A stretch of DNA of 64,000 bases, from the IMG/VR virus record IMGVR_UViG_3300045988_095709, positions 32,001 through 96,000 of that record. The stretch is one strand, 5' to 3'. The stretch is from a virus. The translations under genes were made by a program, and so were the position numbers. The notes under the pieces are model-generated. The model searched no databases. It was not told the DNA's origin and saw nothing but the letters and a program-made list of their open reading frames with translations. Shown one piece after another: positions 1 to 64,000 of the stretch. Positions within the stretch are counted from its first letter, which is position 1. The number at the start of each line of letters is the position of its first letter.

Positions 1-1
1 A

Positions 2-637
2 TTAAGAAGATATATAATAAATAATAATCTGTTACCTTATAAATGCGCTATTTGTGGTATTACTAAATGGAACGATAAAACAATAAGTTTAGAATTAGAT
101 CACATAAATGGTAAGAATAACGATAACAGATTAGAAAATTTAAGGTTTTTGTGTCCAAATTGCCATAGTCAAACTTCTACTTACGGATGTAGAAATAAAT
201 CAATAAACGAATCTAAATACGATATTGATTTCGAAACCAAAATGTTAGTAGAAGACGCTTATGACAAATTGAAAAATATAAAAAAGGTGTCTAAGCAATT
301 AGGAATAAGAAGGTGTGTTGTTACTAAAATAGTAAACGAATCTGGACAAAAAAAATCTAATCAAAAGTATGTAATAAGATATGACAAAGATCACAACGAA
401 ATAAAAAGATACGGAAGTCTATCTGAAACAGCTAGAGATTTAATAAATAACAACGAGGTTAAAACTAAAAAAATAAAAACCTGTACAAGAACTTTAAATA
501 AAAATAAAGATACGTTTTGGTGTAATAGTTATTGGAAAATCGAGGATGGTTGTGGGATAATAAATAATCCACAATTAGAATCTTCTCTAATTGACTCGGA
601 AGTAAAACACGACGAGGCGCAAGCGAAAGCGGCGTGA
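2..637 (+). CDS. HNH homing endonuclease, 5' end outside window
   Basis: The frame is open from the window edge. Translation ...YKCAICGITKWNDKTISLELDHINGKNNDNRLENLRFLCPNCHSQTSTYG shows CxxC...H-N...N...CxxCH, the HNH (beta-beta-alpha-Me) zinc-finger signature. TGA stop at 635-637. No in-frame TAG. Confidence 0.85.
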   Translation, partial: LRRYIINNNLLPYKCAICGITKWNDKTISLELDHINGKNNDNRLENLRFLCPNCHSQTSTYGCRNKSINESKYDIDFETKMLVEDAYDKLKNIKKVSKQLGIRRCVVTKIVNESGQKKSNQKYVIRYDKDHNEIKRYGSLSETARDLINNNEVKTKKIKTCTRTLNKNKDTFWCNSYWKIEDGCGIINNPQLESSLIDSEVKHDEAQAKAA

Positions 638-638
638 C

Positions 639-729
639 AGACTAAACGAGAAGACCGATCTTAGGATTGGATGCAATAGTCGGTTCTTATGAACCCTCTT
701 AGTCTGGGTTCGAATCCTAGTGGGGTAAC
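639..729 (+). other. tRNA-like 3' half / structured RNA (not a complete tRNA)
   Basis: Canonical T arm CTGGG-TTCGAAT-CCTAG (704-720) is followed by a 7-nt acceptor-type strand TGGGGTA plus A (721-728). No complementary 5' strand (TACCCCA or G:U variants) occurs within about 120 nt upstream. Competing helices are present: AGACTAA 639-645 / TTAGTCT 699-705, GGTTC 682-686 / GAACC 691-695, GAACCC 690-695 / GGGTTC 705-710. Confidence 0.3.
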
Positions 730-762
730 TAAATAGATAATAAATTAAAAATAAAATAATTT

Positions 763-1245
763 ATGGAAGTTAAGTTTAAGAAATTAGCAGAAAATGCTGT
801 AATGCCTCAGAGGGCATATAAAGGAGATGCAGGTTTAGATCTTACCGCTACTCGTATTGATACTGAAGTTAATAACTGTGGACAATTGATCCTTGTTTAC
901 CATACTGATCTTGCAGTAGAAATACCAGAAGGTTATGTAGGATTACTATTTCCTAGATCTAGCGTATACAAAACAGCACTATCTGCATCTAACGCGGTAG
1001 GAGTTATAGACTCTGGATATAGAGGCGAAATGACTATTAAGTTTAGAAATACTACAGATGTAATTCCTGCTGTATATAAAGTTGGAGATCGTTTCTGTCA
1101 GTTGGTAATAGTTAAGATTCCAGAAATCGAAGTTGTAGAAGCTGAGGAATTATCAGAATCGGAAAGAGAGACTAAGAGTTATGGATCTACTGGAAACGGA
1201 GAGATGGAAACTAAACAAGACAACAATACAGAATCTGCTAATTAA
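763..1245 (+). CDS. dut: dUTP diphosphatase (trimeric dUTPase)
   Basis: All five dUTPase motifs are readable: DAGLDL, FPRSS, GVIDSGYRGE, GDRFCQLV, SYGSTG. 160 aa, TAA stop, no TAG. Confidence 0.9.
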   Translation: MEVKFKKLAENAVMPQRAYKGDAGLDLTATRIDTEVNNCGQLILVYHTDLAVEIPEGYVGLLFPRSSVYKTALSASNAVGVIDSGYRGEMTIKFRNTTDVIPAVYKVGDRFCQLVIVKIPEIEVVEAEELSESERETKSYGSTGNGEMETKQDNNTESAN

Positions 1246-1260
1246 TACAGATTCTAATAT

Positions 1261-1332
1261 CGTGGGGTGGAGCAGAGGTAGCTTGCTAGGCTCATAACCT
1301 AGAGGTCGGGGGTTCGATTCCCTCCCCCATAA
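1261..1332 (+). tRNA. tRNA-Met (anticodon CAT); initiator-like C1:A72 mismatch
   Basis: Hand-folded cloverleaf. Acceptor CGTGGGG/CCCCATA, D arm GAGC-AGAGGTA-GCTT, anticodon arm CTAGG-CTCATAA-CCTAG, variable AGGTC, T arm GGGGG-TTCGATT-CCCTC, discriminator A. No encoded CCA. A lysidine-modified Ile2 identity cannot be excluded. Confidence 0.8.
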
Positions 1333-1389
1333 CAATTTTACAAAGGAGTGAAATAAATATTATTTTAATAACCATTATTTTAACTTATA

Positions 1390-1413
1390 GTAGAACCAAA
1401 CGGTTCTACTTTT
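1390..1413 (+). terminator. hairpin + T4 (weak terminator or tRNA-processing hairpin)
   Basis: GTAGAACC-AAAC-GGTTCTAC (8 bp) followed by TTTT, abutting tRNA-Gly at 1414. Confidence 0.4.
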
Positions 1414-1486
1414 GCGGAAGTAGCTCAATTGGTAGAGCACTAGTCTTCCAAGCTGGGGGTTGCGAGTTCGAGCCTCGTCTTCCGCT
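1414..1486 (+). tRNA. tRNA-Gly (anticodon TCC)
   Basis: Perfect acceptor GCGGAAG/CTTCCGC, D arm GCTC-AATTGGTA-GAGC, anticodon arm CTAGT-CTTCCAA-GCTGG (two G:U pairs), variable GGGTT, T arm GCGAG-TTCGAGC-CTCGT, discriminator T. Confidence 0.85.
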
Positions 1487-1532
1487 CTCTTAATTCATAT
1501 TTCTTAGATTAAAATTTATTATTTCACAAAGT

Positions 1533-1572
1533 GTATAGGGGATAGTTGAACGCTATTCCCTATACGCGTTTT
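1533..1572 (+). terminator. rho-independent-type terminator after the tRNA cluster
   Basis: 13-bp stem GTATAGGGGATAG / CTATTCCCTATAC (one G:U), 7-nt loop, then GCGTTTT. Confidence 0.55.
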
Positions 1573-1626
1573 AACTCATGTCAAGTATTAACTTCATATT
1601 TGGCTGTTTTTCAAAAATATAAATTT

Positions 1627-4600
1627 ATGATAAATTCAAATTGTGCTTTAGATTGCATGAATGTCGCTACTGATATTAAAATAGCGGGTATGATGGGATA
1701 GTTAGTACAGCACGAATCTGACAATGACATTCATGTGACAAAAGAAGAAAAAGAAAAATTAAAAAGTATTACAAACGATTCTGAAGATAATTCTGATCTT
1801 ACAGAAATAAAATTAACTTTGAACAATAAAGCCGATAAAGACGAAATACCGACAAAGTTGTCATAGTTAGAAAACGATACTAATTTTATTTCTTCTATTC
1901 CAGATTTCTATACTACTGAAGAAGAGGTAAAATTATTAATCGAAGGTTATCTTGAGGGTTACGACGGATCTGGTGGATCTGGAGGTGCTTCTGATGAAGA
2001 TATAAAAAGATTAGAACAACTTATAAAAGATCTTACTACACTCGTAAACAACAATACTACAGATATAGAGAGTATAAAAAAGACACTTGAAGAACATTCT
2101 GAAAGTATAACTAATATAGAACAGTTAATAGATACTCTCGAATAGTCTATAAGTAACATAAATCAACAGATAGAATAGATAAATGTTAAAATAGACAACA
2201 TCGAAGGCGGTGGATCTGGCGGATCTTATGTTCTTCCGATAGCTTCTGCGACATAGCTTGGAGGAATAAAAGTAGGATTGGGATTGAGTATTGATGGTTC
2301 AGGAGTGTTATCTACTACCGGAGAAGGTGGTGGCGGAGGTTCTGATTTATCTTAGATATTAGAACAGATAAAAGGAATGTTCATATCTAAAACACAAGAA
2401 GACAGTACTGATTACTTATTGACACTAAATGACGGTCTTGTAGTAAAAAAGAACGATATTGACGATTTTTGTGTGTAGACAGATATTGTAAGAGATGCTG
2501 GATTCTTTAGTGGACTCTTCGGATCAGGTTATTCACTTTCTAGTGATTCGTCAGATAGTCTTAGTAATTTTAGTTCTGATGGTTCTTTATTGGAAATAGA
2601 TAATCTTCTTGTTAGAAGAAAAGCTATGTTCCAGGAATTAGAGATAAGAAAAGTATCAGCAATAGGTGGAACTCTTGTTTTATCTAACGCTAGTGGTACT
2701 ATAATAAATACTACAGATAAGGGTGGTGGTATAATAAGATGTTATTTAAAAGCCGATGACGGTACTACTAGAACTTAGAATTTATTCCAACCTCAAGATT
2801 ATGTAAGATGTCAGACGTTTAATATACAAGCTGGAATATATAGTGATGTAAAAAATAAATCATACTGCCTTGCTGTATAGGATGTTGGTTCCGACGAAGC
2901 TTTGGGATCAAACGAACCTATGAACTATATAGATGTTATATATCAATCTGGAGATAAGCCGGAGGCTGGAGATGTAATCGTACAGTACGGATGTCAGCCT
3001 GGAGGTGACGAATCTAGAAAGAATCTTATAGAGTTATCAACATCTGACGTAGATGCACCTTGTATGAAGATGTACACAGGAGTAGAAGGAATGCATAGTT
3101 TAGAGGATCATGTTCAGTCTATAATAAGTCCGGAACTTGTAGAATTCACCACAGATGTGTTTAGAATAAGAAGCGGCGGTAATTCATATCCTATAGCAAT
3201 AGACAGAGGAAAGTATGATCAGTATACTACATACTACTATTATGATCGCGTAAGCTACGAAGGAAGTTTGTGGTTGTGTATTTATCAGGGAGAAGAAGGC
3301 GTTACTGGAGTAGAACCATCTTTTGAAAATTCAGAATATTGGGAACTTTAGGTGTCTAAAGGAGACAAAGGAGATCAAGGAGAATCTCAAGACGGAAATG
3401 ATATTTATTCTATGTCATTAGATCAAGATGTATTCTTATCGTTATACGATTCTGAAACTAGAAAATGGTCTCCAGATATAAGGACATCTTCTATAAATAT
3501 AAACGTATATAAAAACAACGAGCTTGTAACTACAAAAGACGTACCTTATACTGCAAGTATAATAGAAACAAACGGTGATTGGACTCCTAGTGCAAGTGTT
3601 ACTGAAGATGCTTCGTCTTATTATATAACAGCATCTGATGTTAGATTGACAAATGGAACAGCAGATTGTACTGTATAGGTATCTATTACTGATACTAATG
3701 TAAAACTTAAGAGAAAATTCACACTCATAGTATCAGAAAAGCCTACGTACGATTATGACGAAAACGGATATACTGTGTTTATATCTCCTTCTAATTTAGA
3801 ATTACCTGTAAAATATGAAACAGAAGATAAATAGATAACGGTATCTAACGATCCTACACATCCTATAAAAATAACAGTACCTGTTGTAAAATCAATAACT
3901 ACGGATTTATCTAAGAAGATAAACGTTATGATATTCAAAGGAAGTAAAGTTATAACAAATCCCTAGATAAATATAAAAAGTTCTGTAAATTTAGATTCGA
4001 TGGATTATGAAGGATGGTTTGGAGTTGGCCATTTATATAAAACCACATATACAGAAAACGATACTTATTAGATAAGTATATACGAAGTCCCAACTTCTAC
4101 TGTATATTGGCTTCCTGAAAACTTTACAGACGGAGAAGCAGTAGCGTTCCCAGTAACAAGTATGAACATAAACATTGCTCCCCAATACGACGGAGTTCCT
4201 TCTACTGACGTACCAGTAAATGTAAATCTGGACGGAAATGGTAGTATATGGGAAGTTACTGGAACTAGATTTACAAGTACTTTCACTGCTATAAATAATA
4301 TGAATATTAACTATTCATCTATAGAATAGACTGCTGATCATATACAATCTGTAGTTGGACAATATCTTGTAGACGAAAACGGTGATTATACTGAAACGTT
4401 TACACAAGCAATGTAGACTGCTACTAGTGTAGAAATTGGAGCATATCAGGACGGTTTGGCTGCATGTGGTCTTATAGTGTCTTTGGAAAGAGGAGGAGAT
4501 GGAAATTATACTTCTACAGATGGTGTTGTAAAAGTATACGGAAACAAATTCCAAGTATACGATAGAGATTTGCGTAATATAATGTTTACAGTAGACGACT

Positions 4601-5355
4601 CTGGTTATACTACTGTTAGAAATCTTAAAGCAGAAAATGCATATGTTTCTGGAGAAGTTATAGCAACAAAGGGATCTGTAGGAGCATTCTCTATACAAGA
4701 TGATAATCTTACATCTAGTAAAAACGGAACTGTAGAATTAACATCCAATGGATTAAAGATTGTATCTCCAACACAATCTAGTGGAGTTGAAGATAGTTAT
4801 ATAGCATTTAATACTGTAAACTAGAAATAGGGAGAAAGTACACTATATAATTCTGCAGCTTATATTCACAATCACGGAAAAGAATCAGGATAGAATTATG
4901 CAGCATTATACGTAAGCTGCGACGGTTTTGGAAAAAAATATGGAATATTTAACGAATCTACGACAAATACTAACGGACTGGTAAACAATGGTGTACTTGT
5001 AAACAACCTATGTCCAGTAACAACCACAATGAATTTGGATGCGTATCCATTTAGTAAATTCATACATTACGGTTCTTCTACGTGTACATTGAACTTACCA
5101 ACAAATCCTGCAGACGGAATGGATATAGAATTTATAGTAACAAATCCTGACGGAAAATTAAACATAAATACTACAAACTCTAATACAATATTATATATAA
5201 AAGACAATATTGCAGGAAGTGTAAACAACGTGAATTCGTATACTACAGGTGGTGCTGGTATATGGAGATTGATATTCCTAGGACAGACACAACAATTAGG
5301 ACCTAGTACTTAGGCGTGGTTTGCATTTAGAATTACAGATAATTACACAGCATAA
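1627..5355 (+). CDS. tail fibre/spike protein, 1242 aa, 20 in-frame TAG read as Gln
   Basis: Track ORFs 2590, 2902, 3352, 4456 and 5029 are all in frame 1. All gaps were checked codon by codon and contain only TAG, up to TAA at 5353. Fibre hallmarks: HESDNDIHVTKEEKEKL, KLS(Q)LENDTNF, Gly-Ser linkers, coiled-coil heptads, YVLPIASAT(Q)LGGIKVG. First ATG after the terminator; the start is less certain. Confidence 0.8.
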
Positions 5356-5357
5356 TA

Positions 5358-5876
5358 ATGTTCGATATAAAAGGAAACAAAATAGTATTGAGTACTGATG
5401 ATCTTGCGATACCTCCTTTTAAAGAATTTTACAATAACGCAAAAGATAAAGAACAAGCGAAAAAGGAAATAGAATATGTAATATGGAGATACAAATGGAA
5501 TACTCCATACGAATCTTATCCAGAAAACGAAAGATCTCAAAGAGTATCGAAAGATTTATTTGGTACTACTACATACGAACCAGACGATAAAGTTAAAGAA
5601 TTGATAAAAAGATTCAACGAGTTTCAGGAGACTCCTAGTACAAGATTACTAGGAGCTTCTAAAACCGCAGCTGAGGGAGTTATGTAGGCATTAAAAGAAT
5701 ATTCTACTGGTGAAGTTGATATAGATACTGCTATAAAGATAACTAGAATTCTGAAAGATGTAGGAGGTATAGTAAAATCATTAGACGTAGCTATGAAACA
5801 AGCCAAGGCAGAACAGTTAGAATCAGGAAGAGTAAAAGGTGGAGGAACTATCGGATTATACGAAGTTCCGAAATAA
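5358..5876 (+). CDS. hypothetical protein, 172 aa (small-terminase candidate by position only)
   Basis: ATG lies 2 nt after the upstream TAA. One in-frame TAG (5685). TAA at 5874, 10 nt before the TerL start. Confidence 0.6.
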
Positions 5877-5886
5877 TATTTAAATT

Positions 5887-7950
5887 ATGGTAAACTTTAA
5901 TTAGAAATTTCATAATACAGATAAATTCAGACAAGCAGCTTTATATTTTATGGAGCACGGAACATATACTAGTGCGCCTCCTGGTACTACTGATTACGTA
6001 GCGTATTGGGATAGAGAAACAGAAAGATGTATTAATGGATTTACTGCAGAAGACGGGGAGTATATTACTGGATACCATTATTTTTATTTGAACTACTCCC
6101 CTATATATACAATAAAAGCTGAACAATATACAGATAGAGGAGGAAATAAAAGAACAAGACGTATTCGTTCTTTGTCGTTCCCTTCTTTTTGGGATTATGA
6201 TGCGTACTATTATTATACAATTGAAGCCGCCGAAGATGTTGGAAAACATTTAGCTGTACTCAAATGTAGAAAGAGAGGTTATAGTTTTAAAGGAGCTTCA
6301 ATGTTAGTACGTAATTATGAATTGATACCTGGATCAAAGAACTTCGCTGTAGCTTCTGAGCAGAAGTATTTGATCGGTGACGGATTACTTACTAAAGCGT
6401 GGGCTATCATGGACTTTTGTGATAGAAACACGGCTTGGGCAAAACAGCGTCTAAAATCTACGAGTATGGAAAGAACATCCGGATTCAAAATAAAAGACGA
6501 ATTCGGAAAAGAAACAGAAGATGGATACATGTCCAGTATAATAGGAATAACTCTTAAGAATGATGCAGAAAGAATAAGAGGTACTCGTGGAAAATTAATA
6601 TTATGGGAAGAGGCTGGAAAATTTGCAGATATAAAAGAAGCATGGTCTATAGCAAGATCTTCTCTAGAATCGGATGATGGAGTGGCTTTCGGAACACAAA
6701 TAGCATTTGGTACTGGTGGTACTGAAGGAGTTGACTTCGAAGGTTTGAAAGATATGTTTTTTCATCCGGATTCTTATAATATATATTCGTAGCCAAACAT
6801 ATGGGATGATAACGCAGAAGAAACAAATTGTGGATTCTTCTGTCCGCAATGGTCTAATATGGAGGGTTTCGATGAAAAAGGAAATTAGATGTTTATGGAT
6901 AAAGACGGAAACTCGTTGAGAGAACTATCCATAAAAGAATGTGTAAAACAAAGAAAAGAAGTACAAGACGGTAGAGGAGATCAATAGTTATTAGATAGAT
7001 TTATAGCGGAAAGACCGCTAAAACCAGCAGAAGCTGTATTGGAACTTGGTGGAAATATATTCCCTAGAAAACAATTATTAGATCAACTTAATAGACTAAG
7101 AACAAATATAAAACTATAGAATATGAAACATGTGGTTGATCTATCATGGGATGGAGACGGAAAAGTAAAAGCCACAGAGAAAAAATCTGGAGATATTACA
7201 ACATATCCGCTAAAGTCTGGAGAAAAACCAGAAGGCTCTGTTGTAATATGGGAATATCCAATAATAAATCCACCATACGGATTATATATAGCAGGGTTAG
7301 ACCCTTACGATTAGAATGAATCTGGAACAAATTCTCTAGGATCTATAATAATATATAAAAGATTCAAAGCGGGAGAAGCTTGGACAGATACTATAGTTGC
7401 AGAATATTCCGGAAGACCCGGAACTGCAGATGAATATTACGAAAATGTTCGTAAGTTATTAATATTTTATAATGCGAGATGTTTGTATGAAAATGAAAAA
7501 ATAGGAATATATCAACATTTCGTAAATAAACATTGTGATTATTTATTAGCCGATCAACCAGATAAAGTCATAGCTCAGATATTTAGAGATTCTAGAGTTA
7601 ATAGAAAAAAAGGATGTCACATGACAAAACAGGTAAGATAGTTTGCCGAGGAAAAAATAAATGAATGGTTAAGAGAAGAATACGCTCCAGGACATCCTAA
7701 TTTAGAAAGAATATATAGTGAACCGTTATTAGAAGAATTAATAATGACGAACGGAGAAAGAAACGTTGACCGAGTTATTGCTTTATGTATGGTAATGATA
7801 TATAGAGAAGAATTATATCAATTAAAAGTATCTGAGGCTAAATAGTAGAATAAACAAGTCGAACTGTTCGATTTACCATTGTTTGGTACTTAGTGGTGGA
7901 ATGACGATAGTAAATCAGAAGACGACGGTATACCGATATTTCAATTTTAA
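5887..7950 (+). CDS. terL: terminase large subunit, 687 aa, 10 in-frame TAG
   Basis: Frame-1 ORFs 5950 and 7123 plus the checked gaps. Walker-A-like CRKRGYS, Walker-B-like KLILWEEAG, nuclease-type GLDPYD(Q). Sits immediately upstream of the portal. TAA at 7948. Confidence 0.85.
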
Positions 7951-7952
7951 TT

Positions 7953-10448
7953 ATGATAGAAGATAATTTGTATAACTCCAGATTTCCATAGCAAAAATTA
8001 CCATTATCTAAAAAGAACAAGAAATGGCAAACAGATTGCGTAAATTATATAATCGGAGAAGGAAATATAGTTTCTGGTGCACAATCAAAAACAGAATTTG
8101 GCGAATTATAGACTTATTATAATCTTTACAATAGTATTTTCGACGAAAAAGATTTCAAGAAAATAACAAATCCGTTTAAAGTAGAAGATGGATTTCCTGC
8201 TACACCACAAGATTTTAATATAATAAGACCTAAAATAGATTTGCTAATTGGAGAAGAAACAAAAAGACCATTCAACTTTACTGTTACTAGAACATCATAG
8301 GAATCAGCTTCAGAGTTGATGGATAAACAAAAATAGTTAGTGTTGCAGTATGCTATGTCTTTCTTTAATTCACAACTTGGTCCAGAAGAACAGCAATAGT
8401 TCCAAGAACAAATAGCAAATGGAGAAGTAATGCCTCCTGAGCAAATTGCTAAGTATATGGACAAAGACTTTAAAGATGTTGTTGAAAACACAGCATATCA
8501 TACTATAATGTACTTAAGAAAAAAGTTATCTACGGATAACGAATTCATAAAAGGATGGAAAGACGCACTTATCGGTGGTAGAGAAATTTATTACGTAGGA
8601 GTATTAAATTCTGAACCGTTTTTAGAGCGTGTAAATCCTATGTAGTTATCTTTCGACAAGAGTCCTGATCTAGAATACATAGAAGACGGATCTTGGTGTT
8701 GTAGGAAAATGAGACTTCCTATAGCAGAAGTGTACGATAGATACTACGATAAATTAACAGAAAAAGATTTAAATAAATTAGAAGAAATGATGAATGCTGT
8801 ACCTGCAAACAATATTGGTGAGCATAATCCTGTTGACGACTTCAAAGGAATATAGTTTCATTTCTATGACAATCCTTTATATGATGAAAAAAATAGTCAT
8901 TGTATAAACGTATGGCATTGTTGTTGGAAGTCTTTTAAAAAGATATTCTATGTTACTACTGTTGACGAAACAGGACAGACTCAAATAGATATTGTAGACG
9001 AAACTTATCAAAAGACTGGTACAGAAATAAGTGTTGAACCTGATTGGGTAATAGAAGTTTGGGAAGGATACAGAGCGTCTAACGATTTATATTTTGGAAT
9101 ATAGCCGTTAGAATATCAGCATATAAGTATAGATAATCCTAACAGTTAGAAATTACCTTATTGTGGCGCAATATATAGTAATACTAATAGTAAACCACGT
9201 TCATTGGTTAGCATATTAAAACCATTACAATATATGTATATTGTACTTTGGTACAGGTTAGAGTTAGCTTTAGCTAGAGATAAAGGAAAAGTCGTAAACA
9301 TGGATATAACATAGATACCTAAATCTATGAATATAACTCCCGATCGATGGCTTCATTATTTATCTAGTGTCGGTGTTAACTTCATAAATCCTTACGAAGA
9401 AGGTTGGAATATAGCTGGTCGAGAAGGTGGAAAACCGGCAACTTATAATCAAATAACGGCATTGGATCTTACAATGAGTAATGTAATAGCTGAGTATATT
9501 CAACTCATGGATAAGATAGAACAACTAGCCGGAACTATTTCAGGAATTACTGAACAAAGACAAGGAGCAATTTCTACTTCAGAATTAGTAGGAAATGTTG
9601 AACGAAGTGTTATACAATCTTCACATATAACTGAGCCTTTATTCTGGACTCACAATTAGGTAAAGAAACACGCGTTAACTATGCTTCTAAATACAGCAAA
9701 AGGTGTATGGTAGGATTTAGGAAAAACAAAACTACAATACATATTTGACAACGGAGAAAGAGCTTTTATAAATATACCTGAAAAATTCTATTATGAAGAT
9801 ATAGATATATTTATGAGCGATACTTCAAAAGACGCAGAAAACATACAAAAACTACAAAGTCTTATACAGCCAGCTATGCAAAATGGTGCATCGTTGTTAG
9901 AGGCTGCAGAAGTTCTTACTAATGATAACTTTAATATAATCAAACAGAAACTTAAAGATATGCAAACTAGACAAGAACAGATGCAACAACAACAGCAGCA
10001 GGCAGAAACTGAAAGAGCTGAAAAGATTCAACAAATGCAGAATCAAGCAAAAGAACAAGAACTTATGCTTAAAGAAGCAGAGATGGATCTGGAAAGATAT
10101 AAGATCGATTAGGATAATGCTACTAAAATAGCTGTAGCCGAAATTAGTACTTATAGAGGTAGTGAAGATAAGGATATAGATATGAATGGAATATCTGATC
10201 CTATAGAAATAGCCAAAGATGCTACTGCTCAAATGAAAATACGTGAGGATCAGTATACTAAGAGATACGAAACCGAACAGAAGAAAGAAATAGAACAGTA
10301 GAAGATAAAATTAGCAAGAGAGCAAATGAATCACGAAACTGAGCTTTAGAAATTAAAAGATAAAGCAGCAATGGAACGTGAATAGTTAAAAGCAAGGACC
10401 GCATTAAAAAATAAAACAAATGCAGAAGCTGCTAAAAGTAAAAATTAA
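7953..10448 (+). CDS. portal protein, 831 aa, 16 in-frame TAG
   Basis: Frame-0 ORFs 8430, 9327 and 9813 joined through TAG-only gaps (checked). Position between TerL and scaffold/MCP, size, WYRLELALARDKGK-type segment, acidic/coiled-coil C-terminus. TAA at 10446. Confidence 0.8.
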
Positions 10449-10473
10449 TTAATAATTTAAAAATTTTAGTATT

Positions 10474-10548
10474 ATGGCATGTGGAAACAAAAAGAGCTCA
10501 TCTAAGAAGTCTTCTGGAAGCAAGACTAGCTCTGGAAAAAAGAAGTAA
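10474..10548 (+). CDS. possible 24-aa Lys/Ser-rich peptide
   Basis: MACGNKKSSSKKSSGSKTSSGKKK fills the only gap between the portal and the next gene. TAA at 10546 lies 2 nt before the next ATG. No other support. Confidence 0.25.
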   Translation: MACGNKKSSSKKSSGSKTSSGKKK

Positions 10549-10550
10549 TT

Positions 10551-11993
10551 ATGAAAAAACCTAAAAGAAGGGGATATGTTCCTAGTAGAAATGTAAGGAA
10601 TCATATCTACAAATGGGAAGCTTCAGATATAAAAGCTCAAAATAAAAAATTTGGTGGAGACGCTATAAAAGCAAAAGCTGCAGAATTTAATGCTATGTTA
10701 GGAGATTATGCTACTAGAATAGGATAGAATACTGCAGACGCTTTATTCTCTACTTATTATAATATTTCTCCTAATACATTTAAAGAACGAATACTCCCTT
10801 CTGTAATAGATTACGCTAAAAATTCTACTAAAGAGAATTATAATAAAGTACACGATATAATGATGAATCGTTATACGTGGGCTGATAAAAAATATCAACG
10901 TGGAATAAAAAAAAGAGCTGCAGCAGATGCGGCTTTATCGAAACCTATAATAGAAATAAACTACGATGACGTAGTTAATGACGCATTAGAACAACCTATA
11001 GATGTGTTAAGAGTTGAAACTCCTAAAATAATAAAACCTATAAAAATAAAAAGTACTCCTATAATACAATAGGAGCAAGAACAAGCTCCTATTTATTTAT
11101 AGAAACCAGAAATATTACCTAATATAATAGACACTTGGAATAACGTACAAAAAGGAAATACATTATAGATTCCTCAATTTAAAGATGGTAAAGATTCTAT
11201 AATTTTAGATACTATAAATTATAATAAATATAAAGAAAGTTTACCTAAAAATTTAAGATCAGACAATATAGATTATAATTTATACGAAGCGTATAAAATA
11301 AATATGAAACCAGAATTGTAGGAAGACGGAACATATCATTTAGGAAGTAGAAATCCGTATAATGGAAAAATATTGAAATCAACATTTCATCCTACTTTTA
11401 GTAAAGCTATATACGAAGATATGAAGATGGGATATTATCCGCAATACAATAACGGAGATATATATACTCAAAAAATATTTTAGTATGAAGATGGTAAAGA
11501 TTCTTTATGGAATGAATATTCTAAATTTAACGACAGTGCTTTAAGTATACCAGTTAAGTTTTTAGATCCTACTGGAATATCTTCGTGGAAAGACGCATAT
11601 GATGCGTGGACTAGTGAAAATTTAAACATTCCAGATGCTATATTTGAAACTGTAGGAGCAATACCTCTTATAGGAAAAATAGCAAAAATAGGAAAAGCTG
11701 CAAAATTATTATCTAAAGATAAATAGTTATTTAAAACTCAAGATTATATATTAAGAGGTATAGGTACTTCTCATGATGTACAACAGCAGATAAAAAAGCA
11801 CAATAACGGTAAAGATTCTGGAATACATATTAAAAAAGCAAATGTTGGTAAATTCACAAATGCTGCAAAACAACATGGAATGAGTGTTCAACAGTTTGCA
11901 AATAAGGTACTAAAAGCGCCAAAAGGAAAGTATAGTTCAACACTTAGAAAAAGAGCAAATTTCGCAAGAAATGCTAAAAACTTTAATCATTAA
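10551..11993 (+). CDS. hypothetical virion protein, 480 aa, 8 in-frame TAG
   Basis: Frame 0 checked codon by codon. Triple (F/Y)xDGKDS / NGKDS motif. Basic C-terminal segment GIHIKKANVGKFTNAAKQHGMSVQQFANKVL...RKRANFARNAKNF. Confidence 0.7.
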
Positions 11994-12050
11994 TGCGTAA
12001 AAACATTTGTTTGTTTTTACAGGCACAAAAAACTAATTATAAATATAATT

Positions 12051-13202
12051 ATGGCAAGAAAAAAAGATAGTCTTTCTGTTTTCGAAGATACATTGAATAA
12101 ATTAGGATATAGTAATCCTGAAATTAAAGAAAATGTAACAAGTCTAGACGACGTTTTAGACAACGAACAGGAAACAGATATAGATGATATAGATGATAAT
12201 CCAGTAAACAAAACTGAGGAAAATAAAGAAGTAGATCCTGAATTAAAAGAAGACAATACTGAAATACCAGAAGGTGTATTTCAAGGTAAAGATCAGGAAA
12301 ATAAAGACGGCGAAAAAAATGCTACAGAAGAACAGACAGAAGAAGAGGAAATAGAAGACATAACAGAAGAAGAATCTTCTCAGGTCGGAGCATTTTTTGA
12401 CGCGTTCGCTGAGTCTTTAGGATGGGATGTTTCAGACGAAGAAAGACCTGATTCTATAGAAGGTCTTATAAGTTACATACAATAGATTGTAGAACAAAAT
12501 TCAAAACCAGAATATGCTGACGAACGAATTCAGCATCTTGACGAATACGTCAAAAACGGTGGAAAGTTTGAAGACTTCTATAACAATATGTCTCAATCTA
12601 TTTCGTATGACGACTTAGACGTAGAGAACGAAACTGATCAGAAACTTGCAGTAAGAGACTACTTAAAGCTTCAAGGTTATACTGAAGAACAAATATCTAA
12701 AAAGATACAAAGATACGAAGACGCTGATGTACTAGAAGACGAGGCTTCTGACGCAATAGAAAGACTGAAAGAAATAAAACAGTTGGAATTAGAAGAGACT
12801 CAGAGACAGCAGCAACAGTATGCAGAAAGACAAAGACAATCTGCAATACAATTCGTATCAGATCTGAATAATAAAATAAGCAATATAACATCTATAAGAG
12901 GTGTTTAGATTCCAAAGCAGGACAGAAAACTTTTGTTTGATTATATTACAAAAGTAGATGCAAATGGAATGACACAGTATCAAAAAGATTTTAATAAGAA
13001 TATGATAAATAATCTTATAGAATCTGCTTATTTTACTATGAAGGGTGATCAATTAATAAATGAAGCTACAAAGACAGGTCAAACTAACGCAGTTAACAAA
13101 CTAAGAAAAACATTAAAACATCAATTTAAAAATCATTCAACTTATAATACACAAGAAGAAAAACAACGTTCATTGATAGATTTAGCGTCAAAATGGATCT
13201 AA
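12051..13202 (+). CDS. scaffolding-like protein, 383 aa, 2 in-frame TAG
   Basis: ORFs 12051, 12588 and 12933 are in one frame, joined by TAG. Very acidic N-terminal half, helical Q/E/R-rich middle, directly upstream of the MCP. Confidence 0.65.
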
Positions 13203-13230
13203 TGAACATATTTAAAAAATCAATTAAAAT

Positions 13231-14751
13231 ATGAATACACTTTTAAACAATCTTCAACTTTATAGAGGACGTCGTTTCTCTGATCTGGTTGATGAAAACA
13301 TGATTTCAAACGCACTATTAACAAAGCCTCATGAGGTTTCAGGTCTTCTTTCTCTTGTATTTGGTACAAAGGATGACGGAGTATCTACAGCTATTGACTT
13401 GATTACTGGAGGTCTTGGTAAAACAATGATTATCGAAAACCGCGAATATGAGTGGTCAGTAATGATCGACAGCGACCATGCGGTTAACATTCGTTATGCT
13501 AAGTATAACGGAAAGGAGCTTACAGATTCAGATATCGATACAGTAACTCCTGGTATTAATGGTTCTCCTATTTATATAGGTCTCGAGGAGAAGTGGTTTG
13601 GACCTGGTGCAATTCTCTCATTCGACGATTATAATTTTCAGGTTCGTGTTAACGGAAAGCCCTATCAGGATGGAAGCACATGGGTATACGAGTGCTACGT
13701 TGCAGACGGATTTGCAAGCTCATATATTCCTGTTGAGTATCTTCTTCCTGGAAGACAGGTTAGCCGTATTGGTAGCGCATACGAAGAGTATAGCGACGAG
13801 GCAGATATCATAAACTATCAGACACCGTTTAAGATGCGTAACAATCTTAACACACTCCGTCTGTCTTATGATATTACAGGTGACGCTTATTCTACAGTAT
13901 TGGCTATCGCTCTGAAGGATCCTGAGACAGGTAAGACATCTTATCTGTGGGCAGATTACCAGTATTGGTTGGCTCTTCGTCAGTGGAAGAAGCGTGAGGA
14001 GACAATGCTTCTGTTCTCTCACTCTAACAGAAATGCTGACGGTACATACGCACTCAAGGGAACTAACGGACGTGTTGTTCCAATTAGCGCTGGTCTGTTT
14101 GAGCAGGTTTCTCCGGCAAATATTCGTTATTACACAACACTGACTGCAGAATTGCTCGAGGATTATCTGTTCGATCTCACATACAATCTTCTCGGAACAC
14201 AGGAGCGCAAGTTTATGGCTCTTACTGGTGAGATGGGTATTCGTGAATTCGATCGCGTACTTCGCGAAAAGGCTGCTGGATTCCAGCTTATTGATACGAA
14301 ATTTATTACTGGCTCAGGTCAGGAATTGACACTCGGTGGTCAGTTTACAACATATAAGATGACAAACGGTATTGAGTTGACAGTTAAGCGTTGTGCTCTG
14401 TTCGACAATATGGAACTGTTCCGTCAGCTCCATCCGATTTCTGGAAAACCGTTGATGTCATACACATTCTTGTTCGTAGATCTCGGACAGCGTGACGGAC
14501 AGGCAAACATCGTTAAGGTTTGTCGTAAGGGTCGTGAGTTTGTACAGTGGGTTACTGGTGGTTCTGTAATTCCTAGCGGATATGCAAACAGCATCAATAC
14601 TCTGCGTTCTAACTCTAGAGATGGTTATCAGGTTCACTTCCTCGGTGAATTCGGTATAATGCTTCGTAATCCTCTGTCTTGCGGTATTCTCTACTGCGAT
14701 GCTGAAGATACAGATATACGTAACGAGGGTAATGCTAACGTAACAGCGTAA
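13231..14751 (+). CDS. major capsid protein, 506 aa, no TAG
   Basis: Uninterrupted ORF with clearly different, GC-richer codon usage (ctg/ctc/cgt/ggt). Size and position after the scaffold-like gene fit an MCP. Functional call rests on synteny. Confidence 0.75.
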   Translation: MNTLLNNLQLYRGRRFSDLVDENMISNALLTKPHEVSGLLSLVFGTKDDGVSTAIDLITGGLGKTMIIENREYEWSVMIDSDHAVNIRYAKYNGKELTDSDIDTVTPGINGSPIYIGLEEKWFGPGAILSFDDYNFQVRVNGKPYQDGSTWVYECYVADGFASSYIPVEYLLPGRQVSRIGSAYEEYSDEADIINYQTPFKMRNNLNTLRLSYDITGDAYSTVLAIALKDPETGKTSYLWADYQYWLALRQWKKREETMLLFSHSNRNADGTYALKGTNGRVVPISAGLFEQVSPANIRYYTTLTAELLEDYLFDLTYNLLGTQERKFMALTGEMGIREFDRVLREKAAGFQLIDTKFITGSGQELTLGGQFTTYKMTNGIELTVKRCALFDNMELFRQLHPISGKPLMSYTFLFVDLGQRDGQANIVKVCRKGREFVQWVTGGSVIPSGYANSINTLRSNSRDGYQVHFLGEFGIMLRNPLSCGILYCDAEDTDIRNEGNANVTA

Positions 14752-14777
14752 TATTTGTTTAAATGATAATGTTCGAC

Positions 14778-14794
14778 AGGGGCGTAAAGCCCCT
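14778..14794 (+). terminator. GC-rich hairpin downstream of MCP (no T-run)
   Basis: AGGGGC-GTAAA-GCCCCT, the only GC-rich element in this spacer. Confidence 0.3.
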
Positions 14795-14831
14795 ATGCCG
14801 ACATTGCAACATACTAATTTAAAAATAAATT

Positions 14832-15584
14832 ATGGTAGTTGAATTAAAGATTAAGAAGAAAAATCCCTGGGCTGGTTTGATAAAATATAAATCGTGTTTT
14901 GATTATATAGCACCTTACTTTACCAGATCCGGGTCGATATATACAGGACTTACTCCTGAAGAAGAAAGAAGATTTGAAAAAGAGTTGGGGTATACAGAAG
15001 GAACATTATCAAAAGAAAGTGACTTCTGGAAAACCTTTGTAGTAAAAGTTGGTGCCAGAGGTCTTTTGTTAGACGATCAGTATCCTAGATAGGAAATGAT
15101 TATAAAGTTCTTAAGTAATCACAAGAGAGTAGCCACATCTTTAAACAAGTTGGATGCTGGAAAAGATTATCTTTTAATCAATAGACAGGCAGAAGCTATA
15201 GAGCAGAATAGAATTAACAAACTTCGTAGAGATGCTATCAAAGAATTTGATAAGTTGTCTTTGGATCAGATGCGCAAATGTTTGCGTATTCTTGGTATCA
15301 AGTCTGATAACTTATCTAACGAATTAGTAGAGTCTACTTTATTTAATATGGTAGATAAAAATCCTAAGTCGTTCTTTAACAAGTGGGTTAATAATAAACA
15401 GAAAGAAACAGAATTCTTGCTCGAAGACGCTATTGCCAAAGGTATTATCAGAAAAGATAGAACTCAGTATTACTACGGATCTGAACTTATTGCTGATAGT
15501 CAGCAAGATGCAATTTCTTATTTGGATGCTAAGAAAAATCAAGATTTGAAACTTTCGATAATGAATTAGATTTCAAATAAATAA
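14832..15584 (+). CDS. hypothetical head-associated protein, 250 aa, 2 in-frame TAG
   Basis: ORFs 14832 and 15096 share a frame and are joined by TAG 15090. A second TAG at 15567 is followed by TAA at 15582. Confidence 0.7.
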
Positions 15585-15593
15585 TATTAAAAT

Positions 15594-16307
15594 ATGAAGC
15601 ATAGTGAGATTTATACAAAGTTTATGATATTGTACGACAAAGAAGAAACAATGTCGTCGTATCCTCCATTAACTGATTATGAAATCGCTACGCTGTTAAA
15701 TAAAGCTTATTTAGCATTAATTGCTTAGAAACTTACAGGAAACAATCCAAGACAGGTAGGTTTCGAAGCAGATATAAAAGCGATTGAAGATATAAGGCCG
15801 TTAATAATTACGCAATCACTTACTTCAATCGAATCTTAGTAGGTTACCGCTAGTAATGAAATATAGTATAATACCCCTGACAACCCTAAGATGTTGTATT
15901 ATATTCAATCTAGTCTGTAGACAAACGACAATAAAGAATCTATAGACGATAAAAATCACAATATGATTCCTACGTTTTTGATTTCGCATGACGATTCAGA
16001 AAGATTTAAAAATTCAAATTACAATTTACCTTGGATAAAAAATCCAGTAGTGTATTTAGAAGGAGACGTTTTGCACGTATTATATGATTCTTACAAAATC
16101 AAAAACCCAGGAAATCTTATAATTACTTATATTAAAGAACCTATTAAGTTTGAAAAAGACGAAAATAATAATTCTGATAATCAGGTTTTTGAACTAAACG
16201 ATAGTATGGCTGAAGAACTTATAAACTTAGCAATCATACTTTCGGCAGAAATAGTACAATCTCCTAGATTTACTAGTAAACTTCAAAGTAGACCATTAGA
16301 ATCATGA
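15594..16307 (+). CDS. hypothetical head/neck protein, 237 aa, 5 in-frame TAG
   Basis: Frame 0 checked. TGA at 16305 overlaps the next ATG (ATGA). Confidence 0.7.
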
Positions 16308-17050
16308 CAACAGAACAAACCAGATAGTTAGGTATAGAATTTGAAAGGAGATTACAACAAATATCTCCGGATTTTGAAATAACAAACAAATTAGATACCG
16401 ATACTATATATTCGTTTTTAAACGAGTATTAGTATAAATACATAAACGATTTATTTCTGTTGGAAGACCAAATAAATAATGGTTCAAAATCTGTAAACAA
16501 AATAAACGATACTATTAAAAACTTAATAACACACAAGACAATATCTGTTCCAGATAGAAATCCAGATACAGATAAATATTGTGAAGTTTTTAAATTACCG
16601 AATGACTATTATTTTTACATAAGATCTACTAGTATAATTGATAAACATTACAAAACTTCTCAAAAATTGGAGCATATGGTGTATGCCCCTAACGTTATGA
16701 TAAAACAATCAGAAGTAGCAAACGTTATCAATTCGTATTGTAATGATGGTGGTATCATAAGAAAACCATTAGTTGTATTAGAAAGTACGTAGAAAGGGTC
16801 TCCGTATATAAAAGTGATACACGATAGATATACACATTTGGATGCTATCGATCTCGTTTATTGCAGATAGCCTTATAACTTTAACGTACTCAATTATGAC
16901 GACGAAGATAAGTCTGATGGTGCTACACATAGCTACTGTGAATTACCATATTCGTGTTTTAACGAATTGGTAGAAGGTGCTATACAATTATACATACAGT
17001 AGTATAAGTACGCGTTACAAAAATCAAATAAAACTGAATCGAAACAATGA
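16304..17050 (+). CDS. hypothetical head/neck protein, 248 aa, 5 in-frame TAG
   Basis: Frame 2 checked. ATGA overlaps at both ends (16304 and 17047). Confidence 0.7.
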
Positions 17051-17742
17051 GATATATAGATATACTGGTTAATTACGAAAGAGAAATTAACAAATTAGAT
17101 AGTACTATAGATAAACCGTCTGTTGACGATTCTTTGTTTTGGTTAAATCAAGCAGTAGGAAAATTCATCAAACAACGCTTTAATGGTGATTTTATACATA
17201 AAACTTCTTACGAACAAACAGAAAAAAGAAGAGCAGATTTAATAAAACTATATAAAGAAAAAATATATAATAAACAAGATATAAAGTACGAAAACAAACA
17301 GCCTTTATATGATGAATATATTGTAGAATTTCCTGAAGATTTTTTATTTACTCTAAATGAAGACGTGATAATATCTGATAATAAAGGAAATAATACTATA
17401 GATACTTGTGTTTTTGAATGTACGCAAGATAGTTTTATGTATAGAATCAATAATAGTCTTACTGATTTTCATTATAGATTTCATAGAGCAAGACCTCTGA
17501 GAATCAGAAATACAGATGGTTGTAAATTATTAACAGACAAAAATTATAAAATATACTAGTATACGCTAGGATATTTAAAAAAACCAACAGAAATAACTCT
17601 TGAAAATCCTTTTATGGAATATGAGGATTTTGAAGATATAATAATGTCAGAAATAATAAAAATCGCCGCTCAGATGTATATAGAAAATACAAAAGACGAA
17701 CGATATAAAACAATTTCTGAAGAAGTTAACACACAAGAATAA
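17047..17742 (+). CDS. hypothetical head/neck protein, 231 aa, 1 in-frame TAG
   Basis: ORF 17047 extended through TAG 17557 to TAA 17740. Confidence 0.7.
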
Positions 17743-17820
17743 TTTTAACGTGGAAAGCCCAGCTAGTTAGGTCTAGTATTAATATAAGAGGGTGAGTAGA
17801 AAAAATTAATTTTAAAATAT

Positions 17821-18879
17821 ATGATAACATACGTAAACACAGTGCTTGTTGGAAAAGGAGCAAGCGCAATTGTAAGCACAGATACAGAACTCGTGCACGA
17901 AAGTAAAGATCTTACCAACGCTGGTAAGTATGTAATAATGGATATCGATAACGGAAAGCTTTTGTCAGCAGATACTGCAAACACAGCAAATAGAATTAAG
18001 ATCGGTATCATTCGTCCTGAAAATACTGCTATTCATCTTTCTGATGGTACAGTTAAGTATCATGACGTAATCAAGTGGTCAAACATAATAAGCAAGGATT
18101 CTATCATTTCTATTAACAGCCTTAAGTATGGTGCTGAGAAGAATACTGAAGAGAAGGTTACTGTAGATTTTTCTAATGTAAACACTCAGGTTATGGCAGA
18201 CTTCGCTAAGGGAGGAAAGAGAATCGTTCTTCGTATTACTTATAAGGATCTTCCTACTAGATATCGTAAGTGGACTGAGTCTTATGAGTATATTACAGCT
18301 CCTGAGGATACTGCAGATACTATTGCAGAGAGTTTTGCTGCTCAGATTAACGGACAGTACAAGAGAGCTAGAGTTACAGCTTCTGCTGCTTCTGGAGTAC
18401 TTACTCTTACAGCAATGCCTTATACAGATGATGATTCTAACGATTCTATCAACTGGGCAGAGACTGTACGTTTCAGTGTAAACTGCTACTTTACAGATCC
18501 TACTGCTGCAGCATTTGCTTCTAAGAACAAGTATGCAATTCTCGGTCTTGAGATCGAAAAGACTCCTGGAAAGAGATATGCTGCTGACGCTAAGCTTGTA
18601 CGTGATCGTGAAGCTAATGCTATGGGTTACGAAGGAATCCTTAACAAGGGATGCTGCACTTGGCCTATCATCAAGCCGGCAATGCAGGTAGATATTACTA
18701 AGAACTACGATGCTATTACATTGGAGTTCGAAAGAATGTATCGTGCTGCAGACGATATTTTCCGTAAGACGAAGGAAAGTATTGAGATCTATGACGTTAC
18801 TGGATCTTTGACAGACGTTGCTAAGGCTATTAAGAATTTCTCAGGAATGACTATAGCCGGAGACGATCTTACAGCGTAA
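17821..18879 (+). CDS. abundant structural protein (function unassigned), 352 aa, no TAG
   Basis: Uninterrupted ORF with MCP-like GC-richer codon usage, followed by a clean terminator. Confidence 0.75.
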   Translation: MITYVNTVLVGKGASAIVSTDTELVHESKDLTNAGKYVIMDIDNGKLLSADTANTANRIKIGIIRPENTAIHLSDGTVKYHDVIKWSNIISKDSIISINSLKYGAEKNTEEKVTVDFSNVNTQVMADFAKGGKRIVLRITYKDLPTRYRKWTESYEYITAPEDTADTIAESFAAQINGQYKRARVTASAASGVLTLTAMPYTDDDSNDSINWAETVRFSVNCYFTDPTAAAFASKNKYAILGLEIEKTPGKRYAADAKLVRDREANAMGYEGILNKGCCTWPIIKPAMQVDITKNYDAITLEFERMYRAADDIFRKTKESIEIYDVTGSLTDVAKAIKNFSGMTIAGDDLTA

Positions 18880-18909
18880 TATTAATTAATGTTTAATGTA
18901 GATGGGGTT

Positions 18910-18941
18910 GGGGTCTTTTGACCCCTATCCTATTTATTTTT
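18910..18941 (+). terminator. rho-independent-type terminator
   Basis: GGGGTC-TTTT-GACCCC followed by a T-rich tract TATCCTATTTATTTTTT. Confidence 0.6.
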
Positions 18942-18955
18942 TAATTACTATTGAT

Positions 18956-20191
18956 ATGAATATAAGAATTGGAAACGATATCAAATTAGAATTTACATTG
19001 AGGGGACCTGAAAATGTGGATTTTCTTAATGTTAAACAAATGCGCTGTTATTTGATAAATACATCTACAGATAATAAAAATTGCGCATGTGATATATTCA
19101 AAAGATTTCCAAGAGAACCATTCCCTCAATTCTATACCCCATCTAAATATACGTTACACGGTTGTGGAAGATTTGAGTATAATGTAAATCCTAGTTATAC
19201 TAAATGTGGGTATGCATTATCTAGCGGATTTCACGACCCTCATTATTGGCCTTGTTATAACGGATTTGGCATAAATCCAGGTCACTTTATAGATTGTCAT
19301 CACGGTCATCATAATTATAAATCCCCTACATATCTAGCACACTCTGAACTATTAGAAGGAGAAAATAAAGCATGTGCATATTTTCCTGCGTGTGAATAGA
19401 TAATGGCTGGTCCTTATAAATTCGTAGTGGTATTGGTATTATACCAAGACGGATGGGGAAAACATAATCTACATACGTATACTATAGATTACGGTACAGT
19501 ATTTAATTTAGTATGTGACGATAGTGGTCAAGACGGAGATATAATTATAAATTTAGACGAAAATATAGAAGACAACAGTATTACCAGAATAGATATTGTA
19601 ACCGATACTTTATATTTAGAAGAAGGTTCTTCTTTGAGTATAGGGCAAAAAGATCTTATGGGAAATACATACGAAATAGATTTATATCTAAACAACGGTA
19701 GTAAGATAAAATATAACCCTTCGGATTCTAAATATATTTTAAATTTTGAATCTGACGACGAAATATTAACTGTTAATTCTAACGGCCAATTATAGGCTGG
19801 ACAAGTAGACGAAGAAAAAGTAGTAATCGTTACTATCACTAGTGACAATGATATTGTTTCTGAATTTACTGTTCATATTTAGAAAAAGCAATCTCAATAT
19901 ATAGGATTTGCAAATACGACAAATGCTCTTGAATTAGATTTCGAATCTGTAGATTCTGAAAGTAGAAAATTATTTACAGAAGTAGATAATATGGAAGGAG
20001 AGCATCATGTTGAAAATTTCAATAGCGGTTATTATTTATGGATAATAAGTACTAAAGAAATAGCTAGTATTAGTTCTAGTTCGTTTAGTGTTCCTTTATC
20101 AGAACCGTAGAGATTAGATAATTATTATTGTTATTATTGTTTAAATTAGCTTATAAATACTGATTTTACTATAAATATAACATTAAAATAA
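18956..20191 (+). CDS. hypothetical tail/fibre-associated protein, 411 aa, 5 in-frame TAG
   Basis: ORFs 18902 and 19403 share a frame. The start was moved to ATG 18956 because the track start lies inside the terminator. Contains a His/Cys-rich segment. TAA at 20189. Confidence 0.65.
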
Positions 20192-20197
20192 TAAATT

Positions 20198-21994
20198 ATG
20201 GAATTTAATGATAATGATGTAAAAGTATTTGGTAAAATTGTATCTATAGCTTCGGAAGGTAAAATTGCAGACACACAATAGATATACGATAGTACATTTG
20301 AAAATGGAGACTTTCAATCTAATATAAATAAAAAATTATTAGATAAAATATAGGAAATAAGTCAAACTGTAACTAAGATTCAGGAAAACATAGAAAAGAT
20401 ATAGGAAGAAGGAATAAAAACAACAAAGAATTATTTTTATACTTCTATAAACAAAGACGAAACTGCTTCTAGTTCAGAAAGAAATAAAAGATCTGTACCT
20501 CGTGCATCTATGTAGGCGATAGTTAATCACATTGATAGTCTAGAAAGGAAATATCCAAGTTAGTATATTTTTACAGGAGATTATATTGTAAACGAACACG
20601 CTACTACAAATGATGAAAATTATATACATTATGATAAAATGTATATATATCACTTTGACAATATGTATAGAATGTATCTTAGTACTTAGGAAATAACTTT
20701 CGACAGATTATCAGAAACAGGAAAAGCTAAAGTAAATCTCAAAGGTATATCTTTTGAATGTGATTCTTCAAATATATAGGAAGAAACTACAACTTGGGTA
20801 AAAGAGGTTTATTTAGACGCAATAAGTGTAAACGAACGTATATAGTCAGAAGACGGTGATATGATGTATAAAAATATATATCGAGTACTTACTGACGATG
20901 GTACGTATAAAAAAATAGAAGATATACTAGGTGTAGATATTATAAATAACGGAGAAGGAAATAAATTTTTATCTGATAATGGACAATATATAGAAATAAA
21001 TTCAGGTGAAATAGAACCCTAGATTTTTACACTTACAGTATAGGCAGATCCTTCTGATTCTATTATAAAATTAAACGATATAGAACAAAACACCATAAGT
21101 GTCGAAAAAGGTTCTAAAGTAAAAATAGAAGTTTCTAAAGAAGGATACATTACTTATTATTAGAGTATAACTGTTAACGAAAATAAAGATTTACAAATCA
21201 AACTCACAAAAGAAAGTGAGATAGTGATAGATAAAGAAGAACTGAATATGAATGTATATAAAGTATGGTTAAAATCGTCTAGTGGAGATCTAGATGAATC
21301 TGCAAACGCTATTATTAAAGAATATTTGGACGAAATAAATACAGGAAATATGGCATTATTGTATATCACTCCTGCGTTTCCTCAGTCTGAACCTGGAATA
21401 AAAGATTATTCTTTAGTTAATTTGTAGTTTTCAAGTACTAGCGGTTTTACCGGATTTGGTTTTTATAAAGATATAGAAACAAGTGATAATGTTGGATATT
21501 TTAAATAGTTTTCTATTAAAATAACAACAAATTCTGAAACATAGAAATATAAAATATCATATTATGGAGAAATTTCAATGGACGCCACAATATTGAACGG
21601 ATATTCTACTGTAAACATACCCAAATAGTATATTTGTGGTATAAATAAAAATGAAGATTCGTATACATTTAGCGGATTCAATAAATCAGAACTTATAGAA
21701 TATATGGATTCTGCTAAAAATCAGGAGGATATAAATATGTACGGACAATCTTACATAACAGTTAGTAGAATATATAACGATGATAGTTGGGAAGTACCTT
21801 ACGATATATATCCAGATATAATAGATAAATCGAAAATAGGTAGTACTGGTACGGTATTGCACGGAGTATCTAAAAATGCAGATACAAACGGTCACAGATT
21901 GGAATTGGAAATAAGCGGATCTACAGATGGAGGAGATGGATATACTATAACAAAATGTCAATATGTAGATCAGAACGGTCAACCGTTAAGTTAA
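20198..21994 (+). CDS. tail fibre protein, 598 aa, about 17 in-frame TAG
   Basis: Frame 2 checked codon by codon. The N-terminal module MEFNDNDVKVFGKIVSIA... is paralogous to the 22038 gene. Confidence 0.75.
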
Positions 21995-22037
21995 TAATAT
22001 GATATATTATTACCAATACTTATAAATAATAATTATT

Positions 22038-22259
22038 ATGGAAATCAAAGAAAACGACGTAAAAGTATTTGGTAGAGTCGTATCTATAGCTATCGACAAT
22101 AAAGTTGCTAGTTCCGAACAAGTTTATGACGACACATTTGAAGATGGAATGTTTCAGTCGGAAATAAATAAGAAATTAGTATAGAAAATAGACGAAATAT
22201 CTATTTCTGGAGGTGTCGAATCTATTAGTAACGACGAAATAGATCAAATTTGTATATAA
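22038..22259 (+). CDS. mini-fibre: 73 aa, N-terminal anchor module plus C-terminal ISNDEIDQICI motif
   Basis: MEIKENDVKVFGRVVSIA... matches the 20198 N-terminus. The C-terminus resembles the end of the 22262 gene (ISNGDIDAICVD). One TAG; TAA at 22257. Confidence 0.6.
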
Positions 22260-22261
22260 TT

Positions 22262-23341
22262 ATGAATTTTTTAGATAAAACAGGTCTCCAATATTTTTGG
22301 GGAAAAATAAAGACATAGATAAATAATAGTTTCGCAGCAAACGATGCGATGACTTTTAAGGGTACAATTGGTACTGGAGGTACAGTAACAGCACTTCCTG
22401 CTACACATAAAGTTGGAGATACATACAAAGTATCTACGGCAGGAACATATGCTGGAGCTAAGTGTGAAATAGGAGACATGATAATCTGTGTAAAAGATGG
22501 ATCTTCTGATACAGCTTCTGATTGGACAATCGTTCAGTCTAACATTGACGGAGCTGTCACAGGTCCTACTAGTTCTACAGATGCTCATGTTGCAGTATTT
22601 AATGGAGCCACAGGAAAGATAATAAAAGACAGTGGTTTTACTATAGCAAAATCTGTACCATCTAATGCAGTATTTACTGATACTACATATTCTGTAGCTA
22701 CTACATCTAAAGACGGATTAATGTCTGCAGAAGACAAGAAAAAATTAGAAGGAATAACCGGTAGTGGAGATTATGTACTTCCGGCAGCTACTTCTACTAC
22801 ACTCGGTGGAGTTAAGATAGGAAGTAATATTAGTAACTCTTCTGGTACGATCAGTATTACTAAACAGAATGTTACAGACGCGTTAGGATATACTCCATTG
22901 CAGACAGCTAGTGATACTAAAGTTACTTAGAATACTCCTGTTTCTACTTCTGGTGATTTTAATATGTTAATGGCAAAAACTGCAGGAAACGTAGCTAATG
23001 AAACAAGCGATGTAAACAAAGCAAGAGCTTTCACATATAACCCAGGAACACAGTGTGTAAAAGTATCTAGATCAGACGAAGGATAGAATACTGATACTGT
23101 AATTCTATCTAGTTAGAACGATTACGAATTGAAATTATCTCCTGCTGGAATAATAATGAATACTGGAGATACTCCTAGATTGACTATCGATTCAGACGGA
23201 GGTACGTTCGATAGTGAATTTACAATAACTGCTGTAAAATTTGTTAAGTCTGGAGGAACATCTTCTCAGCTTTTGGTTGCAGACGGATCTGTTGCAACTG
23301 CGATATCTAACGGAGACATAGACGCTATTTGCGTAGATTAA
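22262..23341 (+). CDS. tail fibre protein, 359 aa, 4 in-frame TAG
   Basis: N-terminus MNFLDKTGLQYFWGKIK. YVLPAATSTTLGGVKIG motif. ORFs 22349 and 23129 share a frame and the gaps were checked. Confidence 0.8.
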
Positions 23342-23354
23342 AAATATTACAATT

Positions 23355-24467
23355 ATGAATTTTTTAGATAAGACCGGACTTTAGTATTTTTGGGGAAAAA
23401 TACAAACATATGTTTTAAATCAACTAGAAGCCATTCCTTTAGCTGGAAAATTTAATAACGGATTAATGTACGCTGGAGATAAATAGTTGATAGATAAATA
23501 TAAATCCATGTGGTAGGATATGTACGGATCTGGTGAAGACGGAAATATGCCATTAAAAAGTATAAACATATCATAGAGTGGTGGAAAATTAGTAATATAG
23601 AGCGGGTCGTAGGATTATTCTACAAGTACAAGTAATATAAAAGAAACAAAAAACATACCGACAGCGACAACATCCGCAGACGGAGCTATGAGTTCTTCTG
23701 ATAAATAGACACTTGATAATTTAAATTCTAAATTATAGGATATAGATTTTAGTAAATATTTTAAAGAAGGAAATATATATACTACTGATGACGAAAGTGT
23801 ATCTTTAGATTTATAGTATCTTAGAGATGTAAAAATATGGTCTTATTCTGGAGGAGAGCAAAAAGCAGCTATATTGGGACATTTTCATTCTGATGTTCCC
23901 GGAAGTAAATTTTCCGTAATATATTAGGACGATACAGCAAATTCCGGACATCCTTTGGTGATAGAAACAATTCCTTATTTTGGAATATTGCTAGGAATGT
24001 CTGAAGGAACTAGTGTTGGTTATTATACAGCAACAAGAGGAACATATTCTACATACATAGGAAGAGGTAATGTTTCGGTATGCGATTCTTAGAGTTCTAC
24101 AGGAATATTAACAGGAAAAAGAGTACAACTCACTTCAAAAGGATATCGTCCTGTTGATAAATAGGGATCTGTAACAATAGACGACACGTGGGCTAAAAAT
24201 AATATGAACAATATAGCTACTTGTGATGCCACTATGGTTGACGCAAAAGTCATAGATATAGATTACGATCATAAAATAGCTACAGTTAGAATAACGATAC
24301 AAGATACAGAGGGGTAGTTTTTTTACGTTAAGACTGGAGGAATCGTAATAGGAGGAACAGCATCTTCAGCGGTAAACGGAGAATATTATGCTAACGTTGT
24401 ATTATAGGTTCCGTACGATAGTAGTGGAAAAGTTTCGTTATACGATAAATACGCAATAACTTGGTAA
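23355..24467 (+). CDS. tail fibre protein, 370 aa, about 17 in-frame TAG
   Basis: Same N-terminus, MNFLDKTGL(TAG)YFWGKI. No track ORF because TAG occurs every ~20 codons. Frame 0 checked codon by codon to TAA 24465. Confidence 0.7.
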
Positions 24468-24468
24468 T

Positions 24469-27090
24469 ATGAAAAAATATAATACAAATTTATTTGGTTA
24501 GAAATTAAATGTTTCTTAGGCTATTGACTCTAACGCAGAAGGAAAAGGTACTATTACTAGAAACATAGGAGAAAATGCTAATGGAACATTTAATGTTTCT
24601 AATACCGGATCAGAAGATTCTAAAAAGACAATACATTCTATAGGAATTGGAACCAAAGATTCAGATAGAAGTAACGCATTAGAAATAATGCAGAATGGAG
24701 ATGTATATCTATACGGAGTCGGTGGATACGAAGGGGATAATGCTTCAGATTCTAAATCAGTACAATCTGTAATACAGGATTCACAATCTGGTGGAGATTA
24801 TACTTTACCGATAGCTTCTGCTGACACTCTTGGTGGAATTAAGGTTGGAGAAGGTCTTAATATAGACGGAGAAGGCGTTCTTAGTTCTACTAGTAGTGGA
24901 AGTGGTAGCGGTGTAGGTAAGGTTGATCCTAAATCAGATGGTACTGGAGAAATCTTTAACGATTATACAAACAACTCCGCTTCTGGAAAGTATTCTCATT
25001 CTGAGGGATATGGAAATGTTGCAGAAGGAAATTATTCTCATGTTGAAGGAGTTGGTGCTGTCAAACTTACAATAAATCCGGAAAGCATAATGACAATGTG
25101 TGTTGTGATGCAAACTCCGTAGATCAGCGAAGATAAGAAAACTGCTACAGGACAAATGATGAGATTCGACGGAAAACCTATAAACATAGAATCCGGAACT
25201 AAAATATATACTGTAGAAATAGCTGAAGGCTTTTCTTTTTTGCAAACATTGACTGTAGTAGAATGCAATAATACTGATACTCTTGTAGTAGATACTCCTT
25301 TTGACGATTCCGTTATAAATTCGAATTCAGGAGAAGGAATAGCTTTTATTACACAAGAAGTATATGATTTGTTGAATCCGGAAGATATAATTTTACCATT
25401 AAGATCGAAAGGAGAATGTTCTCATTCTGAAGGATATGGAAACGTAGCTTTCGGAAACTATTCACATGCAGAAGGACATGGTTATTCTTGTTCAGACATT
25501 GTACAAATAACACAAATAAGTGAAGACGGTAAGAAGATTTATGGTGACTTTTCTAAATTAGGAGATTCGTCCATAACAGATAGTTCTTTAGTTAGAGATG
25601 TATCTTCTCCTGCGATAATAAAAGCAAATAATGGAAACCATATAAGAACTGTAAAGATACCAGGAGACGTTGGTGGTTACTAGGGATATATGGAATTAAA
25701 CGAATCTATAGGAACGATTGAAGAAGTAGGTTAGGAAATAGTCGTAATTATAGGTTTAAATTATTCTAAGGGATTAGGTTCTCATACCGAAGGTCGTATT
25801 ACAGAGGCTTCTGGAGATTATTCTCATGCAGAAGGAATTTTTTCAACAGCTTCAGGAAAATCTTCTCATGCAGAAGGATCATTTAATGTTTCTTCAGGAG
25901 CGGATTCGCATTCTGAGGGAAAAGAAACAAAAGCTATTGGAATTGCTTCTCATGCAGAAGGATCAAATTGTGTATCAGAAGGATTATATTCTCATGCCGA
26001 AGGTGAAATGGCAAACGCAAAAGGATCTAAATCTCACGCAGAAGGTACTAATACACAAGCAATAGGTGAATCTTCTCATGCTGAAGGAAACAGTACTATA
26101 GCGAACGGAAACGCTTCTCATGCTGAAGGATATCATACAAATACAAATAACGAATACGAGCATGCTTGTGGAAAATATAATTATTCCGATTCGTCTTCAG
26201 ATTATGATTCCTATAAGACTATATATTCTGTAGGAATAGGAACATCTGATAACGATAGAAAGAATGCGTTTGAAATTTCAAAAACAGGAAATGTATACGT
26301 AAAAGGTATTGGTGGATATATCGGAAAAGAAAAAGAAGGAAAATAGACTCTATAGGATACAATAACAGATATAAAAAATAACGGATATTCTGTTACAAGC
26401 TTAAATGTAACAAACGAAAAAGAATATAATGTTTTATTATTAGAACCTTCTTCTGATAAAATAAACGGTACATCTTCGTTTAAATGTGTAGATCTATGTT
26501 TCAATCCAAATACGATAAATGATTGGAGGCACGGATTATTTCTGAAAGAAAGATCTACTGGTTATTATTCTAAAATAGGAAAAGATTCTGTAGAGATATA
26601 CGGAAAAATAGAAGACCAACCACACGTAATAAGTATTCGTAGAAGTAATACTGACATAGAACATAGTTCTAGCGAGTTAGGAAACACTGACGTTTTAATA
26701 CAAAATGAAGGTTTAAAAATAGGTAAATACGTAACAGGAAGCGGATATGAACCGTCTTCAGACAATAGTAATTCTATTTTAAAGAAGAGTAGATTAGATA
26801 TACAAAACCTAACGACAGGTGGTTCTTCTAACACTTCAACTTACATTAGTTCTCAATTGTATGCAGACGATAATGGAAATGTCGATAAATCCGCAAAAAT
26901 AGAAATACAGGGAGAAACATCTAATATAGATCTTCACGGAACTACTGATTCTTATATAAAAATAAATAATAAATATGTTATTACAGGTGCAGAAGATGAA
27001 AAACGTATAAAAATCTGGACCGGAACTCAAGATCAATACGATCAGATCGAAGTTAAGGACGAAAACACATTATATTTTATAACAGTATAA
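24469..27090 (+). CDS. tail fibre with YadA/Hep_Hag-type repeats, 873 aa, 7 in-frame TAG
   Basis: ORFs 24688, 25156, 26008 and 26857 are all in frame 1 with TAG-only gaps (checked). About 14 S-H-x-E-G units. LPIASADTLGGIKVG motif. Confidence 0.8.
24991..26133 (+). repeat. coding repeat array (xSH[AST]EGxxxxAxG, Hep_Hag-like), three blocks
   Basis: YSHSEGYGNVAEGNYSHVEG; CSHSEGYGNVAFGNYSHAEG; GSHTEG...YSHAEG...SSHAEG...DSHSEG...ASHAEG...YSHAEG...KSHAEG...SSHAEG...ASHAEG. Confidence 0.75.
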
Positions 27091-27093
27091 TCT

Positions 27094-27942
27094 ATGAAAA
27101 ATTTAAAAGTTAGTATAATAATGTCTGCATATAATTCTGAAAATACAATAGACACTGCAATACAATCTGTATTAGAACAAACTTATGATAATTATGAATT
27201 AATAATTGTAAACGATTGTTCTATAGATGGTACATTAGATAGAATAAAGAAATATAAATCTGATAAAATAATACTAATAAATCATGAATTTAATATGGGA
27301 TGCGGATGTTCTAGAAAAACAGGAATAGAAAATTCAACAGGAGATTATATTTGTTTTTTAGACAGTGATGATTATTATGATGACAGATATGTGGAAACAT
27401 TAATAAACTATGCAATACAATATAATGCTGACAGTATACAATCTGGTAGAATAATAATAAAATATGGAGAACTTATAGAAAAAATTCCTGAATTTTATGA
27501 TATATCTGGATCAGACAAATTGATAATAGAACCGTCTGAAAACTATAAGTTTTTAAATTCAGCCATGTTTAAAAAAGAATTATTCGACAAAGTTGAATAT
27601 TCTGAAAACAGATATAACGAAGACGGTCCGACGATTACCAAATTAAATATGATATGTAATCGTAGAATATTTATTCCGTATGCTGGATATTATTATAATA
27701 ACGATAATGCAAACAGTCTTACTAAAAATTCAGATAATATTAAAAATATAATATATCATTCTTTAGGAGTGTTTGATGTTATAGATTTTGCGAATAATAA
27801 TAATATAAAATACGATTGGAATCAACTTATAATACATACGTTGAACAATTTAAAAAATATAGAATATACACAAGACGTAATTTAGAAATATAAAAATGAA
27901 TTATTACGTTTGTATTTATATATTATAAAATTAAATATATAA
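27094..27942 (+). CDS. family-2 glycosyltransferase (263 aa to TAG 27883; 282 aa if TAG is read through to TAA 27940)
   Basis: VSIIMSAYNSENTIDTAIQSVLEQTYDNYELIIVNDCSIDGT and FLDSDDYY (DxD) are classic GT2/GT-A. No internal TAG. The TAA at 27940 lies 1 nt before the next ATG. Confidence 0.85.
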
Positions 27943-27943
27943 T

Positions 27944-28090
27944 ATGGGAATTATACTTGGACAATTACAAATTAAAGACATACGGTTGGGAACCAAATAG
28001 GTAATCAAAGTGTACAACGGAGAACAATAGATACATAGTAATACGTAGGAACAGTAGATATCAAAAGATCAGGTTGTAGATTTATAGTAA
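27944..28090 (+). CDS. possible 48-aa protein, 5 in-frame TAG
   Basis: MGIILGQLQIKDIRLGTK(Q)VIKVYNGEQ(Q)I...; tight spacing after the GT2 gene. Weak support. Confidence 0.3.
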
Positions 28091-28270
28091 AAGATAATTC
28101 TTAAATATTCAAAAAATTTAATTTTTTATTGAAAAAAGTGACATTTTTTTGAAACCACTCATGTGGGGTTTATACGTTATATATAAGTAATTACATATAT
28201 TTTTCGTGCGCACACGAGATTTTTATTTATAACTAACCTATTTTTAATTTATTTTTATTTATTTATTCTT
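28091..28270 (+). promoter_or_regulatory. longest non-coding spacer; probable terminator hairpin plus promoter for the 28271 cassette
   Basis: 180 nt, extremely AT-rich. Hairpin TTTCGTG-CGCA-CACGAGA (28202-28219) plus T5. I could not place an exact TAnnTTTG / TTTG Bacteroidota promoter. Confidence 0.3.
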
Positions 28271-29059
28271 ATGGAAGATAAAATCACAGAAAAAGTTTAT
28301 TGTTATGACCATCCTAGCGCTTATAACAACAATAACGCTTGGGAGGCTATGGCTCTTATGAATGGTGGATCAAATTGGTAGAATAACCCATTCATTTATT
28401 TAGTATGGATGATGTTTGCTAATCGTATGTGGGGAGGAGAAAGAGATTGTGCAGGAAATGCTCAGTATATGGCTCTTCAGAACCAGATTAGCGATAACCA
28501 GAATGCGAATTTGGTAATGGACGGTATTAAGGGAACTACCGATGCCGTTCGTCAGTTAGCAGCTAATCTAAATTGCGATTTCAATACTTTGAATTCTGCA
28601 ATTTGCGACGTACGCTCTGGCATACAGCAAGTGGCTGGACAAATCGGTTTCAGCTCCGAAAGAGTAATCAATGCTGTGAATATGGGCGATTGCAATGTTA
28701 TTCAGGCTATCCAGAACTGCTGCTGCCAAACACAGCAGAGTATCTTAAAGATGGGATACGAGAATCAACTTGCAAATTGCAATCAGACGAATGTTCTCTC
28801 TAATGCTATACAAGGTGTAAACGTAGGATTAGAGCGCGGTTTCTCTGCAGTTGCGTATGAGACCCAGAAACAGACGTGTGACTTGCTTAACGCCGGAAAT
28901 TCTAATACACAAAGAATAATTGATGTATTGAATAACCATTGGAATAGTGAGTTGCAGCAGAAGTATGATGATGTAAGAACAGAACTTTCTCAGTACAGAC
29001 AGAGTGCTTATCTGATCTCTCAATTGAAGCCCACTTCAACTACTACTGCGGCTGCGTAA
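28271..29059 (+). CDS. Cys/Gln/Asn-rich protein of unknown function, 262 aa, 1 in-frame TAG
   Basis: ORF 28409 extended upstream through TAG 28379 to ATG 28271. GC-richer, MCP-like codon usage. Flanked by the long spacer and a canonical terminator. Confidence 0.7.
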
Positions 29060-29087
29060 TTTAAAATTTTAAAATACGTGCAATGAA

Positions 29088-29111
29088 GGGAGTGGAAACA
29101 CTCCCTTTTTT
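29088..29111 (+). terminator. canonical rho-independent terminator
   Basis: GGGAGTG-GAAA-CACTCCC followed by TTTTTT. Confidence 0.8.
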
Positions 29112-29134
29112 GTTATTATACAATTTGAAAGATT

Positions 29135-29650
29135 ATGACATTTAAAGATTTAAAAACAAATTATCCTGTGTACTTATTTGATAAGAACATAGTGAAGTTG
29201 TATGAAGGTAAAGTAACTAATATAAACGCTCCTCATATTGATATTAAAAATGCTGGAGCAGGTAGAGGAATGGTTGTAGATGTAACAGTACAGTATAATA
29301 CAGAAAATAATGGAAATTAGACGTGTACTTATACTTTTAAAGATTCTACCGAAATAGGATACATAAACAGTCTTGTTATATCTACCGATAAAGATTTAAT
29401 ATTGAAAGAGGTTGAAGCATTATGTAATCAGTCTAAATAGATATTACAATCTGTAGAAACAAATAAAAATATAGTAAATCGTTGTCAAGATATCTTATCA
29501 GAATATAATCCCGCAATAAAAGAGAAAAAAGAATACGATGAAAGATTTTCAAATTTAGAAAATCAAGTAAAAGATATGAAAAGTATGATAGAAACATTAG
29601 TAAATAAATTAAATAATACTTCTGAAAATGAGCAACGAACAGAAAAATAA
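29135..29650 (+). CDS. hypothetical protein, 171 aa, 2 in-frame TAG
   Basis: ORF 29135 continued through TAG 29318 and 29435 to TAA 29648. Coiled-coil C-terminus. Confidence 0.6.
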
Positions 29651-30128
29651 AATAGATAAGATGTCGGCTTACATAAGCGAAGACATCAACGAAAAATAGA
29701 TACAAAAATCTATAATACAAAAATTAATAACCGAAGCAAACAAATACGATAGAGAGTTTGTAGATAGGATGTATGAATACTACGACGGAATGAAGTAGTA
29801 TAATAATTATTTAACAGAAGACGAAGCTTCTTAGATACTGAGTAATTTTGTAAATTACGATGGTACAAAAGGAGCTATGTTTAAAAATTCAATGTGGTTG
29901 TTTAACAGACTTGCTGAATAGAATTTACATTGTGAATGCGCTCCTAATTATAACAAATGGGCATTATATGTTACTATGAATAAATTCGCTTCAGATCAGG
30001 GAAATGTTATAAATAAGTGGATAGGAGAAGATAAAGATAAATTTATAATTGCTTGTTATGATTTATCTACTGCTCAACTCTCAGATGCAGACAGACCGCA
30101 TTGGGTTAGATCTTATTTTAATTTATAA
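29628..30128 (+). CDS. hypothetical protein, 166 aa, 4 in-frame TAG
   Basis: ATG overlaps the upstream gene by 23 nt. Frame checked to TAA 30126, 1 nt before the endolysin ATG. Confidence 0.55.
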
Positions 30129-30129
30129 T

Positions 30130-30564
30130 ATGATATTTTAGGCAGATGATACATTAATATAGGCAATATGTAATTTTGAAGGTTTAAGAACCACAGCTTA
30201 TAAATGTCCGGCTGGTGTTTATACTATAGGGTATGGACACACAAAAGGAGTAAAAAAAGGACAAAAAATAACTAAACAACAGTCTGTGGAATATTTATAC
30301 TAGGATTTATAGCCTATTGTGGACTACCTAAACAGTATAAATGTGTGTAGAACACAAGGTTAGTTTGATGCCCTTGCCGATTTCATATTTAATTTAGGTA
30401 CTTCTGCATTCAAAAGATCTACGTTATATAAATACATAAAAAATAGATATTCCGACGACGCTATATGTAATCAAATAATGAGGTGGGTATATGCCGGAGG
30501 AAAAAAATTAAACGGTTTAATAAAACGTAGATAGTGGGAATGCGATATGTGGAAATCAAAATAA
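30130..30564 (+). CDS. GH24 (P22 gp19 / lambda-type) endolysin, 144 aa, 6 in-frame TAG
   Basis: NFEGLRTTAYKCPAGVYTIGYGHT (catalytic Glu region) and G(TAG)FDALADFIFNLGTSAF. TAG at codons 4, 11, 58, 61, 78 and 138. Confidence 0.85.
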
Positions 30565-30568
30565 CACT

Positions 30569-31093
30569 ATGAACATATTAGCATCTATTGGAAATACATT
30601 TAATACGATAAGCAACGGTACAGAAATAGGAAAATTAGCTGTTGCTGCATCGGCTATATTAGTCGCATATATATCTCCAATAGTTGGATTGTTAATCGCC
30701 TGTTTTGCATGTTCTATCACAGACATGATTTATGGAATCAAAGTAGCAAAACGGCTAGGAAAGAAAATCACTAGTAAAAAGAACTGGAAAGGAACTCTTA
30801 CTAAAATAAAAGACGAATTTACTTTAATACTATTGGCACACCTATTAGAGTATGTAATAGGATATGGTGATAATTTCATACTATCTGGAGGTATAGCTGT
30901 GATTATATGTTTGACTGAAATACTTTCTATATTGGAAAATCTAAACACACTAAACCCAGAAGGACCGTGGAAACTGATAAGTAAATTCTTAAAGAAAAAG
31001 GGTTCTGACATAATGGATATAGATGACAATATAATTTAGCAAAATGATGACGATAATAAATTGGTTAATAAACAACAAAAGAATCGCCATTGA
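30569..31093 (+). CDS. holin (phage_holin_4_1-like); 156 aa to TAG 31037, 174 aa if read through to TGA 31091
   Basis: Predicted membrane segments; ITDMIYGIKVAKRLGKKITSKKNWKGTLTKI core typical of this holin family. Adjacent to the endolysin. No internal TAG. Confidence 0.75.
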
Positions 31094-31691
31094 TGCCATT
31101 CTTTGCGCCTGTGCTGCGTTATTTCTCGGTTATGGTATAATTATGCATAATCAAAATAAAAAGCTCTCAGAAAGCCTAGAAATGGCTAATAATAACATAG
31201 AGGCCTATTAGGGTGTTATTTCAGCATCCTAGTAGGCCAATAATGTTTTAAAGCTATAGATGGCTGATTTGAAACAATATAATGATGAAGCTATAAATAA
31301 ATTAGATAGCGTAAGAGAAGAATATAAAATAAATGCTAAAGATTTAAACACCGCTGCAACTTAGACTCAAACTATAGACGTTAATAAGAGTAAGGGGGTA
31401 GGGGGTTAGATTGTTGTAGTAAATGATACTATATATAAAGATAGTATATAGTACAACGATCTTACTAAAGTATTTTATACTATAGGAAAAGATAGTGTAA
31501 ATATAAGATTAGATTTTAAAAATACTTAGTATTTATATATTTATAAAAAGAAAGAATATAAAAATAAGAAAAATTTTTTCCAACGCTTATTTACTTTAGA
31601 TTTCAAAAAAGTAACTAGATATAAATATAGAATAATAAACACAAACAATTTGATTAAAGAAGATAGCGTTAGAGTAATAGAACAGAGTTGA
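31044..31691 (+). CDS. spanin-like / lysis-associated membrane protein, 215 aa, about 8 in-frame TAG
   Basis: N-terminal TM segment AIDAILCACAALFLGYGIIM followed by a coiled-coil. Position after the holin. TGA at 31689. Confidence 0.55.
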
Positions 31692-31692
31692 T

Positions 31693-32367
31693 ATGAATAT
31701 GTTTTCACTTAAATCAATGATAGACGATATACTATTATTGGTACGCAATAATAATATTAGCGAAAGTGAAGACCTGTCGAGAGCATAGATTGCAACATGG
31801 GTACTTGCGTATAAATCGTACTTGATAAACAAAAAGAACGAAAAAAACGAAGACGACGGAGAAGATAAATCCGACGATAGTTTTTAGACTACAATAGGAC
31901 CTGTAGAACTAATCGAAGAAGAATCTCTCGATAATACGTGTCTTCACAGAAAAAGAACTAAAGAAAAAATACCAGAGTTATTAGGAGACAGTGACGCAAA
32001 CATAATAAGTGTGTGTGATCAAGAAGGATGTGTCATACAAAAGATGAATGATAAACGTAGACATTATCATTATTTCAGAAAATACACATTCGGAGAAATG
32101 ACATACTGGTATGAAAACGGGTACGTTTATGTACAAGGACTTACTGATTTAAACAGACTCAAATATATTTGGATTACAGGTAACTTTGTAGATACTACAG
32201 ACGAAGATGAAGATTCTATACAAATACCTGGATGGATGGTTCCAGATATTAAAAAATTAATATTTAACAATGAATTAGCGTTTATGTTAAGCCTACCTAG
32301 CGACGACGATAATAATTCTACATTATCGGGAATAAAACCAAAGGGAGATTAGCAGAATGAAAAATAA
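31693..32367 (+). CDS. hypothetical structural protein, 224 aa, 3 in-frame TAG
   Basis: ATG lies 1 nt after the upstream TGA. Joins ORF 32011 in the same frame. TAA at 32365. Confidence 0.65.
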
Positions 32368-32809
32368 TTCGTTTACTTATAGAGATTCTTATAAAGAATA
32401 TACAAAAACCAACGGTAAAAATATAGATTATTCTACTTATAAAAACATTTTATACGAATTTAGTAATGTTATACTTAATAATTTGTTATATAAATCAGAA
32501 TGTATAACGATGCCTTACGGATTTGGATATTTGTGTATAGTGAAATATAAACCTAAAACTTTAGATAAAAACAGATTGTCTATAGATTATAAATCTTCCA
32601 AAGAGTTTGGAAAGATAATATATCATCTTAATGAACATTCCGATGGATATAAATATAGATTATTCTGGTCTAAAATACCAAAAACATTTCCGGAAAGATA
32701 TAAATATCAATTACAACTTGTAAGGAAAAATAAAAGACTGTTGGCAAAACTTATATTTAACAATCAAGATTATATAAACATAGATGATATACAAATATAC
32801 AAAATGTGA
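32357..32809 (+). CDS. hypothetical protein, 150 aa, no TAG
   Basis: Intact track ORF overlapping the upstream gene by 11 nt. Basic, Tyr/Lys-rich. Confidence 0.65.
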   Translation: MKNNSFTYRDSYKEYTKTNGKNIDYSTYKNILYEFSNVILNNLLYKSECITMPYGFGYLCIVKYKPKTLDKNRLSIDYKSSKEFGKIIYHLNEHSDGYKYRLFWSKIPKTFPERYKYQLQLVRKNKRLLAKLIFNNQDYINIDDIQIYKM

Positions 32810-32828
32810 ATCTGTCATCGCTAAGATA

Positions 32829-33716
32829 ATGGCTGATTCAGATATGCAAGAAAAAGATATAAGAATATCTGATATCAGGGAATGGATATTTGAAGCTGTT
32901 GAGAAAATAGGCGCTCCTATGCAATATATATAGAAAGAATCCGGTTCAGACGGATTTCCGATATTAAAAGTATAGGATCATCAAGTTCCTATCCCAGAAG
33001 ATCTACAGCATTTAAATGCTGTTGCATATTCTACAAATGAAGACGGACCGTGGGTTCCTGCTAGAACCGAAACAGGACAATTTAAAAGTAATCCTGTAAA
33101 ATGCAGCGGACCAAAATTACCAATAGGTCCAATGTATGATTTAGATAATTTAGCAATAGATAGACCTGAAAATTGTATAGAATAGGAAGATCCGAAATAG
33201 CCAATGAGATATAAACTTCCTACTACTCAAAGTTAGTTCTACGAGGTCAATCTTACTAAATACGCAGATAAAAATTTAGATGTTTTGAGAAAAGATGTTA
33301 CGTTTTTTACAAAACCCGGATGGATAGTATTGAATAGAAAAGACGGATATGTAAAATTATCTTATAAAGCAATAGCAGTAGATGAACGAGGATATCCATT
33401 AATACCCGATTTAGCATCTTATCAGGAAGCAATATATTGGTACGTTATGATGAAATTATCATTTCCTAAATACTTATAGGGAAAATTAGGAGGAAGTATA
33501 TCTGCTTCACAGAAAGTATATTTTTATCTGCACCAACAATGGAATTTCTATAGGAATCAAGCATACGCAGAAGCTATGATGCCTACAGAAAGTGATATGA
33601 GAAGTATTAAAAACGAATGGAATAAATTAATTCCAGAATGGGATTCTGATGACACGTTCTTTAAAGGTGTTGGAAGAAGACAATTAAATTATAACGATTA
33701 CTATTATGGGTACTGA
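32829..33716 (+). CDS. tail protein, 295 aa (ring-protein-like by synteny), 6 in-frame TAG
   Basis: Frame 0 checked. Joins ORF 33285. An alternative ATG exists at 32784. TGA at 33714 overlaps the next gene's start region. Confidence 0.6.
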
Positions 33717-36700
33717 AAATGCAATTAAAACACAAATAAATTCATTCATAAAAGGAATGGATACAGACACGTCATACGAGTTGGTAGATAGTAATAGTTA
33801 TACATTTGCAGAAAACATAAGAGTTTTTTCTTTAAACGAAAGCGGAAAATCCTCGAATACCAATTCGTACGGACAAGTCAAATCTATGGAAGGTGTTGGT
33901 AATTCTGTAGATTGTAATTTGGATTCTTTCACTCATAATGATGAAAAAGTATTCAACAATCCAAAAGATATAAAAATAATATCAACAAATAATATAAGAA
34001 ATTATGGTATAATAATTATATCGTTTACTGAAAACGAAAATAAATGTTTTGCTGTAATAAGATTTGAAAATCCTGAAAATAACGGAGGAGATTATAATTT
34101 TACACTTGTGTGTAAAATAAATGAACCGTTGGGAGATCCTACAAAAGAATTAAATAAAGTAAGTACTGTCACTAGATACGAAAGTGATAAATATATAAAA
34201 TTATATATAGCTGACGGTTATCACAACATAATCGTCATAAATATAATGAATTCGTACGGAATACTTGATGATTTTTCATAGATAGAATCTATTAACAAGT
34301 CTATATTTGAATCTCCGATATTAAATGGATTTACAAGTGGAAATTTAAAAACAAGTCTGGTTCAATATTCTTATAGAATATACAATAAAAATGGAATATC
34401 TACTGATGTATCTGTTCCTACAAAATTAATACCGATAGTATTAAGACCAAATAACAAAGACGGAAAAAATATACAAGGTGACGATAAAGATAAAGATACA
34501 GGAACTGGTGTAAAATTAAAAATACATGTTCCGTAGGATGTTCGATTTATGAACAGAATAATTGTATATAGAATAAGTTATATAGAAAACGGACAGACGC
34601 CTTCTGTAGAAGTAATATATAACAATATTATAGATACAGAAGATGAATATATAGATATTGCAGATTACGGATAGGAACCTCTTTCTGAATTAACATTAGA
34701 AGAATATAACAGTATAACAGGTATTCACATAATACCGAAAGTAATAGAATCTAAGAATGACTACATGTTTGCTGCAAACATAAAAGAAGAAGACTACAAT
34801 CATTCTTTCGACGATTTTGATTCTAGATCTTATAGATTCAATCTTGCTGGCAATTCTTATCTATATGATTGTAATGATACTTCTAATGCAGAATACGTAA
34901 TAAACAGTAGTAATCCTGATTGGGACAGCGTGTCAAAAGATGCTGATTGTTATAATTTGTACAATGACATGTCTTAGGAATTTGTGGATTATAGCGGAGA
35001 ACTTGACGATAAAAACTATTGTAGATTTGACACTAATGGATATTATGGAGGTAGCGGAAAATACATAAATTGGAGGTTTATAATAACCGAATTGGACGGA
35101 GATAGTTCAGAGTTCGTATCAGATAAAAATGACGGAACTGTTGGATGTTCTAGTAACATTATAAAGTTAGACAATACAAAACCTCTAGATTCTAATATCA
35201 AATGTTCTTACATAAAAGACACCGGTATAGATTATGATACTTAGAAAAATGTTGATTTTTCTAAAATGTATTCTTCTAATTGTTCAAATGGTTATAATTA
35301 TTCAAATCCGGTAGTTTCTTATGCGTTAAAATCTTTAAAGAGAGACGAATTATATAGATACGGAATTGTACTGTACGGAAAAAACGGTAAAAAGTCTGCT
35401 GTAAAATGGATATGTGATATCAGAACACCAAATCAATCTACCAACGGATTTGAAACATTCTGTTCAAATAGGATGACTAGTTAGACTAACGGTATCGATC
35501 TGAAAGTTAGACCACTTGGTGTAGAATTTACAGTGGATATAAACAAATACAATGAAGGAAAATCTGCTGACGACTAGATAGAATATTATGAAATAGTAAG
35601 ATGTAATAGAAACGATAACGATATTCATAATATAACACAAGGTGTTTTATCTAGACCTGTTCAAAGACAGTTTAATAAGAGTGCTACAAACGTAAACATA
35701 GTAGGACAACCTTATGTACCGACAGGTACTATTACTACTGCAAACTATTGGGTAGGATAGAAATGGAGAGCTAGAAACGAATCTATATCTAATGAGGATT
35801 ATGATGGATACGAAGCGGATAATTATGAAAACAGATTTTTATACCAATTCATATCTCCTGAGATATTGTATCAAAAAGATTCTACATAGGATTTATTGTA
35901 GAAATCTAATATATTTCTACATCCTGTAAATTATATATTCGGACAAAATAAAGATTTCGATTACGATAAATAGTTATATACAATATCAGTACCTACAGAT
36001 CATTTTAATGTAGGAATGAATATGTTAGAATCAAATACATACAAGTTCACATTTGCATCTACTGCATATTCTAACTTAAATAAACCATTAGGTGTATACA
36101 CAGAAGATGCAGACGGAGGATATCAAGTGTGTGTTGGAGAAAATACAGAATTACTTGGACAGATAGGATGTAAGAGTGTGTTTGATTACATAAAAACTAC
36201 AATATCACAATATTACGTAACCAATCCGTCTGAAACAACAATGAATAAAAATTTTGTTGCTACATGGTACGGAACAGGTACAGATTATTATAATAAAGAC
36301 GACAACAAACATTCATATCAAGTTTCAGATAGAAATTATAACAACGTATCCAAAGAAGTATTTTCATATTCTAAATTGTACGAACAAGGTTTGGATTTAG
36401 CGTTTAGAATATATAATGAAGAATCTTATCACAATCGAGTAATAGGCAAACCGGATGAATATGAAAAATACAAACTAAACTATCAAAACGCAGACAGATA
36501 TGAAATCGGTGATGTAAAAATGGCAGACGAAATAAAATGGGATGAATTTTTACAAATAACCGACGACGATAAGATACAATACAAATATACAGATTTCAGT
36601 ACTTCAATAGGAAGTTGTACTTTTTGTAACTTTTTCTGTGGTGGTATGTATGAAGAATAGACAATATTAGGTACTTCTGATTCTTCGAATAATATTGTAG

Positions 36701-38508
36701 GAAGCGGTTTGAATGATTTATCTAACGGAGGACTTTCTGACCAAATGTTTGGTCCTGGTGGAAGAACGATGTTGATATATTTAAAAGATACAGATAATAT
36801 ATTATACAAAACAATAGGTGCGATATCTATGAAATACTATTCTAAGAGAAAGAGTGGTAGTTTTTATGATATAATAAATAATTATTACGCGTTAAATAGG
36901 TATCAAGCAAATATCGGTACTATAATATCTAGATATGAAGATTTAATATCATCTTTAGATACAGACGTTATATATATGAATAGTATACTTGGAACATATA
37001 TATGTAACGTACAATAGGATACTGTTCCGTATAACGGTTACGATTATGTGTCTAGAACGTTAGATAGTTATTATAGTTATGGAAACTTATTCGAAGCTAA
37101 TAATAATAGTCACGGTATATTTGACGGAGATTGTTTCATAATGCCTATGGAATATATATCTTTACATAAATATTATTTTCCAAAAATAAAATCTCCAACT
37201 ACTACTATGATAGCATATTCTATACCTGTAGAAACCAATATAAACTTAGCTTATACTTATGGTAACGAATATAGTAGAAACTATAAGGATAGCGGAATAT
37301 CTAATCTACAGATAGAACCTGCAAACGTAAATAATTATTACGCTTAGATAGATCCTTTGTATAATTATAATACTGTATATTCAAGTAACAATTATACTAA
37401 AGTATATTCTCACGAAAGTAATGTGAACGATGAGAATGTAAGCGAAATTGATTACAGATGTCATAATTCTAATGTAAAACTAAATAACGAAAATATAGAT
37501 AGTTGGACTAAGTTTCAACCTGCAGACTATATAGATGTCGATACGAGATACGGTCCTATTACTAATATGAGAAATTTTGAAAACAGATTGATGTTTTGGC
37601 AAGAAAATGCTTTCGGACAATTAAGTGTGAAAGAACGATCTCAAATAATAGACAGTAACAATCAAAGTCTTATATTAGGAACCGGAGGAGTATTGGACAG
37701 ATACGATTATTACGATTAGACATCCGGAATGCATGAAGAACAATATTGTGATGCACAATCAGATAGTTAGTTATATTGGTATGACGATCACAACAAAGAA
37801 TTGAAATCGTTTAATAGACAATCTGTAGTATAGCTGAACAAACAATATAAAACACAAAATGTAATGCACGATTTACATTCTGATATAGAAGAAGAGTAGA
37901 CGTGTATGTTTTATGATAATTATTATAACGAATTAATATCAAAAGTATTATAGAATAACAATTCTATAATATATAGTGAATAGAATAGAATATTTACATC
38001 TGTATGTACTATACCGTTTGACAATTATGTAAAATTCAAAAACGGTACGTTTGTTTTAAAAACAGGAGACGGAAATATAAAAGTAGCTCAATGGAATAAA
38101 AAATACAATGAAAACGGAGAGTATAGTTGTAGAGATATAGATGGAAATATAATACACACATATATATAGTATGTAGTAAATGATCAGCCTTTATATACTA
38201 AGGTTTTTGATAACTAGGAATTAGTATCTGATAATTTAGATATACCTAAGGATTATTTTAAAAATGGTCATACATACGAATGGAAAACAGAATTAAATAA
38301 TACAAAAACAACAGATTTGTAGATTACAGATAGAGAAGGCAATTTTAGATATTCAATCCCTAGAGCTATTGATTCTGAAGGAAATATTAGTAAATTTGGA
38401 AATAGAATCAGAGGAAAATATATGATTTGTAGTATATACAACGATAATACTGAGCACGATGCGTCTTTATCTTATATCTTAACTAAATATAGAATATCAT
38501 GGGCTTAA
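33706..38508 (+). CDS. large tail protein, 1600 aa (muzzle / tubular-B-like by synteny), about 38 in-frame TAG
   Basis: Eight track ORFs (33706 to 37357) are all in frame 1. Every gap checked: TAG only, until TAA 38506. Confidence 0.75.
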
Positions 38509-40418
38509 AAGATAGAAAAAGAATATTAAATCGTTATCAGGCTGGAAAATCAATAACATTCCAGCCTAGAAGTATATACGATCCTATATATAACGGAGCC
38601 GGACCTATGACTCCGTTCTTTGATTAGAATTCATTACTAAAAGAAACGAGTTAGGCTTTAACATCTAGTATACCTACTGTTACTAACATAAACAATAGTC
38701 CTATAACAAATACGAATAATAATACACAAACTAACAAATACGGAAATATTTTACAAAATATGAAAGGAGCGTTAGATACTACTATGAATTACGCTCCTCA
38801 ATTGTTACAGTTTGGAGGATAGATAGCAAACGCATTTGGCGGTGTAAAATCGTAGAATGAACTTTTAGGAGAAGCCGGATCTTCTACCGGTACTATTGAT
38901 GGTATTTCTTACGAAAAACAAAATTCTGTAGACTCCGAAGGTAACATGAAACAATTAAAAGCAGAAAATACAAGTAATACATTAGGTTTGGCTGCATCTG
39001 GAGCGTCTATTGGAAATTCTATAGGAGGTCCGATAGGAGCTGTCGCAGGAGGATTAATAGGAGGTATTGCTGGACTGTTTGGTGGAAGTTCTAGAGAAGA
39101 AAAATTAAAAAGAAGAATCAGAGAAGCTCAACAATATACAGGAAGATTGAATTAGTATAATAGATCTGGAGCATAGTCTGACGCATTATATAGAAATTAT
39201 TATTTAAATAACGATTCAAATTAGGACAAGATGATATACGCAAATAATGGAAAGGACAATAACGTATGGTCTCCGTACGGATATCATAAAGGTCCGACAA
39301 ATAGTATGGTTGGAAAAGGAGAAAGTATATTGAATCTACAAGACGAAACAGCAACTTATGTATCTAAAGGAAAAAGAGGAGTAGATAACCAACCATCTTC
39401 TGTTAGACAAGGCGACGATAATATAATATTAGGAAATGATATAGATTGGTCTAACGGAGTTAAATTTTCAGATTAGGCGGCACCTTATACAATGAAATTA
39501 CAATACATAAATAAGCTTAGAGATAAATCTGGAAGATATGATAAATTAAGTTCTCTCAGTCAAAAAACAAAAGATGTACAAAATAGAGAGATAGATAAAT
39601 ATAAACAACCAATTATGGACAACCTAAGAAACATATCGAATAGACAGAAAATACAACACGAAATACAGAATAGATATGAAACGTACGGATACGATTCCGG
39701 AAAGAATTCTTATCTGTTTCCAGCTATAGCAGGAATAGGTGCTGCATTAAATCAGTATTCTACTTATAACAATCAACCGATACGTTACCACAATACATAT
39801 CGTGAAAATCCATATCAAGCTGAAGCTTTAGCAGGATTAGCTAGAAATAGATATAATATATATCCTGAATTGGATGCTATAAGAAGAATAAGTAGAATGG
39901 GACAATATAGTATAAATAATTCTGGAGGATTAAGCGGAGCTTAGAGATATTTAGGAAGAATAGCAAACATTCTAGGAACGCAATAGAATATATCTAAGGT
40001 ATACAATACGGCACAAGAAGCAAATATGAACGCTAGACAAAATTATTATACTCAGTTGTTAAATGCTGGAGCTAAAGACCAGAGTAATAGAATGCAAGCT
40101 GCACAGCACGATTGGGCTGATTACGTTGCTTCTCACGGTGCTAAATATAAGAATAGAGACATTGCGATATCTAACATGCTTAACCAGATTAATTCTGCTT
40201 ATGCTAACAAATTCAAATACGATACTTGGAAAGATACTGCTGATTTGTATAGACAAAGATTAAATGACGAACAGTTAGAAAAATTAGCACAATTAGAAGG
40301 TGCAAGAGGAGTTTCAACGAGAAATACAATGCCGACGTTTACTAAAACATATAGTTCTGAAACTTCACCGTTCGGTCTTGATTTAAGTTTTAAAAATCTT
40401 ATTAAATTATATAAATAA
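38499..40418 (+). CDS. cargo/ejection-type protein, 639 aa, about 11 in-frame TAG
   Basis: ORFs 38946, 39231, 39492 and 40026 share a frame. Gly-rich hydrophobic segment LGLAASGASIGNSIGGPIGAVAGGLIGGIAGLFGG. Confidence 0.7.
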
Positions 40419-40420
40419 TT

Positions 40421-42148
40421 ATGATATACGGAAGAGATGAAGCCGTTGTGTATCCGGTTGCCGATCTATACGATACCGGAATGATGAATGCATACATATC
40501 GGCTGTAAAAGATGAATACGAAAGAGGACTGAAAGCACAAGACGAATTCGTATCGAAATACGGAGATTTTATGAGTCCTTTTTCTAAAGATGTAGATACT
40601 TGGAACCAACTCACAATGGACCGAGTAGAGAAAGCATATAACGATTTAGAGAAAATAGGAGTAGATCCGATAAGATCTCAAGAGGGCAGACAGTATTTAT
40701 ATAAAGTAATAAGAAGTGTACCTAGAGAAACTCTTTCTAAATTGAAATAGTCTGCTAAAGCTGGAGAAGAATATCTTCAAAATAGATCTAAGTTACAATC
40801 GCAAGGAAGATGGAATCCGGAGTTTGAAAACTTTTTATTAGGTGGTAAGTCTTTTTAGGATTGGAGTACTGTAGATAGTGGAATGTGGGATAGAACTTCT
40901 CCTATGGAATATAAAGATCTAAAAGAACTAACAAGTCCTTGGATGGCAGGTATAGACTCAGAATTCGATGAGGAATTGACAAAAAAGAAAAACGATGGAT
41001 TTGATTACTATACTACTTCTGAAAAGAAGATAAGAGGGGCAATAAACGATAACATCAACGAGTTCTTACTTAATGATTACGGAAAATTCTTCTACAACAA
41101 AGCTCTAAACGACGCTAGATCTACAGCGTTGCCTGGAGAAACAGAAGACAGTATAAGATAGAGGGCTAATAAGTTATTAGAAGATTCCATATATAGTAGA
41201 AATAGCGTGCTTACTAGAAAGAAGAGAGAAGTTAATCCTTACTATATGGAAAGAATTAAATATAGTCACGATATAGCTCTTGAGAATTTAAGACACAAGC
41301 ACGATATGGATAAACTTAAATGGAAAGCTAATAATTCTGGAACTCAAAAGAAACCAAATACTGTAAACTATAATCAGTCATTACTAGTAAGAGGAGCTTT
41401 GAGTTTGTCTGGTGGACAAAAAGCAGTAAATGCATATTATGGAAATCCGGATATGGGATTCAATTTTGCAACTACGCAAACAAAGAATTCGTTCTTAGGA
41501 TGGAAGAAGAAAAATATGAAATTAGGAAGAACGTTTAACTTATCAGGAACAGCTTATAATAATTATAAGAATAGATTCTTAAATTATACAGGATAGATGA
41601 CTGAAGATAAGAAAATGCTTCCTGCAAGATTAGGAAGAAAATATAATACAGTAAGCTCGTTCAACAAGGGTAAAGTATTCTATCTATATCCAAGTGACCT
41701 AGACGATATAGAAAGTACAGACGAGTTTGTAGTTAACAGTTTCGGAAACGTTAAACCTGTAAAATCAGGATACGTTAGAAAACTTAGAAACAGAATGGCT
41801 TACGATAAGTATCGTGATGACAAAGATGAATTAGTAGAAGATAAGAAATATGCTCCACACGTTTACGCACAACCTACAGGTAGAGTGTTTACTAAAGTTG
41901 GTACAAGCGGATAGATACAACAGTATAGTCAGATTAAGACTTACGATACCGACGGTAAATACATTGGAGAAGGTTATATGAAGATAAACGAAGGAGCTCC
42001 TTCTTATAACGATCCTAGCGGAATGATGTCTATATATCCGGAAGGAACAAAGTGGACAAATAAACAGTCTGTAATGGATTATAACGTAGACGTAAAAACA
42101 CTAGGAAGAAGACAAGTAACAAAAACACAATCCACAGGAGAAGATTGA
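40421..42148 (+). CDS. cargo/ejection-type protein, 575 aa, 5 in-frame TAG
   Basis: ORFs 40421, 40883, 41207 and 41597 share a frame. TGA at 42146 lies 1 nt before the next ATG. Confidence 0.7.
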
Positions 42149-42149
42149 T

Positions 42150-45100
42150 ATGGATATAAAAAGAATGCAAGGCGTCGCTTCATAGATTGCAGTATAGAAT
42201 GCAAATCAATGGGAGTGGGACGTACTTAGACGAGAGCGTCTTAGAGAATTAAGCAAAAGAAGATAGTAGAATAATAATACGGGATCTTCTAATACTAAAT
42301 AGAAGGAACAACAGCAATAGAACGAGTAGGCTCAATAGTCGCAACAAGGCGGCTTTAAGCCTACTTATTCTGCTACATAGAGTTCTCAAAATAAAAACAT
42401 AAATCTACATCCTTTCTTTCTGAATGACGACGATTCAAATACAGATCCTAATTAGTTTTTATAGCCTATAGAGGTTTAGAATATGGGCTGGAATACACAA
42501 ACTAAGAATTGGATAAACGAAGGATCTACTGGAAATCAACAAAGAAGAATAAATAACAGAAACGAAATATTAGCTAGATCTAAATATAATGTTGATTTAT
42601 AGTTGCAAAGAAAGAGAAACATAGCAGAAAATAGTAGGAATGGAGATATGGATTTCTATTATGCTCCATACGAAGATGCTGTAAAAGAATACGAAAAAGA
42701 AAAGCAGTGGTATATAAATACAGATCCTAGAGTATTAGAAGCTAAAAGAAAATACGAATAGATAAAGTCAGGAGAACAGCCTGAAGGATATTTTGACAGA
42801 GCTTTGTATGCGTTAGGTCAGATATCTACTCTCGATGTGCACGGTGTTGTTAACGGAATACAATCGATATTTGCTGGTAATAAAGCTAAAAAACAAGATT
42901 TACTAAACGATGCGTACAACGTATGGATGTAGAGAAAAAATGAGACACAGATAGCTACATCTAATGGTAAACTACAAATAGCTGATTAGATATCTAACGT
43001 GTTAGACTCTTCTTCTATAGATAGATATGTAGATGTATGTAACCAATTAATAGCAGATACAGATAGAAGAAATAGTCTTATAGACAAATATACTAGTAGA
43101 ACAGGATAGGGTATTACTAGAGAAGAGTCTTTGGAATTAGACATGTTGAAAAACAGAATAAATACACTTACTAAGGAAAAAGACGAATTTGAAAAAAACA
43201 TAGAATCTGCAGGAACATACGAATCTAATACTTTGTTGGGAGCTGCAATATCTAATGCGCAAGAATATTTAACCAGTGGAGGAGGTTCTTTTAATTTTGA
43301 TTTTGGAACTGGACTTGGTGGATCTCTATTAGGATTTAGAGAGAACATAACCAAATTGTAGAAAGGATTGGCTACAAGAAATCCTCAGATGGTTGAAGAA
43401 GCAAGACAGAACCTTAAAAGAATAAGAGGTGCTTACGAGAATCAATCTTAGAAAATGAAAAATCTCTGGAGAAAAGATATCGAAAGAGATACTAAAGATT
43501 TGAATAGTTATACCAGCAAATATACAGTTAGTGATTACTTTTTAAATAAAGAACAAGAAGCAAATCAAATATTAAATCCGTTCAATCCTAAGAAGTTGTG
43601 GATGGCTCCTGGTCTTTTAGGAGCATCTTTGTCTGATACTAATAAAATGGCTGTTAGCACAGCTACTGGACTTCTTACTATGTTGCCGATAGGAAGAGCT
43701 GCACGAGTAGGATTACAAGCTGCAAACTATGTGTCGTAGGTAGCTCAGGGAGCAGACGAAAACTTTGCTAACGTAGATTAGGCATACAAAGAGATAGTAA
43801 GATCGTCTTTGACTGAACAAGGATAGTATAGAACGTTTTTATAGGACGGTAGAGAAGCTATCGGAAATCCTGCTGCTACTGACGAGGATATAATAAACGC
43901 TTATTTCAGAGGAGATTATATTCCCAAAGACATAAAAGTCAGAAAGACTTTAATGAATGCTACTACAGGTTCAATGAAGTAGTTCATGTAGGGACAGGGA
44001 GTTAATCTATTAGACTCTTGGATAGACATGGCTATAGAAACTACACCTGTTGGTAAGTTTGCAAAACTGTCCAAAATAGAAGCTGTAAAGGGCGCAAAAC
44101 AAGGTCTTGCGAACATTGGAGAATCGTTAGCTGGAACTAAAGCTGGTCAATTTGTAACAAGTGCTCTAAAGAATTCAAAAGGAAAAGCTACACAGCTTGT
44201 AGACAAGATGGTAGAGTATGGAGTACGAAGAACAGCAAACGTTTCACAGATAGCCAAAGAGATGCCAAAAAGACTTCTACAGACTAGATATAATCTTGGA
44301 GTAGCAAATAGAGCAGTAAAAGATATAGCTAAGAGATCTGTGATAGGAGCCTACTCTGAAGCAGTAGAAGAAGGTTTGCAGCAAGAACAGCAATACGAAA
44401 GAATGCACAATCCTTCTGATTAGTACTATGATGTCTATAAATAGATTCCTAATACTATACTGGGAGGTCCTAGATTGTGGTATTCTTTATTGTTCAAAGA
44501 TCCAGACAAGGCTTCGTAGGAAGAATAGGAAATATGGCAAAGCATGGCTGGTGGTATATTAGGATCTTTTGTACAAGGAGGTTCAATGAATATTGTTCGT
44601 ACTGGAGTAGACGCTGTACAACAGATGAAGGATGGAGATATCATACTCAACAATATAATAGCTGATAAAATAAACGGTGACACTCAAATCGAAAAGGCAA
44701 AGTTGTATTCTAAAAAACTAAGAACATAGAGGGGAAAACAAAACCTGATAGATGTATTAGATTAGTATTAGCAATATAATGATAAACTAAATCAATCATA
44801 TAAAGAAGGTGGTGTAAAATAGGGAATACCAGAAGAGTGGATAGCTGAAGATAAAGCTATGGTGTAGGATATAGAAAACATTCGATATTCACAAAAAACA
44901 CAACAGTTAGCTAATAGATTGGGAATCAAAAATAAAAAGTTCAATCTTATAGACAACGACGATTACGATCTACTTGTAGCGATGCTATATAGAAATCAAC
45001 AGCAAATAAAAGAAGACAACGATTCTTTAAGTGAGGTTGTACGTAATCAAGAAAAACAAACTCCTATTACTTTTAACCAGTTCTTAGAAAATCAAGTAAG

Positions 45101-48100
45101 TGCTGGAAATTTAGATTAGAATTTCTTATAGAGTTATATCGGAGAGCAAAACGGAATAACAAGTTTGGTAAATACTGAAAATTTATCAGAAGAAGAGTTA
45201 AACAATGTTTAGAAAAAATATCAAGAATTACAAAATAGATATAATAATTACATTTCTAACATAGATACGATAGCTAAGCTTGCTGCTAATATGAAAACTC
45301 TTCAAGAGATAAAAGCTCTTGATAGACTTAACGGTAGACAGTCTTTTATACAAAAACGCGTAGAAAGAGAAGTCAATAAAATAAAACAAAATATAAATAA
45401 AATATACGAACAGCAAGGAAAGCAAGCTCATAAGATGGATACTCTTTCTGACGTAGAAGATTTTTATAAGAAAGCAGGTCTTCCTATAAGTGAGGATTAT
45501 ATAAATAACATAAAAACTATAGATGAATACAAATTACAACGAGATTTATCTATAGAAAAAGCTTATAAATTTATAACAGATCCCAAATACGCTAAAAAAC
45601 AACTGTCTCAATACAAAGAAACTAAAAAACAAGACGAGTATTTACAACAACAAGTTGAGTCTGACTACTATGATAAAGTTCTACACGATTATGCCGTACA
45701 AGACGCTGAAATAAACGACAGTAATAATATATATGTCGGAGAAGATGGAAAAACTTATGCGGTAAGACTGAATGTAGCAAAAGACGAAAATGGAGAAGAC
45801 GTTGAGTATTATTCTAAACATCTATATGATCCAAAAACTGACGTAATGGACAGAAGTGAACTTCCTTTCGATAAAGAAGAATGGTTCGACGGAAGAGATC
45901 AGATAGATGATATGACGCAAATAAAATCTCCTCAACTTAGAGAAAACGACGGATCTGAAGAACGTGTAGAAGAATTTTCTAAAAGACGAGATGTAAACGA
46001 ATAGAAACAAAAATATACTCAAGATCTATTAAACGATAAGAGTAGAAATGGTTATACAAGTAGAGCGAATCGTATAGAATCTTTTGTAGATGAAAATTAT
46101 TCTCCGTACAAAAGAGGAAAACAGTATTTCTTAAAGAACGGAGAAGAAGAATTAGAGATAACAAAGACGGAATATAATTACGCTAAATGGTATAAGAAAA
46201 ACTATTATACAGAACAACAAGAGGAAACACAAGACGATGTTCAAACCGAATAGGAAAATATAGACGGACAGCGTGATAACGTTGAACCACAGGTTTAGAA
46301 AGAAGAGAAACCTTCTGGACCAGAAGAATCTCAGAACACTGAACAAGAACAACCGATAACAAATAAAGAAGTAGAACAACCTGCGAGCGAACCTGAACAG
46401 AATCAATAGGAACAACAAGATTAGGAAGAAGATCAGAAGGTTCCAGATATAAAAATGACAGACGCTCAGAAAAATGTTATATAGGATCTTTCTCAGTTTA
46501 AGGTAGAAGGTAATAAAAAAATAAGATACGATTTGCGTTCTCCTATGGATTATTTTATAGAAGACGAAGATGGAAATATACAAGCGTATCCTAGAGTACA
46601 TAGTAAACTTAAGAAGATGTTCGAATTAGACCATACTGTATATGACAATATGAATTCTATATTCGAAGAACTTGAGAAATACAGACTTGATTTTATCGAT
46701 GCATTCAAACATAGAAATGACAATCAAGATGCCGCAGATAAATATAAAAAGTCTAAAATTTCATACATAAATAAAATAAAACAGTTACAATAGGAATACA
46801 ACGAGTCATTATTGAAAACTGTAAAAAATAATGAAAACTTGTACGATTTCTATAATGTTATTTTGGATGGATATTATTCTAACGATAATATACTAATGAG
46901 CAAATCCACTACCGATCATATATCTAAAATAGTAGGAAATAGGATTGGTGATAAGGTACAGTTACCTGCTACTTCTGTAATATCTGGTACAATAGTTGAC
47001 GAAATATGTAGAAGATGTTTTAGTGGAGAAGATGTTAAAAACGAACCGAGATTCAAAATGGACGATTCTACATTCGAACAACTTAAACAAGACATAATAG
47101 ATGTAAAGTCTGACTTCGAAAGCAAAGGTTGGATACTACTTCCGCAACAATATTGTTGGTATACTGAATTAGAAGGAATAGGAAGAATCGCAGGAGAAAC
47201 AGATATGTTGGCTGTTGATACTGACGGTTCTGTATATCTTATCGACTTTAAAACAAGTAAGAGATCTTATAAATACGGAACTCAAGTTAAAATTAGTGGG
47301 GATAAGTTAATCACACAACCTTCTAATTACGTAGAAGCTATAGACTGGAGTTTTGCAAAATCTAACTTTTCAGCAAGAGACGAATATAGAACACAGTTTA
47401 CTTTGTACTCTATGATGATACAACAGTGTACTATGTAGAGGCAGAAAGTAAAAACAATAAATATATTAGGATTTACCGTAAAAGCTTCTGTTTCAGATAA
47501 TGATCTTGTACAAATTAAATCAATAGAAAAACCTAATTTTATAGAGTTAGAAATACAGGATGATTTGAATACTTATTTGATTTTTGACGAAGATTCTTAG
47601 AACACAATAAGAAAAGAAAAAGAAAATTATTTAATTCTCATAAATCATATAGAAAATCAGTTACAATCTGATAAAAACTATTTAAATCAGCATTTCGATG
47701 AAATAAATAAGAGTTCAAACTTATATAGAGAGTTAGAACAACTTTCTACTAGAACTAAAGATATAAAATCTAGAATAAATAAAATAGATATAAACAAAGA
47801 TCCTGTATCTGAATTGAAAAACATTCACGATCAATATCTGTAGTTATCTACTGATTACAGTAATGCTGTACAAAAAGTATAGGATTACTTATCTTAGAAA
47901 GCTGAACAATATCAACAAGAACAAACACCTACAGTATCTACACAAAGTATACCTGTAGATATACAGTGGGACTTTAAAGAAATAGAAAAATACGATCGTG
48001 TATGGTATATAAACGTATCTAGGCAGAACGAAAAGCTTAGACAATTCAGAAGGATTACTACAAATAAAGATTTTATCGAAAACACTACTTTCTATTTGGA

Positions 48101-51100
48101 TACAAACATTAAAACGTTGATGAATCATGATTACATGATAACGTTTGAAAAAATAGTATATCACACTAAGGATCAAAACGGAAACGACGTATAGTTTGTA
48201 TTAGAAGGAGATGACGCTAGAAGTGTATCTATTTACTTTGCAAAATACGATTAGGACAGAAGACCGTACGGATACGGATAGAATCCTTTAGTAAAACAAA
48301 TAAAGGAAGCGTTACAACAAAACGAAGAAAACATAAAAAACAAAAACTTCCAATTAGTTTTGACAGGATTATCCAGAACAAATGGAGTCATAATAAGTCT
48401 TAAAGAAAACAAAAATGTAAAAGACACGTTCGATTTTACAGAAGAATAGATAGAACACCTGTTAGAAAATGGTACAGACCGAGTAGGTGTTACTGATAAA
48501 ATGGGTGTTGTAAAAACTATAGATAAAGCAAACAAAACTATATACGGAGACGGTATATATGCAAACTCAGGAGAACGTAGATTATCTCCTGGACAAGTAG
48601 TACTGATACACGATTTAAAATATAACGAGGATAAAGGTAACGGCAACCATAAAATACCAATCGTACTCTTACCGAAAAAGATAACAAATGCCGATGCTGA
48701 TCTTATTATAAACCTACTGAAAGACACAAGTAAGTAGGAATTGGCTGTTACAAATTCTGGTATTGTTGGACCTATAACAAAATATTAGTTGTTATCTACA
48801 CTCGTAAGATTCGGTCGTGGTGCACAAAATACAGGAAACGATTTCGTATTTAGATACAAAGAAATAGACGGTGTTGCACAAAGAGACATTGTAGAACTAC
48901 AAATCAGAGATGAAGAAGGTCAATTAATTACTACAGAATATGACTTGAATAATCCTGTATCTGTAGGTCAATTAAAACGACGTTTAGTAGAAGATGTATA
49001 CTTATATACAAATAATATATCTGTATTAAACAAGGCTACAAATAAGGCAAGAAACACAGATAAAAACAACATATTCTCACAGTTACAAGAATTCTTCGAA
49101 AACAATCCTAATATAAACTAGATAAGTTATGGAGAGAGTATGGTGTTCAATCGTGCAGACGTAGATCCTGACGGAGATGGTTCGTACAAAGGAATAACAG
49201 GATTACACTGGATGATAAGACACGGTTGGCTTACTACTAACTACGGTGGTGTTACAGATTCTATTTTCTCGGCTACAGGAGTTTAGGGAATAATACCGAA
49301 CAAACAGTAGTAGAATATAGAACAACATCCTGAACCAGAAAAAGTAGAAAATATAGACGTATAGCCAGAATAGAATGTCGGCGGAAACATAGGATACGAG
49401 AAAGAAGATGTTGAAGATGTTAGTATAGACGACGTTAACGAACTTCTTGGTGGAGACTTTGTGGCAGACAACGAAGGTCTTTTCCATAAGCAAAAAGGAA
49501 AAGCTAATGTAAAGATAGAAGAGAATGTAGCAAGAAGAACTATAAAACGAATTGTTGGAGACTCTATACCTTTACAGATGATAGACGATATTATATCGGT
49601 AATGTATGATGGAGATGTTGTCGGTATGTGTACTGCAGCTAGTATATATATTTCTAGACAAGCTGAAGCCGGTACTGATTACCACGAGTCTTTCCATGCT
49701 GTTGTCGAACTTCTTATGGATAAAAATAAGCGTGAGAGTTTGTATAAATTTACTAAGAATAAATTTAACATGCAAAACGCTACAGACGAAGAAGTTGCGG
49801 AAGCTTTAGCAGATTTATTCTTCTTATATAGTAAAGATGCTATACATTTTGAGGGAAGAATTGGAAGACTGTTCTCTTATGTAAAAGACTGGATAAATGC
49901 ATTTAAAGTTACAAAAAGTTTAAGGCTTGCTAATTTGTTTGTGAATGCAGATTTTGGAAAATTCGCAAATAAAACTATAAGCAAAGAACAGGTTAACGAT
50001 TTTAAAAATAGATTCCCAAAAGGTCTTAACTTGAAAATAAAAGGTAAGAACGGAAATGGTGTAGAATTTAAACACATATACACATCTACTCAATTAGACG
50101 ACGCAATTAATTATTTAGTATATCTGATAATAAAGAATGAAGGTATAAGTAGTATTGGTTCTAATCTAGACAAGTTAGATATTTCTAAGGAGCATCTTAC
50201 TAATACGAAACTTGACGAAAACAACAAACCGATTTCTAATTTCGGAAAAACTTATAGAATAGTAACAATGAGCGGTAAGTCTGAATAGGAATTGGATGAT
50301 TTAGTAAAAGAAGGAAAGATAACGCCTCTCGTTAAAAACAACGTGTTAATAATGAGAGAAATATTTAACAATTACGAAGACATCAAACCTATGATACTCG
50401 CAAAGTTGAAGAGCATGGGTGTTAACTCTAGACTAGACTAGGAATAGACAGAAAGAGAAAACAAAGAGGGAGACGATGTTAGTCAAATATCACGAGATGT
50501 AGATTCTCACGCAGACGAATTCTACACACATTCGATGTCTGACGATTTATCTTCTAATATGATATTCTTCTTAAGTACTAGACCTGCATTAAGATATGCT
50601 ACATAGGAGGATGTTGATAATGGAATTGTACAATCTTTGTATAAGAAAGATAGAAACGGAAACGAACAGAGAGTTTTAGTATCTTCTTCTAAAAATTCTA
50701 TGGGAATGACTACTTTCCTAGATTACAAACAAGTACACTAGTTATTATTATCAAATCTTCATGATGTGAAAGACGTTGAAGATTTATATAACAAACTTAA
50801 AAAACTAGGAAAGAACGATTATCTTTATGAAAATATAGCAAGAAGTTTATATCAATTTAGATTCCAATCTTATAAGAGATATACCAACAGAAAAGACGGA
50901 ATGGATAACGTACCTATGGTAATGTATAAAGGAAAATTATTAGATCCTAAACATTATATTTCTAATAAAAACAAATTATCATAGGAAGATCTGTATCCTA
51001 AGTTTGTAAGATGGTCTCATGATGTACTCGACAAGAACGGAAAAATAATATTCAAAGCCGGAGATGTGATACAGGGTGCAAGTATTGTGATGAATTACGA

Positions 51101-54100
51101 TATGGAAAATCTTACTACATAGTTGTTCCAATCTATAAAATCTCAAAAGTTAGATTATAACTTCTTGTATATAAGATCTGTAGTTGACGATAACGGAAAA
51201 GTTATAAACGGAAATTATTTATATTCTTACCATCCTACCAACTACGATAGATCGCAGCAACAATATCCAATACAATGGTTTGATAACTTACGTTCTTCTT
51301 TCAGCGGATTATTTACTAAGTCTGGAGATCTTAATAAGAATTTTACAAACTTTAAAGACTCTAAAAAATATCTTTCTGAATTGTATAACGCGTTAACGTT
51401 GGCGAAAGCTAATAACGGAAAGATTACAATAAACAAAGTAAATTACGACTTGACAAAAGGATCTGACTTAAGCGTTGTTATATCGTAGTTTGTAAAAAGT
51501 ATGAGAAACATAGGCGTAGATATAGATACCAATATGGTTCAATATTTACTACAACAGATGAACCCTGATGAACCTATGTTATACTTGGCATTCGTAGATT
51601 TAATAACTAAGGGAGGAAATAATAGTGTATACAGTATATTATAGCTTATAAAAGATAACGGTATTCTAGACTTAATGCAAAATAGGCTAGAGGCTGGAGA
51701 CATATCTTTCTTTACAAAAGATCAACCTAAAAACAATAGAATACACGATAGTATAAATACCGGATCGTATGTTTATACTAAGAGTGGCTTCTTAACGTTA
51801 TTGGCAATGTGGCAAGGAAAATTTAGAACATCTACTACAGAACTTATGACAATAGGTCCTGAAAACACAAAGATGTATACTTTTGCTCAAAACCATACAG
51901 CTTCGGATACTATATACGATCTTAATAATTCTTATGACGAAAACGGAAATCTTGTAAAAGGATGTACACTTGAAGAGTTAAGTTAGGTGGATTATGTATT
52001 AGCTAGAGATCAGCAAGGTAATAGAATAGGATCTATTATAGGAAAAACTCTTATGAATAAATATTGGAATCCTAATCATAATAAATTACAACTGAGAACT
52101 TCTGCTGGAACTAAATCTTCTACTTATTCTGACGAAGGATCTAAGTATTCTAAGACTACTTCTAGAGAAGACTATATGGCTAAAGTACAGATGTTGTTAT
52201 AGGGAGATATAATATTCCCGGCATTGTCTGATAAATCTACATATTTCTCTATAAGCGGAATAAAACTTCCAGGACTTAATTTCGATAACAGTTCTTCATC
52301 GATAGGAAGTCTTCCGGTATTTAACTCAAACACTGGAACAATGATGTTTATACACAATGTGATGGAGAATTCTGATGATAAGATAAGAAGTATTGAGGAT
52401 AATCCGAAAAGCGGATATAGATATAACGACGTTCTTGATTAGTTTATAGAATATTTTACTTGTGAAAATATAAATGTAAACAAAACTATAAACGACTTAG
52501 GATTGTAGGAATAGAACGCAACAAATACTCCGATATCAGAAAATCAGAAAATTACAAACTATCACAAAGGAAGTATAAATGGTGCAAGATATTTGAGTTT
52601 GATGGGAATATACGCATTAGAAGATATGGAAATAAAGATAAACGGAAAAACTAAATCTTATAAAAAGGGAGATTATATACCGTTTAACTTTAAAGCAAAT
52701 ACTCCTAGTGAAGGTATACTTGAAGGAAGAAATCTTGCTCAGTCTCTTTTCTTTGACCAACCTATAGAAAAACAAAGAGTGATAGTAGCTGAAATATTAA
52801 GAAGAAGACTTGATGATACGTTGAACGACTTGTTAGAAATGGGAATAATAAGCAAAAACGACAATGCTTCTAAAGCAAAAGGTATTGTTACTCATGATTA
52901 TTATTCTTATAAAAATAATTATTTTGACGTAGATAAGATAAACAGATTAGCTAGGTGTTATTCTAACATAGAAGGAATACAAACTTTCGGAAATTCTGCA
53001 TTAGAGTCTTTAGGTGTAGTAGCGATGGCGTACGATATAATGTGTAAGAGTATGATGTCTATGGAAGAAACAAGACGTTTCTTTACGGGAATGCCTCAGT
53101 TCTTTAAAACAAAATATTCTTCAGAAGGAAATTTAGTAGATTATGGAACAGACGAAACTAAACGTTACGGAGGTGAAGGTTCTACTGGTTCTAATAACCG
53201 TGAAGACATGGCTAATATACCAGAAGAGTATACTTGTGCAGAGCTAAAAGATTGGGAAATTTCGTCTGCTATAAGCGAATCTTTGGAACAGGCTTTCAAA
53301 GAAGGAGAATATAGAGAGTCGTTATCTGTATACTATAGCGAAAATCCATCGTTAGGTAAACCTTCCGACGCTTATAATATGTCTATAGAAGACGTAGAAA
53401 AAGAATTAGAAAAAACAGGAATGTTAGAAATGATTGACATGAAGATAAAAAAAGAATCTAATTCTTATAAAAGCGAAATAAACGTTACAGACGGTACTGC
53501 TTACATAACAGATACTATGGCAGAAAATCTGTTAAGAATGCGAGGAGCGTTTAATAACGAAATAGCAGAAGCGTTTGAAAGACTGAGAGGCGATAAAGGA
53601 TACCTAAATAGTGCACAAGATTATAAACTTATACACGAAGCACTTATAAGTACATAGAAATATTCTGCTTTCGGATACAGAATGCAAAACGGAATACCGG
53701 TACACTTCTACGATAAGTTCGCATTGTTCCCAATGTTCAAAGGAATATCTTTCGGATTTAGTAGAGATCTTTATGATAAGATGCGTAAAGAGGGTGTAGA
53801 TATGGTAATGTTTAATTCTGCTGTAAAATCTGGATCTTAGGGTGCGTAGAAGTTCTCTCCTGATATGACAAAAGAAGATTTATAGAAGTTTACATTTAAA
53901 AACAATATCTATAAACAAAAGTATAAGTACATAAGAAGGCAGTTGAATACAGATCCTAGAACTGATGAAGTAATGGCTGCAGGAACACAGGCTATGAAGG
54001 TTTCTCTCAGTGTACTTAGAGATTGGCAAACATATTCTATACAAAATCCTGACGGAACGGAACAAACTTTGAATAAAAACGAAGTATTGAGTGCTATAAT

Positions 54101-57100
54101 GGACAGGATGAACAGAATGGCTGAAATAGGAAGTCAGTAGATAAAAGAAGAATTCTTTACCAACGGAAAGCTAGATTACGCAAAATTAAAAGATTTCATA
54201 GTAAGAGAACTTTCTAGTAGAAATGCCGATAAGAATATACTTGAAGCTGTCAATTTGGATTATCTTACTGACGAGAACGGAAATATAATTCCGGAAAGCG
54301 TACATTTTGTTACTGACATAAACGTAGTTTCTAATATGGCATGGATAGAAAGTATATTGATATCACATATAAATAAAAAAGTAATAGATATTAATTTTAA
54401 AGGAAATGCTTTCTATCAGAGATCCGTGTTTGGTCTTGATAGCCCTACTGTATTAAACGACGATTAGGTAAAATACGAAATGAATGGTGGTAAACCTCTG
54501 CAGATGATAAATGAAGAGGGAAGTATGGACGCAGTAATAAGTATAGACTACTTTATGGATATTATACCTAAGAAATATAGATATAATTTCAAAAAAGCAA
54601 AACAATGGTTGATTGACAACGATATTATATCTGGTATAAAAACAGGAACAAAAGAGTGGAATAATGCTAAAGCTAGTGTGTTATCATACCGTATTCCTAC
54701 TCAGGCGGCATCTTCTATTCACGCGTTAAGATTTGTAGACGTATTACCAATCGTTAGAGATACTATAATACTACCTAGAGAGTTTACTAAGATTACTGGT
54801 TCTGACTTCGATATTGATAAATTGTATTTATCGTCTTTCTATTATAATGTAAACAAAGAAACCGGAAAGTCATCTTTGATAATGGACGACGAATATGAAA
54901 ATACAGCAAATCAACTTCTTTCTATATATCTTTCTTTGATTAAAGATGCTGGAAAACAAGTTACAGACGGAAAAATATCTAAGTCTAGATACATGCATAT
55001 ATTGAACAGATCTATTGATAACGATACAGAGTTGATAACCAATGTTCTTTCTGATATAGAATCTGGAAAAACTAAAAAGACCGTAGAGCCATATCAATTT
55101 GAAAATCTAACCAATCAAGTAAAGATAAAACAATCATTTGCTACAGGTAAACTCGGAATAGGACCGTTTGCGTTGAATAACAACAATCAGGTACTTACTA
55201 TGTTGTACAACGTTTCTTTCAAAGATTTTGGAGACAACGATAAAAGTTTATTAACTTATATCGGAATGAACAGGTTAGATAGGATTACAGATATAAACGG
55301 AAACCATATATTATCGTGGATATCTGCGATGATAAACGCACACGTGGACGTTGCGAAGGATCCGTATATATTAAGATTAAATGTAAATAAATTTACATAT
55401 AATCTAGTAAATCTACTTATACGTTGTGGTCTAGGAGATAGAGCTTTATATTTCATCAACAACCCTATAATAAAAGATTTAGCTAGAATAAGTGAAGAAA
55501 CGCAAGGAAGAATAGTTGATGAACCGGAAATAAGCGTAAGAAAAAGGTTTGAAAACGCTTAGGAACAGTATATACGTGACTGTAAGTTTAGAGATGAGTC
55601 TTTTTCTAAGTTGTATATGAAAGCTAAGGACGAAGAAAAAAGAGCTGCTGAAAAGAAAGATTTTGATAAAATCGCAGAAATAATGGGAATGGATAGAGAC
55701 GGTCTTCCAATAAATAGTATTAAAATATTTAAAGACGGTCAGTATTATACTGTTGATGGTACATATATAATGAGAGACATTTTAAAAAATAAAGACGTAC
55801 TCATAGATGAAAACAAACCGTTAAGTATGGATAATCTTAGAGACGACGATCAGTTTTATTACGTGTTGGAAGGTGATAGAAGAGTTACTCCAAAAGAAGT
55901 TTAGATGTATATATTCTTAGCTATGCAAAATTTAAACATAAATGCAGCGGCTCTTTCTGCAGTAGTACAGGCTACTAAAGTAGACACTAAAAAGCACGGT
56001 AAAACTGTAAGAGAACAATCAGAATATAATGCTAAATACGAATAGTTATTAAGAGGTGGTATATCTAACATGTTTGAAAATTTGGATAACATGTTGACAA
56101 AATCTTATATAAACGTTAAAACTAATCTCGGAATAGGTATTCCTAAGAAAATTCTTTAGGAGTTTTCTATAACAGCTACAGACAATTTTAGATACGTAGT
56201 GGATTCTATATGCTCTATGTACTTAAACAACTAGACTTCTAAAACTAAAACATCGATACAGAATGCTGTTCTCGCATACGTTAAACAGATTGCTATGAAT
56301 AAAGCTATGGAAGATAACGGAATAACTAGCGAAAAGTGGATGGAGATGATACAAGGAAGAAAAACGTTAGCACAGAGAATAACAAACCTTCAGAACATAT
56401 TGATTTCGGATGTAGATGGTAAATATAAATCTTTAGCTACTAACGGAACAATAATAAATCCATTACTTGCTAATTTGCGAAGAATTCCATATCAACCACA
56501 ATACGGACAGGTTCACTACGATCTTATAGGGTTAGAAAACAAAGGAGCTGACGATAGTGAATTGAGTAATAACTATATTGATGCATGGTAGCAACTTTTA
56601 GATTATGATGATCCTCAATATCCAAAAGAGTCTGAAGCTATAAGGAAGCTAGCTAGCGATCTTGCTGTTTATGCGTTTGTGACATCTTCTGATACTAAAG
56701 GAACAAATAAATTTTTCAAATATGTTCCTGTTTCTTGGAGAAATGATTTTGGGTATTCAGAGTATATAAGATAGGCTTTTTAGTACTTTAAAGACGGAAA
56801 CGTAAAAGTACAAGAAGATGCTGAAGATGGATTTTTAACTATAGATCCGTACGAATTAATAATGAATAACTATATGGATCCTAATATTCTACCTACACAT
56901 AAGATGAATAAGTTTATGGGATCTTCTTATCAGTATAGTGAAACGGATTTCTAGGGAAAGATTATAACAAGTAATATATACACAATGATTGCAGGTCTTG
57001 TTAACGATAGACCTACAATGTATAAATCTGAATACATTACACAATATCCTCCTTTTGTCAGAATACAAAGACCAAATACCAATAGATTTTCTGCAGATTA

Positions 57101-58268
57101 GTATTTGTTGTATAGACTTGCTGCTTACGGTACTAAAACGTTATCTGACGGTAAACAGGTATCTTATCCTGTATATATACTTTTAAATCCTAAAGGTCAG
57201 AGAGTTAAAATAGGTGCTCAAAATTATGATTTCTATTCTGTAGGAAGAGACGATAATTATCAGCACGATTTCTTAAAAGGTGAAACTCCAAACTTCTTAG
57301 AAAAAGTAAAATGGATATAGAAAAACATAGAAAAAATACAGGAGTTGAGAGCAGCTAAAACAGCAACAGTAGGAGACGTGAGATAGTTGTTCGACATACC
57401 GGCAGGAGATAGTTATTCTATACAAACGTTCGGAAATATATAGAGAACAGTATATCAAAATGAAAAATACGGAAATATAGGAGAAGCTGAAATACAACAC
57501 GACTAGTTACAATTAGAGCTCGGACCATATGGTGAATGGGAAATAAAAGGCGATAATACTTCTAAATTTGATACAAACAAAGCATTAGATACATACACAT
57601 TGCATTCTGGTGGAGCAAAAGGTTCAGACTCTTACTGGGGAACAGCAGGAGAGAAATACGGCTTATTGTACGACGATAAACACCAAAGACACTATTATCA
57701 CCAAGAAAAAACTCCTGTAGGAAATGTAGAAATATCTAATTAGGATTACGAAGAAGGAAGATACAAGGCAGCATAGGCTGCTTCAGCAAGATGGGGATAT
57801 AACTTGAAAACAATGAAAGATAATAGATTGATTAGAAATTGGGCTCAGGTTAAATATTCAGATGCAATATTTGCAATAGGAACTCTTGTTAAACCCGGAC
57901 AACCGATAGATCCAAACAACAATAAAGAAACAAGAATTGCTAAGAAAGTAATAGTTTCTGGAGGTACCGGATATGCTGTAGAGATGGCTATACAAGCTGG
58001 TAAACCTGTATACGTATTCGATTAGAGGAGAAACAGATGGTATAAGAACATAGACGGAAAATGGTCTAAATCAGATATTCCTGTACTTACTAAAAATTTC
58101 GCAGGTATCGGAACTAGAGAGTTATAGGATAACGGAAAATAGGCTATAGAAGACGTATATAAAAAGACTATAGAATAGATGTAGAAGAACTCTACTAATT
58201 AGGATATCGATATCAATATAGAAGATTTCAGTAATCTAAACGAATAGAGACATGAACAATGTGATTAA
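42150..58268 (+). CDS. giant multidomain virion protein containing crAss-type RNA polymerase, 5372 aa, about 104 in-frame TAG
   Basis: 24 track ORFs from 43131 to 57804 are all in frame 0. I walked every gap and found no TAA/TGA until TAA 58266. Contains DFDID, HExxH, PD-(D/E)XK-like and SLOG-like segments. Confidence 0.75.
47193..47252 (+). other. PD-(D/E)XK nuclease-like motif inside the giant ORF
   Basis: GETDMLAVDTDGSVYLIDFKTSK has the pattern G-x-x-D-(x)n-hhh-D-x-K-T, as in RecB/Cas4-type nucleases. Confidence 0.45.
49683..49697 (+). other. HExxH zincin-type motif inside the giant ORF
   Basis: TDYHESFHAVVELL (cac gag tct ttc cat at 49683-49697). Confidence 0.4.
54804..54818 (+). other. 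DxDxD catalytic motif of the crAss-type DPBB RNA polymerase
   Basis: ITGSDFDIDKLYL preceded by SYRIPTQAASSIHALRF. This matches, from memory, the DFDID metal-binding loop described for phi14:2 gp66. Confidence 0.65.
57597..58170 (+). other. SLOG / DUF2493-like Rossmannoid domain at the C-terminus of the giant ORF
   Basis: LHSGGAKGSDSYWG ... LIRNWAQVKYSDAIFAIG ... SGGTGYAVEMAIQAGKPVYVFD follows the GGAxGxD ... RN ... GT ... A..G.PV pattern. Confidence 0.5.
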
Positions 58269-58280
58269 AATTATTAAATT

Positions 58281-61200
58281 ATGGTATGTATAATAGAGAG
58301 TAAATATTAGAAAGAAATAGAAGATCTTACTGGTATAATTGGAGACAGGGAGACTGCTATATCACTATTATGCGCAAATAACGGGTTCACCTTAGACAAA
58401 ACACCCTAGGGTGAACCGTCAGATTTGTATCAATAGTTATTAGGACAGTTCTCAAACGACGAAGCAGGAAGAAGACGTGCTATTATATACAAAGCTAGAA
58501 CGTTCGGAAGTTCTTTCGTTAATAAGTATGGAAAATGGTTTGAATAGGACGCATAGTCGTAGAATAACAATTTTGACTCTAACGGTGAACCTGTTTTAAG
58601 TATAGTACTTGGTGATAAAAATTTGTTTCAAAATAGTACGGAGTAGGATTTTTCACAACTTAAGAGAGAGTATGTCAGTCGTTTAGTAAACGAACTTCTT
58701 TTTGAAAACCCAAACGCTAGTCAAATAGAAATACTAAACAAAGAAATAGAAGCACAGCAAGAGTGGGCTAATCAATAGGCTAATCAGTTGGACGAAGATG
58801 TTGAAATGTCCAGAATAGACGCAGAAGATACAAAAAGACTATTGAAAAACGAGAACATATTGATTGGGAAGGCTAGTAAATCTGTAATATAGATGTTTAG
58901 AAAAGCAAAAGAAAGAGCTAAAAAACTTAGAGAAAATCTAAACATAAAAAGTCTAAATCTGAAAGATGACTTATCAAACAAAATAGACGAGACAGCCAAC
59001 CAGATAATATCTGCAACTATAAGTAAGGAAAAGGCTTATAAATCTAAAAACTTCTCTTCTTCTACTTCTTATGGAGATATAAACTAGTAGATATAGAACT
59101 AGGAAAATTCTAGAAAAATACGTGGATATAGAAAAAGTATAATAGAAGCACAAAATAGTAAAAATGCAAAGAAAGAATTAGATGCAAAACTTGAAATGTT
59201 CTTGTATTTTATAGAAAATGCATCTGACGAAATAAATAAAATATTATCAATGCTTCTTAATGCTGAGGCTAATGAGTATAAAAAGATATATTATAAAGTA
59301 GATAGCGTTGGAAATATAATATACAACGATGAAAACAATAAATATTACACCGAACAAAACGAAAAAGAAGGTGTACAATACGGTACGTTTGATTTTAACG
59401 ACCTTCAGTATATAAACACTGATGTTATTGGATTTTACGACGGTGTACTACATAATATATTATTGATATTAGACTAGCTTGACGAAAATGATCCGAAAGT
59501 TAAATTGCTTAAAGACTCCATAAGAATTTCAGATGTATGCAATAATATATTTTCAGCTAAAAGAAAGTATCAGATAGCTCTAGAAAATAAAGTAATGGAT
59601 ATGGTCAGAGAAGGTCTTGACGAAATTCCAGAAGAAAGACTAGACTCTGAAATGAAAGCAAGATTGATAGTAAGAACTAAAAAATGGCTTAGAAATCAGT
59701 ACGATTTTGGTGATGTTACTGTATTCGAAAGAGTTATAGGAATAGGAAGTAGATCTAAAAGTTCACTGATAAGACTTATTCAGGAAGTAATAAACTAGAT
59801 AGAAAACGAAATACGTATAGAAACAAGTAAGAAAGGTTTTAAATTAAATGATCTATACAGAAAAGCGTTAAATAAAAACAAAAAATATATGCTTCCCGGT
59901 ATGAGTTTGCAGTAGTTACTGATGGGTAAAGACAGAAACGGTTTACCAAACGGAGATTTCGTAAGACCTATAAATTACAGACAGTATCAACAAGATTTAG
60001 AGAACATTTAGGCTGAATTACTATTTGGAAAAGATGGTATTAGAGACCGAATTGCAAATCTAAAAGACGATAGTGGTAATTATATATTCAGATATCCAGA
60101 TACGAACACTTACGAAATAGAATTTGATGAACACGGAGAACCAATATTACCAAATCATCCAAAACTAGAACAAGCATATAAGAATTACTATAAGAAACTG
60201 GAGTCTTGGAAATGCGATCATTCTGAAAGACCGTATACTAAAAAATATTATATTGAAAGGTTGGATCATTTGTCTATATCTACTATACAAATGATGAATA
60301 AGTTGTATAGTGGAAGAAACGAGATAATACAAGCTGCTACAGTAGACGGATAGTTCAGACCTGATAAACTTTCTGATTTCTAGTTAGACGAGCTGAATAG
60401 ATACAATCAAGAAATACAACAGTTGTCCAGTCCTTTTTATATTGACGGAACAGAAAAAGATCCTTACACTCCAGAAGGAATTGCAGCTAGAGAGATAAGT
60501 AGTTGGCAAAATACAATATCTGACCACATAAAATATAAGACTAGTATTGAAAAGTACAATCAAGCATTATCTTTTGCGAAAGATAAGAAAAAATTTGCTA
60601 GATTGTTCAGTAAGTGGATAATAAATCCTAAATTATACGAATGGTTGGATGATGATTTTCAGATGAATAATTCGTACGTCAAATCTCTTAAAAAGACCAT
60701 TAATAAACTTATGGCTCCGTACAAAACAGATAAAATCGGAGAAGTCAAATGGGATATGCTTTTTGATTTTGAAACTGGAAAAATCAAAAATGAGAAATGG
60801 TTTGAAAGTATGATTGAAGTTTCTAAAAGATATAGTGAAGAAATATCTTTATAGTATAAAGATTATTCTAACGAAGATGATAACGGTGGTACAAAATATA
60901 ATGAACTAATAGACGAGGTGTATGTACCAAAACCAGGATTTCAGTACGATTTTTCATATACTTATGAAAACTCTATGCTTAAATACATGAAAGATGCGTA
61001 TTAGAATTACTTGGTAGAAAACAAAGGTTATAGTACACAACAGGCTAGTTCTATCGCTGCGAATACATTTTCGTATACTTATATGACAGCAAAGGGTAAA
61101 CTTATAAGTAAACCTATTTCAATATTTATGATGCGCGTTCCTAAAGAAAAGAAACAATTTAAAGGTATAGATGGAAATTATTACAAATCTTTTATAAGAA

Positions 61201-63581
61201 CGCCTTCTTCTATGTTTTCAGAGATAGATTTAGAAAACTCTTCTAGTGATTATATAAATAAAAATTACGATAGACAGTCAGATTAGACTTTACAACCAAA
61301 AGAGTCTATATATAGAGATGAAAACTATTATAAATATATAGAAGGAAAGAAAGAGATGAAAGAATTGTACGATGAATTAATTAGTACAATGGAACAATCT
61401 TTTTAGAACTATCCTTTTGTGAAGAAATATGATTATAGATTGCCACAGAGAGGAGAAACAAGAAATTCATCTATACTTTCTAGAAATCTATTGACAAGAT
61501 TGGGTGTAAACGTAGGAGAAGTTTTAGATAGAACTCTGTCTGTAAACGAAAACGATTTGGATATAAATTTCCAAGAATAGGTATTACGACCAGATGGAAC
61601 ACCTATTAAAAATATACCAATAAGGTGGATAAGAAGACTTAGTAAACCTGAGTATATATCTTCAGATATAATAGGTTCTGTTACTTTAATGTATGGAATG
61701 TCTGTAAACTATAAATTAAAAAATCAAAAAGTTTCTCAAGTAGAGTCTATTTTAAACTATATAAGAAGTAACGATCCTAGTAGTTCTTCAAAATAGGCAG
61801 AAGCTATACAAGGAATGATAGATAGACAATTCTATGAAGAACAGACATCTGGACTGAAAGTAAATCCGACGCCAGAATAGTGGAAACATGCTGATTGGTT
61901 TAGAAGATATTTCTGGAGTGCTAAATCATGGTTGAAAAAAGTAGGACAAATAAGAGGTATCGCATAGTTAGGTATGTTGGCATTCAACTTAGGTTCTGGT
62001 ATAGTTTCGTCTTTAGACGCTACTACTAGTATGGTTATAGACGTTCTTACTGGAAAATATATAAACTATAAAGACTTATCTTATGCATTCAGCCAGTTAA
62101 TGTTTGATTTACCTAAAGCTATAAACAGCTTAGGTAAAATAAAAACCGATAGTGATATATGCGCTCAGATGTAGTATTTTGGACTAGCAAAAGGAAACGC
62201 TCAGACGTTTAGAAACACCGATTATAGTAAACTGAGAAGATTTTTATCTGACGGATTACTTATGAAACAATTTGCAATAGGCGATTATACAATCAACGCT
62301 TTAAATATGACATCTGTACTATATAATTATAGATTGTATGTAGATTAGGATGGAAAACGTCAACTATTAAATAAACCTGACTTCATAAGAAAGGCTATAA
62401 ACGACGGAATGACATATAAACAAGCCAAAAGTGCTTATAATTCCGCAAAGATAGCAAAACGTTTCCTTAAACGTGGAAAAGACGGCATGATTACTGTAGA
62501 TAAAGAGTTTGAAAAGGATATGTACAGAATAGGACAGTAGATAAGAAGTAGATCGTCAATATACAACGGTGTTATAAATGATGCTGAACGTACATATTTC
62601 CAATCTAATGTGTGGTTGTCTTTGATATCAATGCTTCGTAATTTCTTTATAGTAGGTATTTGGGAAAGATTTTAGACTTATCGAGATTTTCAAATGAGTG
62701 TCGAATAGACTTTTGATCCTGAAACAGGAGAGATACTAAACGAATACGGAGGAGAAAATTTAAATCCTCAACAAGCTGCCAATATAAAGAAAGAATAGAG
62801 ATATTATGCAGGAGGGTACAACTTCGATACCGGACAGATAGAAAACGGAACAACATTATCGTTCTTTAGATACTTATCTAAACTATATCCTTATCTTAAG
62901 TATTCAACAGACGTAATATTCTCAGGAATGAGTAAGTACGATCCACAAAGAGAGTAGTACTTAAAAAATAACAATCTAAACGCGTAGGAAATATACGGAG
63001 CTTAGAAAATAACTATGGAATTTACAGCAGCGATGTTATTTATATTAGCCAGTGCAAGTATATATAGAATAGCTAAAACAAAAGATCCAGATGACGATGA
63101 TGCTTATTTGTGGTATCTTATCAACTATGTTATGGTTCGTCTCCCTATCGAAAGATTTACGTGGATGTCGTTAGATACAGTGAATGACCTTATAAATTCT
63201 ATCACAGCAGCTTCTTCTGATTTAAAACGAAAAGGACATTTGATAGATATGGTTATGGAAGCGTTAGGATTAAGTAAGCACAAACTCACTGACGAAATGC
63301 CTTCAAACAGTCAATATGCAGGTCAACAGCGATGGTTTTATCATCTTTGCAACATCGGTTCTAGTTTTGGTTTGCATAACTACTATGTTAATATGCCTAA
63401 AGCGTTAGGTGGAGGAGGAGCTAAACCTTTGATGCGTAAAGCATATTTCTATTATGATAAATTACCATTTGGTAATTATATTTACGATAGAGGTAAAAAG
63501 ACAGACAAAGTAGATAAAAGAAAAAAGAATGTCGGAGTTTCTGTTATTAGCGATGACAGTAATGACGGATTTGATAGATGA
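58281..63581 (+). CDS. second giant virion protein, 1766 aa, about 36 in-frame TAG
   Basis: ORFs 58893 to 63015 are all in frame 0 with TAG-only gaps (checked). ATG lies 12 nt after the upstream TAA. Hydrophobic segments near the C-terminus. TGA at 63579. Confidence 0.75.
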
Positions 63582-63644
63582 CAAAAATATAACAATAGTA
63601 TTTTGGTCGTATTTTAGCGGGACGCGAATATTATAAAAAACAAA

Positions 63645-63690
63645 GGAGACTATAATTCCGATTTTTTCGGAACTATAATCTCCTTTTTTT
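63645..63690. terminator. bidirectional terminator between convergent genes
   Basis: 16-nt arms GGAGACTATAATTCCG / CGGAACTATAATCTCC (14 of 16 pair), T-rich loop, A-run upstream and T7 downstream. Confidence 0.6.
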
Positions 63691-64000
63691 GTAATCTATG
63701 CGAATCGCTTATCGTGTATTGAAAATCTATTTCAGGCACGGATTCAACTTCAAAATTATATTTGTTTTCAGAAGGATTCAATACGTATTTAGTAAAATTA
63801 ATATCCGATGTTCCCCAGAATTTTAATATAATTTCTGGTTTATAAATCATCGGATACACACTTTTTATCATGCGTTTTACTAAATGATCGACAGTTTGAA
63901 TCGCATAGATTGTATAGGATTTTCCATTTATCATGTATACTTTTGAACTTCTTAGATTTTTAAGCTTTAAGAATTTAAAGTATCTTTCCTGACTATCTAT
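63650..64000 (-). CDS. hypothetical protein, 3' part (start beyond window end)
   Basis: The minus-strand frame is open from position 64000 (IDSQERYFKFLKLKNLRSSKVYMINGK...). It ends at TAG (63650-63652) inside the terminator arm. No internal TAG in 116 codons. Confidence 0.55.
   Translation of the reverse strand: MDSQERYFKFLKLKNLRSSKVYMINGKSYTIYAIQTVDHLVKRMIKSVYPMIYKPEIILKFWGTSDINFTKYVLNPSENKYNFEVESVPEIDFQYTISDSHRLQKKEIIVPKKSEL

What the first reader, a model, noticed from the sequence alone, without database searches (positions are those of the whole stretch)
1627..63581. TAG is a sense codon (Gln) across the whole late module
Every long same-frame run of track ORFs is broken only by TAG. 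TAA/TGA appear only where the next ATG follows within 0-12 nt (5353/5358, 7948/7953, 42146/42150).

Evidence that the residue is Gln:
- Paralogues inside the window align TAG with CAA: MNFLDKTGL-caa(22289)-YFWGKI versus MNFLDKTGL-tag(23382)-YFWGKI. Codon 28 of the 22038 gene is caa (22119), while codon 28 of the 20198 gene is tag (20279).
- In the endolysin, G-tag(30361)-FDALADFIFNLG and DL-tag-P match the Q in the QYDAL...FNIG and EDLQW segments of P22 gp19-type lysozymes, as I recall that sequence.
- TAG is interspersed with CAA/CAG in poly-Q tracts.

TAG recoding is known in crAss-like and other gut phages (Yutin 2021; Borges 2022). This window is a very clean, internally provable case.
Basis: partly seen in the sequence, partly recalled or inferred. 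Interest (0 to 1): 0.8.

Follow-up and report, generated by a model that had tools for sequence, protein, structure and literature searches.

The report
Amber-to-glutamine phage code, intron-split suppressor tRNA
This gut crAss-like phage reads the stop codon TAG as glutamine in all its late genes, which is a known phenomenon, but the suppressor tRNA gene that should make this possible is cut in two inside its anticodon by a mobile self-splicing-type intron that standard tRNA finders miss.

Summary
In window 1627-63581, 33 co-directional genes contain 326 in-frame TAG codons and no in-frame TAA or TGA. Coding density is 98.6% with TAG as sense, against 54% under code 11.

TAG means Gln:
- In five related Oafivirinae genomes the codons opposite window TAGs are mostly CAA, CAG or TAG. 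Gln beats every other amino acid by more than 220 log-likelihood units.
- Between near-identical strains, 31 of 37 changes at TAG positions are TAG<->CAG/CAA.
- TAG 30361 aligns with the Q of the lysozyme motif TQNQFDAL.

This kind of recoding is already published for crAss-like phages.

The new part lies at the left edge of the window. Positions 692-729 are the 3' half of a tRNA(CUA) whose backbone matches Bacteroidales tRNA-Gln(CUG). Sibling strains carry the intact gene. Here it is split between U35 and A36 by a 972-nt insert (window 1-691 holds its 3' part). The insert encodes an HNH endonuclease and has a group-I-type ribozyme core: 40 base pairs, 99.3% paired, 15 pairs with compensatory changes. 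Rfam does not recognise it.

The same intron splits tRNA(CUA) genes in about 30 IMG/VR phage contigs. In one complete recoded Bohxovirus genome the split gene is the only tRNA(CUA). Splicing itself is inferred, not shown.

The parts
1627..63581 (+). Late module: 33 co-directional genes with 326 in-frame TAG (31% of all Gln codons), no in-frame TAA/TGA, all ending in TAA or TGA
1..691 (+). 3' 691 nt of a 972-nt group-I-type intron inserted in the anticodon of a tRNA(CUA) gene. The full intron is L002 8958-9929; its 5' 281 nt and tRNA exon 1 lie just left of the window
   Evidence: L002 is 100% identical to window 1-11245. Intronless allele in sibling strains L003/L004/L007
2..637 (+). C-terminal 211 codons of the 298-aa intron-encoded HNH endonuclease. 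It has 0 TAG codons, and its stop TGA is at 635-637, inside the ribozyme core
   Evidence: Pfam PF01844 23.5 bits (cut-off 21.4); phrog_10822 E 3.5e-41
544..691 (+). Ribozyme core. Proposed guide GGA 544-546. P2 549-556/568-575. P3 581-587/648-654. P4 595-598/613-616. P5 602-604/608-610. P6 617-620/632-635 plus 623-624/629-630. P7 638-644/677-682 (pseudoknot with P3). P8 655-660/665-670. Terminal G at 691
   Evidence: Alignment A2. Pair counts 99.3% paired, 15/40 pairs with compensatory changes, 0/500 shuffles, slid controls 34-48%. No Rfam hit
692..729 (+). Exon 2 of tRNA(CUA): A36 of the anticodon through the 3' end. With exon 1 (L002 8923-8957) it gives the same 73-nt tRNA as in intronless strains
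   Evidence: Backbone equals Bacteroidales tRNA-Gln(CUG)
763..1245 (+). dUTPase gene, TAG-free, ends in TAA. It lies downstream of the suppressor tRNA, in the same order as in relative cr124_1
1261..1333 (+). tRNA-Met(CAU)
1414..1487 (+). tRNA-Gly(UCC)
5887..7950 (+). Terminase large subunit, 10 TAG
   Evidence: phrog_6681 E 2.9e-145
7953..10448 (+). Portal protein, 16 TAG
   Evidence: crAss001 gp20 (7qog) E 7.9e-81
13231..14751 (+). Major capsid protein: 0 TAG, 1 CAA, 16 CAG
   Evidence: Pfam Crass_capsid 698 bits
30058..30564 (+). GH24 phage lysozyme, 6 TAG. TAG at 30361 lies opposite the conserved Q of TQNQFDAL
   Evidence: Pfam PF00959 137.5 bits; PDB alignments
30569..31093 (+). Holin, 1 TAG
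   Evidence: Pfam PF05105 48.3 bits
42150..58268 (+). Giant 5,372-codon ORF with 104 TAG. Comparable giant genes are annotated in relatives, for example cr272_1 gp23 at 6,386 aa

Best explanation
The window is the late (virion, tail, lysis) half of a crAss-like phage of the Suoliviridae/Oafivirinae type. In these genes UAG is a glutamine codon, and only UAA and UGA terminate.

The decoder is a phage tRNA(CUA) derived from host-type Bacteroidales tRNA-Gln(CUG) by a change at anticodon position 36, like E. coli supE. It is encoded at the head of the rightward block, just upstream of dUTPase, and is presumably charged by the host GlnRS.

Leftward early genes are almost free of in-frame TAG, and some appear to end in TAG. 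So they can be read with the standard code before the suppressor accumulates.

In this genome the tRNA gene is interrupted between U35 and A36 by a 972-nt mobile group-I-type intron carrying an HNH homing endonuclease. The mature suppressor can therefore only arise after the intron is spliced out of the precursor.

Shown: the recoding; the Gln identity; the split gene and its intact allele; the conserved ribozyme fold; the HNH domain.
Inferred: self-splicing; charging with Gln; that this is the only suppressor of this genome; the timing of expression.
For: Recoding:
- 326 in-frame TAG, 0 TAA/TGA, 98.6% versus 54% coding.

Gln identity:
- In five Oafivirinae genomes the codons opposite window TAG are CAA 60, TAG 50, CAG 26, GAA 17 and AAA 17. 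Log-likelihood is Q -567.5 against the next best, E, at -792.6. Conversely, TAGs in the relatives lie opposite window Q in 89 of 186 cases.
- In strains 95-97% identical, 15 of the 20 variant codons seen at the 136 covered TAG positions are CAG/CAA, and 16 of 17 gains of TAG come from CAG/CAA.
- TAG 30361 lies opposite Q in 4/4 PDB GH24 lysozymes.

tRNA:
- An intact tRNA(CUA) sits 34 nt upstream of dUTPase in sibling strains, and at the same place in cr124_1, where it is the only one in the complete genome.
- Its acceptor, D and T arms are identical to Odoribacteraceae/Bacteroidales tRNA-Gln(CUG).

Split gene:
- The boundaries are exact: CTCT|...G|AACC. The 5' exon ends in U and the intron ends in G.
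- In-silico splicing restores an ARAGORN tRNA(CUA) in 24 of 27 loci that contain both exons.

Intron:
- Covariation-supported P2-P8 with a P3/P7 pseudoknot.
- HNH ORF.
- Presence/absence polymorphism at one site among strains.

Necessity:
- The complete, TAG-recoded Bohxovirus genome PV686213.1 has no tRNA(CUA) other than the split one.

Context:
- Sense TAGs are followed by a purine in 72% of cases and by C in 5%. True stops are followed by T in 70%.
Against: - No Rfam group I model matches the insert, even at E<=10 on the 236-nt core.
- The proposed P1 is only 3 bp (UCU/GGA). In the window's own copy the P10 pairing seen in most relatives (GTTGGA against TCT|AAC) is absent (guide CGAGGA).
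- In 9 related loci and in Bohxovirus the intron ends in A rather than G. This is not expected of a working group I intron.
- About 20 kb of this phage's genome could not be retrieved, so a second, intact tRNA(CUA) cannot be excluded.
- The distant standard-code portal of crAss001 shows R, I, P, N, K, C and D, never Q, opposite the TAGs. This is uninformative rather than contradictory.
- No RNA or peptide data were available.
Confidence: 0.85

Rival explanations
1. TAG is Gln, but the split tRNA gene is a casualty of a homing endonuclease insertion and is dead. Decoding would then rely on another suppressor: an intact phage tRNA(CUA) in the unseen ~20 kb, a host or co-infecting-phage tRNA, or near-cognate tRNA-Gln readthrough.
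For: - No Rfam group I hit.
- P1 is only 3 bp in this copy.
- The A-ending subclade looks splice-defective.
- Part of the genome is unseen.
- Some phages carry two tRNA(CUA) copies, as in L009, L015 and L019.
Against: - Both exons stay perfectly tRNA-like in about 24 divergent loci, and the ribozyme core shows compensatory changes. This indicates selection on both.
- The complete Bohxovirus and cr124_1 genomes each have a single tRNA(CUA) locus, at this position.
- None of about 30 intron-bearing loci has an intact copy nearby.
Confidence: 0.12
2. TAG is a sense codon but stands for an amino acid other than glutamine, for example Lys, Glu, Tyr, Trp or pyrrolysine (ARAGORN labels the tRNA 'Pyl').
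For: - ARAGORN names any CUA anticodon tRNA-Pyl.
- K and E are the next most frequent residues opposite TAG.
- crAss001 portal shows K/R/D/N at these positions.
Against: - Likelihood favours Q by more than 220 log units.
- TAG<->CAG dominates strain-level exchanges, like a synonymous transition.
- The tRNA body is that of tRNA-Gln.
- The conserved lysozyme Q lies opposite a TAG.
Confidence: 0.02
3. The TAGs are genuine stops. The module would then be a field of fragmented genes or pseudogenes, or an assembly artefact.
For: GenBank records of relatives annotated with code 11 show exactly such fragments: Bohxovirus PV686213.1 and Dulem virus 42.
Against: - Frames run for up to 5,372 codons without TAA/TGA (ln P about -1592).
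- Full-length homology to TerL, portal, lysozyme and others runs across the TAGs.
- The same sequence is found in many independent assemblies.
Confidence: 0.01

Closest known systems
TAG-to-Gln recoding of late genes in crAss-like phages (delta group = Suoliviridae) and other gut phages: Yutin et al. 2021 (PMC7886860); Borges et al. (bioRxiv 10.1101/2021.08.26.457843)
   Same: In-frame TAG concentrated in late, structural and lysis genes. Early genes use the standard code. A phage-encoded tRNA(CUA). A Bacteroidales host background. The nearest genomes are Oafivirinae.
   Different: Nothing essential for the recoding itself. Those papers state that some recoded genomes lack a detectable suppressor tRNA and suggest a host or very divergent tRNA. 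An intron-split suppressor is not mentioned in the texts searched.
E. coli supE (glnV44) amber suppressor, a tRNA-Gln with anticodon CUA (from my own knowledge)
   Same: A tRNA-Gln(CUG) body with CUA as the anticodon (G36 to A). It inserts Gln at UAG in competition with RF1.
   Different: Here the anticodon stem also differs from the cellular tRNA-Gln, the gene is phage-borne, and it is interrupted by an intron.
Bacterial group I introns in tRNA anticodon loops: cyanobacterial tRNA-Leu(UAA) and tRNA-fMet (the latter with endonuclease I-Ssp6803I), Azoarcus tRNA-Ile, Agrobacterium tRNA-Arg (from my own knowledge; Azoarcus: PMC13168695 listed)
   Same: Insertion within the anticodon loop. The 5' exon ends in U. 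A compact core with a P3/P7 pseudoknot. A very short P1.
   Different: It sits in a phage suppressor tRNA. It carries a 298-aa HNH ORF that fills the stretch between the 5' splice site and the guide sequence and overlaps the core through P6. It is not detected by Rfam models.
HNH-endonuclease-bearing group I introns of phages, e.g. SPO1/SP82 I-HmuI/II and T-even related HNH genes (from my own knowledge). T4-like HNH genes share about 70% identity over 170 nt with the ORF
   Same: An HNH homing endonuclease inside a phage group I intron, with presence/absence polymorphism between close strains.
   Different: The known cases interrupt protein-coding genes (DNA polymerase, nrd, td). Here the target is the anticodon loop of amber-suppressor tRNA genes.

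Membership tests
Phage late-gene TAG-to-Gln recoding (code-15-like) | Conserved genes are interrupted only by in-frame TAG; TAA and TGA are the only terminators | tested here: met
   326 TAG and 0 TAA/TGA in 20,397 codons; stops are TAA 25 and TGA 8
Phage late-gene TAG-to-Gln recoding (code-15-like) | TAG positions correspond to Gln in homologues | tested here: met
   Codon-level tabulation and likelihood; strain exchanges; lysozyme Q
Phage late-gene TAG-to-Gln recoding (code-15-like) | Phage-encoded suppressor tRNA with anticodon CUA | tested here: met
   Present, but split by an intron: exon 2 at window 692-729, exon 1 at L002 8923-8957. Not found by default ARAGORN or Rfam
Phage late-gene TAG-to-Gln recoding (code-15-like) | Early genes are readable with the standard code | tested here: inconclusive
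   This was tested outside the window only. 15 of 18 called genes in L002 1-10483 (16 of them upstream of the window) have no in-frame TAG, and two have a TAG 5-8 codons before the next stop. In L178, 6 of 30 code-11 calls end in TAG. One leftward gene has 7 in-frame TAG
Phage late-gene TAG-to-Gln recoding (code-15-like) | Peptides with Gln at TAG positions | not testable with these tools
   No proteomic data
Crassvirales, Suoliviridae/Oafivirinae | crAss-type major capsid protein and gene order; nearest relatives in that subfamily | tested here: met
   Pfam Crass_capsid 698 bits. Best nucleotide hits are Burzaovirus, Buhlduvirus and Bohxovirus at about 75%. Synteny with cr124_1. Genus and species were not assigned
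Group I intron | 5' exon ends in U opposite a G of an internal guide sequence (P1) | tested here: inconclusive
   U is present in all loci. The proposed guide GGA gives only 3 bp. GTTGGA is complementary to the ligated TCT|AAC in most relatives, but not in the window's copy
Group I intron | Intron ends in G (omega-G) | tested here: met
   The window copy reads CTTATG|AACC. The feature is not met in 9 related loci or in Bohxovirus, which end in A
Group I intron | Core helices P3-P8 with a P3/P7 pseudoknot, supported by covariation | tested here: met
   40 pairs, 99.3% paired, 15 with changes on both sides, 0/500 shuffles, slid controls at or below 48%
Group I intron | Conserved P7/J8-7 sequence with the G-binding pair (ACAGACUAAA ... 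AUAGUCGG, as in the Tetrahymena intron) | tested here: inconclusive
   The sequence is present at window 636-646 and 675-683. The comparison with Tetrahymena is from memory, not from a tool
Group I intron | Match to a curated covariance model (Rfam) | tested here: not met
   No hit at E<=1 on 1.3 kb or at E<=10 on the 236-nt core
Group I intron | Self-splicing | not testable with these tools
   Needs an in vitro transcript or RNA-seq
HNH homing endonuclease | HNH catalytic domain | tested here: met
   PF01844 above cut-off; phrog_10822 E 3.5e-41
HNH homing endonuclease | Occupied and empty alleles of one site in closely related genomes | tested here: met
   L002/L005/L006 are occupied and L003/L004/L007 are empty, at 95-97% genome identity
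tRNA-Gln | Sequence identity to cellular tRNA-Gln outside the anticodon arm | tested here: met
   Acceptor, D and T arms are identical to Bacteroidales tRNA-Gln(CUG) in L076, L079, L081 and L090
tRNA-Gln | Charged with glutamine | not testable with these tools
   Inferred from the tRNA body and from the Gln signal at TAG positions

The most novel reading that the evidence does not exclude
A family of HNH-carrying group-I-type introns has specialised on the anticodon loop (CUCU|AAC) of amber-suppressor tRNA genes in TAG-recoded gut phages. In this phage the only suppressor tRNA must be spliced before any late protein can be completed. This would explain why some clearly recoded phages appear to have no suppressor tRNA. 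It would also put an RNA-splicing step, possibly a timing step, upstream of the genetic-code switch.
Probability: 0.55. Interest if true: 0.75.

Novelty: new variant of a known kind. Interest (0 to 1): 0.6.

Why it matters
The recoding itself is a clean but expected example. It matters in practice because two GenBank relatives (Bohxovirus PV686213.1 and Dulem virus 42) are still annotated with code 11 and shredded into fragments.

The intron-split suppressor is the interesting part. Both Yutin et al. 2021 and a 2025 study of zeta crAss-like phages note recoded genomes without a detectable suppressor tRNA and leave this unexplained. A mobile intron inside the anticodon gives a concrete, testable answer for at least some of them. 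It shows that tRNA surveys of recoded phages need intron-aware searches.

It also raises two questions. Does splicing gate the switch from the standard to the recoded reading of the genome? And how does a selfish element persist in the single gene on which all late translation depends?

Tried and rejected
- Rfam on the insert and on the whole window: only tRNA-Met and tRNA-Gly were found, and no intron family.
- crAss001 portal (PDB 7qog) as a standard-code reference: too distant. No Q lies opposite any TAG, so it is uninformative.
- The search for homologous proteins with the portal returned only relatives at 80% identity or more. These were probably translated with the same code, so they were not used as independent evidence.
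- Retrieving the rest of the genome failed in part. Its 98% relative sits on a contig ending 1.5 kb further on. Walking left through a 218-aa early protein gave 6-8 kb from 99% and 86% relatives, with no tRNA(CUA). About 20 kb remains unseen.
- Test for TAGs placed early in genes, which would block translation early: the first TAG is no earlier than expected from random placement among Gln codons.
- My first statement that no early gene ends in TAG was circular, because the L002 gene calls were made with TAG as sense. I corrected it after reading the sequences.
- Alternative in-silico splice boundaries from ARAGORN -i (tRNA-Ser(CGA) for L002, tRNA-Lys(CUU) for Bohxovirus) were rejected for the window. 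The intronless sibling allele fixes the boundary at U35|A36.

Full report
WHAT THE WINDOW IS. The window has 32% G+C. A 20-kb stretch (10000-30000) matches only crAss-like phages of Suoliviridae/Oafivirinae at about 75% nucleotide identity: cr7_1, cr124_1, cr272_1 and Bohxovirus. Several genes are identified directly. The major capsid protein matches Pfam Crass_capsid at 698 bits. Also identified are the large terminase (phrog_6681), the portal (crAss001 gp20, 7qog), a GH24 lysozyme, a holin and a family-2 glycosyltransferase. Gene order follows cr124_1. A Logan contig (L002, ERR1578717_1375, 97,483 bp) is 100% identical to window 1-11245 and supplies 9.2 kb to the left of the window.

CHECK OF THE OBSERVATION.
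- Reading TAG as sense doubles + strand ORF coverage from 32 kb to 64 kb. Reading TGA or TAA as sense does not.
- Between 1627 and 63581 there are 33 co-directional genes (20,397 codons) with 326 in-frame TAG and no in-frame TAA or TGA. At the off-frame rate about 1,531 TAA/TGA would be expected, so ln P is about -1592.
- All 33 genes end in TAA (25) or TGA (8).
- Coding density is 98.6% with TAG as sense, against 54% for code-11 ORFs of 60 aa or more.
Ten junctions are 13-328 nt and nine overlap.
- Only three poly-Q runs contain TAG.

WHICH AMINO ACID. I avoided protein databases that may already have been translated with TAG=Q, and compared codons instead.
- Five Oafivirinae genomes. The codons opposite 84 alignable window TAG positions (284 cells) are CAA 60, TAG 50, CAG 26, GAA 17, AAA 17 and then a long tail. 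A likelihood built from the substitution profile of each amino acid in the same alignments puts Gln at -567.5 and the next best, Glu, at -792.6. In reverse, the relatives' TAGs lie opposite window Gln in 89 of 186 cases.
- Strains 95-97% identical. Of 136 window TAG positions covered, 20 variant codons were seen, 15 of them CAG/CAA. Of 17 positions where a strain has TAG and the window does not, 16 are CAG/CAA (raw counts). TAG<->CAG therefore behaves like CAA<->CAG.
- Lysozyme. TAG 30361 aligns with the Q of TQNQFDAL in all four best PDB homologues.
- crAss001 portal. It is too distant to help.
- Usage per gene. TAG supplies 31% of Gln codons overall. It is absent from the capsid gene (0 TAG, 1 CAA, 16 CAG) and from two other genes.
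- Context. Sense TAGs are followed by a purine in 72% of cases and by C in 5%. Real stops are followed by T in 70%. From my own knowledge of amber suppression in E. coli, this is the direction expected for contexts that favour suppression and termination respectively.

THE DECODER. ARAGORN and Rfam find only tRNA-Met and tRNA-Gly in the window. Three sibling strains (L003, L004, L007) carry a 73-nt tRNA(CUA) 34 nt upstream of the dUTPase gene. So does cr124_1, where it is the only tRNA(CUA) in the complete genome. In L002, and therefore in the window, the same 73 nt are present but separated by 972 nt. Exon 1 ends ...GGAGGCTCT (L002 8923-8957, just outside the window). Exon 2, AACCCTCTTAG...GGGGTAAC, is window 692-729. 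The break lies between U35 and A36 of the anticodon, with no ambiguous base.

A scan of 185,579 species genomes for tRNAs with the same D and T arms shows the closest cellular relatives to be Bacteroidales tRNA-Gln(CUG). Their acceptor, D and T arms are identical. The suppressor is thus a supE-like derivative of host-type tRNA-Gln, which fits the Gln signal.

THE INSERT. It encodes a 298-aa HNH endonuclease (PF01844 above cut-off; phrog_10822 E 3.5e-41). The ORF has no TAG codon. It starts 21 nt after the 5' junction and ends at window 637.

Rfam finds no intron family. However, the last ~150 nt are far more conserved than the ORF between copies that are 73% identical overall. A pattern from this region retrieved about 30 IMG/VR phage contigs. 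An alignment of 21 distinct cores (A2) supports a fold with the group I topology, as follows.
- P2 hairpin.
- P3 (UCUUCUC/GAGAAGA).
- A minimal P4-P5 arm.
- P6 with a GNRA-type loop.
- P8 hairpin.
- P7 (CAGACUR/YAGUCG), pseudoknotted with P3.

The pair counts are: 40 pairs, 99.3% of cells paired, 15 pairs with changes on both sides, 0 of 500 shuffles as good, and 34-48% paired when the partners are slid.

The stretch GACAGACUAAA-CGAGAAGA-[P8]-AUGCAAU-AGUCGG parallels, element by element, the P7/J7-3/P3/P8/J8-7/P7 region of the Tetrahymena intron. That comparison is from my memory, not from a tool. The 5' exon ends in U and the window's intron ends in G.

The likely guide is GGA (window 544-546), directly upstream of P2. 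It gives only a 3-bp P1. In most relatives the hexamer GTTGGA is complementary to the ligated junction TCT|AAC, but the window's copy has CGAGGA. The ORF would then sit in the P1 loop and overlap the core through P6.

In-silico splicing at U35|A36 restores an ARAGORN tRNA(CUA) in 24 of the 27 loci that contain both exons, on several different tRNA backbones. The element therefore looks like a homing intron specialised on amber-suppressor anticodon loops.

IS THE SPLIT GENE NEEDED? None of the intron-bearing loci shows an intact tRNA(CUA) nearby. Most gain ORF coverage when TAG is read as sense. The INPHARED collection holds one complete circular genome with this intron, Bohxovirus PV686213.1. 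There the insert is annotated only as a hypothetical protein. That genome is TAG-recoded: coverage by ORFs of 150 aa or more rises from 0.42 to 0.67. Its only tRNA(CUA) is the split one.

For the window's own genome about 20 kb could not be retrieved. The 6-8 kb of early region recovered from 99% and 86% relatives contain no tRNA(CUA).

EARLY GENES. Left of the window, 15 of 18 called genes have no in-frame TAG. Two have a single TAG 5 and 8 codons before the next stop, most simply a real TAG stop. In an 86% relative called with code 11, 6 of 30 early genes end in TAG. One leftward 171-codon gene has 7 dispersed TAGs. This is consistent with the published early-standard/late-recoded model, but it lies outside the window.

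WHAT REMAINS ODD. In nine related loci and in Bohxovirus the intron ends in A, not G, with no G available nearby, although P7 is unchanged. These genomes are recoded and keep perfect exons. So either these copies splice in an unusual way or something else supplies the suppressor. I could not resolve this. The window's copy is canonical in this respect.

COMPARISON WITH WHAT IS KNOWN. TAG-to-Gln recoding of late genes with phage suppressor tRNAs is established for crAss-like phages (PMC7886860; bioRxiv 10.1101/2021.08.26.457843).

From general knowledge, group I introns in bacterial tRNA anticodon loops and HNH-bearing group I introns in phage protein genes are both known. I found no paper describing an intron inside a phage suppressor tRNA. 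Two papers explicitly leave recoded crAss-like genomes without a detectable suppressor tRNA unexplained (PMC7886860; PMC12386605). The literature search covers open-access text only.

VERDICT.
- Observation: confirmed.
- Interpretation (TAG = Gln): supported at about 0.97.
- Phenomenon: already known.
- Added finding, an intron-split, Gln-type suppressor tRNA half inside the window: a new variant. The split gene itself is solid at the DNA level. The ribozyme fold is well supported. Splicing and any regulatory role are inferred.

Noticed in passing
window 13231-14751, 17821-18879, 32357-32809: Three late genes, including the major capsid protein, contain no TAG at all. The capsid gene uses CAG for 16 of its 17 Gln codons, whereas the module as a whole uses TAG for 31%. 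This looks like avoidance of the suppressed codon in the most highly expressed gene.
   Followed up: partly
window 1627-63581 (all sense TAGs and all stops): The base after a sense TAG is A 43%, G 29%, T 23% and C 5%. After CAA/CAG, C is 16-18%. After true stops, T is 70%.
   Followed up: partly
L008, L022-L027, L032, L034; Bohxovirus PV686213.1 65192-66245: A subclade of the tRNA(CUA) intron ends in A instead of G, with no G between P7 and exon 2. ARAGORN -i then parses the gene as tRNA-Lys(CUU) with an intron after position 37.
   Followed up: partly
L002 8900-8922 (just left of the window) and the equivalent place in L023, L026, L030, L031, L033, L036: A short G+C-rich or perfect stem-loop lies 3-10 nt upstream of the 5' end of the tRNA(CUA) in many unrelated phage contigs. 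This was seen by eye in the output. It could be a terminator of the upstream gene or a processing signal.
   Followed up: no
cr124_1 NC_055899.1 34357-34713 (L175); L178 12390-12691: ARAGORN calls a permuted tmRNA-like gene in the early region of two divergent relatives. The resume sequences (AAATTAAACGGCA) and tag peptides (GNVNNIVDYTNVA / GTKNVIDYSCVA) are similar. GenBank annotates it as SsrA. It is not in the window.
   Followed up: partly
L002 5238-5753, minus strand (about 4-5 kb left of the window): A 171-codon leftward gene inside the early block carries 7 dispersed in-frame TAGs. It is left uncalled in a code-11 relative (L178 1230-1728). It is a recoded gene outside the late module.
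   Followed up: partly
PV686213.1 (L053, L179, L180); PP511876.1 (L054): Two deposited relatives are annotated with the standard code and broken into many short 'hypothetical' ORFs. In Dulem virus 42 the capsid and terminase genes are additionally split by endonuclease-bearing inserts.
   Followed up: no
window 20198-21994 / 22038-22259 and 22262-23341 / 23355-24467: Two pairs of adjacent genes share near-identical N-termini: MEFNDNDVKVFGK.../MEIKENDVKVFGR... and MNFLDKTGLQYFWGKI... in both members of the second pair. This looks like swappable tail-fibre cassettes. The 73-codon gene at 22038 looks like a truncated copy.
   Followed up: no
window 42150-58268: A single 5,372-codon ORF with 104 TAG. 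Relatives have similar giants, for example cr272_1 gp23.
   Followed up: no
window 27943-28270: This is the largest non-coding gap of the late module (328 nt). It follows the glycosyltransferase gene and was not examined.
   Followed up: no
L009, L015, L019 (IMG/VR contigs of 102-166 kb): Some phages carry two adjacent intact tRNA(CUA) genes.
   Followed up: no
L120, L130, L137, L142, L159, L162 (GTDB genome contigs): tRNA(CUA) genes of the same type occur on contigs binned into Segatella copri and Bacteroides MAGs. One such contig is 101,563 bp, so these are probably phage contigs or prophage-like DNA inside bacterial bins.
   Followed up: no

What the first reader, a model, noticed from the sequence alone, without database searches (positions are those of the whole stretch)
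30130..31093. Lysis cassette: endolysin heavily recoded; holin TAG-free but terminated by TAG
The endolysin has TAG at codons 4 and 11 (6 in 144 codons), so it cannot be made without suppression. This fits the lysis-timing idea of Borges et al.

The holin has no internal TAG, and its only stop is TAG (31037). Unsuppressed, it ends 4 nt before the next ATG. Suppressed, it gains an 18-aa charged tail (QNDDDNKLVNKQQKNRH) that ends at TGA 31091 and overlaps the spanin-like gene by 50 nt.

Two holin isoforms whose ratio tracks suppressor level would be a holin/antiholin-type timer built on codon reassignment.
Basis: inference. Interest (0 to 1): 0.65.

Follow-up and report, generated by a model that had tools for sequence, protein, structure and literature searches.

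The report
Recoded crAss-like phage lysis cassette
This is an ordinary lysis cassette (lysozyme, holin, spanin-like gene) of a gut crAss-like phage that reads TAG as glutamine; the holin's "TAG stop" is an internal glutamine codon, so the proposed two-isoform holin timer is not supported.

Summary
The sequence facts are correct. The GH24 endolysin (30130-30564) has six TAGs, at codons 4, 11, 58, 61, 78 and 135. The holin ORF (from 30569) has a TAG at 31037 and a TGA at 31091. The next ORF starts at 31044.

The reading "holin terminated by TAG" is wrong. The window is a TAG=Gln crAss-like phage (Suoliviridae-like). Its 35 plus-strand genes carry 326 in-frame TAGs and all end in TAA or TGA.

In 84 distinct holin orthologues the protein is 168-182 aa with a 22-34 aa hydrophilic tail. 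None stops at the column of 31037. In all 63 scorable cases the holin ends 38-65 nt inside the downstream spanin-like gene. So the 174-aa form is the normal holin, TAG is codon 157, and the 50-nt overlap is ancestral.

The holin body lacks TAG because it contains no glutamine. Tail TAGs in relatives are rare, scattered, and used at the genome-average rate.

The endolysin and spanin recoding matches a pattern already published by Borges et al. A minor truncated 156-aa by-product cannot be excluded, since TAG-C is a disfavoured context here, but nothing points to a conserved function.

Side finding: the phage's amber-suppressor tRNA gene is split in this strain by an HNH-carrying, group-I-like intron. 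Its 3' exon is at window 692-729.

The parts
30130..30564 (+). Endolysin, GH24 / T4-type phage lysozyme, 144 aa. TAG(Gln) at codons 4, 11, 58, 61, 78 and 135; stop TAA.
   Evidence: Pfam PF00959 E 2.4e-40 and PHROG 7 endolysin E 8.7e-53. Relatives share the N-terminus MIF..D.T, which fixes the start codon. Two strain haplotypes differ in TAG positions: 4,11,58,61,78,135 versus 11,54,58,76,135.
30569..31093 (+). Holin, Phage_holin_4_1 family, full length 174 aa, stop TGA 31091-31093. Hydrophobic segments lie at about residues 20-60 and 96-125, followed by KFLKKKG and a 29-aa hydrophilic tail.
   Evidence: Pfam PF05105 E 1.3e-12. Hydropathy. Orthologues are 168-182 aa with 22-34 aa tails. Public gene calls on 10 sibling contigs give 174 aa.
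31037..31039 (+). TAG, codon 157 of the holin. It is a Gln sense codon, not the stop, and is followed by C, which is the rarest 3' context for sense TAGs in this genome.
   Evidence: The frame continues in all orthologues, and the DNA just downstream (gac gat aat aaa ttg gtt) is identical, in frame, to the tail of L031, which has no TAG. TAG-C accounts for 17 of 326 sense TAGs.
31044..31093 (+). Dual-coding overlap: the holin tail (frame 2) and the N-terminus of the spanin-like protein (frame 0).
   Evidence: An overlap of 38-65 nt is present in 63 of 63 relatives and is annotated in cr131_1, cr130_1 and cr56_1. Across 12 strain variants there are no variable sites in the last 79 nt of the holin against 26 in the first 446 nt.
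31044..31691 (+). Spanin-like / lysis-regulatory membrane protein, 215 aa (214 if it starts at ATG 31047). It has an N-terminal TM segment at residues 13-36 and 8 TAG codons; stop TGA.
   Evidence: Weak PHROG Rz-like spanin matches, E 8e-5 and 5e-3. Hydropathy. TAG/Gln is 8/13, P = 0.022. Codons 56, 63 and 64 are TAG in 58-60 of 66 relatives.
692..729 (+). 3' exon of the phage amber-suppressor tRNA (anticodon CUA). The supply of this tRNA is what allows the cassette to be translated.
   Evidence: The intact tRNA(CTA) is found in sibling contigs L202 and L203 at the same place upstream of the dUTPase gene, and in L217. The window sequence from 692 onward is identical to the part of that tRNA 3' of U35.
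1..691 (+). 3' part of an intervening sequence, about 975 nt in full, that splits the suppressor tRNA between U35 and A36 of the anticodon. It carries an HNH endonuclease ORF that ends with TGA at 635-637. It is probably a group I intron.
   Evidence: Comparison of L201 and L202. HNH Pfam match at 23.5 bits against a cutoff of 21.4. The 5' exon ends in U and the insert ends in G. Elements resembling P7/P3'/P8 (CAGACUAAA ... AAUAGUCGG) were seen by eye only. There was no Rfam hit.

Best explanation
The region is the lysis cassette of a crAss-like phage (order Crassvirales, closest to Suoliviridae/Oafivirinae) whose late genes use genetic code 15 (TAG = Gln). It has three tightly packed, co-oriented genes:
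- a GH24 lysozyme (30130-30564);
- a Phage_holin_4_1 holin of 174 aa (30569-31093);
- a spanin-like membrane protein (31044-31691).

The TAG at 31037 is holin codon 157, read as Gln by the phage's tRNA(CUA). The holin ends at TGA 31091. Its last 16 codons are co-encoded with the first 16 codons of the spanin-like gene. That overlap is ancestral to the whole clade.

Shown here:
- TAG is a sense codon.
- TAG columns align with Gln in relatives.
- The orthologous holin length, tail and overlap are conserved.
- The endolysin and the spanin-like protein cannot be made without suppression, and the spanin carries three deeply conserved TAGs.

Inferred:
- As Borges et al. propose, translation of the cassette is gated by suppressor availability. 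The lock sits in the endolysin and above all in the spanin, not in the holin.
- When suppression fails at codon 157, a 156-aa holin lacking 18 tail residues is released. This is a minor, probably near-neutral by-product rather than a designed second isoform.
For: 1. Code. Plus-strand ORF coverage is 0.51 under the standard code and 1.0 with TAG as sense. There are 326 in-frame TAGs in 35 genes, and all 35 end in TAA or TGA. At the window's TAG columns in the spanin and Ring-2 proteins, relatives have Gln or TAG in 63-67% of cells against a background of 4-6%. MS proof of TAG=Gln in crAss-like phages is published (PMC9523058).

2. Holin end. Among 84 distinct complete orthologues from 118 loci, length is 168-182 aa and the tail after the KKG motif is 22-34 aa. 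The stop is TAA or TGA in all 71 distinct C-terminal halves tabulated, and none stops at the column of 31037. The 156-aa form would have an 11-aa tail, outside the observed range. The DNA after the TAG is homologous and in frame with TAG-free tails.

3. Overlap. The downstream ORF starts 38-65 nt before the holin stop in 63 of 63 relatives. GenBank annotations of cr131_1 and cr130_1 show overlaps of 44 and 38 nt. Independent gene calls on 10 sibling contigs give a 174-aa holin.

4. No TAG signal in the holin. 40 of 84 holins have no TAG, 39 have TAGs in the body, and 5 have them only in the tail. TAG/(TAG+CAA+CAG) is 0.31 in the body and 0.29 in the tail, against 0.308 genome-wide.

5. A second 'TAG-4 nt-ATG' case at 32350 aligns with a conserved Gln (GPQQDEK) in relatives.

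6. Quantitative limit. The 5,372-codon ORF (42150-58268) has 104 TAGs. Even 95% read-through per codon would give 0.5% full-length product, so late suppression must be about 98-99% or better. That leaves about 1-2% or less of truncated holin.

7. A suppressor tRNA(CUA) exists in the same phage species.
Against: - The holin TAG is followed by C. This context is strongly avoided by sense TAGs here (5.2% against 17.4% after CAA/CAG, P 6e-11) and in relatives (9.6% against 16.1%). TAG-C is over-represented among TAGs in the last 20 codons of genes (3/12 against 14/314, Fisher P 0.019, post hoc). This codon may therefore be read through less efficiently than average.
- TAG occurs at the same tail column in L013 and L014 and one column away in L011. 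These are non-sister lineages.
- TAG157 is invariant in 12 strain variants, although the whole overlap region is invariant too.
- No protein or ribosome data exist for this phage, so isoform ratios are unknown.
Confidence: 0.85

Rival explanations
1. TAG 31037 is a regulated, leaky stop. At low suppressor levels the holin ends there (156 aa). At high levels it gains the 18-aa tail. The ratio of the two isoforms acts as a holin/antiholin-type lysis clock. It might also switch the downstream spanin gene between termination-reinitiation coupling (TAG lies 4 nt before its ATG) and occlusion by read-through ribosomes.
For: - The truncated product keeps all hydrophobic segments and the KKKG motif.
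- The extension changes tail charge from -4 to -3 and adds four basic residues. From established knowledge of the lambda S holin (not tested here), the charged C-terminal tail of a holin tunes lysis timing.
- The rare TAG-C context suggests below-average suppression.
- TAG lies 4-10 nt upstream of the spanin ATG in three non-sister lineages: the window, L011, and L013/L014.
Against: - TAG is absent from the tail in 74 of 84 orthologous holins. 40 have no TAG at all, and 39 have TAGs in the membrane body, which would abolish any 'early' isoform.
- Tail TAG columns are scattered (2, 12, 13, 21, 23, 26, 28). The clustering at columns 12-13 is not significant: about 0.2 conditional on the window's site (my estimate from the data).
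- TAG usage in the tail equals the genome average.
- The other TAG-4 nt-ATG case in the window is a conserved Gln.
- Late-stage suppression must be near-complete to make the 104-TAG and 36-TAG proteins encoded on the same strand in the same late module.
- There is no dual-start motif or other antiholin signature.
Confidence: 0.08
2. TAG 31037 is the true and only stop of the holin. The holin is 156 aa, the downstream 54 nt are not translated in the holin frame, and the holin and spanin genes do not overlap.
For: - Under the standard code the ORF ends there.
- A 4-nt spacer to the next ATG is a typical intergenic distance in this genome; for example, the endolysin-to-holin gap is 4 nt.
Against: - It would be the only one of 35 genes to end in TAG in a genome with 326 sense TAGs.
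- Every orthologue continues in this frame for a further 10-22 codons, and the overlap exists in TAG-free orthologues.
- An 11-aa tail is outside the 22-34 aa range.
Confidence: 0.02
3. The distal holin tail has no function of its own. It exists only because the spanin start was overprinted on the holin 3' end. Where exactly holin translation stops is then selectively neutral, and a poorly suppressed TAG is tolerated there.
For: - The distal tail is poorly conserved in sequence, while its proximal part (E-D-Y-x-G-x-E-I) is conserved.
- TAG-C, the disfavoured context, is enriched near gene 3' ends.
- The strain-level invariance of the last 79 nt can be explained by constraint from the spanin N-terminus and its initiation region alone.
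Against: - Tail length is held within 22-34 aa across 84 orthologues.
- The distal tail stays hydrophilic and acidic, often ending in ES, even in cr55_1, where there is no overlap.
Confidence: 0.3

Closest known systems
Lysis cassettes of TAG-recoded crAss-like phages as described by Borges et al. (bioRxiv 10.1101/2021.08.26.457843; Nat Microbiol 2022)
   Same: - The late structural and lysis module is in code 15.
- The lysozyme and spanin gene families use TAG for Gln more than expected. Here the spanin is 8/13 (P 0.022) and the endolysin 6/11 (P 0.088).
- The suppressor tRNA is encoded by the phage.
- A holin-family gene sits between the two.
   Different: Nothing essential. Here the conserved TAG positions could be pinned down: spanin codons 56, 63 and 64 are TAG in about 90% of relatives. 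The holin is shown not to take part in the TAG bias.
Annotated holin / downstream gene pairs of cr131_1 (Cacepaovirus simiae) and cr130_1 (Chuhaivirus simiae), Suoliviridae, Oafivirinae (Yutin et al. 2021, PMC7886860)
   Same: - The holin is 53-54% identical.
- The gene order is the same: endolysin, holin, 217-218 aa membrane protein, Ring protein.
- The holin is 178-180 aa and overlaps the next gene by 38-44 nt.
   Different: - Their endolysin is a different module, a 142-aa DUF5675-like protein annotated 'putative transpeptidase', instead of GH24.
- Their holins carry TAGs in the membrane body (codons 5 and 70, or 65 and 70) and none in the tail.
Lambda S105/S107 holin-antiholin (dual-start motif)
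   Same: The idea is the same: two products of one holin gene that differ by a few charged terminal residues and set lysis time.
   Different: - Lambda uses two start codons and an N-terminal difference. Here there is a single Met start.
- The supposed difference is C-terminal.
- It is not conserved among orthologues, and there is no evidence that two products exist.
Programmed stop-codon read-through extensions (for example the Q-beta A1 protein, made by UGA read-through of the coat gene)
   Same: A stop-type codon is followed in frame by a translatable extension.
   Different: In programmed read-through the stop is conserved and mostly obeyed. Here the codon is reassigned genome-wide, is not conserved at this site, and the 'extension' is the ancestral C-terminus.
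Group I introns in bacterial tRNA anticodon loops (cyanobacterial tRNA-Leu(UAA), tRNA-fMet). This entry concerns the side finding.
   Same: - The insertion lies inside the anticodon.
- The 5' exon ends in U and the intron ends in G.
- There are intron-plus and intron-less alleles at the same site.
   Different: - It lies in a phage amber-suppressor tRNA.
- It carries an HNH homing endonuclease ORF that fills most of the intron.
- It is not recognised by the Rfam group I intron model.

Membership tests
Phage_holin_4_1 (PF05105) holins | Match to the family HMM above the curated cutoff | tested here: met
   48.3 bits against a cutoff of 22.2, E 1.3e-12, residues 34-139. PHROG 199 holin, E 2.2e-9.
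Phage_holin_4_1 (PF05105) holins | Small membrane protein with several TM segments and a charged, hydrophilic C-terminal tail | tested here: met
   Kyte-Doolittle hydrophobic blocks lie at about residues 20-60 and 96-125, followed by KFLKKKG and a 29-aa tail of net charge -3.
Phage_holin_4_1 (PF05105) holins | Forms membrane lesions that release the endolysin at a set time | not testable with these tools
   Requires expression and lysis assays.
GH24 / Phage_lysozyme (PF00959) endolysins | HMM match over the whole domain and a catalytic Glu in the N-terminal (F)EG motif | tested here: met
   138.2 bits, profile positions 2-125 of 125. Glu17 in NFEGLR is read from the sequence. Other catalytic residues were not examined.
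Code-15 (TAG=Gln) recoded late module of crAss-like phages | ORFs are restored only when TAG is read as sense, and genes end in TAA or TGA | tested here: met
   Coverage rises from 0.51 to 1.0. All 35 genes end in TAA or TGA.
Code-15 (TAG=Gln) recoded late module of crAss-like phages | TAG positions align with Gln in homologues | tested here: met
   Gln or TAG fills 63-67% of cells at the window's TAG columns against a background of 4-6%. The Ring-2 C-terminus reads GDqQNEK here and GPQQDEK in relatives.
Code-15 (TAG=Gln) recoded late module of crAss-like phages | Phage-encoded suppressor tRNA with anticodon CUA | tested here: met
   It is intact in sibling contigs L202 and L203 and in relative L217. 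In the window only the 3' exon (692-729) is present, because the gene is split by an insert and the window starts inside that insert.
Code-15 (TAG=Gln) recoded late module of crAss-like phages | Lysozyme and spanin families biased towards TAG (Borges et al.) | tested here: inconclusive
   Spanin 8/13, P 0.022. Endolysin 6/11, P 0.088 in this single genome. Spanin TAGs at codons 56, 63 and 64 are conserved in 58-60 of 66 relatives.
Holin/antiholin pair made from one gene (lambda S type) | Dual-start motif giving two N-terminally different products | tested here: not met
   There is a single ATG at 30569 (MNILASIG...) and no Met-Lys/Arg-Met motif.
Holin/antiholin pair made from one gene (lambda S type) | Two protein products demonstrably made, one inhibiting the other | not testable with these tools
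   Needs proteomics and genetics.
Programmed read-through with a functional C-terminal extension | The stop codon is conserved at the read-through site among relatives | tested here: not met
   A TAG at or next to this column occurs in 3 lineages only. 74 of 84 orthologues have no tail TAG, and none has TAA or TGA there.
Programmed read-through with a functional C-terminal extension | The downstream frame is conserved as coding | tested here: met
   The tail is 22-34 aa in all orthologues, but as ordinary coding sequence without any stop.
Rz-like i-spanin | N-terminal TM anchor plus a periplasmic coiled-coil domain; family HMM match | tested here: inconclusive
   A TM segment at residues 13-36. 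PHROG 739 and 214 match at E 8e-5 and 5e-3 over residues 12-103 only. No Pfam spanin hit.
Rz-like i-spanin | Partner o-spanin lipoprotein gene, embedded, overlapping or adjacent | not tested
   The one search list shows no ATG-initiated ORF of 40 aa or more in the other two + strand frames within 31044-31691. No dedicated search was made.
Group I intron in a tRNA gene (side finding) | Precise insertion with the 5' exon ending in U and the intron ending in G; an intron-less allele at the same site | tested here: met
   Comparison of L202 (intact) with L201 and the window (split between U35 and A36; the insert ends ...cttatG).
Group I intron in a tRNA gene (side finding) | Conserved catalytic core recognised by a covariance model | tested here: not met
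   No Intron_gpI hit at E<=1. The fold of 586-691 has z = -0.93. Motifs resembling P7/P3'/P8 were seen by eye only.

The most novel reading that the evidence does not exclude
Holin codon 157 is a deliberately weak sense codon, a TAG followed by C, the context sense TAGs avoid. While suppressor tRNA(CUA) is scarce, ribosomes terminate there. They release a 156-aa holin with a short, purely acidic tail and re-initiate 4 nt downstream on the spanin gene. Once spliced suppressor accumulates, ribosomes read through, make the 174-aa holin and run over the spanin start. The holin isoform ratio and spanin output would then both report suppressor level. In this strain that level would itself depend on splicing of an intron in the suppressor tRNA.
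Probability: 0.06. Interest if true: 0.6.

Novelty: already known. Interest (0 to 1): 0.17.

Why it matters
As it stands, the main value is to prevent a wrong annotation. In code-15 phages, a TAG near a gene's 3' end that happens to sit just before the next start codon is still a Gln codon. The resulting gene overlap is real and ancient.

The analysis also sharpens the published lysis-timing idea for this clade:
- The conserved TAG 'locks' are in the spanin-like gene (three TAGs kept in about 90% of relatives) and in the lysozyme.
- The holin is indifferent to recoding. Half of the orthologues have no TAG.

If the minority reading were true, it would be the first holin timer built on codon reassignment.

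The split suppressor tRNA may matter for a separate reason. It could help explain why suppressor tRNAs are 'missing' from many recoded phage genomes when standard tRNA finders are used (40% detection in Borges et al.; noted as unexplained in Yutin et al.).

Tried and rejected
1. Clustering of tail TAGs. I tested whether TAG at this tail column is more than chance. There are 11 tail TAGs in 10 of 84 sequences. Columns 12-13 are hit in three non-sister lineages. Conditional on the window's site, P is about 0.2. Rejected as a signal.

2. The 'TAG, 4 nt, ATG' geometry. It occurs twice in 34 gene junctions (31037 and 32350). The second case aligns with a conserved CAA/CAG Gln in about 45 relatives, so the geometry is coincidental.

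3. The 'holin is kept TAG-free' idea. Rejected: the first 156 residues contain no Gln at all, and 39 of 84 orthologues have body TAGs.

4. Search for the suppressor tRNA.
- ARAGORN and Rfam find only tRNA-Met and tRNA-Gly in the window.
- Walking sibling contig IMGVR_UViG_3300045988_119203 past the window end (L119, L120, L200) gave only tRNA-Leu(TAA) and a 'permuted tmRNA' call.
- A first exact-protein look-up with ORF 242-637 failed because that ORF is only the tail of the HNH gene.
- The dUTPase look-up finally gave intact and split alleles.

5. Support for a group I intron. Rfam at E<=1 returned nothing relevant, and the folding energy of 586-691 is not better than shuffles. The call therefore rests on splice-site features, the HNH ORF, the intron-less allele, and core-like motifs seen by eye.

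6. The large protein-database searches, structure prediction and fold search were not used. The DNA-level comparison already answered the question.
Full report
**What the window is.** The 64-kb window is almost entirely plus-strand coding, but only if TAG is read as a sense codon. ORFs of at least 100 codons cover 0.51 of the plus strand under the standard code and 1.0 with TAG as sense. Treating TGA as sense changes little (0.53), and treating TAA as sense raises it only to 0.61. I delimited 35 plus-strand genes. They contain 326 in-frame TAGs in 20,664 codons, and every one ends in TAA or TGA. The nearest named relatives are crAss-like phages: Dulem virus 42, and cr131_1 and cr130_1 of Suoliviridae/Oafivirinae. 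Neighbouring genes carry crAss Ring-1, Ring-2 and muzzle protein domains. TAG=Gln is supported in two ways. At the window's TAG columns in the spanin-like and Ring-2 proteins, relatives have Gln or TAG in 63-67% of cells against a background of 4-6%. It has also been shown by mass spectrometry for crAss-like phages (PMC9523058).

**Check of the observation.**
- The endolysin (30130-30564, 144 aa) is a GH24 phage lysozyme (Pfam E 2.4e-40; PHROG 7). It has TAG at codons 4, 11, 58, 61, 78 and 135.
- Its start codon is fixed by the shared N-terminus MIF..D.T in relatives. No alternative start lies between codon 11 and the catalytic-motif Glu17. The enzyme therefore needs TAG decoding.
- Its TAG density (4.2%) is the highest of the 35 genes. 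Given 11 Gln positions and a genome-wide TAG share of 0.308 among Gln codons, the excess is marginal (P = 0.088).
- The holin ORF (Phage_holin_4_1, E 1.3e-12) has TAG at 31037 and TGA at 31091. The next ORF starts at 31044.

**Is TAG 31037 the holin's stop?** No. I collected 118 loci encoding relatives of this holin from GenBank phages, IMG/VR and metagenomes. They give 84 distinct complete holins.
- All are 168-182 aa long.
- After the conserved GPW...KKG motif, all carry a hydrophilic, mostly acidic tail of 22-34 aa.
- In all 71 distinct C-terminal halves tabulated the stop is TAA or TGA, and none has any stop at the column of 31037.
- The window's 174-aa form has a 29-aa tail and fits. The 156-aa form would have an 11-aa tail and would be an outlier.
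- The DNA just after the TAG (gac gat aat aaa ttg gtt) is identical, in the same frame, to the tail of L031, whose holin has no TAG.
- A standard-code distant relative (cr55_1) also has a 24-aa tail.
- Independent public gene calls on ten sibling contigs give a 174-aa holin.

**The overlap is ancestral.** In all 63 relatives that could be scored, the downstream ORF of 215-231 aa starts 38-65 nt before the holin's stop. The same overlap is annotated in cr131_1 (44 nt), cr130_1 (38 nt) and cr56_1 (32 nt). Most of these holins have no TAG in the tail, so read-through of a former stop did not create the overlap. Among 12 strain-level variants of this phage there are 26 variable sites in the first 446 nt of the holin and none in the last 79 nt (P about 0.01-0.02). 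That is what a dual-coding segment would show.

**Is the holin's TAG pattern meaningful?** The 'TAG-free' body has a trivial cause: the first 156 residues contain no glutamine. The four Gln positions are all in the last 18 residues, one as TAG and three as CAA, which is the genome average.
- Across orthologues, 40 have no TAG, 34 have TAGs only in the body, 5 only in the tail, and 5 in both.
- TAG/(TAG+CAA+CAG) is 0.31 in bodies and 0.29 in tails.
- Tail TAGs fall in columns 2, 12, 13, 21, 23, 26 and 28.
- The window, L013/L014 and L011 share column 12 or 13 but are not sister lineages. With about nine independent events over about 26 columns this is not significant.
- The second 'TAG, 4 nt, ATG' junction in the window (32350/32357) aligns with a conserved Gln in relatives: GPQQDEK against GDqQNEK here.

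- Sense TAGs in this genome avoid a following C: 5.2% against 17.4% after CAA/CAG (P 6e-11). The same holds in relatives, 9.6% against 16.1%.
- A is favoured after TAG. This resembles the context dependence of amber suppression known from E. coli (from memory, not tested here).
- The holin TAG is a TAG-C. TAG-C is over-represented among TAGs in the last 20 codons of genes: 3/12 against 14/314, Fisher P 0.019, a post hoc test.

The simplest reading is that poorly suppressed contexts are tolerated where truncation is harmless. It does mean that the fraction of 156-aa product could be above the average failure rate. That average must be low. The same late module encodes a 5,372-codon ORF with 104 TAGs and a 1,766-codon ORF with 36 TAGs. 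At 95% read-through per codon, only 0.5% of the former would be completed.

**Where the recoding 'lock' really is.** The spanin-like gene has 8 TAGs among 13 Gln positions (P 0.022). Its codons 56, 63 and 64 (31209-31211 and 31230-31235) are TAG, not CAA or CAG, in 58-60 of 66 relatives. Together with the TAG-rich lysozyme, this reproduces what Borges et al. reported for crAss-like phages, where the lysozyme and spanin families are significantly TAG-biased. That part of the finding is correct but already known.

**Mechanism proposed.**
Shown:
- The three genes are packed at +4 and -50 nt and read in code 15.
- The endolysin and the spanin-like protein cannot be completed without tRNA(CUA).
- The holin can be completed up to residue 156 without it, and to residue 174 with it.

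Inferred:
- The cassette is translated late, when suppressor is abundant, giving mainly the 174-aa holin.
- The 156-aa product is a minor by-product.
- Timing control through recoding, if it exists, acts through the lysozyme and spanin.

**The suppressor tRNA (side finding).** tRNA finders report only tRNA-Met and tRNA-Gly in the window. Sibling contigs with an identical dUTPase gene show two alleles just upstream of it.
- L202 and L203 have an intact 73-nt tRNA with anticodon CTA.
- L201, L204 and the window have the same gene split between U35 and A36 of the anticodon by an insert of about 975 nt. The insert encodes an HNH endonuclease (Pfam 23.5 bits).
- The window begins inside this insert. 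The HNH ORF ends at 637, the insert ends with G at 691, and the tRNA 3' exon is 692-729.
- The 5' exon ends in U and the insert ends in G. The last 55 nt contain motifs resembling the P7/P3'/P8 core of group I introns. I saw these by eye only; Rfam found no group I match and the fold is not better than shuffles.
- A nearly identical intact tRNA(CTA) occurs in a 101-kb relative.

If the insert splices, suppressor supply in this strain depends on splicing. If such split genes are common, they could account for some recoded phages in which no suppressor tRNA is detected.

**Verdict.** The sequence observation is confirmed. The identification of the cassette and of the recoded endolysin is right, and that pattern is already published. 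The cassette is an ordinary member of a known kind.

Noticed in passing
window 1-729 (insert 1-691, HNH ORF ending at 637, tRNA 3' exon 692-729); L201 8957-9929; intact allele L202 9895-9967: The phage's amber-suppressor tRNA(CUA) gene is split between U35 and A36 of the anticodon by an insert of about 975 nt carrying an HNH endonuclease, probably a group I intron. Near-identical strains carry the uninterrupted gene. Standard tRNA finders miss the split gene.
   Followed up: partly
window 31209-31211 and 31230-31235 (spanin-like codons 56, 63, 64): These three TAG codons are kept as TAG, not CAA or CAG, in 58-60 of 66 relatives down to about 50% protein identity. This suggests selection for TAG itself in the spanin-like gene.
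   Followed up: partly
whole window, all 326 sense TAGs: There is a strong 3' context bias. The base after TAG is A 43%, G 29%, T 23% and C 5%; after CAA/CAG, C is 17%. True stops are followed by T in 24 of 35 genes. Relatives show the same bias.
   Followed up: partly
window 13231-14751, 12051-13202, 28271-29059: Three genes almost avoid TAG despite many Gln codons: 0/17, 2/32 and 1/25 (P 0.001-0.002). They may be very highly expressed late genes, such as the major capsid protein. Gene 23355-24467 is the opposite, at 14/19.
   Followed up: no
window 32350-32367: This is a second junction with an in-frame TAG 4 nt before the next gene's ATG (Ring-2 protein and the following gene, 11-nt overlap). 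The TAG aligns with a conserved Gln in relatives.
   Followed up: yes
window 30130-30564 compared with loci L001-L118: The endolysin module upstream of the holin is swapped among relatives: GH24 lysozyme, a DUF5675-like protein of about 142 aa, or an unrelated ORF of about 235 aa. Within this phage species there are two endolysin haplotypes with different TAG positions; for example, codon 4 is TAG in one and Glu in the other.
   Followed up: partly
L200 7736-8036 (sibling contig IMGVR_UViG_3300045988_119203, outside the window, in the minus-strand early region): ARAGORN and Rfam (RF04321, 47.6 bits against a gathering score of 47) both call a 'permuted tmRNA'. It is borderline and unexplained.
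   Followed up: no
window about 63643-63690 and beyond: A hairpin followed by a T-run, resembling a terminator, lies after the last plus-strand gene (which ends at 63581). Beyond it, in the sibling contig, coding switches to tightly packed minus-strand ORFs that are uninterrupted under the standard code. This marks the boundary between the late and early modules.
   Followed up: no

What the first reader, a model, noticed from the sequence alone, without database searches (positions are those of the whole stretch)
42150..58268. A 16.1-kb single ORF (5,372 codons) fusing nuclease-like, zincin-like, RNA polymerase and SLOG-like modules
In sequence this AT-rich, 5,372 codons without TAA or TGA cannot arise by chance. 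All 24 track fragments share one frame.

In the crAss-like phages I remember (crAssphage, crAss001, phi14:2), the virion RNAP and its neighbouring giant proteins are separate genes of about 1-2.5 thousand codons. Here they appear fused into one reading frame that needs about 104 TAG suppression events to complete.

That implies either a polyprotein that is processed (an HExxH module is on board) or graded C-terminal truncation set by suppression efficiency.
Basis: partly seen in the sequence, partly recalled or inferred. Interest (0 to 1): 0.85.

Follow-up and report, generated by a model that had tools for sequence, protein, structure and literature searches.

The report
Giant crAss-like phage RNA polymerase gene
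This 16-kb reading frame is real, but it is the ordinary giant virion RNA-polymerase gene of one known family of gut crAss-like phages (Suoliviridae), written in a known alternative genetic code where TAG means glutamine.

Summary
Window 42150-58268 (+) is one frame of 5,372 sense codons with 104 TAG, no TGA and one terminal TAA.

It is not an artefact:
- An independent IMG/VR contig (96.9% identical) keeps the same ORF.
- dN/dS between the two strains is 0.056 in this frame, 0.02-0.20 in every segment, against 1.6-2.0 in the other two frames.
- TAG exchanges with CAG/CAA in 32 of 36 differing codons, so TAG means Gln.

It is not new either:
- The window is syntenic with Suoliviridae (delta crAss-like) genomes. 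Their annotated counterpart is always one CDS of 4,328-5,801 aa.
- Two of these relatives (cr118_1, cr1_1) have no in-frame TAG, so the fusion does not depend on recoding.
- An exhaustive protein scan finds 15 cluster representatives of 5,178-6,939 aa with the same order: PD-(D/E)XK, HExxH, DFDxD.

Relative to crAss001, the giant equals gp47 (nuclease + zincin) plus gp50 (RNAP) plus a SLOG domain.

Giant fused RNAP ORFs, a "huge polyprotein likely cleaved", the zincin domain and TAG-to-Gln recoding of late genes are all published (2018-2023).

Graded truncation by leaky suppression is not supported. Cleavage remains untested.

The parts
42150..58268 (+). Giant ORF: 5,372 codons plus TAA, 104 in-frame TAG read as Gln, predicted protein 617 kDa
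   Evidence: The same ORF is present in an independent contig. dN/dS is 0.056 in this frame.
42150..46793 (+). N-terminal region (aa 1-1548), function unknown. Q/N-rich start and long helical, charged stretches. A block at aa 483-1088 is conserved among Suoliviridae giants.
   Evidence: blastp to cr109 227-792 and cr52 464-788. No Pfam, PHROG or tblastn match. dN/dS is 0.02-0.07.
46794..47435 (+). PD-(D/E)XK (RecB/Cas4-type) nuclease module, aa 1549-1762. Motifs: D1685, D1699-x-K1701, Q1749xxxY1753.
   Evidence: Pfam PDDEXK_1 is sub-threshold for the window. There are 91 homologs, and two short ones pass the Pfam cutoff. The catalytic residues are invariant. The profile hits crAss001 gp47 1650-1891 at E=2.7e-41. 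The fold search is weak: AdnA, Cas4 and SduA at E>=0.26.
49530..50144 (+). Zincin-like (gluzincin-type) module, aa 2461-2665. H2512-E-S-F-H2516, with the putative third ligand in E2551-A-L-A-D.
   Evidence: There is one HExxH per giant, always 1,444-1,707 aa before DFDxD. Invariant residues are Y, H, E, H, then E and A. The profile hits 54 database proteins and crAss001 gp47 2120-2294 at E=2.6e-20. The best PDB profile hit is Zmp1/PPEP-1 at E=0.38, not significant.
50157..50249 (+). Approximate seam (aa ~2,670-2,700) between the gp47-like half and the gp50/g066-like RNAP half
   Evidence: Stand-alone gp47-type proteins end about 150-190 aa after HExxH. The N-terminal region of g066 aligns with the giants just after the zincin block. 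The position is inferred, within about 50-100 aa.
53001..55742 (+). Conserved core of the two-barrel virion RNA polymerase (aa 3618-4531), with catalytic DFDID at aa 4219-4223 (nt 54804-54818)
   Evidence: PDB 6vr4 at E=4.6e-26. blastp to g066 851-1730. tblastn to 44-91 Crassvirales records. Collinear with cr130_1 gp79 over aa 2279-4910.
57582..58169 (+). C-terminal SLOG / DprA-like domain (aa ~5145-5340)
   Evidence: PHROG 768 at E=1.9e-8. blastp to cr130_1 gp79 5032-5237 at E~1e-19. No Pfam or PDB sequence match.
58254..58265 (+). C-terminal tail ...E-Q-C-D with the family's conserved near-terminal cysteine
   Evidence: 51 of 60 family proteins have Cys in the last 6 residues, against 0.9% of internal 6-mers.
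33688..38508 (+). Upstream neighbour, 1,606 aa, 23 TAG. Counterpart of cr130_1 gp76 'virion structural protein'; sits where crAss001 has gp44 (stabilization/muzzle protein).
   Evidence: (blastp to gp76) and synteny with crAss001. No direct match to crAss001 gp44 was obtained.
38487..40418 (+). gp45-like cargo protein gene (643 aa, 11 TAG)
   Evidence: blastp to cr130_1 gp77. phmmer to crAss001 gp45 at E=1.1e-9.
40415..42148 (+). gp46-position cargo protein gene (577 aa, 5 TAG). Its TGA stop lies 1 nt before the giant's ATG.
   Evidence: blastp to cr130_1 gp78. Junction sequence. The equivalence to gp46 rests on synteny only.
58281..63581 (+). Downstream gp49/g065-like 'RNAP-associated protein' gene (about 1,766 aa, 36 TAG). 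It starts 13 nt after the giant's stop.
   Evidence: blastp to cr130_1 gp80, cr109 gp52 and the cr118 downstream protein at E~1e-35. cr1's counterpart matches phi14:2 g065 at E=1.9e-31.

Best explanation
The ORF is the Suoliviridae-type (delta-group crAss-like) giant virion RNA-polymerase cargo gene.

Translation. It is translated late in infection as one chain of about 617 kDa, under a reassigned code in which TAG is glutamine, as in every other late gene of this window.

Domain order. An N-terminal region of unknown role is followed by a PD-(D/E)XK nuclease and a small HExxH metallopeptidase-like domain; together these are the equivalent of crAss001 gp47. Next comes the two-barrel DFDxD RNA polymerase, the equivalent of crAss001 gp50 and phi14:2 gp66. 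A SLOG/DprA-like domain and a short Cys-containing tail end the protein.

Function, by analogy with phi14:2 and crAss001, where the separate orthologs were shown to be in virions and gp66 to transcribe early genes. The protein is packed in the capsid with the gp45/gp46-like and gp49-like neighbours. It is pushed through the tail partly unfolded ahead of the DNA, and it transcribes the phage's early genes.

Basis of each step:
- Shown here: the ORF, its coding status along its whole length, TAG=Gln, the module order, and the homologies.
- Inferred: packaging, ejection and transcription.
- Open: whether the chain is later cut at the gp47/gp50 seam by the adjacent zincin. I put that at about 40%.
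For: - ORF and codon counts.
- The same ORF in an independent assembly.
- dN/dS is 0.056 overall and 0.02-0.20 in all 12 segments, against 1.6-2.0 off-frame.
- TAG exchanges with CAG 29 times and CAA 3 times out of 36. Q is the residue most enriched opposite TAG in standard-code relatives. No ORF in the window ends in TAG.
- Synteny with cr130_1 gp64-gp80.
- A single annotated giant CDS in cr130_1, cr109_1, cr52_1, cr118_1 and cr1_1, two of them free of TAG.
- RNAP match to 6vr4 at E=4.6e-26 with DFDID.
- Nuclease and zincin profiles hit crAss001 gp47.
- 15 database giants of 5,178-6,939 aa have the same motif order.
- gp47, gp49 and gp50 were detected in crAss001 virions by mass spectrometry and are modelled as ejected cargo (PMC10172136).
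- Giant RNAP genes up to ~6,000 aa are described, and TAG=Gln was confirmed by metaproteomics in a Suoliviridae phage (PMC10136315).
Against: - No Suoliviridae phage has been cultured or imaged. Virion packaging, ejection and activity of the fused form are therefore extrapolated from other families.
- No tRNA with a CUA anticodon was found in the window or in 36 kb of the sister contig beyond it. How TAG is decoded is not explained here.
- The zincin and SLOG assignments rest on motif conservation and one PHROG hit. No structure could be obtained for the zincin region (pLDDT 37).
- The N-terminal 1,548 aa has no assignable function.
Confidence: 0.88

Rival explanations
1. Self-processing polyprotein. 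The chain is cut at the seam (about aa 2,670-2,700), and possibly elsewhere, by its own HExxH domain. Cleavage would occur during assembly or after ejection. It would release a gp47-like protein and an RNAP and so activate transcription. This refines the best explanation and does not replace it.
For: - The HExxH domain lies directly N-terminal to the seam in every giant, and at the extreme C-terminal end of stand-alone gp47-type proteins.
- The halves work as separate polypeptides in Steigviridae, where they are even encoded on opposite strands.
- phi14:2 gp66 crystallised in a self-inhibited state. Its authors suggested proteolytic activation and cleavage of fused polyproteins.
Against: - The same zincin is kept where there is no fusion to cut (crAss001 gp47, LMMB), so it must have another substrate.
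- No conserved cleavage motif was seen at the seam. The near-terminal Cys that marks true C-termini in this family is also missing there in most giants (none in the window, cr118, cr52, cr1, P0010 or P0034; present in cr109, cr130 and P0021).
- The catalytic status of the domain is unproven: no significant match to any curated peptidase.
- N4 vRNAP (~3,500 aa) is described as one giant virion-packaged protein (abstract of PMC13434306); that it functions without cleavage is my own recollection.
Confidence: 0.4
2. Graded truncation. TAG is only partly suppressed. The gene would then yield a ladder of C-terminally truncated products whose ratios are set by suppressor level.
For: - 104 TAGs in one ORF.
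- No suppressor tRNA was found.
- TAG is avoided in the most highly expressed gene (the MCP-position gene has 0 TAG among 17 Gln codons). This hints that TAG decoding carries some cost.
Against: - 12 TAGs fall in the first 110 codons. Any appreciable termination would abolish everything downstream: at 90% read-through per TAG, 2e-4 of chains reach DFDID and 2e-5 reach the end.
- All segments, including the last 233 codons, are under purifying selection.
- TAG and CAG interchange freely between strains.
- Standard-code relatives have the same architecture with no TAG.
- TAG is spread through all late genes, including essential single-domain ones.
Confidence: 0.03
3. Not one gene. The region would be many short standard-code genes or a decayed pseudogene, or the downstream modules would be made from internal starts.
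For: - Under the standard code the region breaks into fragments of at most 381 aa.
- Public standard-code gene calls for relatives are such fragments.
Against: - dN/dS is 0.056 across TAG positions and junctions.
- Uninterrupted orthologs of 4,551-4,946 aa exist in standard-code relatives.
- Homology to solved gp66 runs across several TAGs.
- No TAA or TGA occurs in 16 kb.
Confidence: 0.03

Closest known systems
Suoliviridae (delta crAss-like) giant RNAP-containing CDS, e.g. cr130_1 gp79 (YP_010113266.1, 5,801 aa, 74 TAG), cr109_1 gp53 (4,328 aa), cr118_1 (4,946 aa, 0 TAG)
   Same: - Same position in a fully syntenic late-gene block.
- Same single-ORF architecture with one HExxH about 1,450-1,700 aa before one DFDxD.
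- A SLOG/DprA-like C-terminal domain in cr130_1 and cr109_1.
- TAG=Gln recoding in several of them.
- A near-terminal Cys.
   Different: - Only 30-42% identity in the RNAP core, and the N-terminal 2,200 aa is barely alignable.
- BLAST did not detect the PD-(D/E)XK module at aa 1549-1762 in the five annotated relatives compared. It is found in many database giants.
- This ORF has the most TAGs of those compared (104).
crAss001 gp47 + gp50 (+ gp49) and phi14:2 g067 | g066 | g065 (Steigviridae virion RNAP and associated cargo proteins)
   Same: - Same modules in the same order: nuclease and zincin in gp47, two-barrel DFDxD RNAP in gp50/g066, and a separate downstream gp49/g065-type protein.
- The orthologs are experimentally virion-borne, and gp66 is a proven RNAP.
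   Different: - There the nuclease-zincin protein and the RNAP are separate genes. In crAss001 they are on opposite strands. Here they are one chain.
- Neither crAss001 gp50 nor phi14:2 g066 is annotated with a SLOG/DprA-like domain; this was not scanned for here.
- These genes contain no in-frame stop codons, so they read under the standard code.
p-crAssphage-type (Intestiviridae, e.g. LMMB) 'RNAP associated protein/zincin protease fusion protein' (1,957 aa) + 'RNAP catalytic subunit/RNAP subunit fusion protein' (4,070 aa)
   Same: - Same module set.
- The concatenated HExxH-to-DFDxD spacing is 1,647 aa, within the Suoliviridae range.
- It is also a giant fusion.
   Different: The fusion boundary is shifted. 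There the RNAP is annotated as fused to a second RNAP subunit, which by gene order (no separate downstream gene before the strand switch) would be the g065/gp49-type protein, and is split from the zincin protein. That identity was not confirmed by sequence: no LMMB protein matched any Suoliviridae protein in phmmer. Here the RNAP is fused to the zincin protein and split from the g065-type protein.
Coliphage N4 virion RNAP (gp50, ~3,500 aa; Schitoviridae)
   Same: Works like it: a giant, multi-domain, virion-packaged polymerase that is ejected into the cell to transcribe early genes (abstract of PMC13434306; review PMC10136315).
   Different: It is unrelated in fold: a T7-like single-subunit RNAP, against the two-barrel DFDxD RNAP here. 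This point rests on established knowledge and was not tested here.
Genetic code 15 (TAG to Gln) recoding of late genes in gut phages (Ivanova 2014; Yutin 2021; Borges 2022; Peters 2022, as cited)
   Same: - In-frame TAG is confined to the late/structural strand.
- TAG and CAG interchange between strains.
- TAA and TGA are the only stops.
- The absence of a detectable CUA suppressor is itself a documented pattern in Suoliviridae-like phages.
   Different: Nothing material. The window simply lacks the early region.

Membership tests
Crassvirales two-barrel virion RNA polymerase (phi14:2 gp66-like) | Significant sequence similarity to the solved gp66 structure | tested here: met
   phmmer against PDB: 6vr4_A at E=4.6e-26. 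Two stretches match, query aa 3771-4247 and 4305-4474.
Crassvirales two-barrel virion RNA polymerase (phi14:2 gp66-like) | Catalytic DFDxD motif aligned with that of gp66 | tested here: met
   DFDID at aa 4219-4223 aligns with gp66 DFDID at 1361.
Crassvirales two-barrel virion RNA polymerase (phi14:2 gp66-like) | Encoded in the cargo block after the tail stabilization gene and the gp45/gp46-type genes | tested here: met
   Synteny with cr130_1 gp76-gp80 and with crAss001 gp44-gp47. The gp45 homolog scores E=1.1e-9.
Crassvirales two-barrel virion RNA polymerase (phi14:2 gp66-like) | Presence in virions and RNA polymerase activity | not testable with these tools
   Shown only for phi14:2 and crAss001 orthologs.
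Suoliviridae-type giant RNAP fusion ORF | A single ORF above 4,300 aa holding one HExxH about 1,450-1,700 aa upstream of one DFDxD, at the syntenic locus | tested here: met
   Window: HExxH at 2512 and DFDID at 4219, spacing 1,707. Five annotated relatives have spacings of 1,444-1,587.
Genetic code 15 (TAG=Gln) late-gene recoding | In-frame TAG in conserved genes, with TAA/TGA as the only terminators | tested here: met
   All long + ORFs from 1513 to 63581 contain TAG and all end in TAA or TGA.
Genetic code 15 (TAG=Gln) late-gene recoding | TAG corresponds to glutamine | tested here: met
   TAG exchanges with CAG 29 times, CAA 3, GAG 3 and TAT 1 between two strains. Q is enriched 3.1x opposite TAG in standard-code relatives. 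There is no peptide-level proof for this phage.
Genetic code 15 (TAG=Gln) late-gene recoding | Phage-encoded suppressor tRNA(CUA). Frequent but not universal: 35-40% of recoded genomes. | tested here: not met
   Only tRNA-Met, Gly, Leu(UAA) and a degenerate Lys-like tRNA were found in the window plus sister contig 28596-64876. A gap of unknown size remains between the two.
PD-(D/E)XK nuclease superfamily (Pfam PF12705) | Score above the Pfam gathering threshold | tested here: inconclusive
   The window segment scores 15.6 bits against a cutoff of 22. Homologs P0008 (32.2 bits) and P0033 (23.2 bits) pass.
PD-(D/E)XK nuclease superfamily (Pfam PF12705) | Catalytic D ... (D/E)xK residues conserved | tested here: met
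   D1685, D1699 and K1701 are invariant in 16 sequences. QxxxY is present at 1749-1753.
PD-(D/E)XK nuclease superfamily (Pfam PF12705) | Restriction-endonuclease-like fold | tested here: inconclusive
   The AF2 model has mean pLDDT 62, with the core at 75-94. The best Foldseek hits are AdnA, Cas4 and SduA nuclease domains, but at E>=0.26.
Zincin / gluzincin metallopeptidases | HExxH plus a downstream Glu ligand, conserved across the family | tested here: met
   Invariant Y-H-E-x-x-H, then an invariant E and A about 39 aa later, in 6 giants. The profile finds 54 further proteins.
Zincin / gluzincin metallopeptidases | Significant similarity to a curated peptidase family or solved zincin structure | tested here: not met
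   The best PDB profile hit is Zmp1/PPEP-1 at E=0.38. No Pfam or NCBIfam hit. The AF2 model is unusable (pLDDT 37).
SLOG / DprA-like domain | Significant match to a family profile | tested here: met
   PHROG 768 'DprA-like DNA recombination-mediator protein' at E=1.9e-8. Homologous to the C-terminus of cr130_1 gp79, which is annotated the same way. No Pfam or PDB hit.
Proteolytically processed viral polyprotein | Demonstrated cleavage into mature products | not testable with these tools
   Hypothesised in the literature. There is no peptide or gel evidence for any Suoliviridae phage.

The most novel reading that the evidence does not exclude
The 617-kDa chain is packaged and ejected as one unit. 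A single conserved near-C-terminal cysteine tail would serve as the only cargo or encapsidation tag. That would explain why gp47-type and RNAP-type proteins can be fused or split freely between families: each stand-alone protein carries its own tail Cys, and in most giants none is kept at the seam. The chain would then be cut in cis at the seam by its adjacent zincin after ejection, to switch on the self-inhibited polymerase. A second loose end is decoding of 104 TAGs with no detectable suppressor tRNA, in a lineage that encodes a permuted tmRNA. This could point to an undescribed way of reading TAG.
Probability: 0.12. Interest if true: 0.6.

Novelty: already known. Interest (0 to 1): 0.2.

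Why it matters
As a discovery it matters little. Giant fused RNAP ORFs, their zincin, nuclease and DprA-like add-ons, the cleaved-polyprotein hypothesis and TAG-to-Gln recoding of late genes are all in the Crassvirales literature and in RefSeq annotation.

The case does have practical value:
- It shows how badly standard-code gene calling fragments such genes. Public protein sets hold only 500-900-aa pieces of close relatives.
- It gives a clean module map across three families: Suoliviridae giant = gp47 + gp50 + SLOG. The fusion boundaries shift between families, with the seam just after the zincin.

Two questions remain open and are worth testing in a cultured Suoliviridae phage. Is the chain cleaved? 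What does the conserved C-terminal cysteine do?

Tried and rejected
Searches that failed or could not run:
Queries were therefore limited to TAG-free stretches or pasted Q-substituted sequences.
- Drobysheva 2021 as PMC12127119 is not held. The bioRxiv version was read instead.

Searches that found nothing useful:
- The word-indexed protein search found only standard-code fragments for the RNAP core. It found nothing for the nuclease or zincin stretches.
- PDB and NCBIfam sequence searches of those stretches found nothing.
- tblastn of the N-terminal 1,450 aa against 50,697 phage records found no match.
- BLAST and phmmer could not link the giant's N-terminal part to phi14:2 g067, or the giant to crAss001 gp50 or LMMB proteins. 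The correspondences rest on profiles A1 and A2, motif spacing and synteny.
- The A1 profile against phi14:2 and LMMB proteins was not significant.

Structure attempts:
- Single-sequence AF2 of the zincin stretch failed (pLDDT 37).
- The Foldseek search of the nuclease model gave no significant hit.

Ideas rejected:
- A strong transmembrane segment in the giant: none found on a Kyte-Doolittle scan.
- The weak tRNA at L013 9857-9925 as the missing suppressor: it is a degenerate Lys(UUU)-like tRNA.
- A TAG exactly at the seam (aa 2713) as meaningful: with one TAG per 52 codons this is expected by chance.

Full report
**1. Observation**

The frame beginning at 42150 contains 5,372 sense codons and a terminal TAA, with 104 TAG and no TGA. 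The other five frames of the same 16,119 bases hold 71-477 TAA+TGA. TAA+TGA occur at 5.9-8.9% of codons in the neighbouring frames, so a stop-free run of this length has a chance probability of 1e-141 to 1e-217. The first ATG lies one base after the TGA of the upstream gene, and the next gene starts 13 bases after the giant's TAA.

The ORF is not an oddity within the window. Read with TAG as sense, the whole + strand from 1513 to 63581 becomes a tight series of long ORFs, each with in-frame TAGs and each ending in TAA or TGA.

**2. Is it real and coding throughout?**

An independent IMG/VR contig (IMGVR_UViG_3300045988_119203, 64,876 bp) is 96.9% identical over window 32150-64000. It carries the same ORF: 5,385 codons stop-to-stop, 102 TAG, with indels compensated to multiples of three.

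Between the two strains dN/dS is 0.056 in the claimed frame, against 1.6 and 2.0 in the other two frames. Each of twelve segments lies between 0.02 and 0.20. That includes the first 500 codons (19 TAGs) and the last 233 codons, which sit behind about 95 TAGs.

Where one strain has TAG and the other does not, the partner codon is CAG 29 times, CAA 3, GAG 3 and TAT 1. Glutamine is also the residue most enriched opposite the window's TAGs in standard-code relatives (3.1x). So TAG is read as glutamine, and the whole frame is translated.

**3. What it is**

*RNAP.* The segment aa 3600-4500 matches the solved virion RNA polymerase gp66 of Cellulophaga phage phi14:2 (PDB 6vr4) at E=4.6e-26, with the catalytic DFDID aligned. 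tblastn finds 44-91 Crassvirales genomes and nothing else.

*Synteny.* Gene order in the window matches cr130_1 (Suoliviridae, Oafivirinae) gene for gene from gp64 to gp80.

*The giant CDS in relatives.* In every Suoliviridae reference genome examined, the counterpart is one annotated CDS:

| Genome | Length (aa) | In-frame TAG |
|---|---|---|
| cr130_1 | 5,801 | 74 |
| cr109_1 | 4,328 | 70 |
| cr52_1 | 4,464 | 37 |
| cr118_1 | 4,946 | 0 |
| cr1_1 | 4,551 | 0 |

The two TAG-free cases show that the giant ORF exists independently of recoding.

*Database giants.* An exhaustive HMMER scan with the TAG-free nuclease stretch found 91 cluster representatives. Fifteen are proteins of 5,178-6,939 aa carrying PD-(D/E)XK, one HExxH and one DFDxD in the same order and spacing as here.

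**4. Modules**

- *Nuclease (aa 1549-1762).* Pfam PDDEXK_1 is sub-threshold on the window sequence. Short homologs pass the cutoff. D1685, D1699 and K1701 are invariant, and a QxxxY follows. An MSA-based AF2 model has a confident core. Its best, non-significant fold matches are the RecB-type nuclease domains of AdnA, Cas4 and SduA.
- *Zincin-like (aa 2461-2665).* Each giant has exactly one HExxH, always 1,444-1,707 residues before DFDxD. It sits in an invariant YHExxH block, followed about 39 residues later by an invariant E-x-x-A-(E/D). The family profile's best PDB hits are the gluzincin Zmp1/PPEP-1, aligned over both motifs, but at E=0.38. The domain is therefore a conserved zincin-like element whose peptidase activity is unproven.
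- *RNAP.* As in section 3.
- *SLOG/DprA-like (aa ~5145-5340).* PHROG 768 at E=1.9e-8, and homology to the C-terminus of cr130_1 gp79.
- *N-terminal 1,548 residues.* No assignable function. They share one conserved block with the other Suoliviridae giants.

**5. Fused or split?**

- *crAss001.* The order is gp44 | gp45 | gp46 | gp47 (2,341 aa). On the opposite strand come gp50 (2,412 aa, DFDVD) and gp49 (1,349 aa). The nuclease profile hits gp47 at 1650-1891 (E=2.7e-41). The zincin profile hits gp47 at 2120-2294 (E=2.6e-20), and gp47 then ends.
- *phi14:2.* The order is g067 | g066 | g065. g066 maps onto the giants from just after the zincin block.
- *Downstream ORF.* The window's downstream ORF belongs to the g065/gp49 family.
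- *Result.* The Suoliviridae giant equals gp47 + gp50 + SLOG, with the seam near aa 2,670-2,700.
- *p-crAssphage-type genomes.* The boundaries are shifted. A 1,957-aa 'RNAP associated protein/zincin protease fusion protein' is followed by a 4,070-aa 'RNAP catalytic subunit/RNAP subunit fusion protein'. If the two are concatenated, the HExxH-to-DFDxD spacing is 1,647 aa, within the Suoliviridae range.

**6. What is already published**

- Guerin et al. [quoted passage not shown]
- Yutin et al. 2021 describe the block of large multidomain transcription proteins, PDDEXK domains within them, and TAG-to-Gln recoding in the delta group.
- The 2023 review speaks of an RNAP gene 'up to ~6000 aa'. It also reports metaproteomic confirmation of TAG=Gln in a Suoliviridae phage.
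- Bayfield et al. 2023 detected gp47, gp49 and gp50 in crAss001 virions. They model these proteins as capsid cargo ejected partly unfolded.

**7. Mechanism**

*Shown here:* one coding frame, TAG=Gln, the module order, and the homologies.

*Inferred from the experimentally studied orthologs:* late expression, packaging as capsid cargo, ejection ahead of the DNA, and transcription of early genes.

*Graded truncation is not tenable.* Twelve TAGs fall in the first 110 codons. At 90% read-through per TAG only 2e-4 of chains would reach the catalytic motif and 2e-5 the end. A 10% yield needs about 98% per codon. Decoding must therefore be near-complete.

*TAG may still carry a cost.* The gene at the major-capsid position (13228-14751) has 0 TAG, 1 CAA and 16 CAG, whereas 30% of the giant's Gln codons are TAG (P=0.002).

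*How TAG is decoded is unexplained.* No CUA-anticodon tRNA occurs in the window or in the 36 kb of the sister contig beyond it. This is a documented pattern in such phages.

*Cleavage at the seam is open.*
- For: the zincin sits next to the seam, and the halves function separately elsewhere.
- Against: the same zincin is retained where there is nothing to cut, and no conserved site is visible at the seam.

**8. Verdict**

The feature is already known: it is a divergent member of a well-populated class, and a 97%-identical copy is already public. Interest is low.

The two points I would still follow up were both noticed in passing. One is a conserved cysteine within the last six residues of 51 of 60 family proteins, against 0.9% of internal 6-mers. 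The other is a permuted tmRNA in this lineage.

Noticed in passing
window 58254-58265 (giant's last four codons E-Q-C-D); also the C-termini of relatives in L003-L007, L010, L011, L020 and of proteins P0009-P0098: A cysteine lies within the last six residues (most often at position -4, e.g. 'HCKGE') in 51 of 60 family proteins of at least 1,900 aa. Cys makes up only 0.18% of their residues, and only 0.9% of random internal 6-mers contain one. The tail Cys is present on fused giants, on stand-alone gp47/g067-type proteins and on g066. It is absent from gp44/45/46/49-type neighbours, and most giants have no Cys at the internal seam (cr109, cr130 and P0021 do). The nine proteins lacking it look like truncated gene calls. 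It may be a cargo or encapsidation tag. None of the papers read mentions it.
   Followed up: partly
L013 2116-2294 (sister contig IMGVR_UViG_3300045988_119203, outside the window); L014 1887-2128; L017 1215-1390; L018 1659-1834; L019 186-411: A permuted (two-piece) tmRNA, Rfam RF04321, lies in the early/replication module of this Suoliviridae lineage. It scores 63-67.5 bits in four relatives and 47.6 in the sister contig, against a gathering score of 47. The homologous site in cr124_1 RefSeq is annotated 'transfer-messenger RNA, SsrA'. The Crassvirales papers read do not discuss it. It could be relevant to a TAG-recoded phage with no suppressor tRNA.
   Followed up: partly
window 1-64000 and sister contig 28596-64876 (L012, L013, L021): No tRNA with a CUA anticodon was found. 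The tRNAs present are tRNA-Met and tRNA-Gly (window 1261-1487), tRNA-Leu(UAA), and a degenerate Lys(UUU)-like tRNA with an irregular 6- or 8-nt anticodon loop (L013 9857-9925; 30.8 bits, missed by ARAGORN). A stretch of unknown size between the sister contig's end and the window start could not be examined.
   Followed up: yes
window 13228-14751 (+): The gene at the major-capsid-protein position (just upstream of the cr130_1 gp64 homolog) has 0 TAG, 1 CAA and 16 CAG, and a higher GC content. Most other late genes use TAG for 20-70% of their Gln codons. ORFs 11994-13202 and 28187-29059 show the same CAG preference with few TAGs. This suggests that TAG is selected against in the most highly expressed genes.
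   Followed up: partly
window 2-637 and 760-1245 (+), before the tRNAs at 1261-1487: The two ORFs upstream of the tRNA pair contain no TAG. The recoded block starts abruptly at 1513. This looks like the boundary between standard-compatible genes and TAG-recoded late genes.
   Followed up: no
window 46497-47699 and 52947-55649 (giant aa 1450-1850 and 3600-4500): Synonymous divergence from the sister strain is mosaic. dS is 0.27-0.32 in these two stretches and 0.05-0.18 elsewhere in the same ORF, while dN/dS stays low. This suggests recombination between strains within the giant gene.
   Followed up: no
giant ORFs of the window, L003, L004, L006 (recoded) versus L005, L007 (standard code): If TAG is counted as Gln, the recoded giants are 4.5-6.3% glutamine. 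The standard-code giants of cr118_1 and cr1_1 are 2.9-3.3%. Recoding therefore goes with a rise in Gln content, and TAG is not simply a replacement for CAA/CAG.
   Followed up: no
P0034 (6,939 aa), P0021 (6,362 aa), P0010 (5,840 aa): After the RNAP, other database giants carry different C-terminal add-ons. Read by eye from the sequences, P0034 has a SLOG-like motif, then an SF1-helicase-like P-loop region and a Cys-rich end. P0021 has two further HExxH motifs. These add-ons may explain the odd RefSeq names ('DNA helicase', 'exonuclease V', 'DprA-like') given to these giant genes.
   Followed up: no
cr130_gp80 aa 436, cr1 downstream protein aa 517, phi14:2 g065 aa 245: Some g065/gp49-type downstream proteins carry their own HExxH plus an E-F-x-x-E helix. 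This is the zincin that Drobysheva et al. assign to gp65. The window's downstream ORF (58281-63581), cr109 and cr118 lack it. The block can therefore hold zero, one or two zincin-like modules outside the giant.
   Followed up: partly
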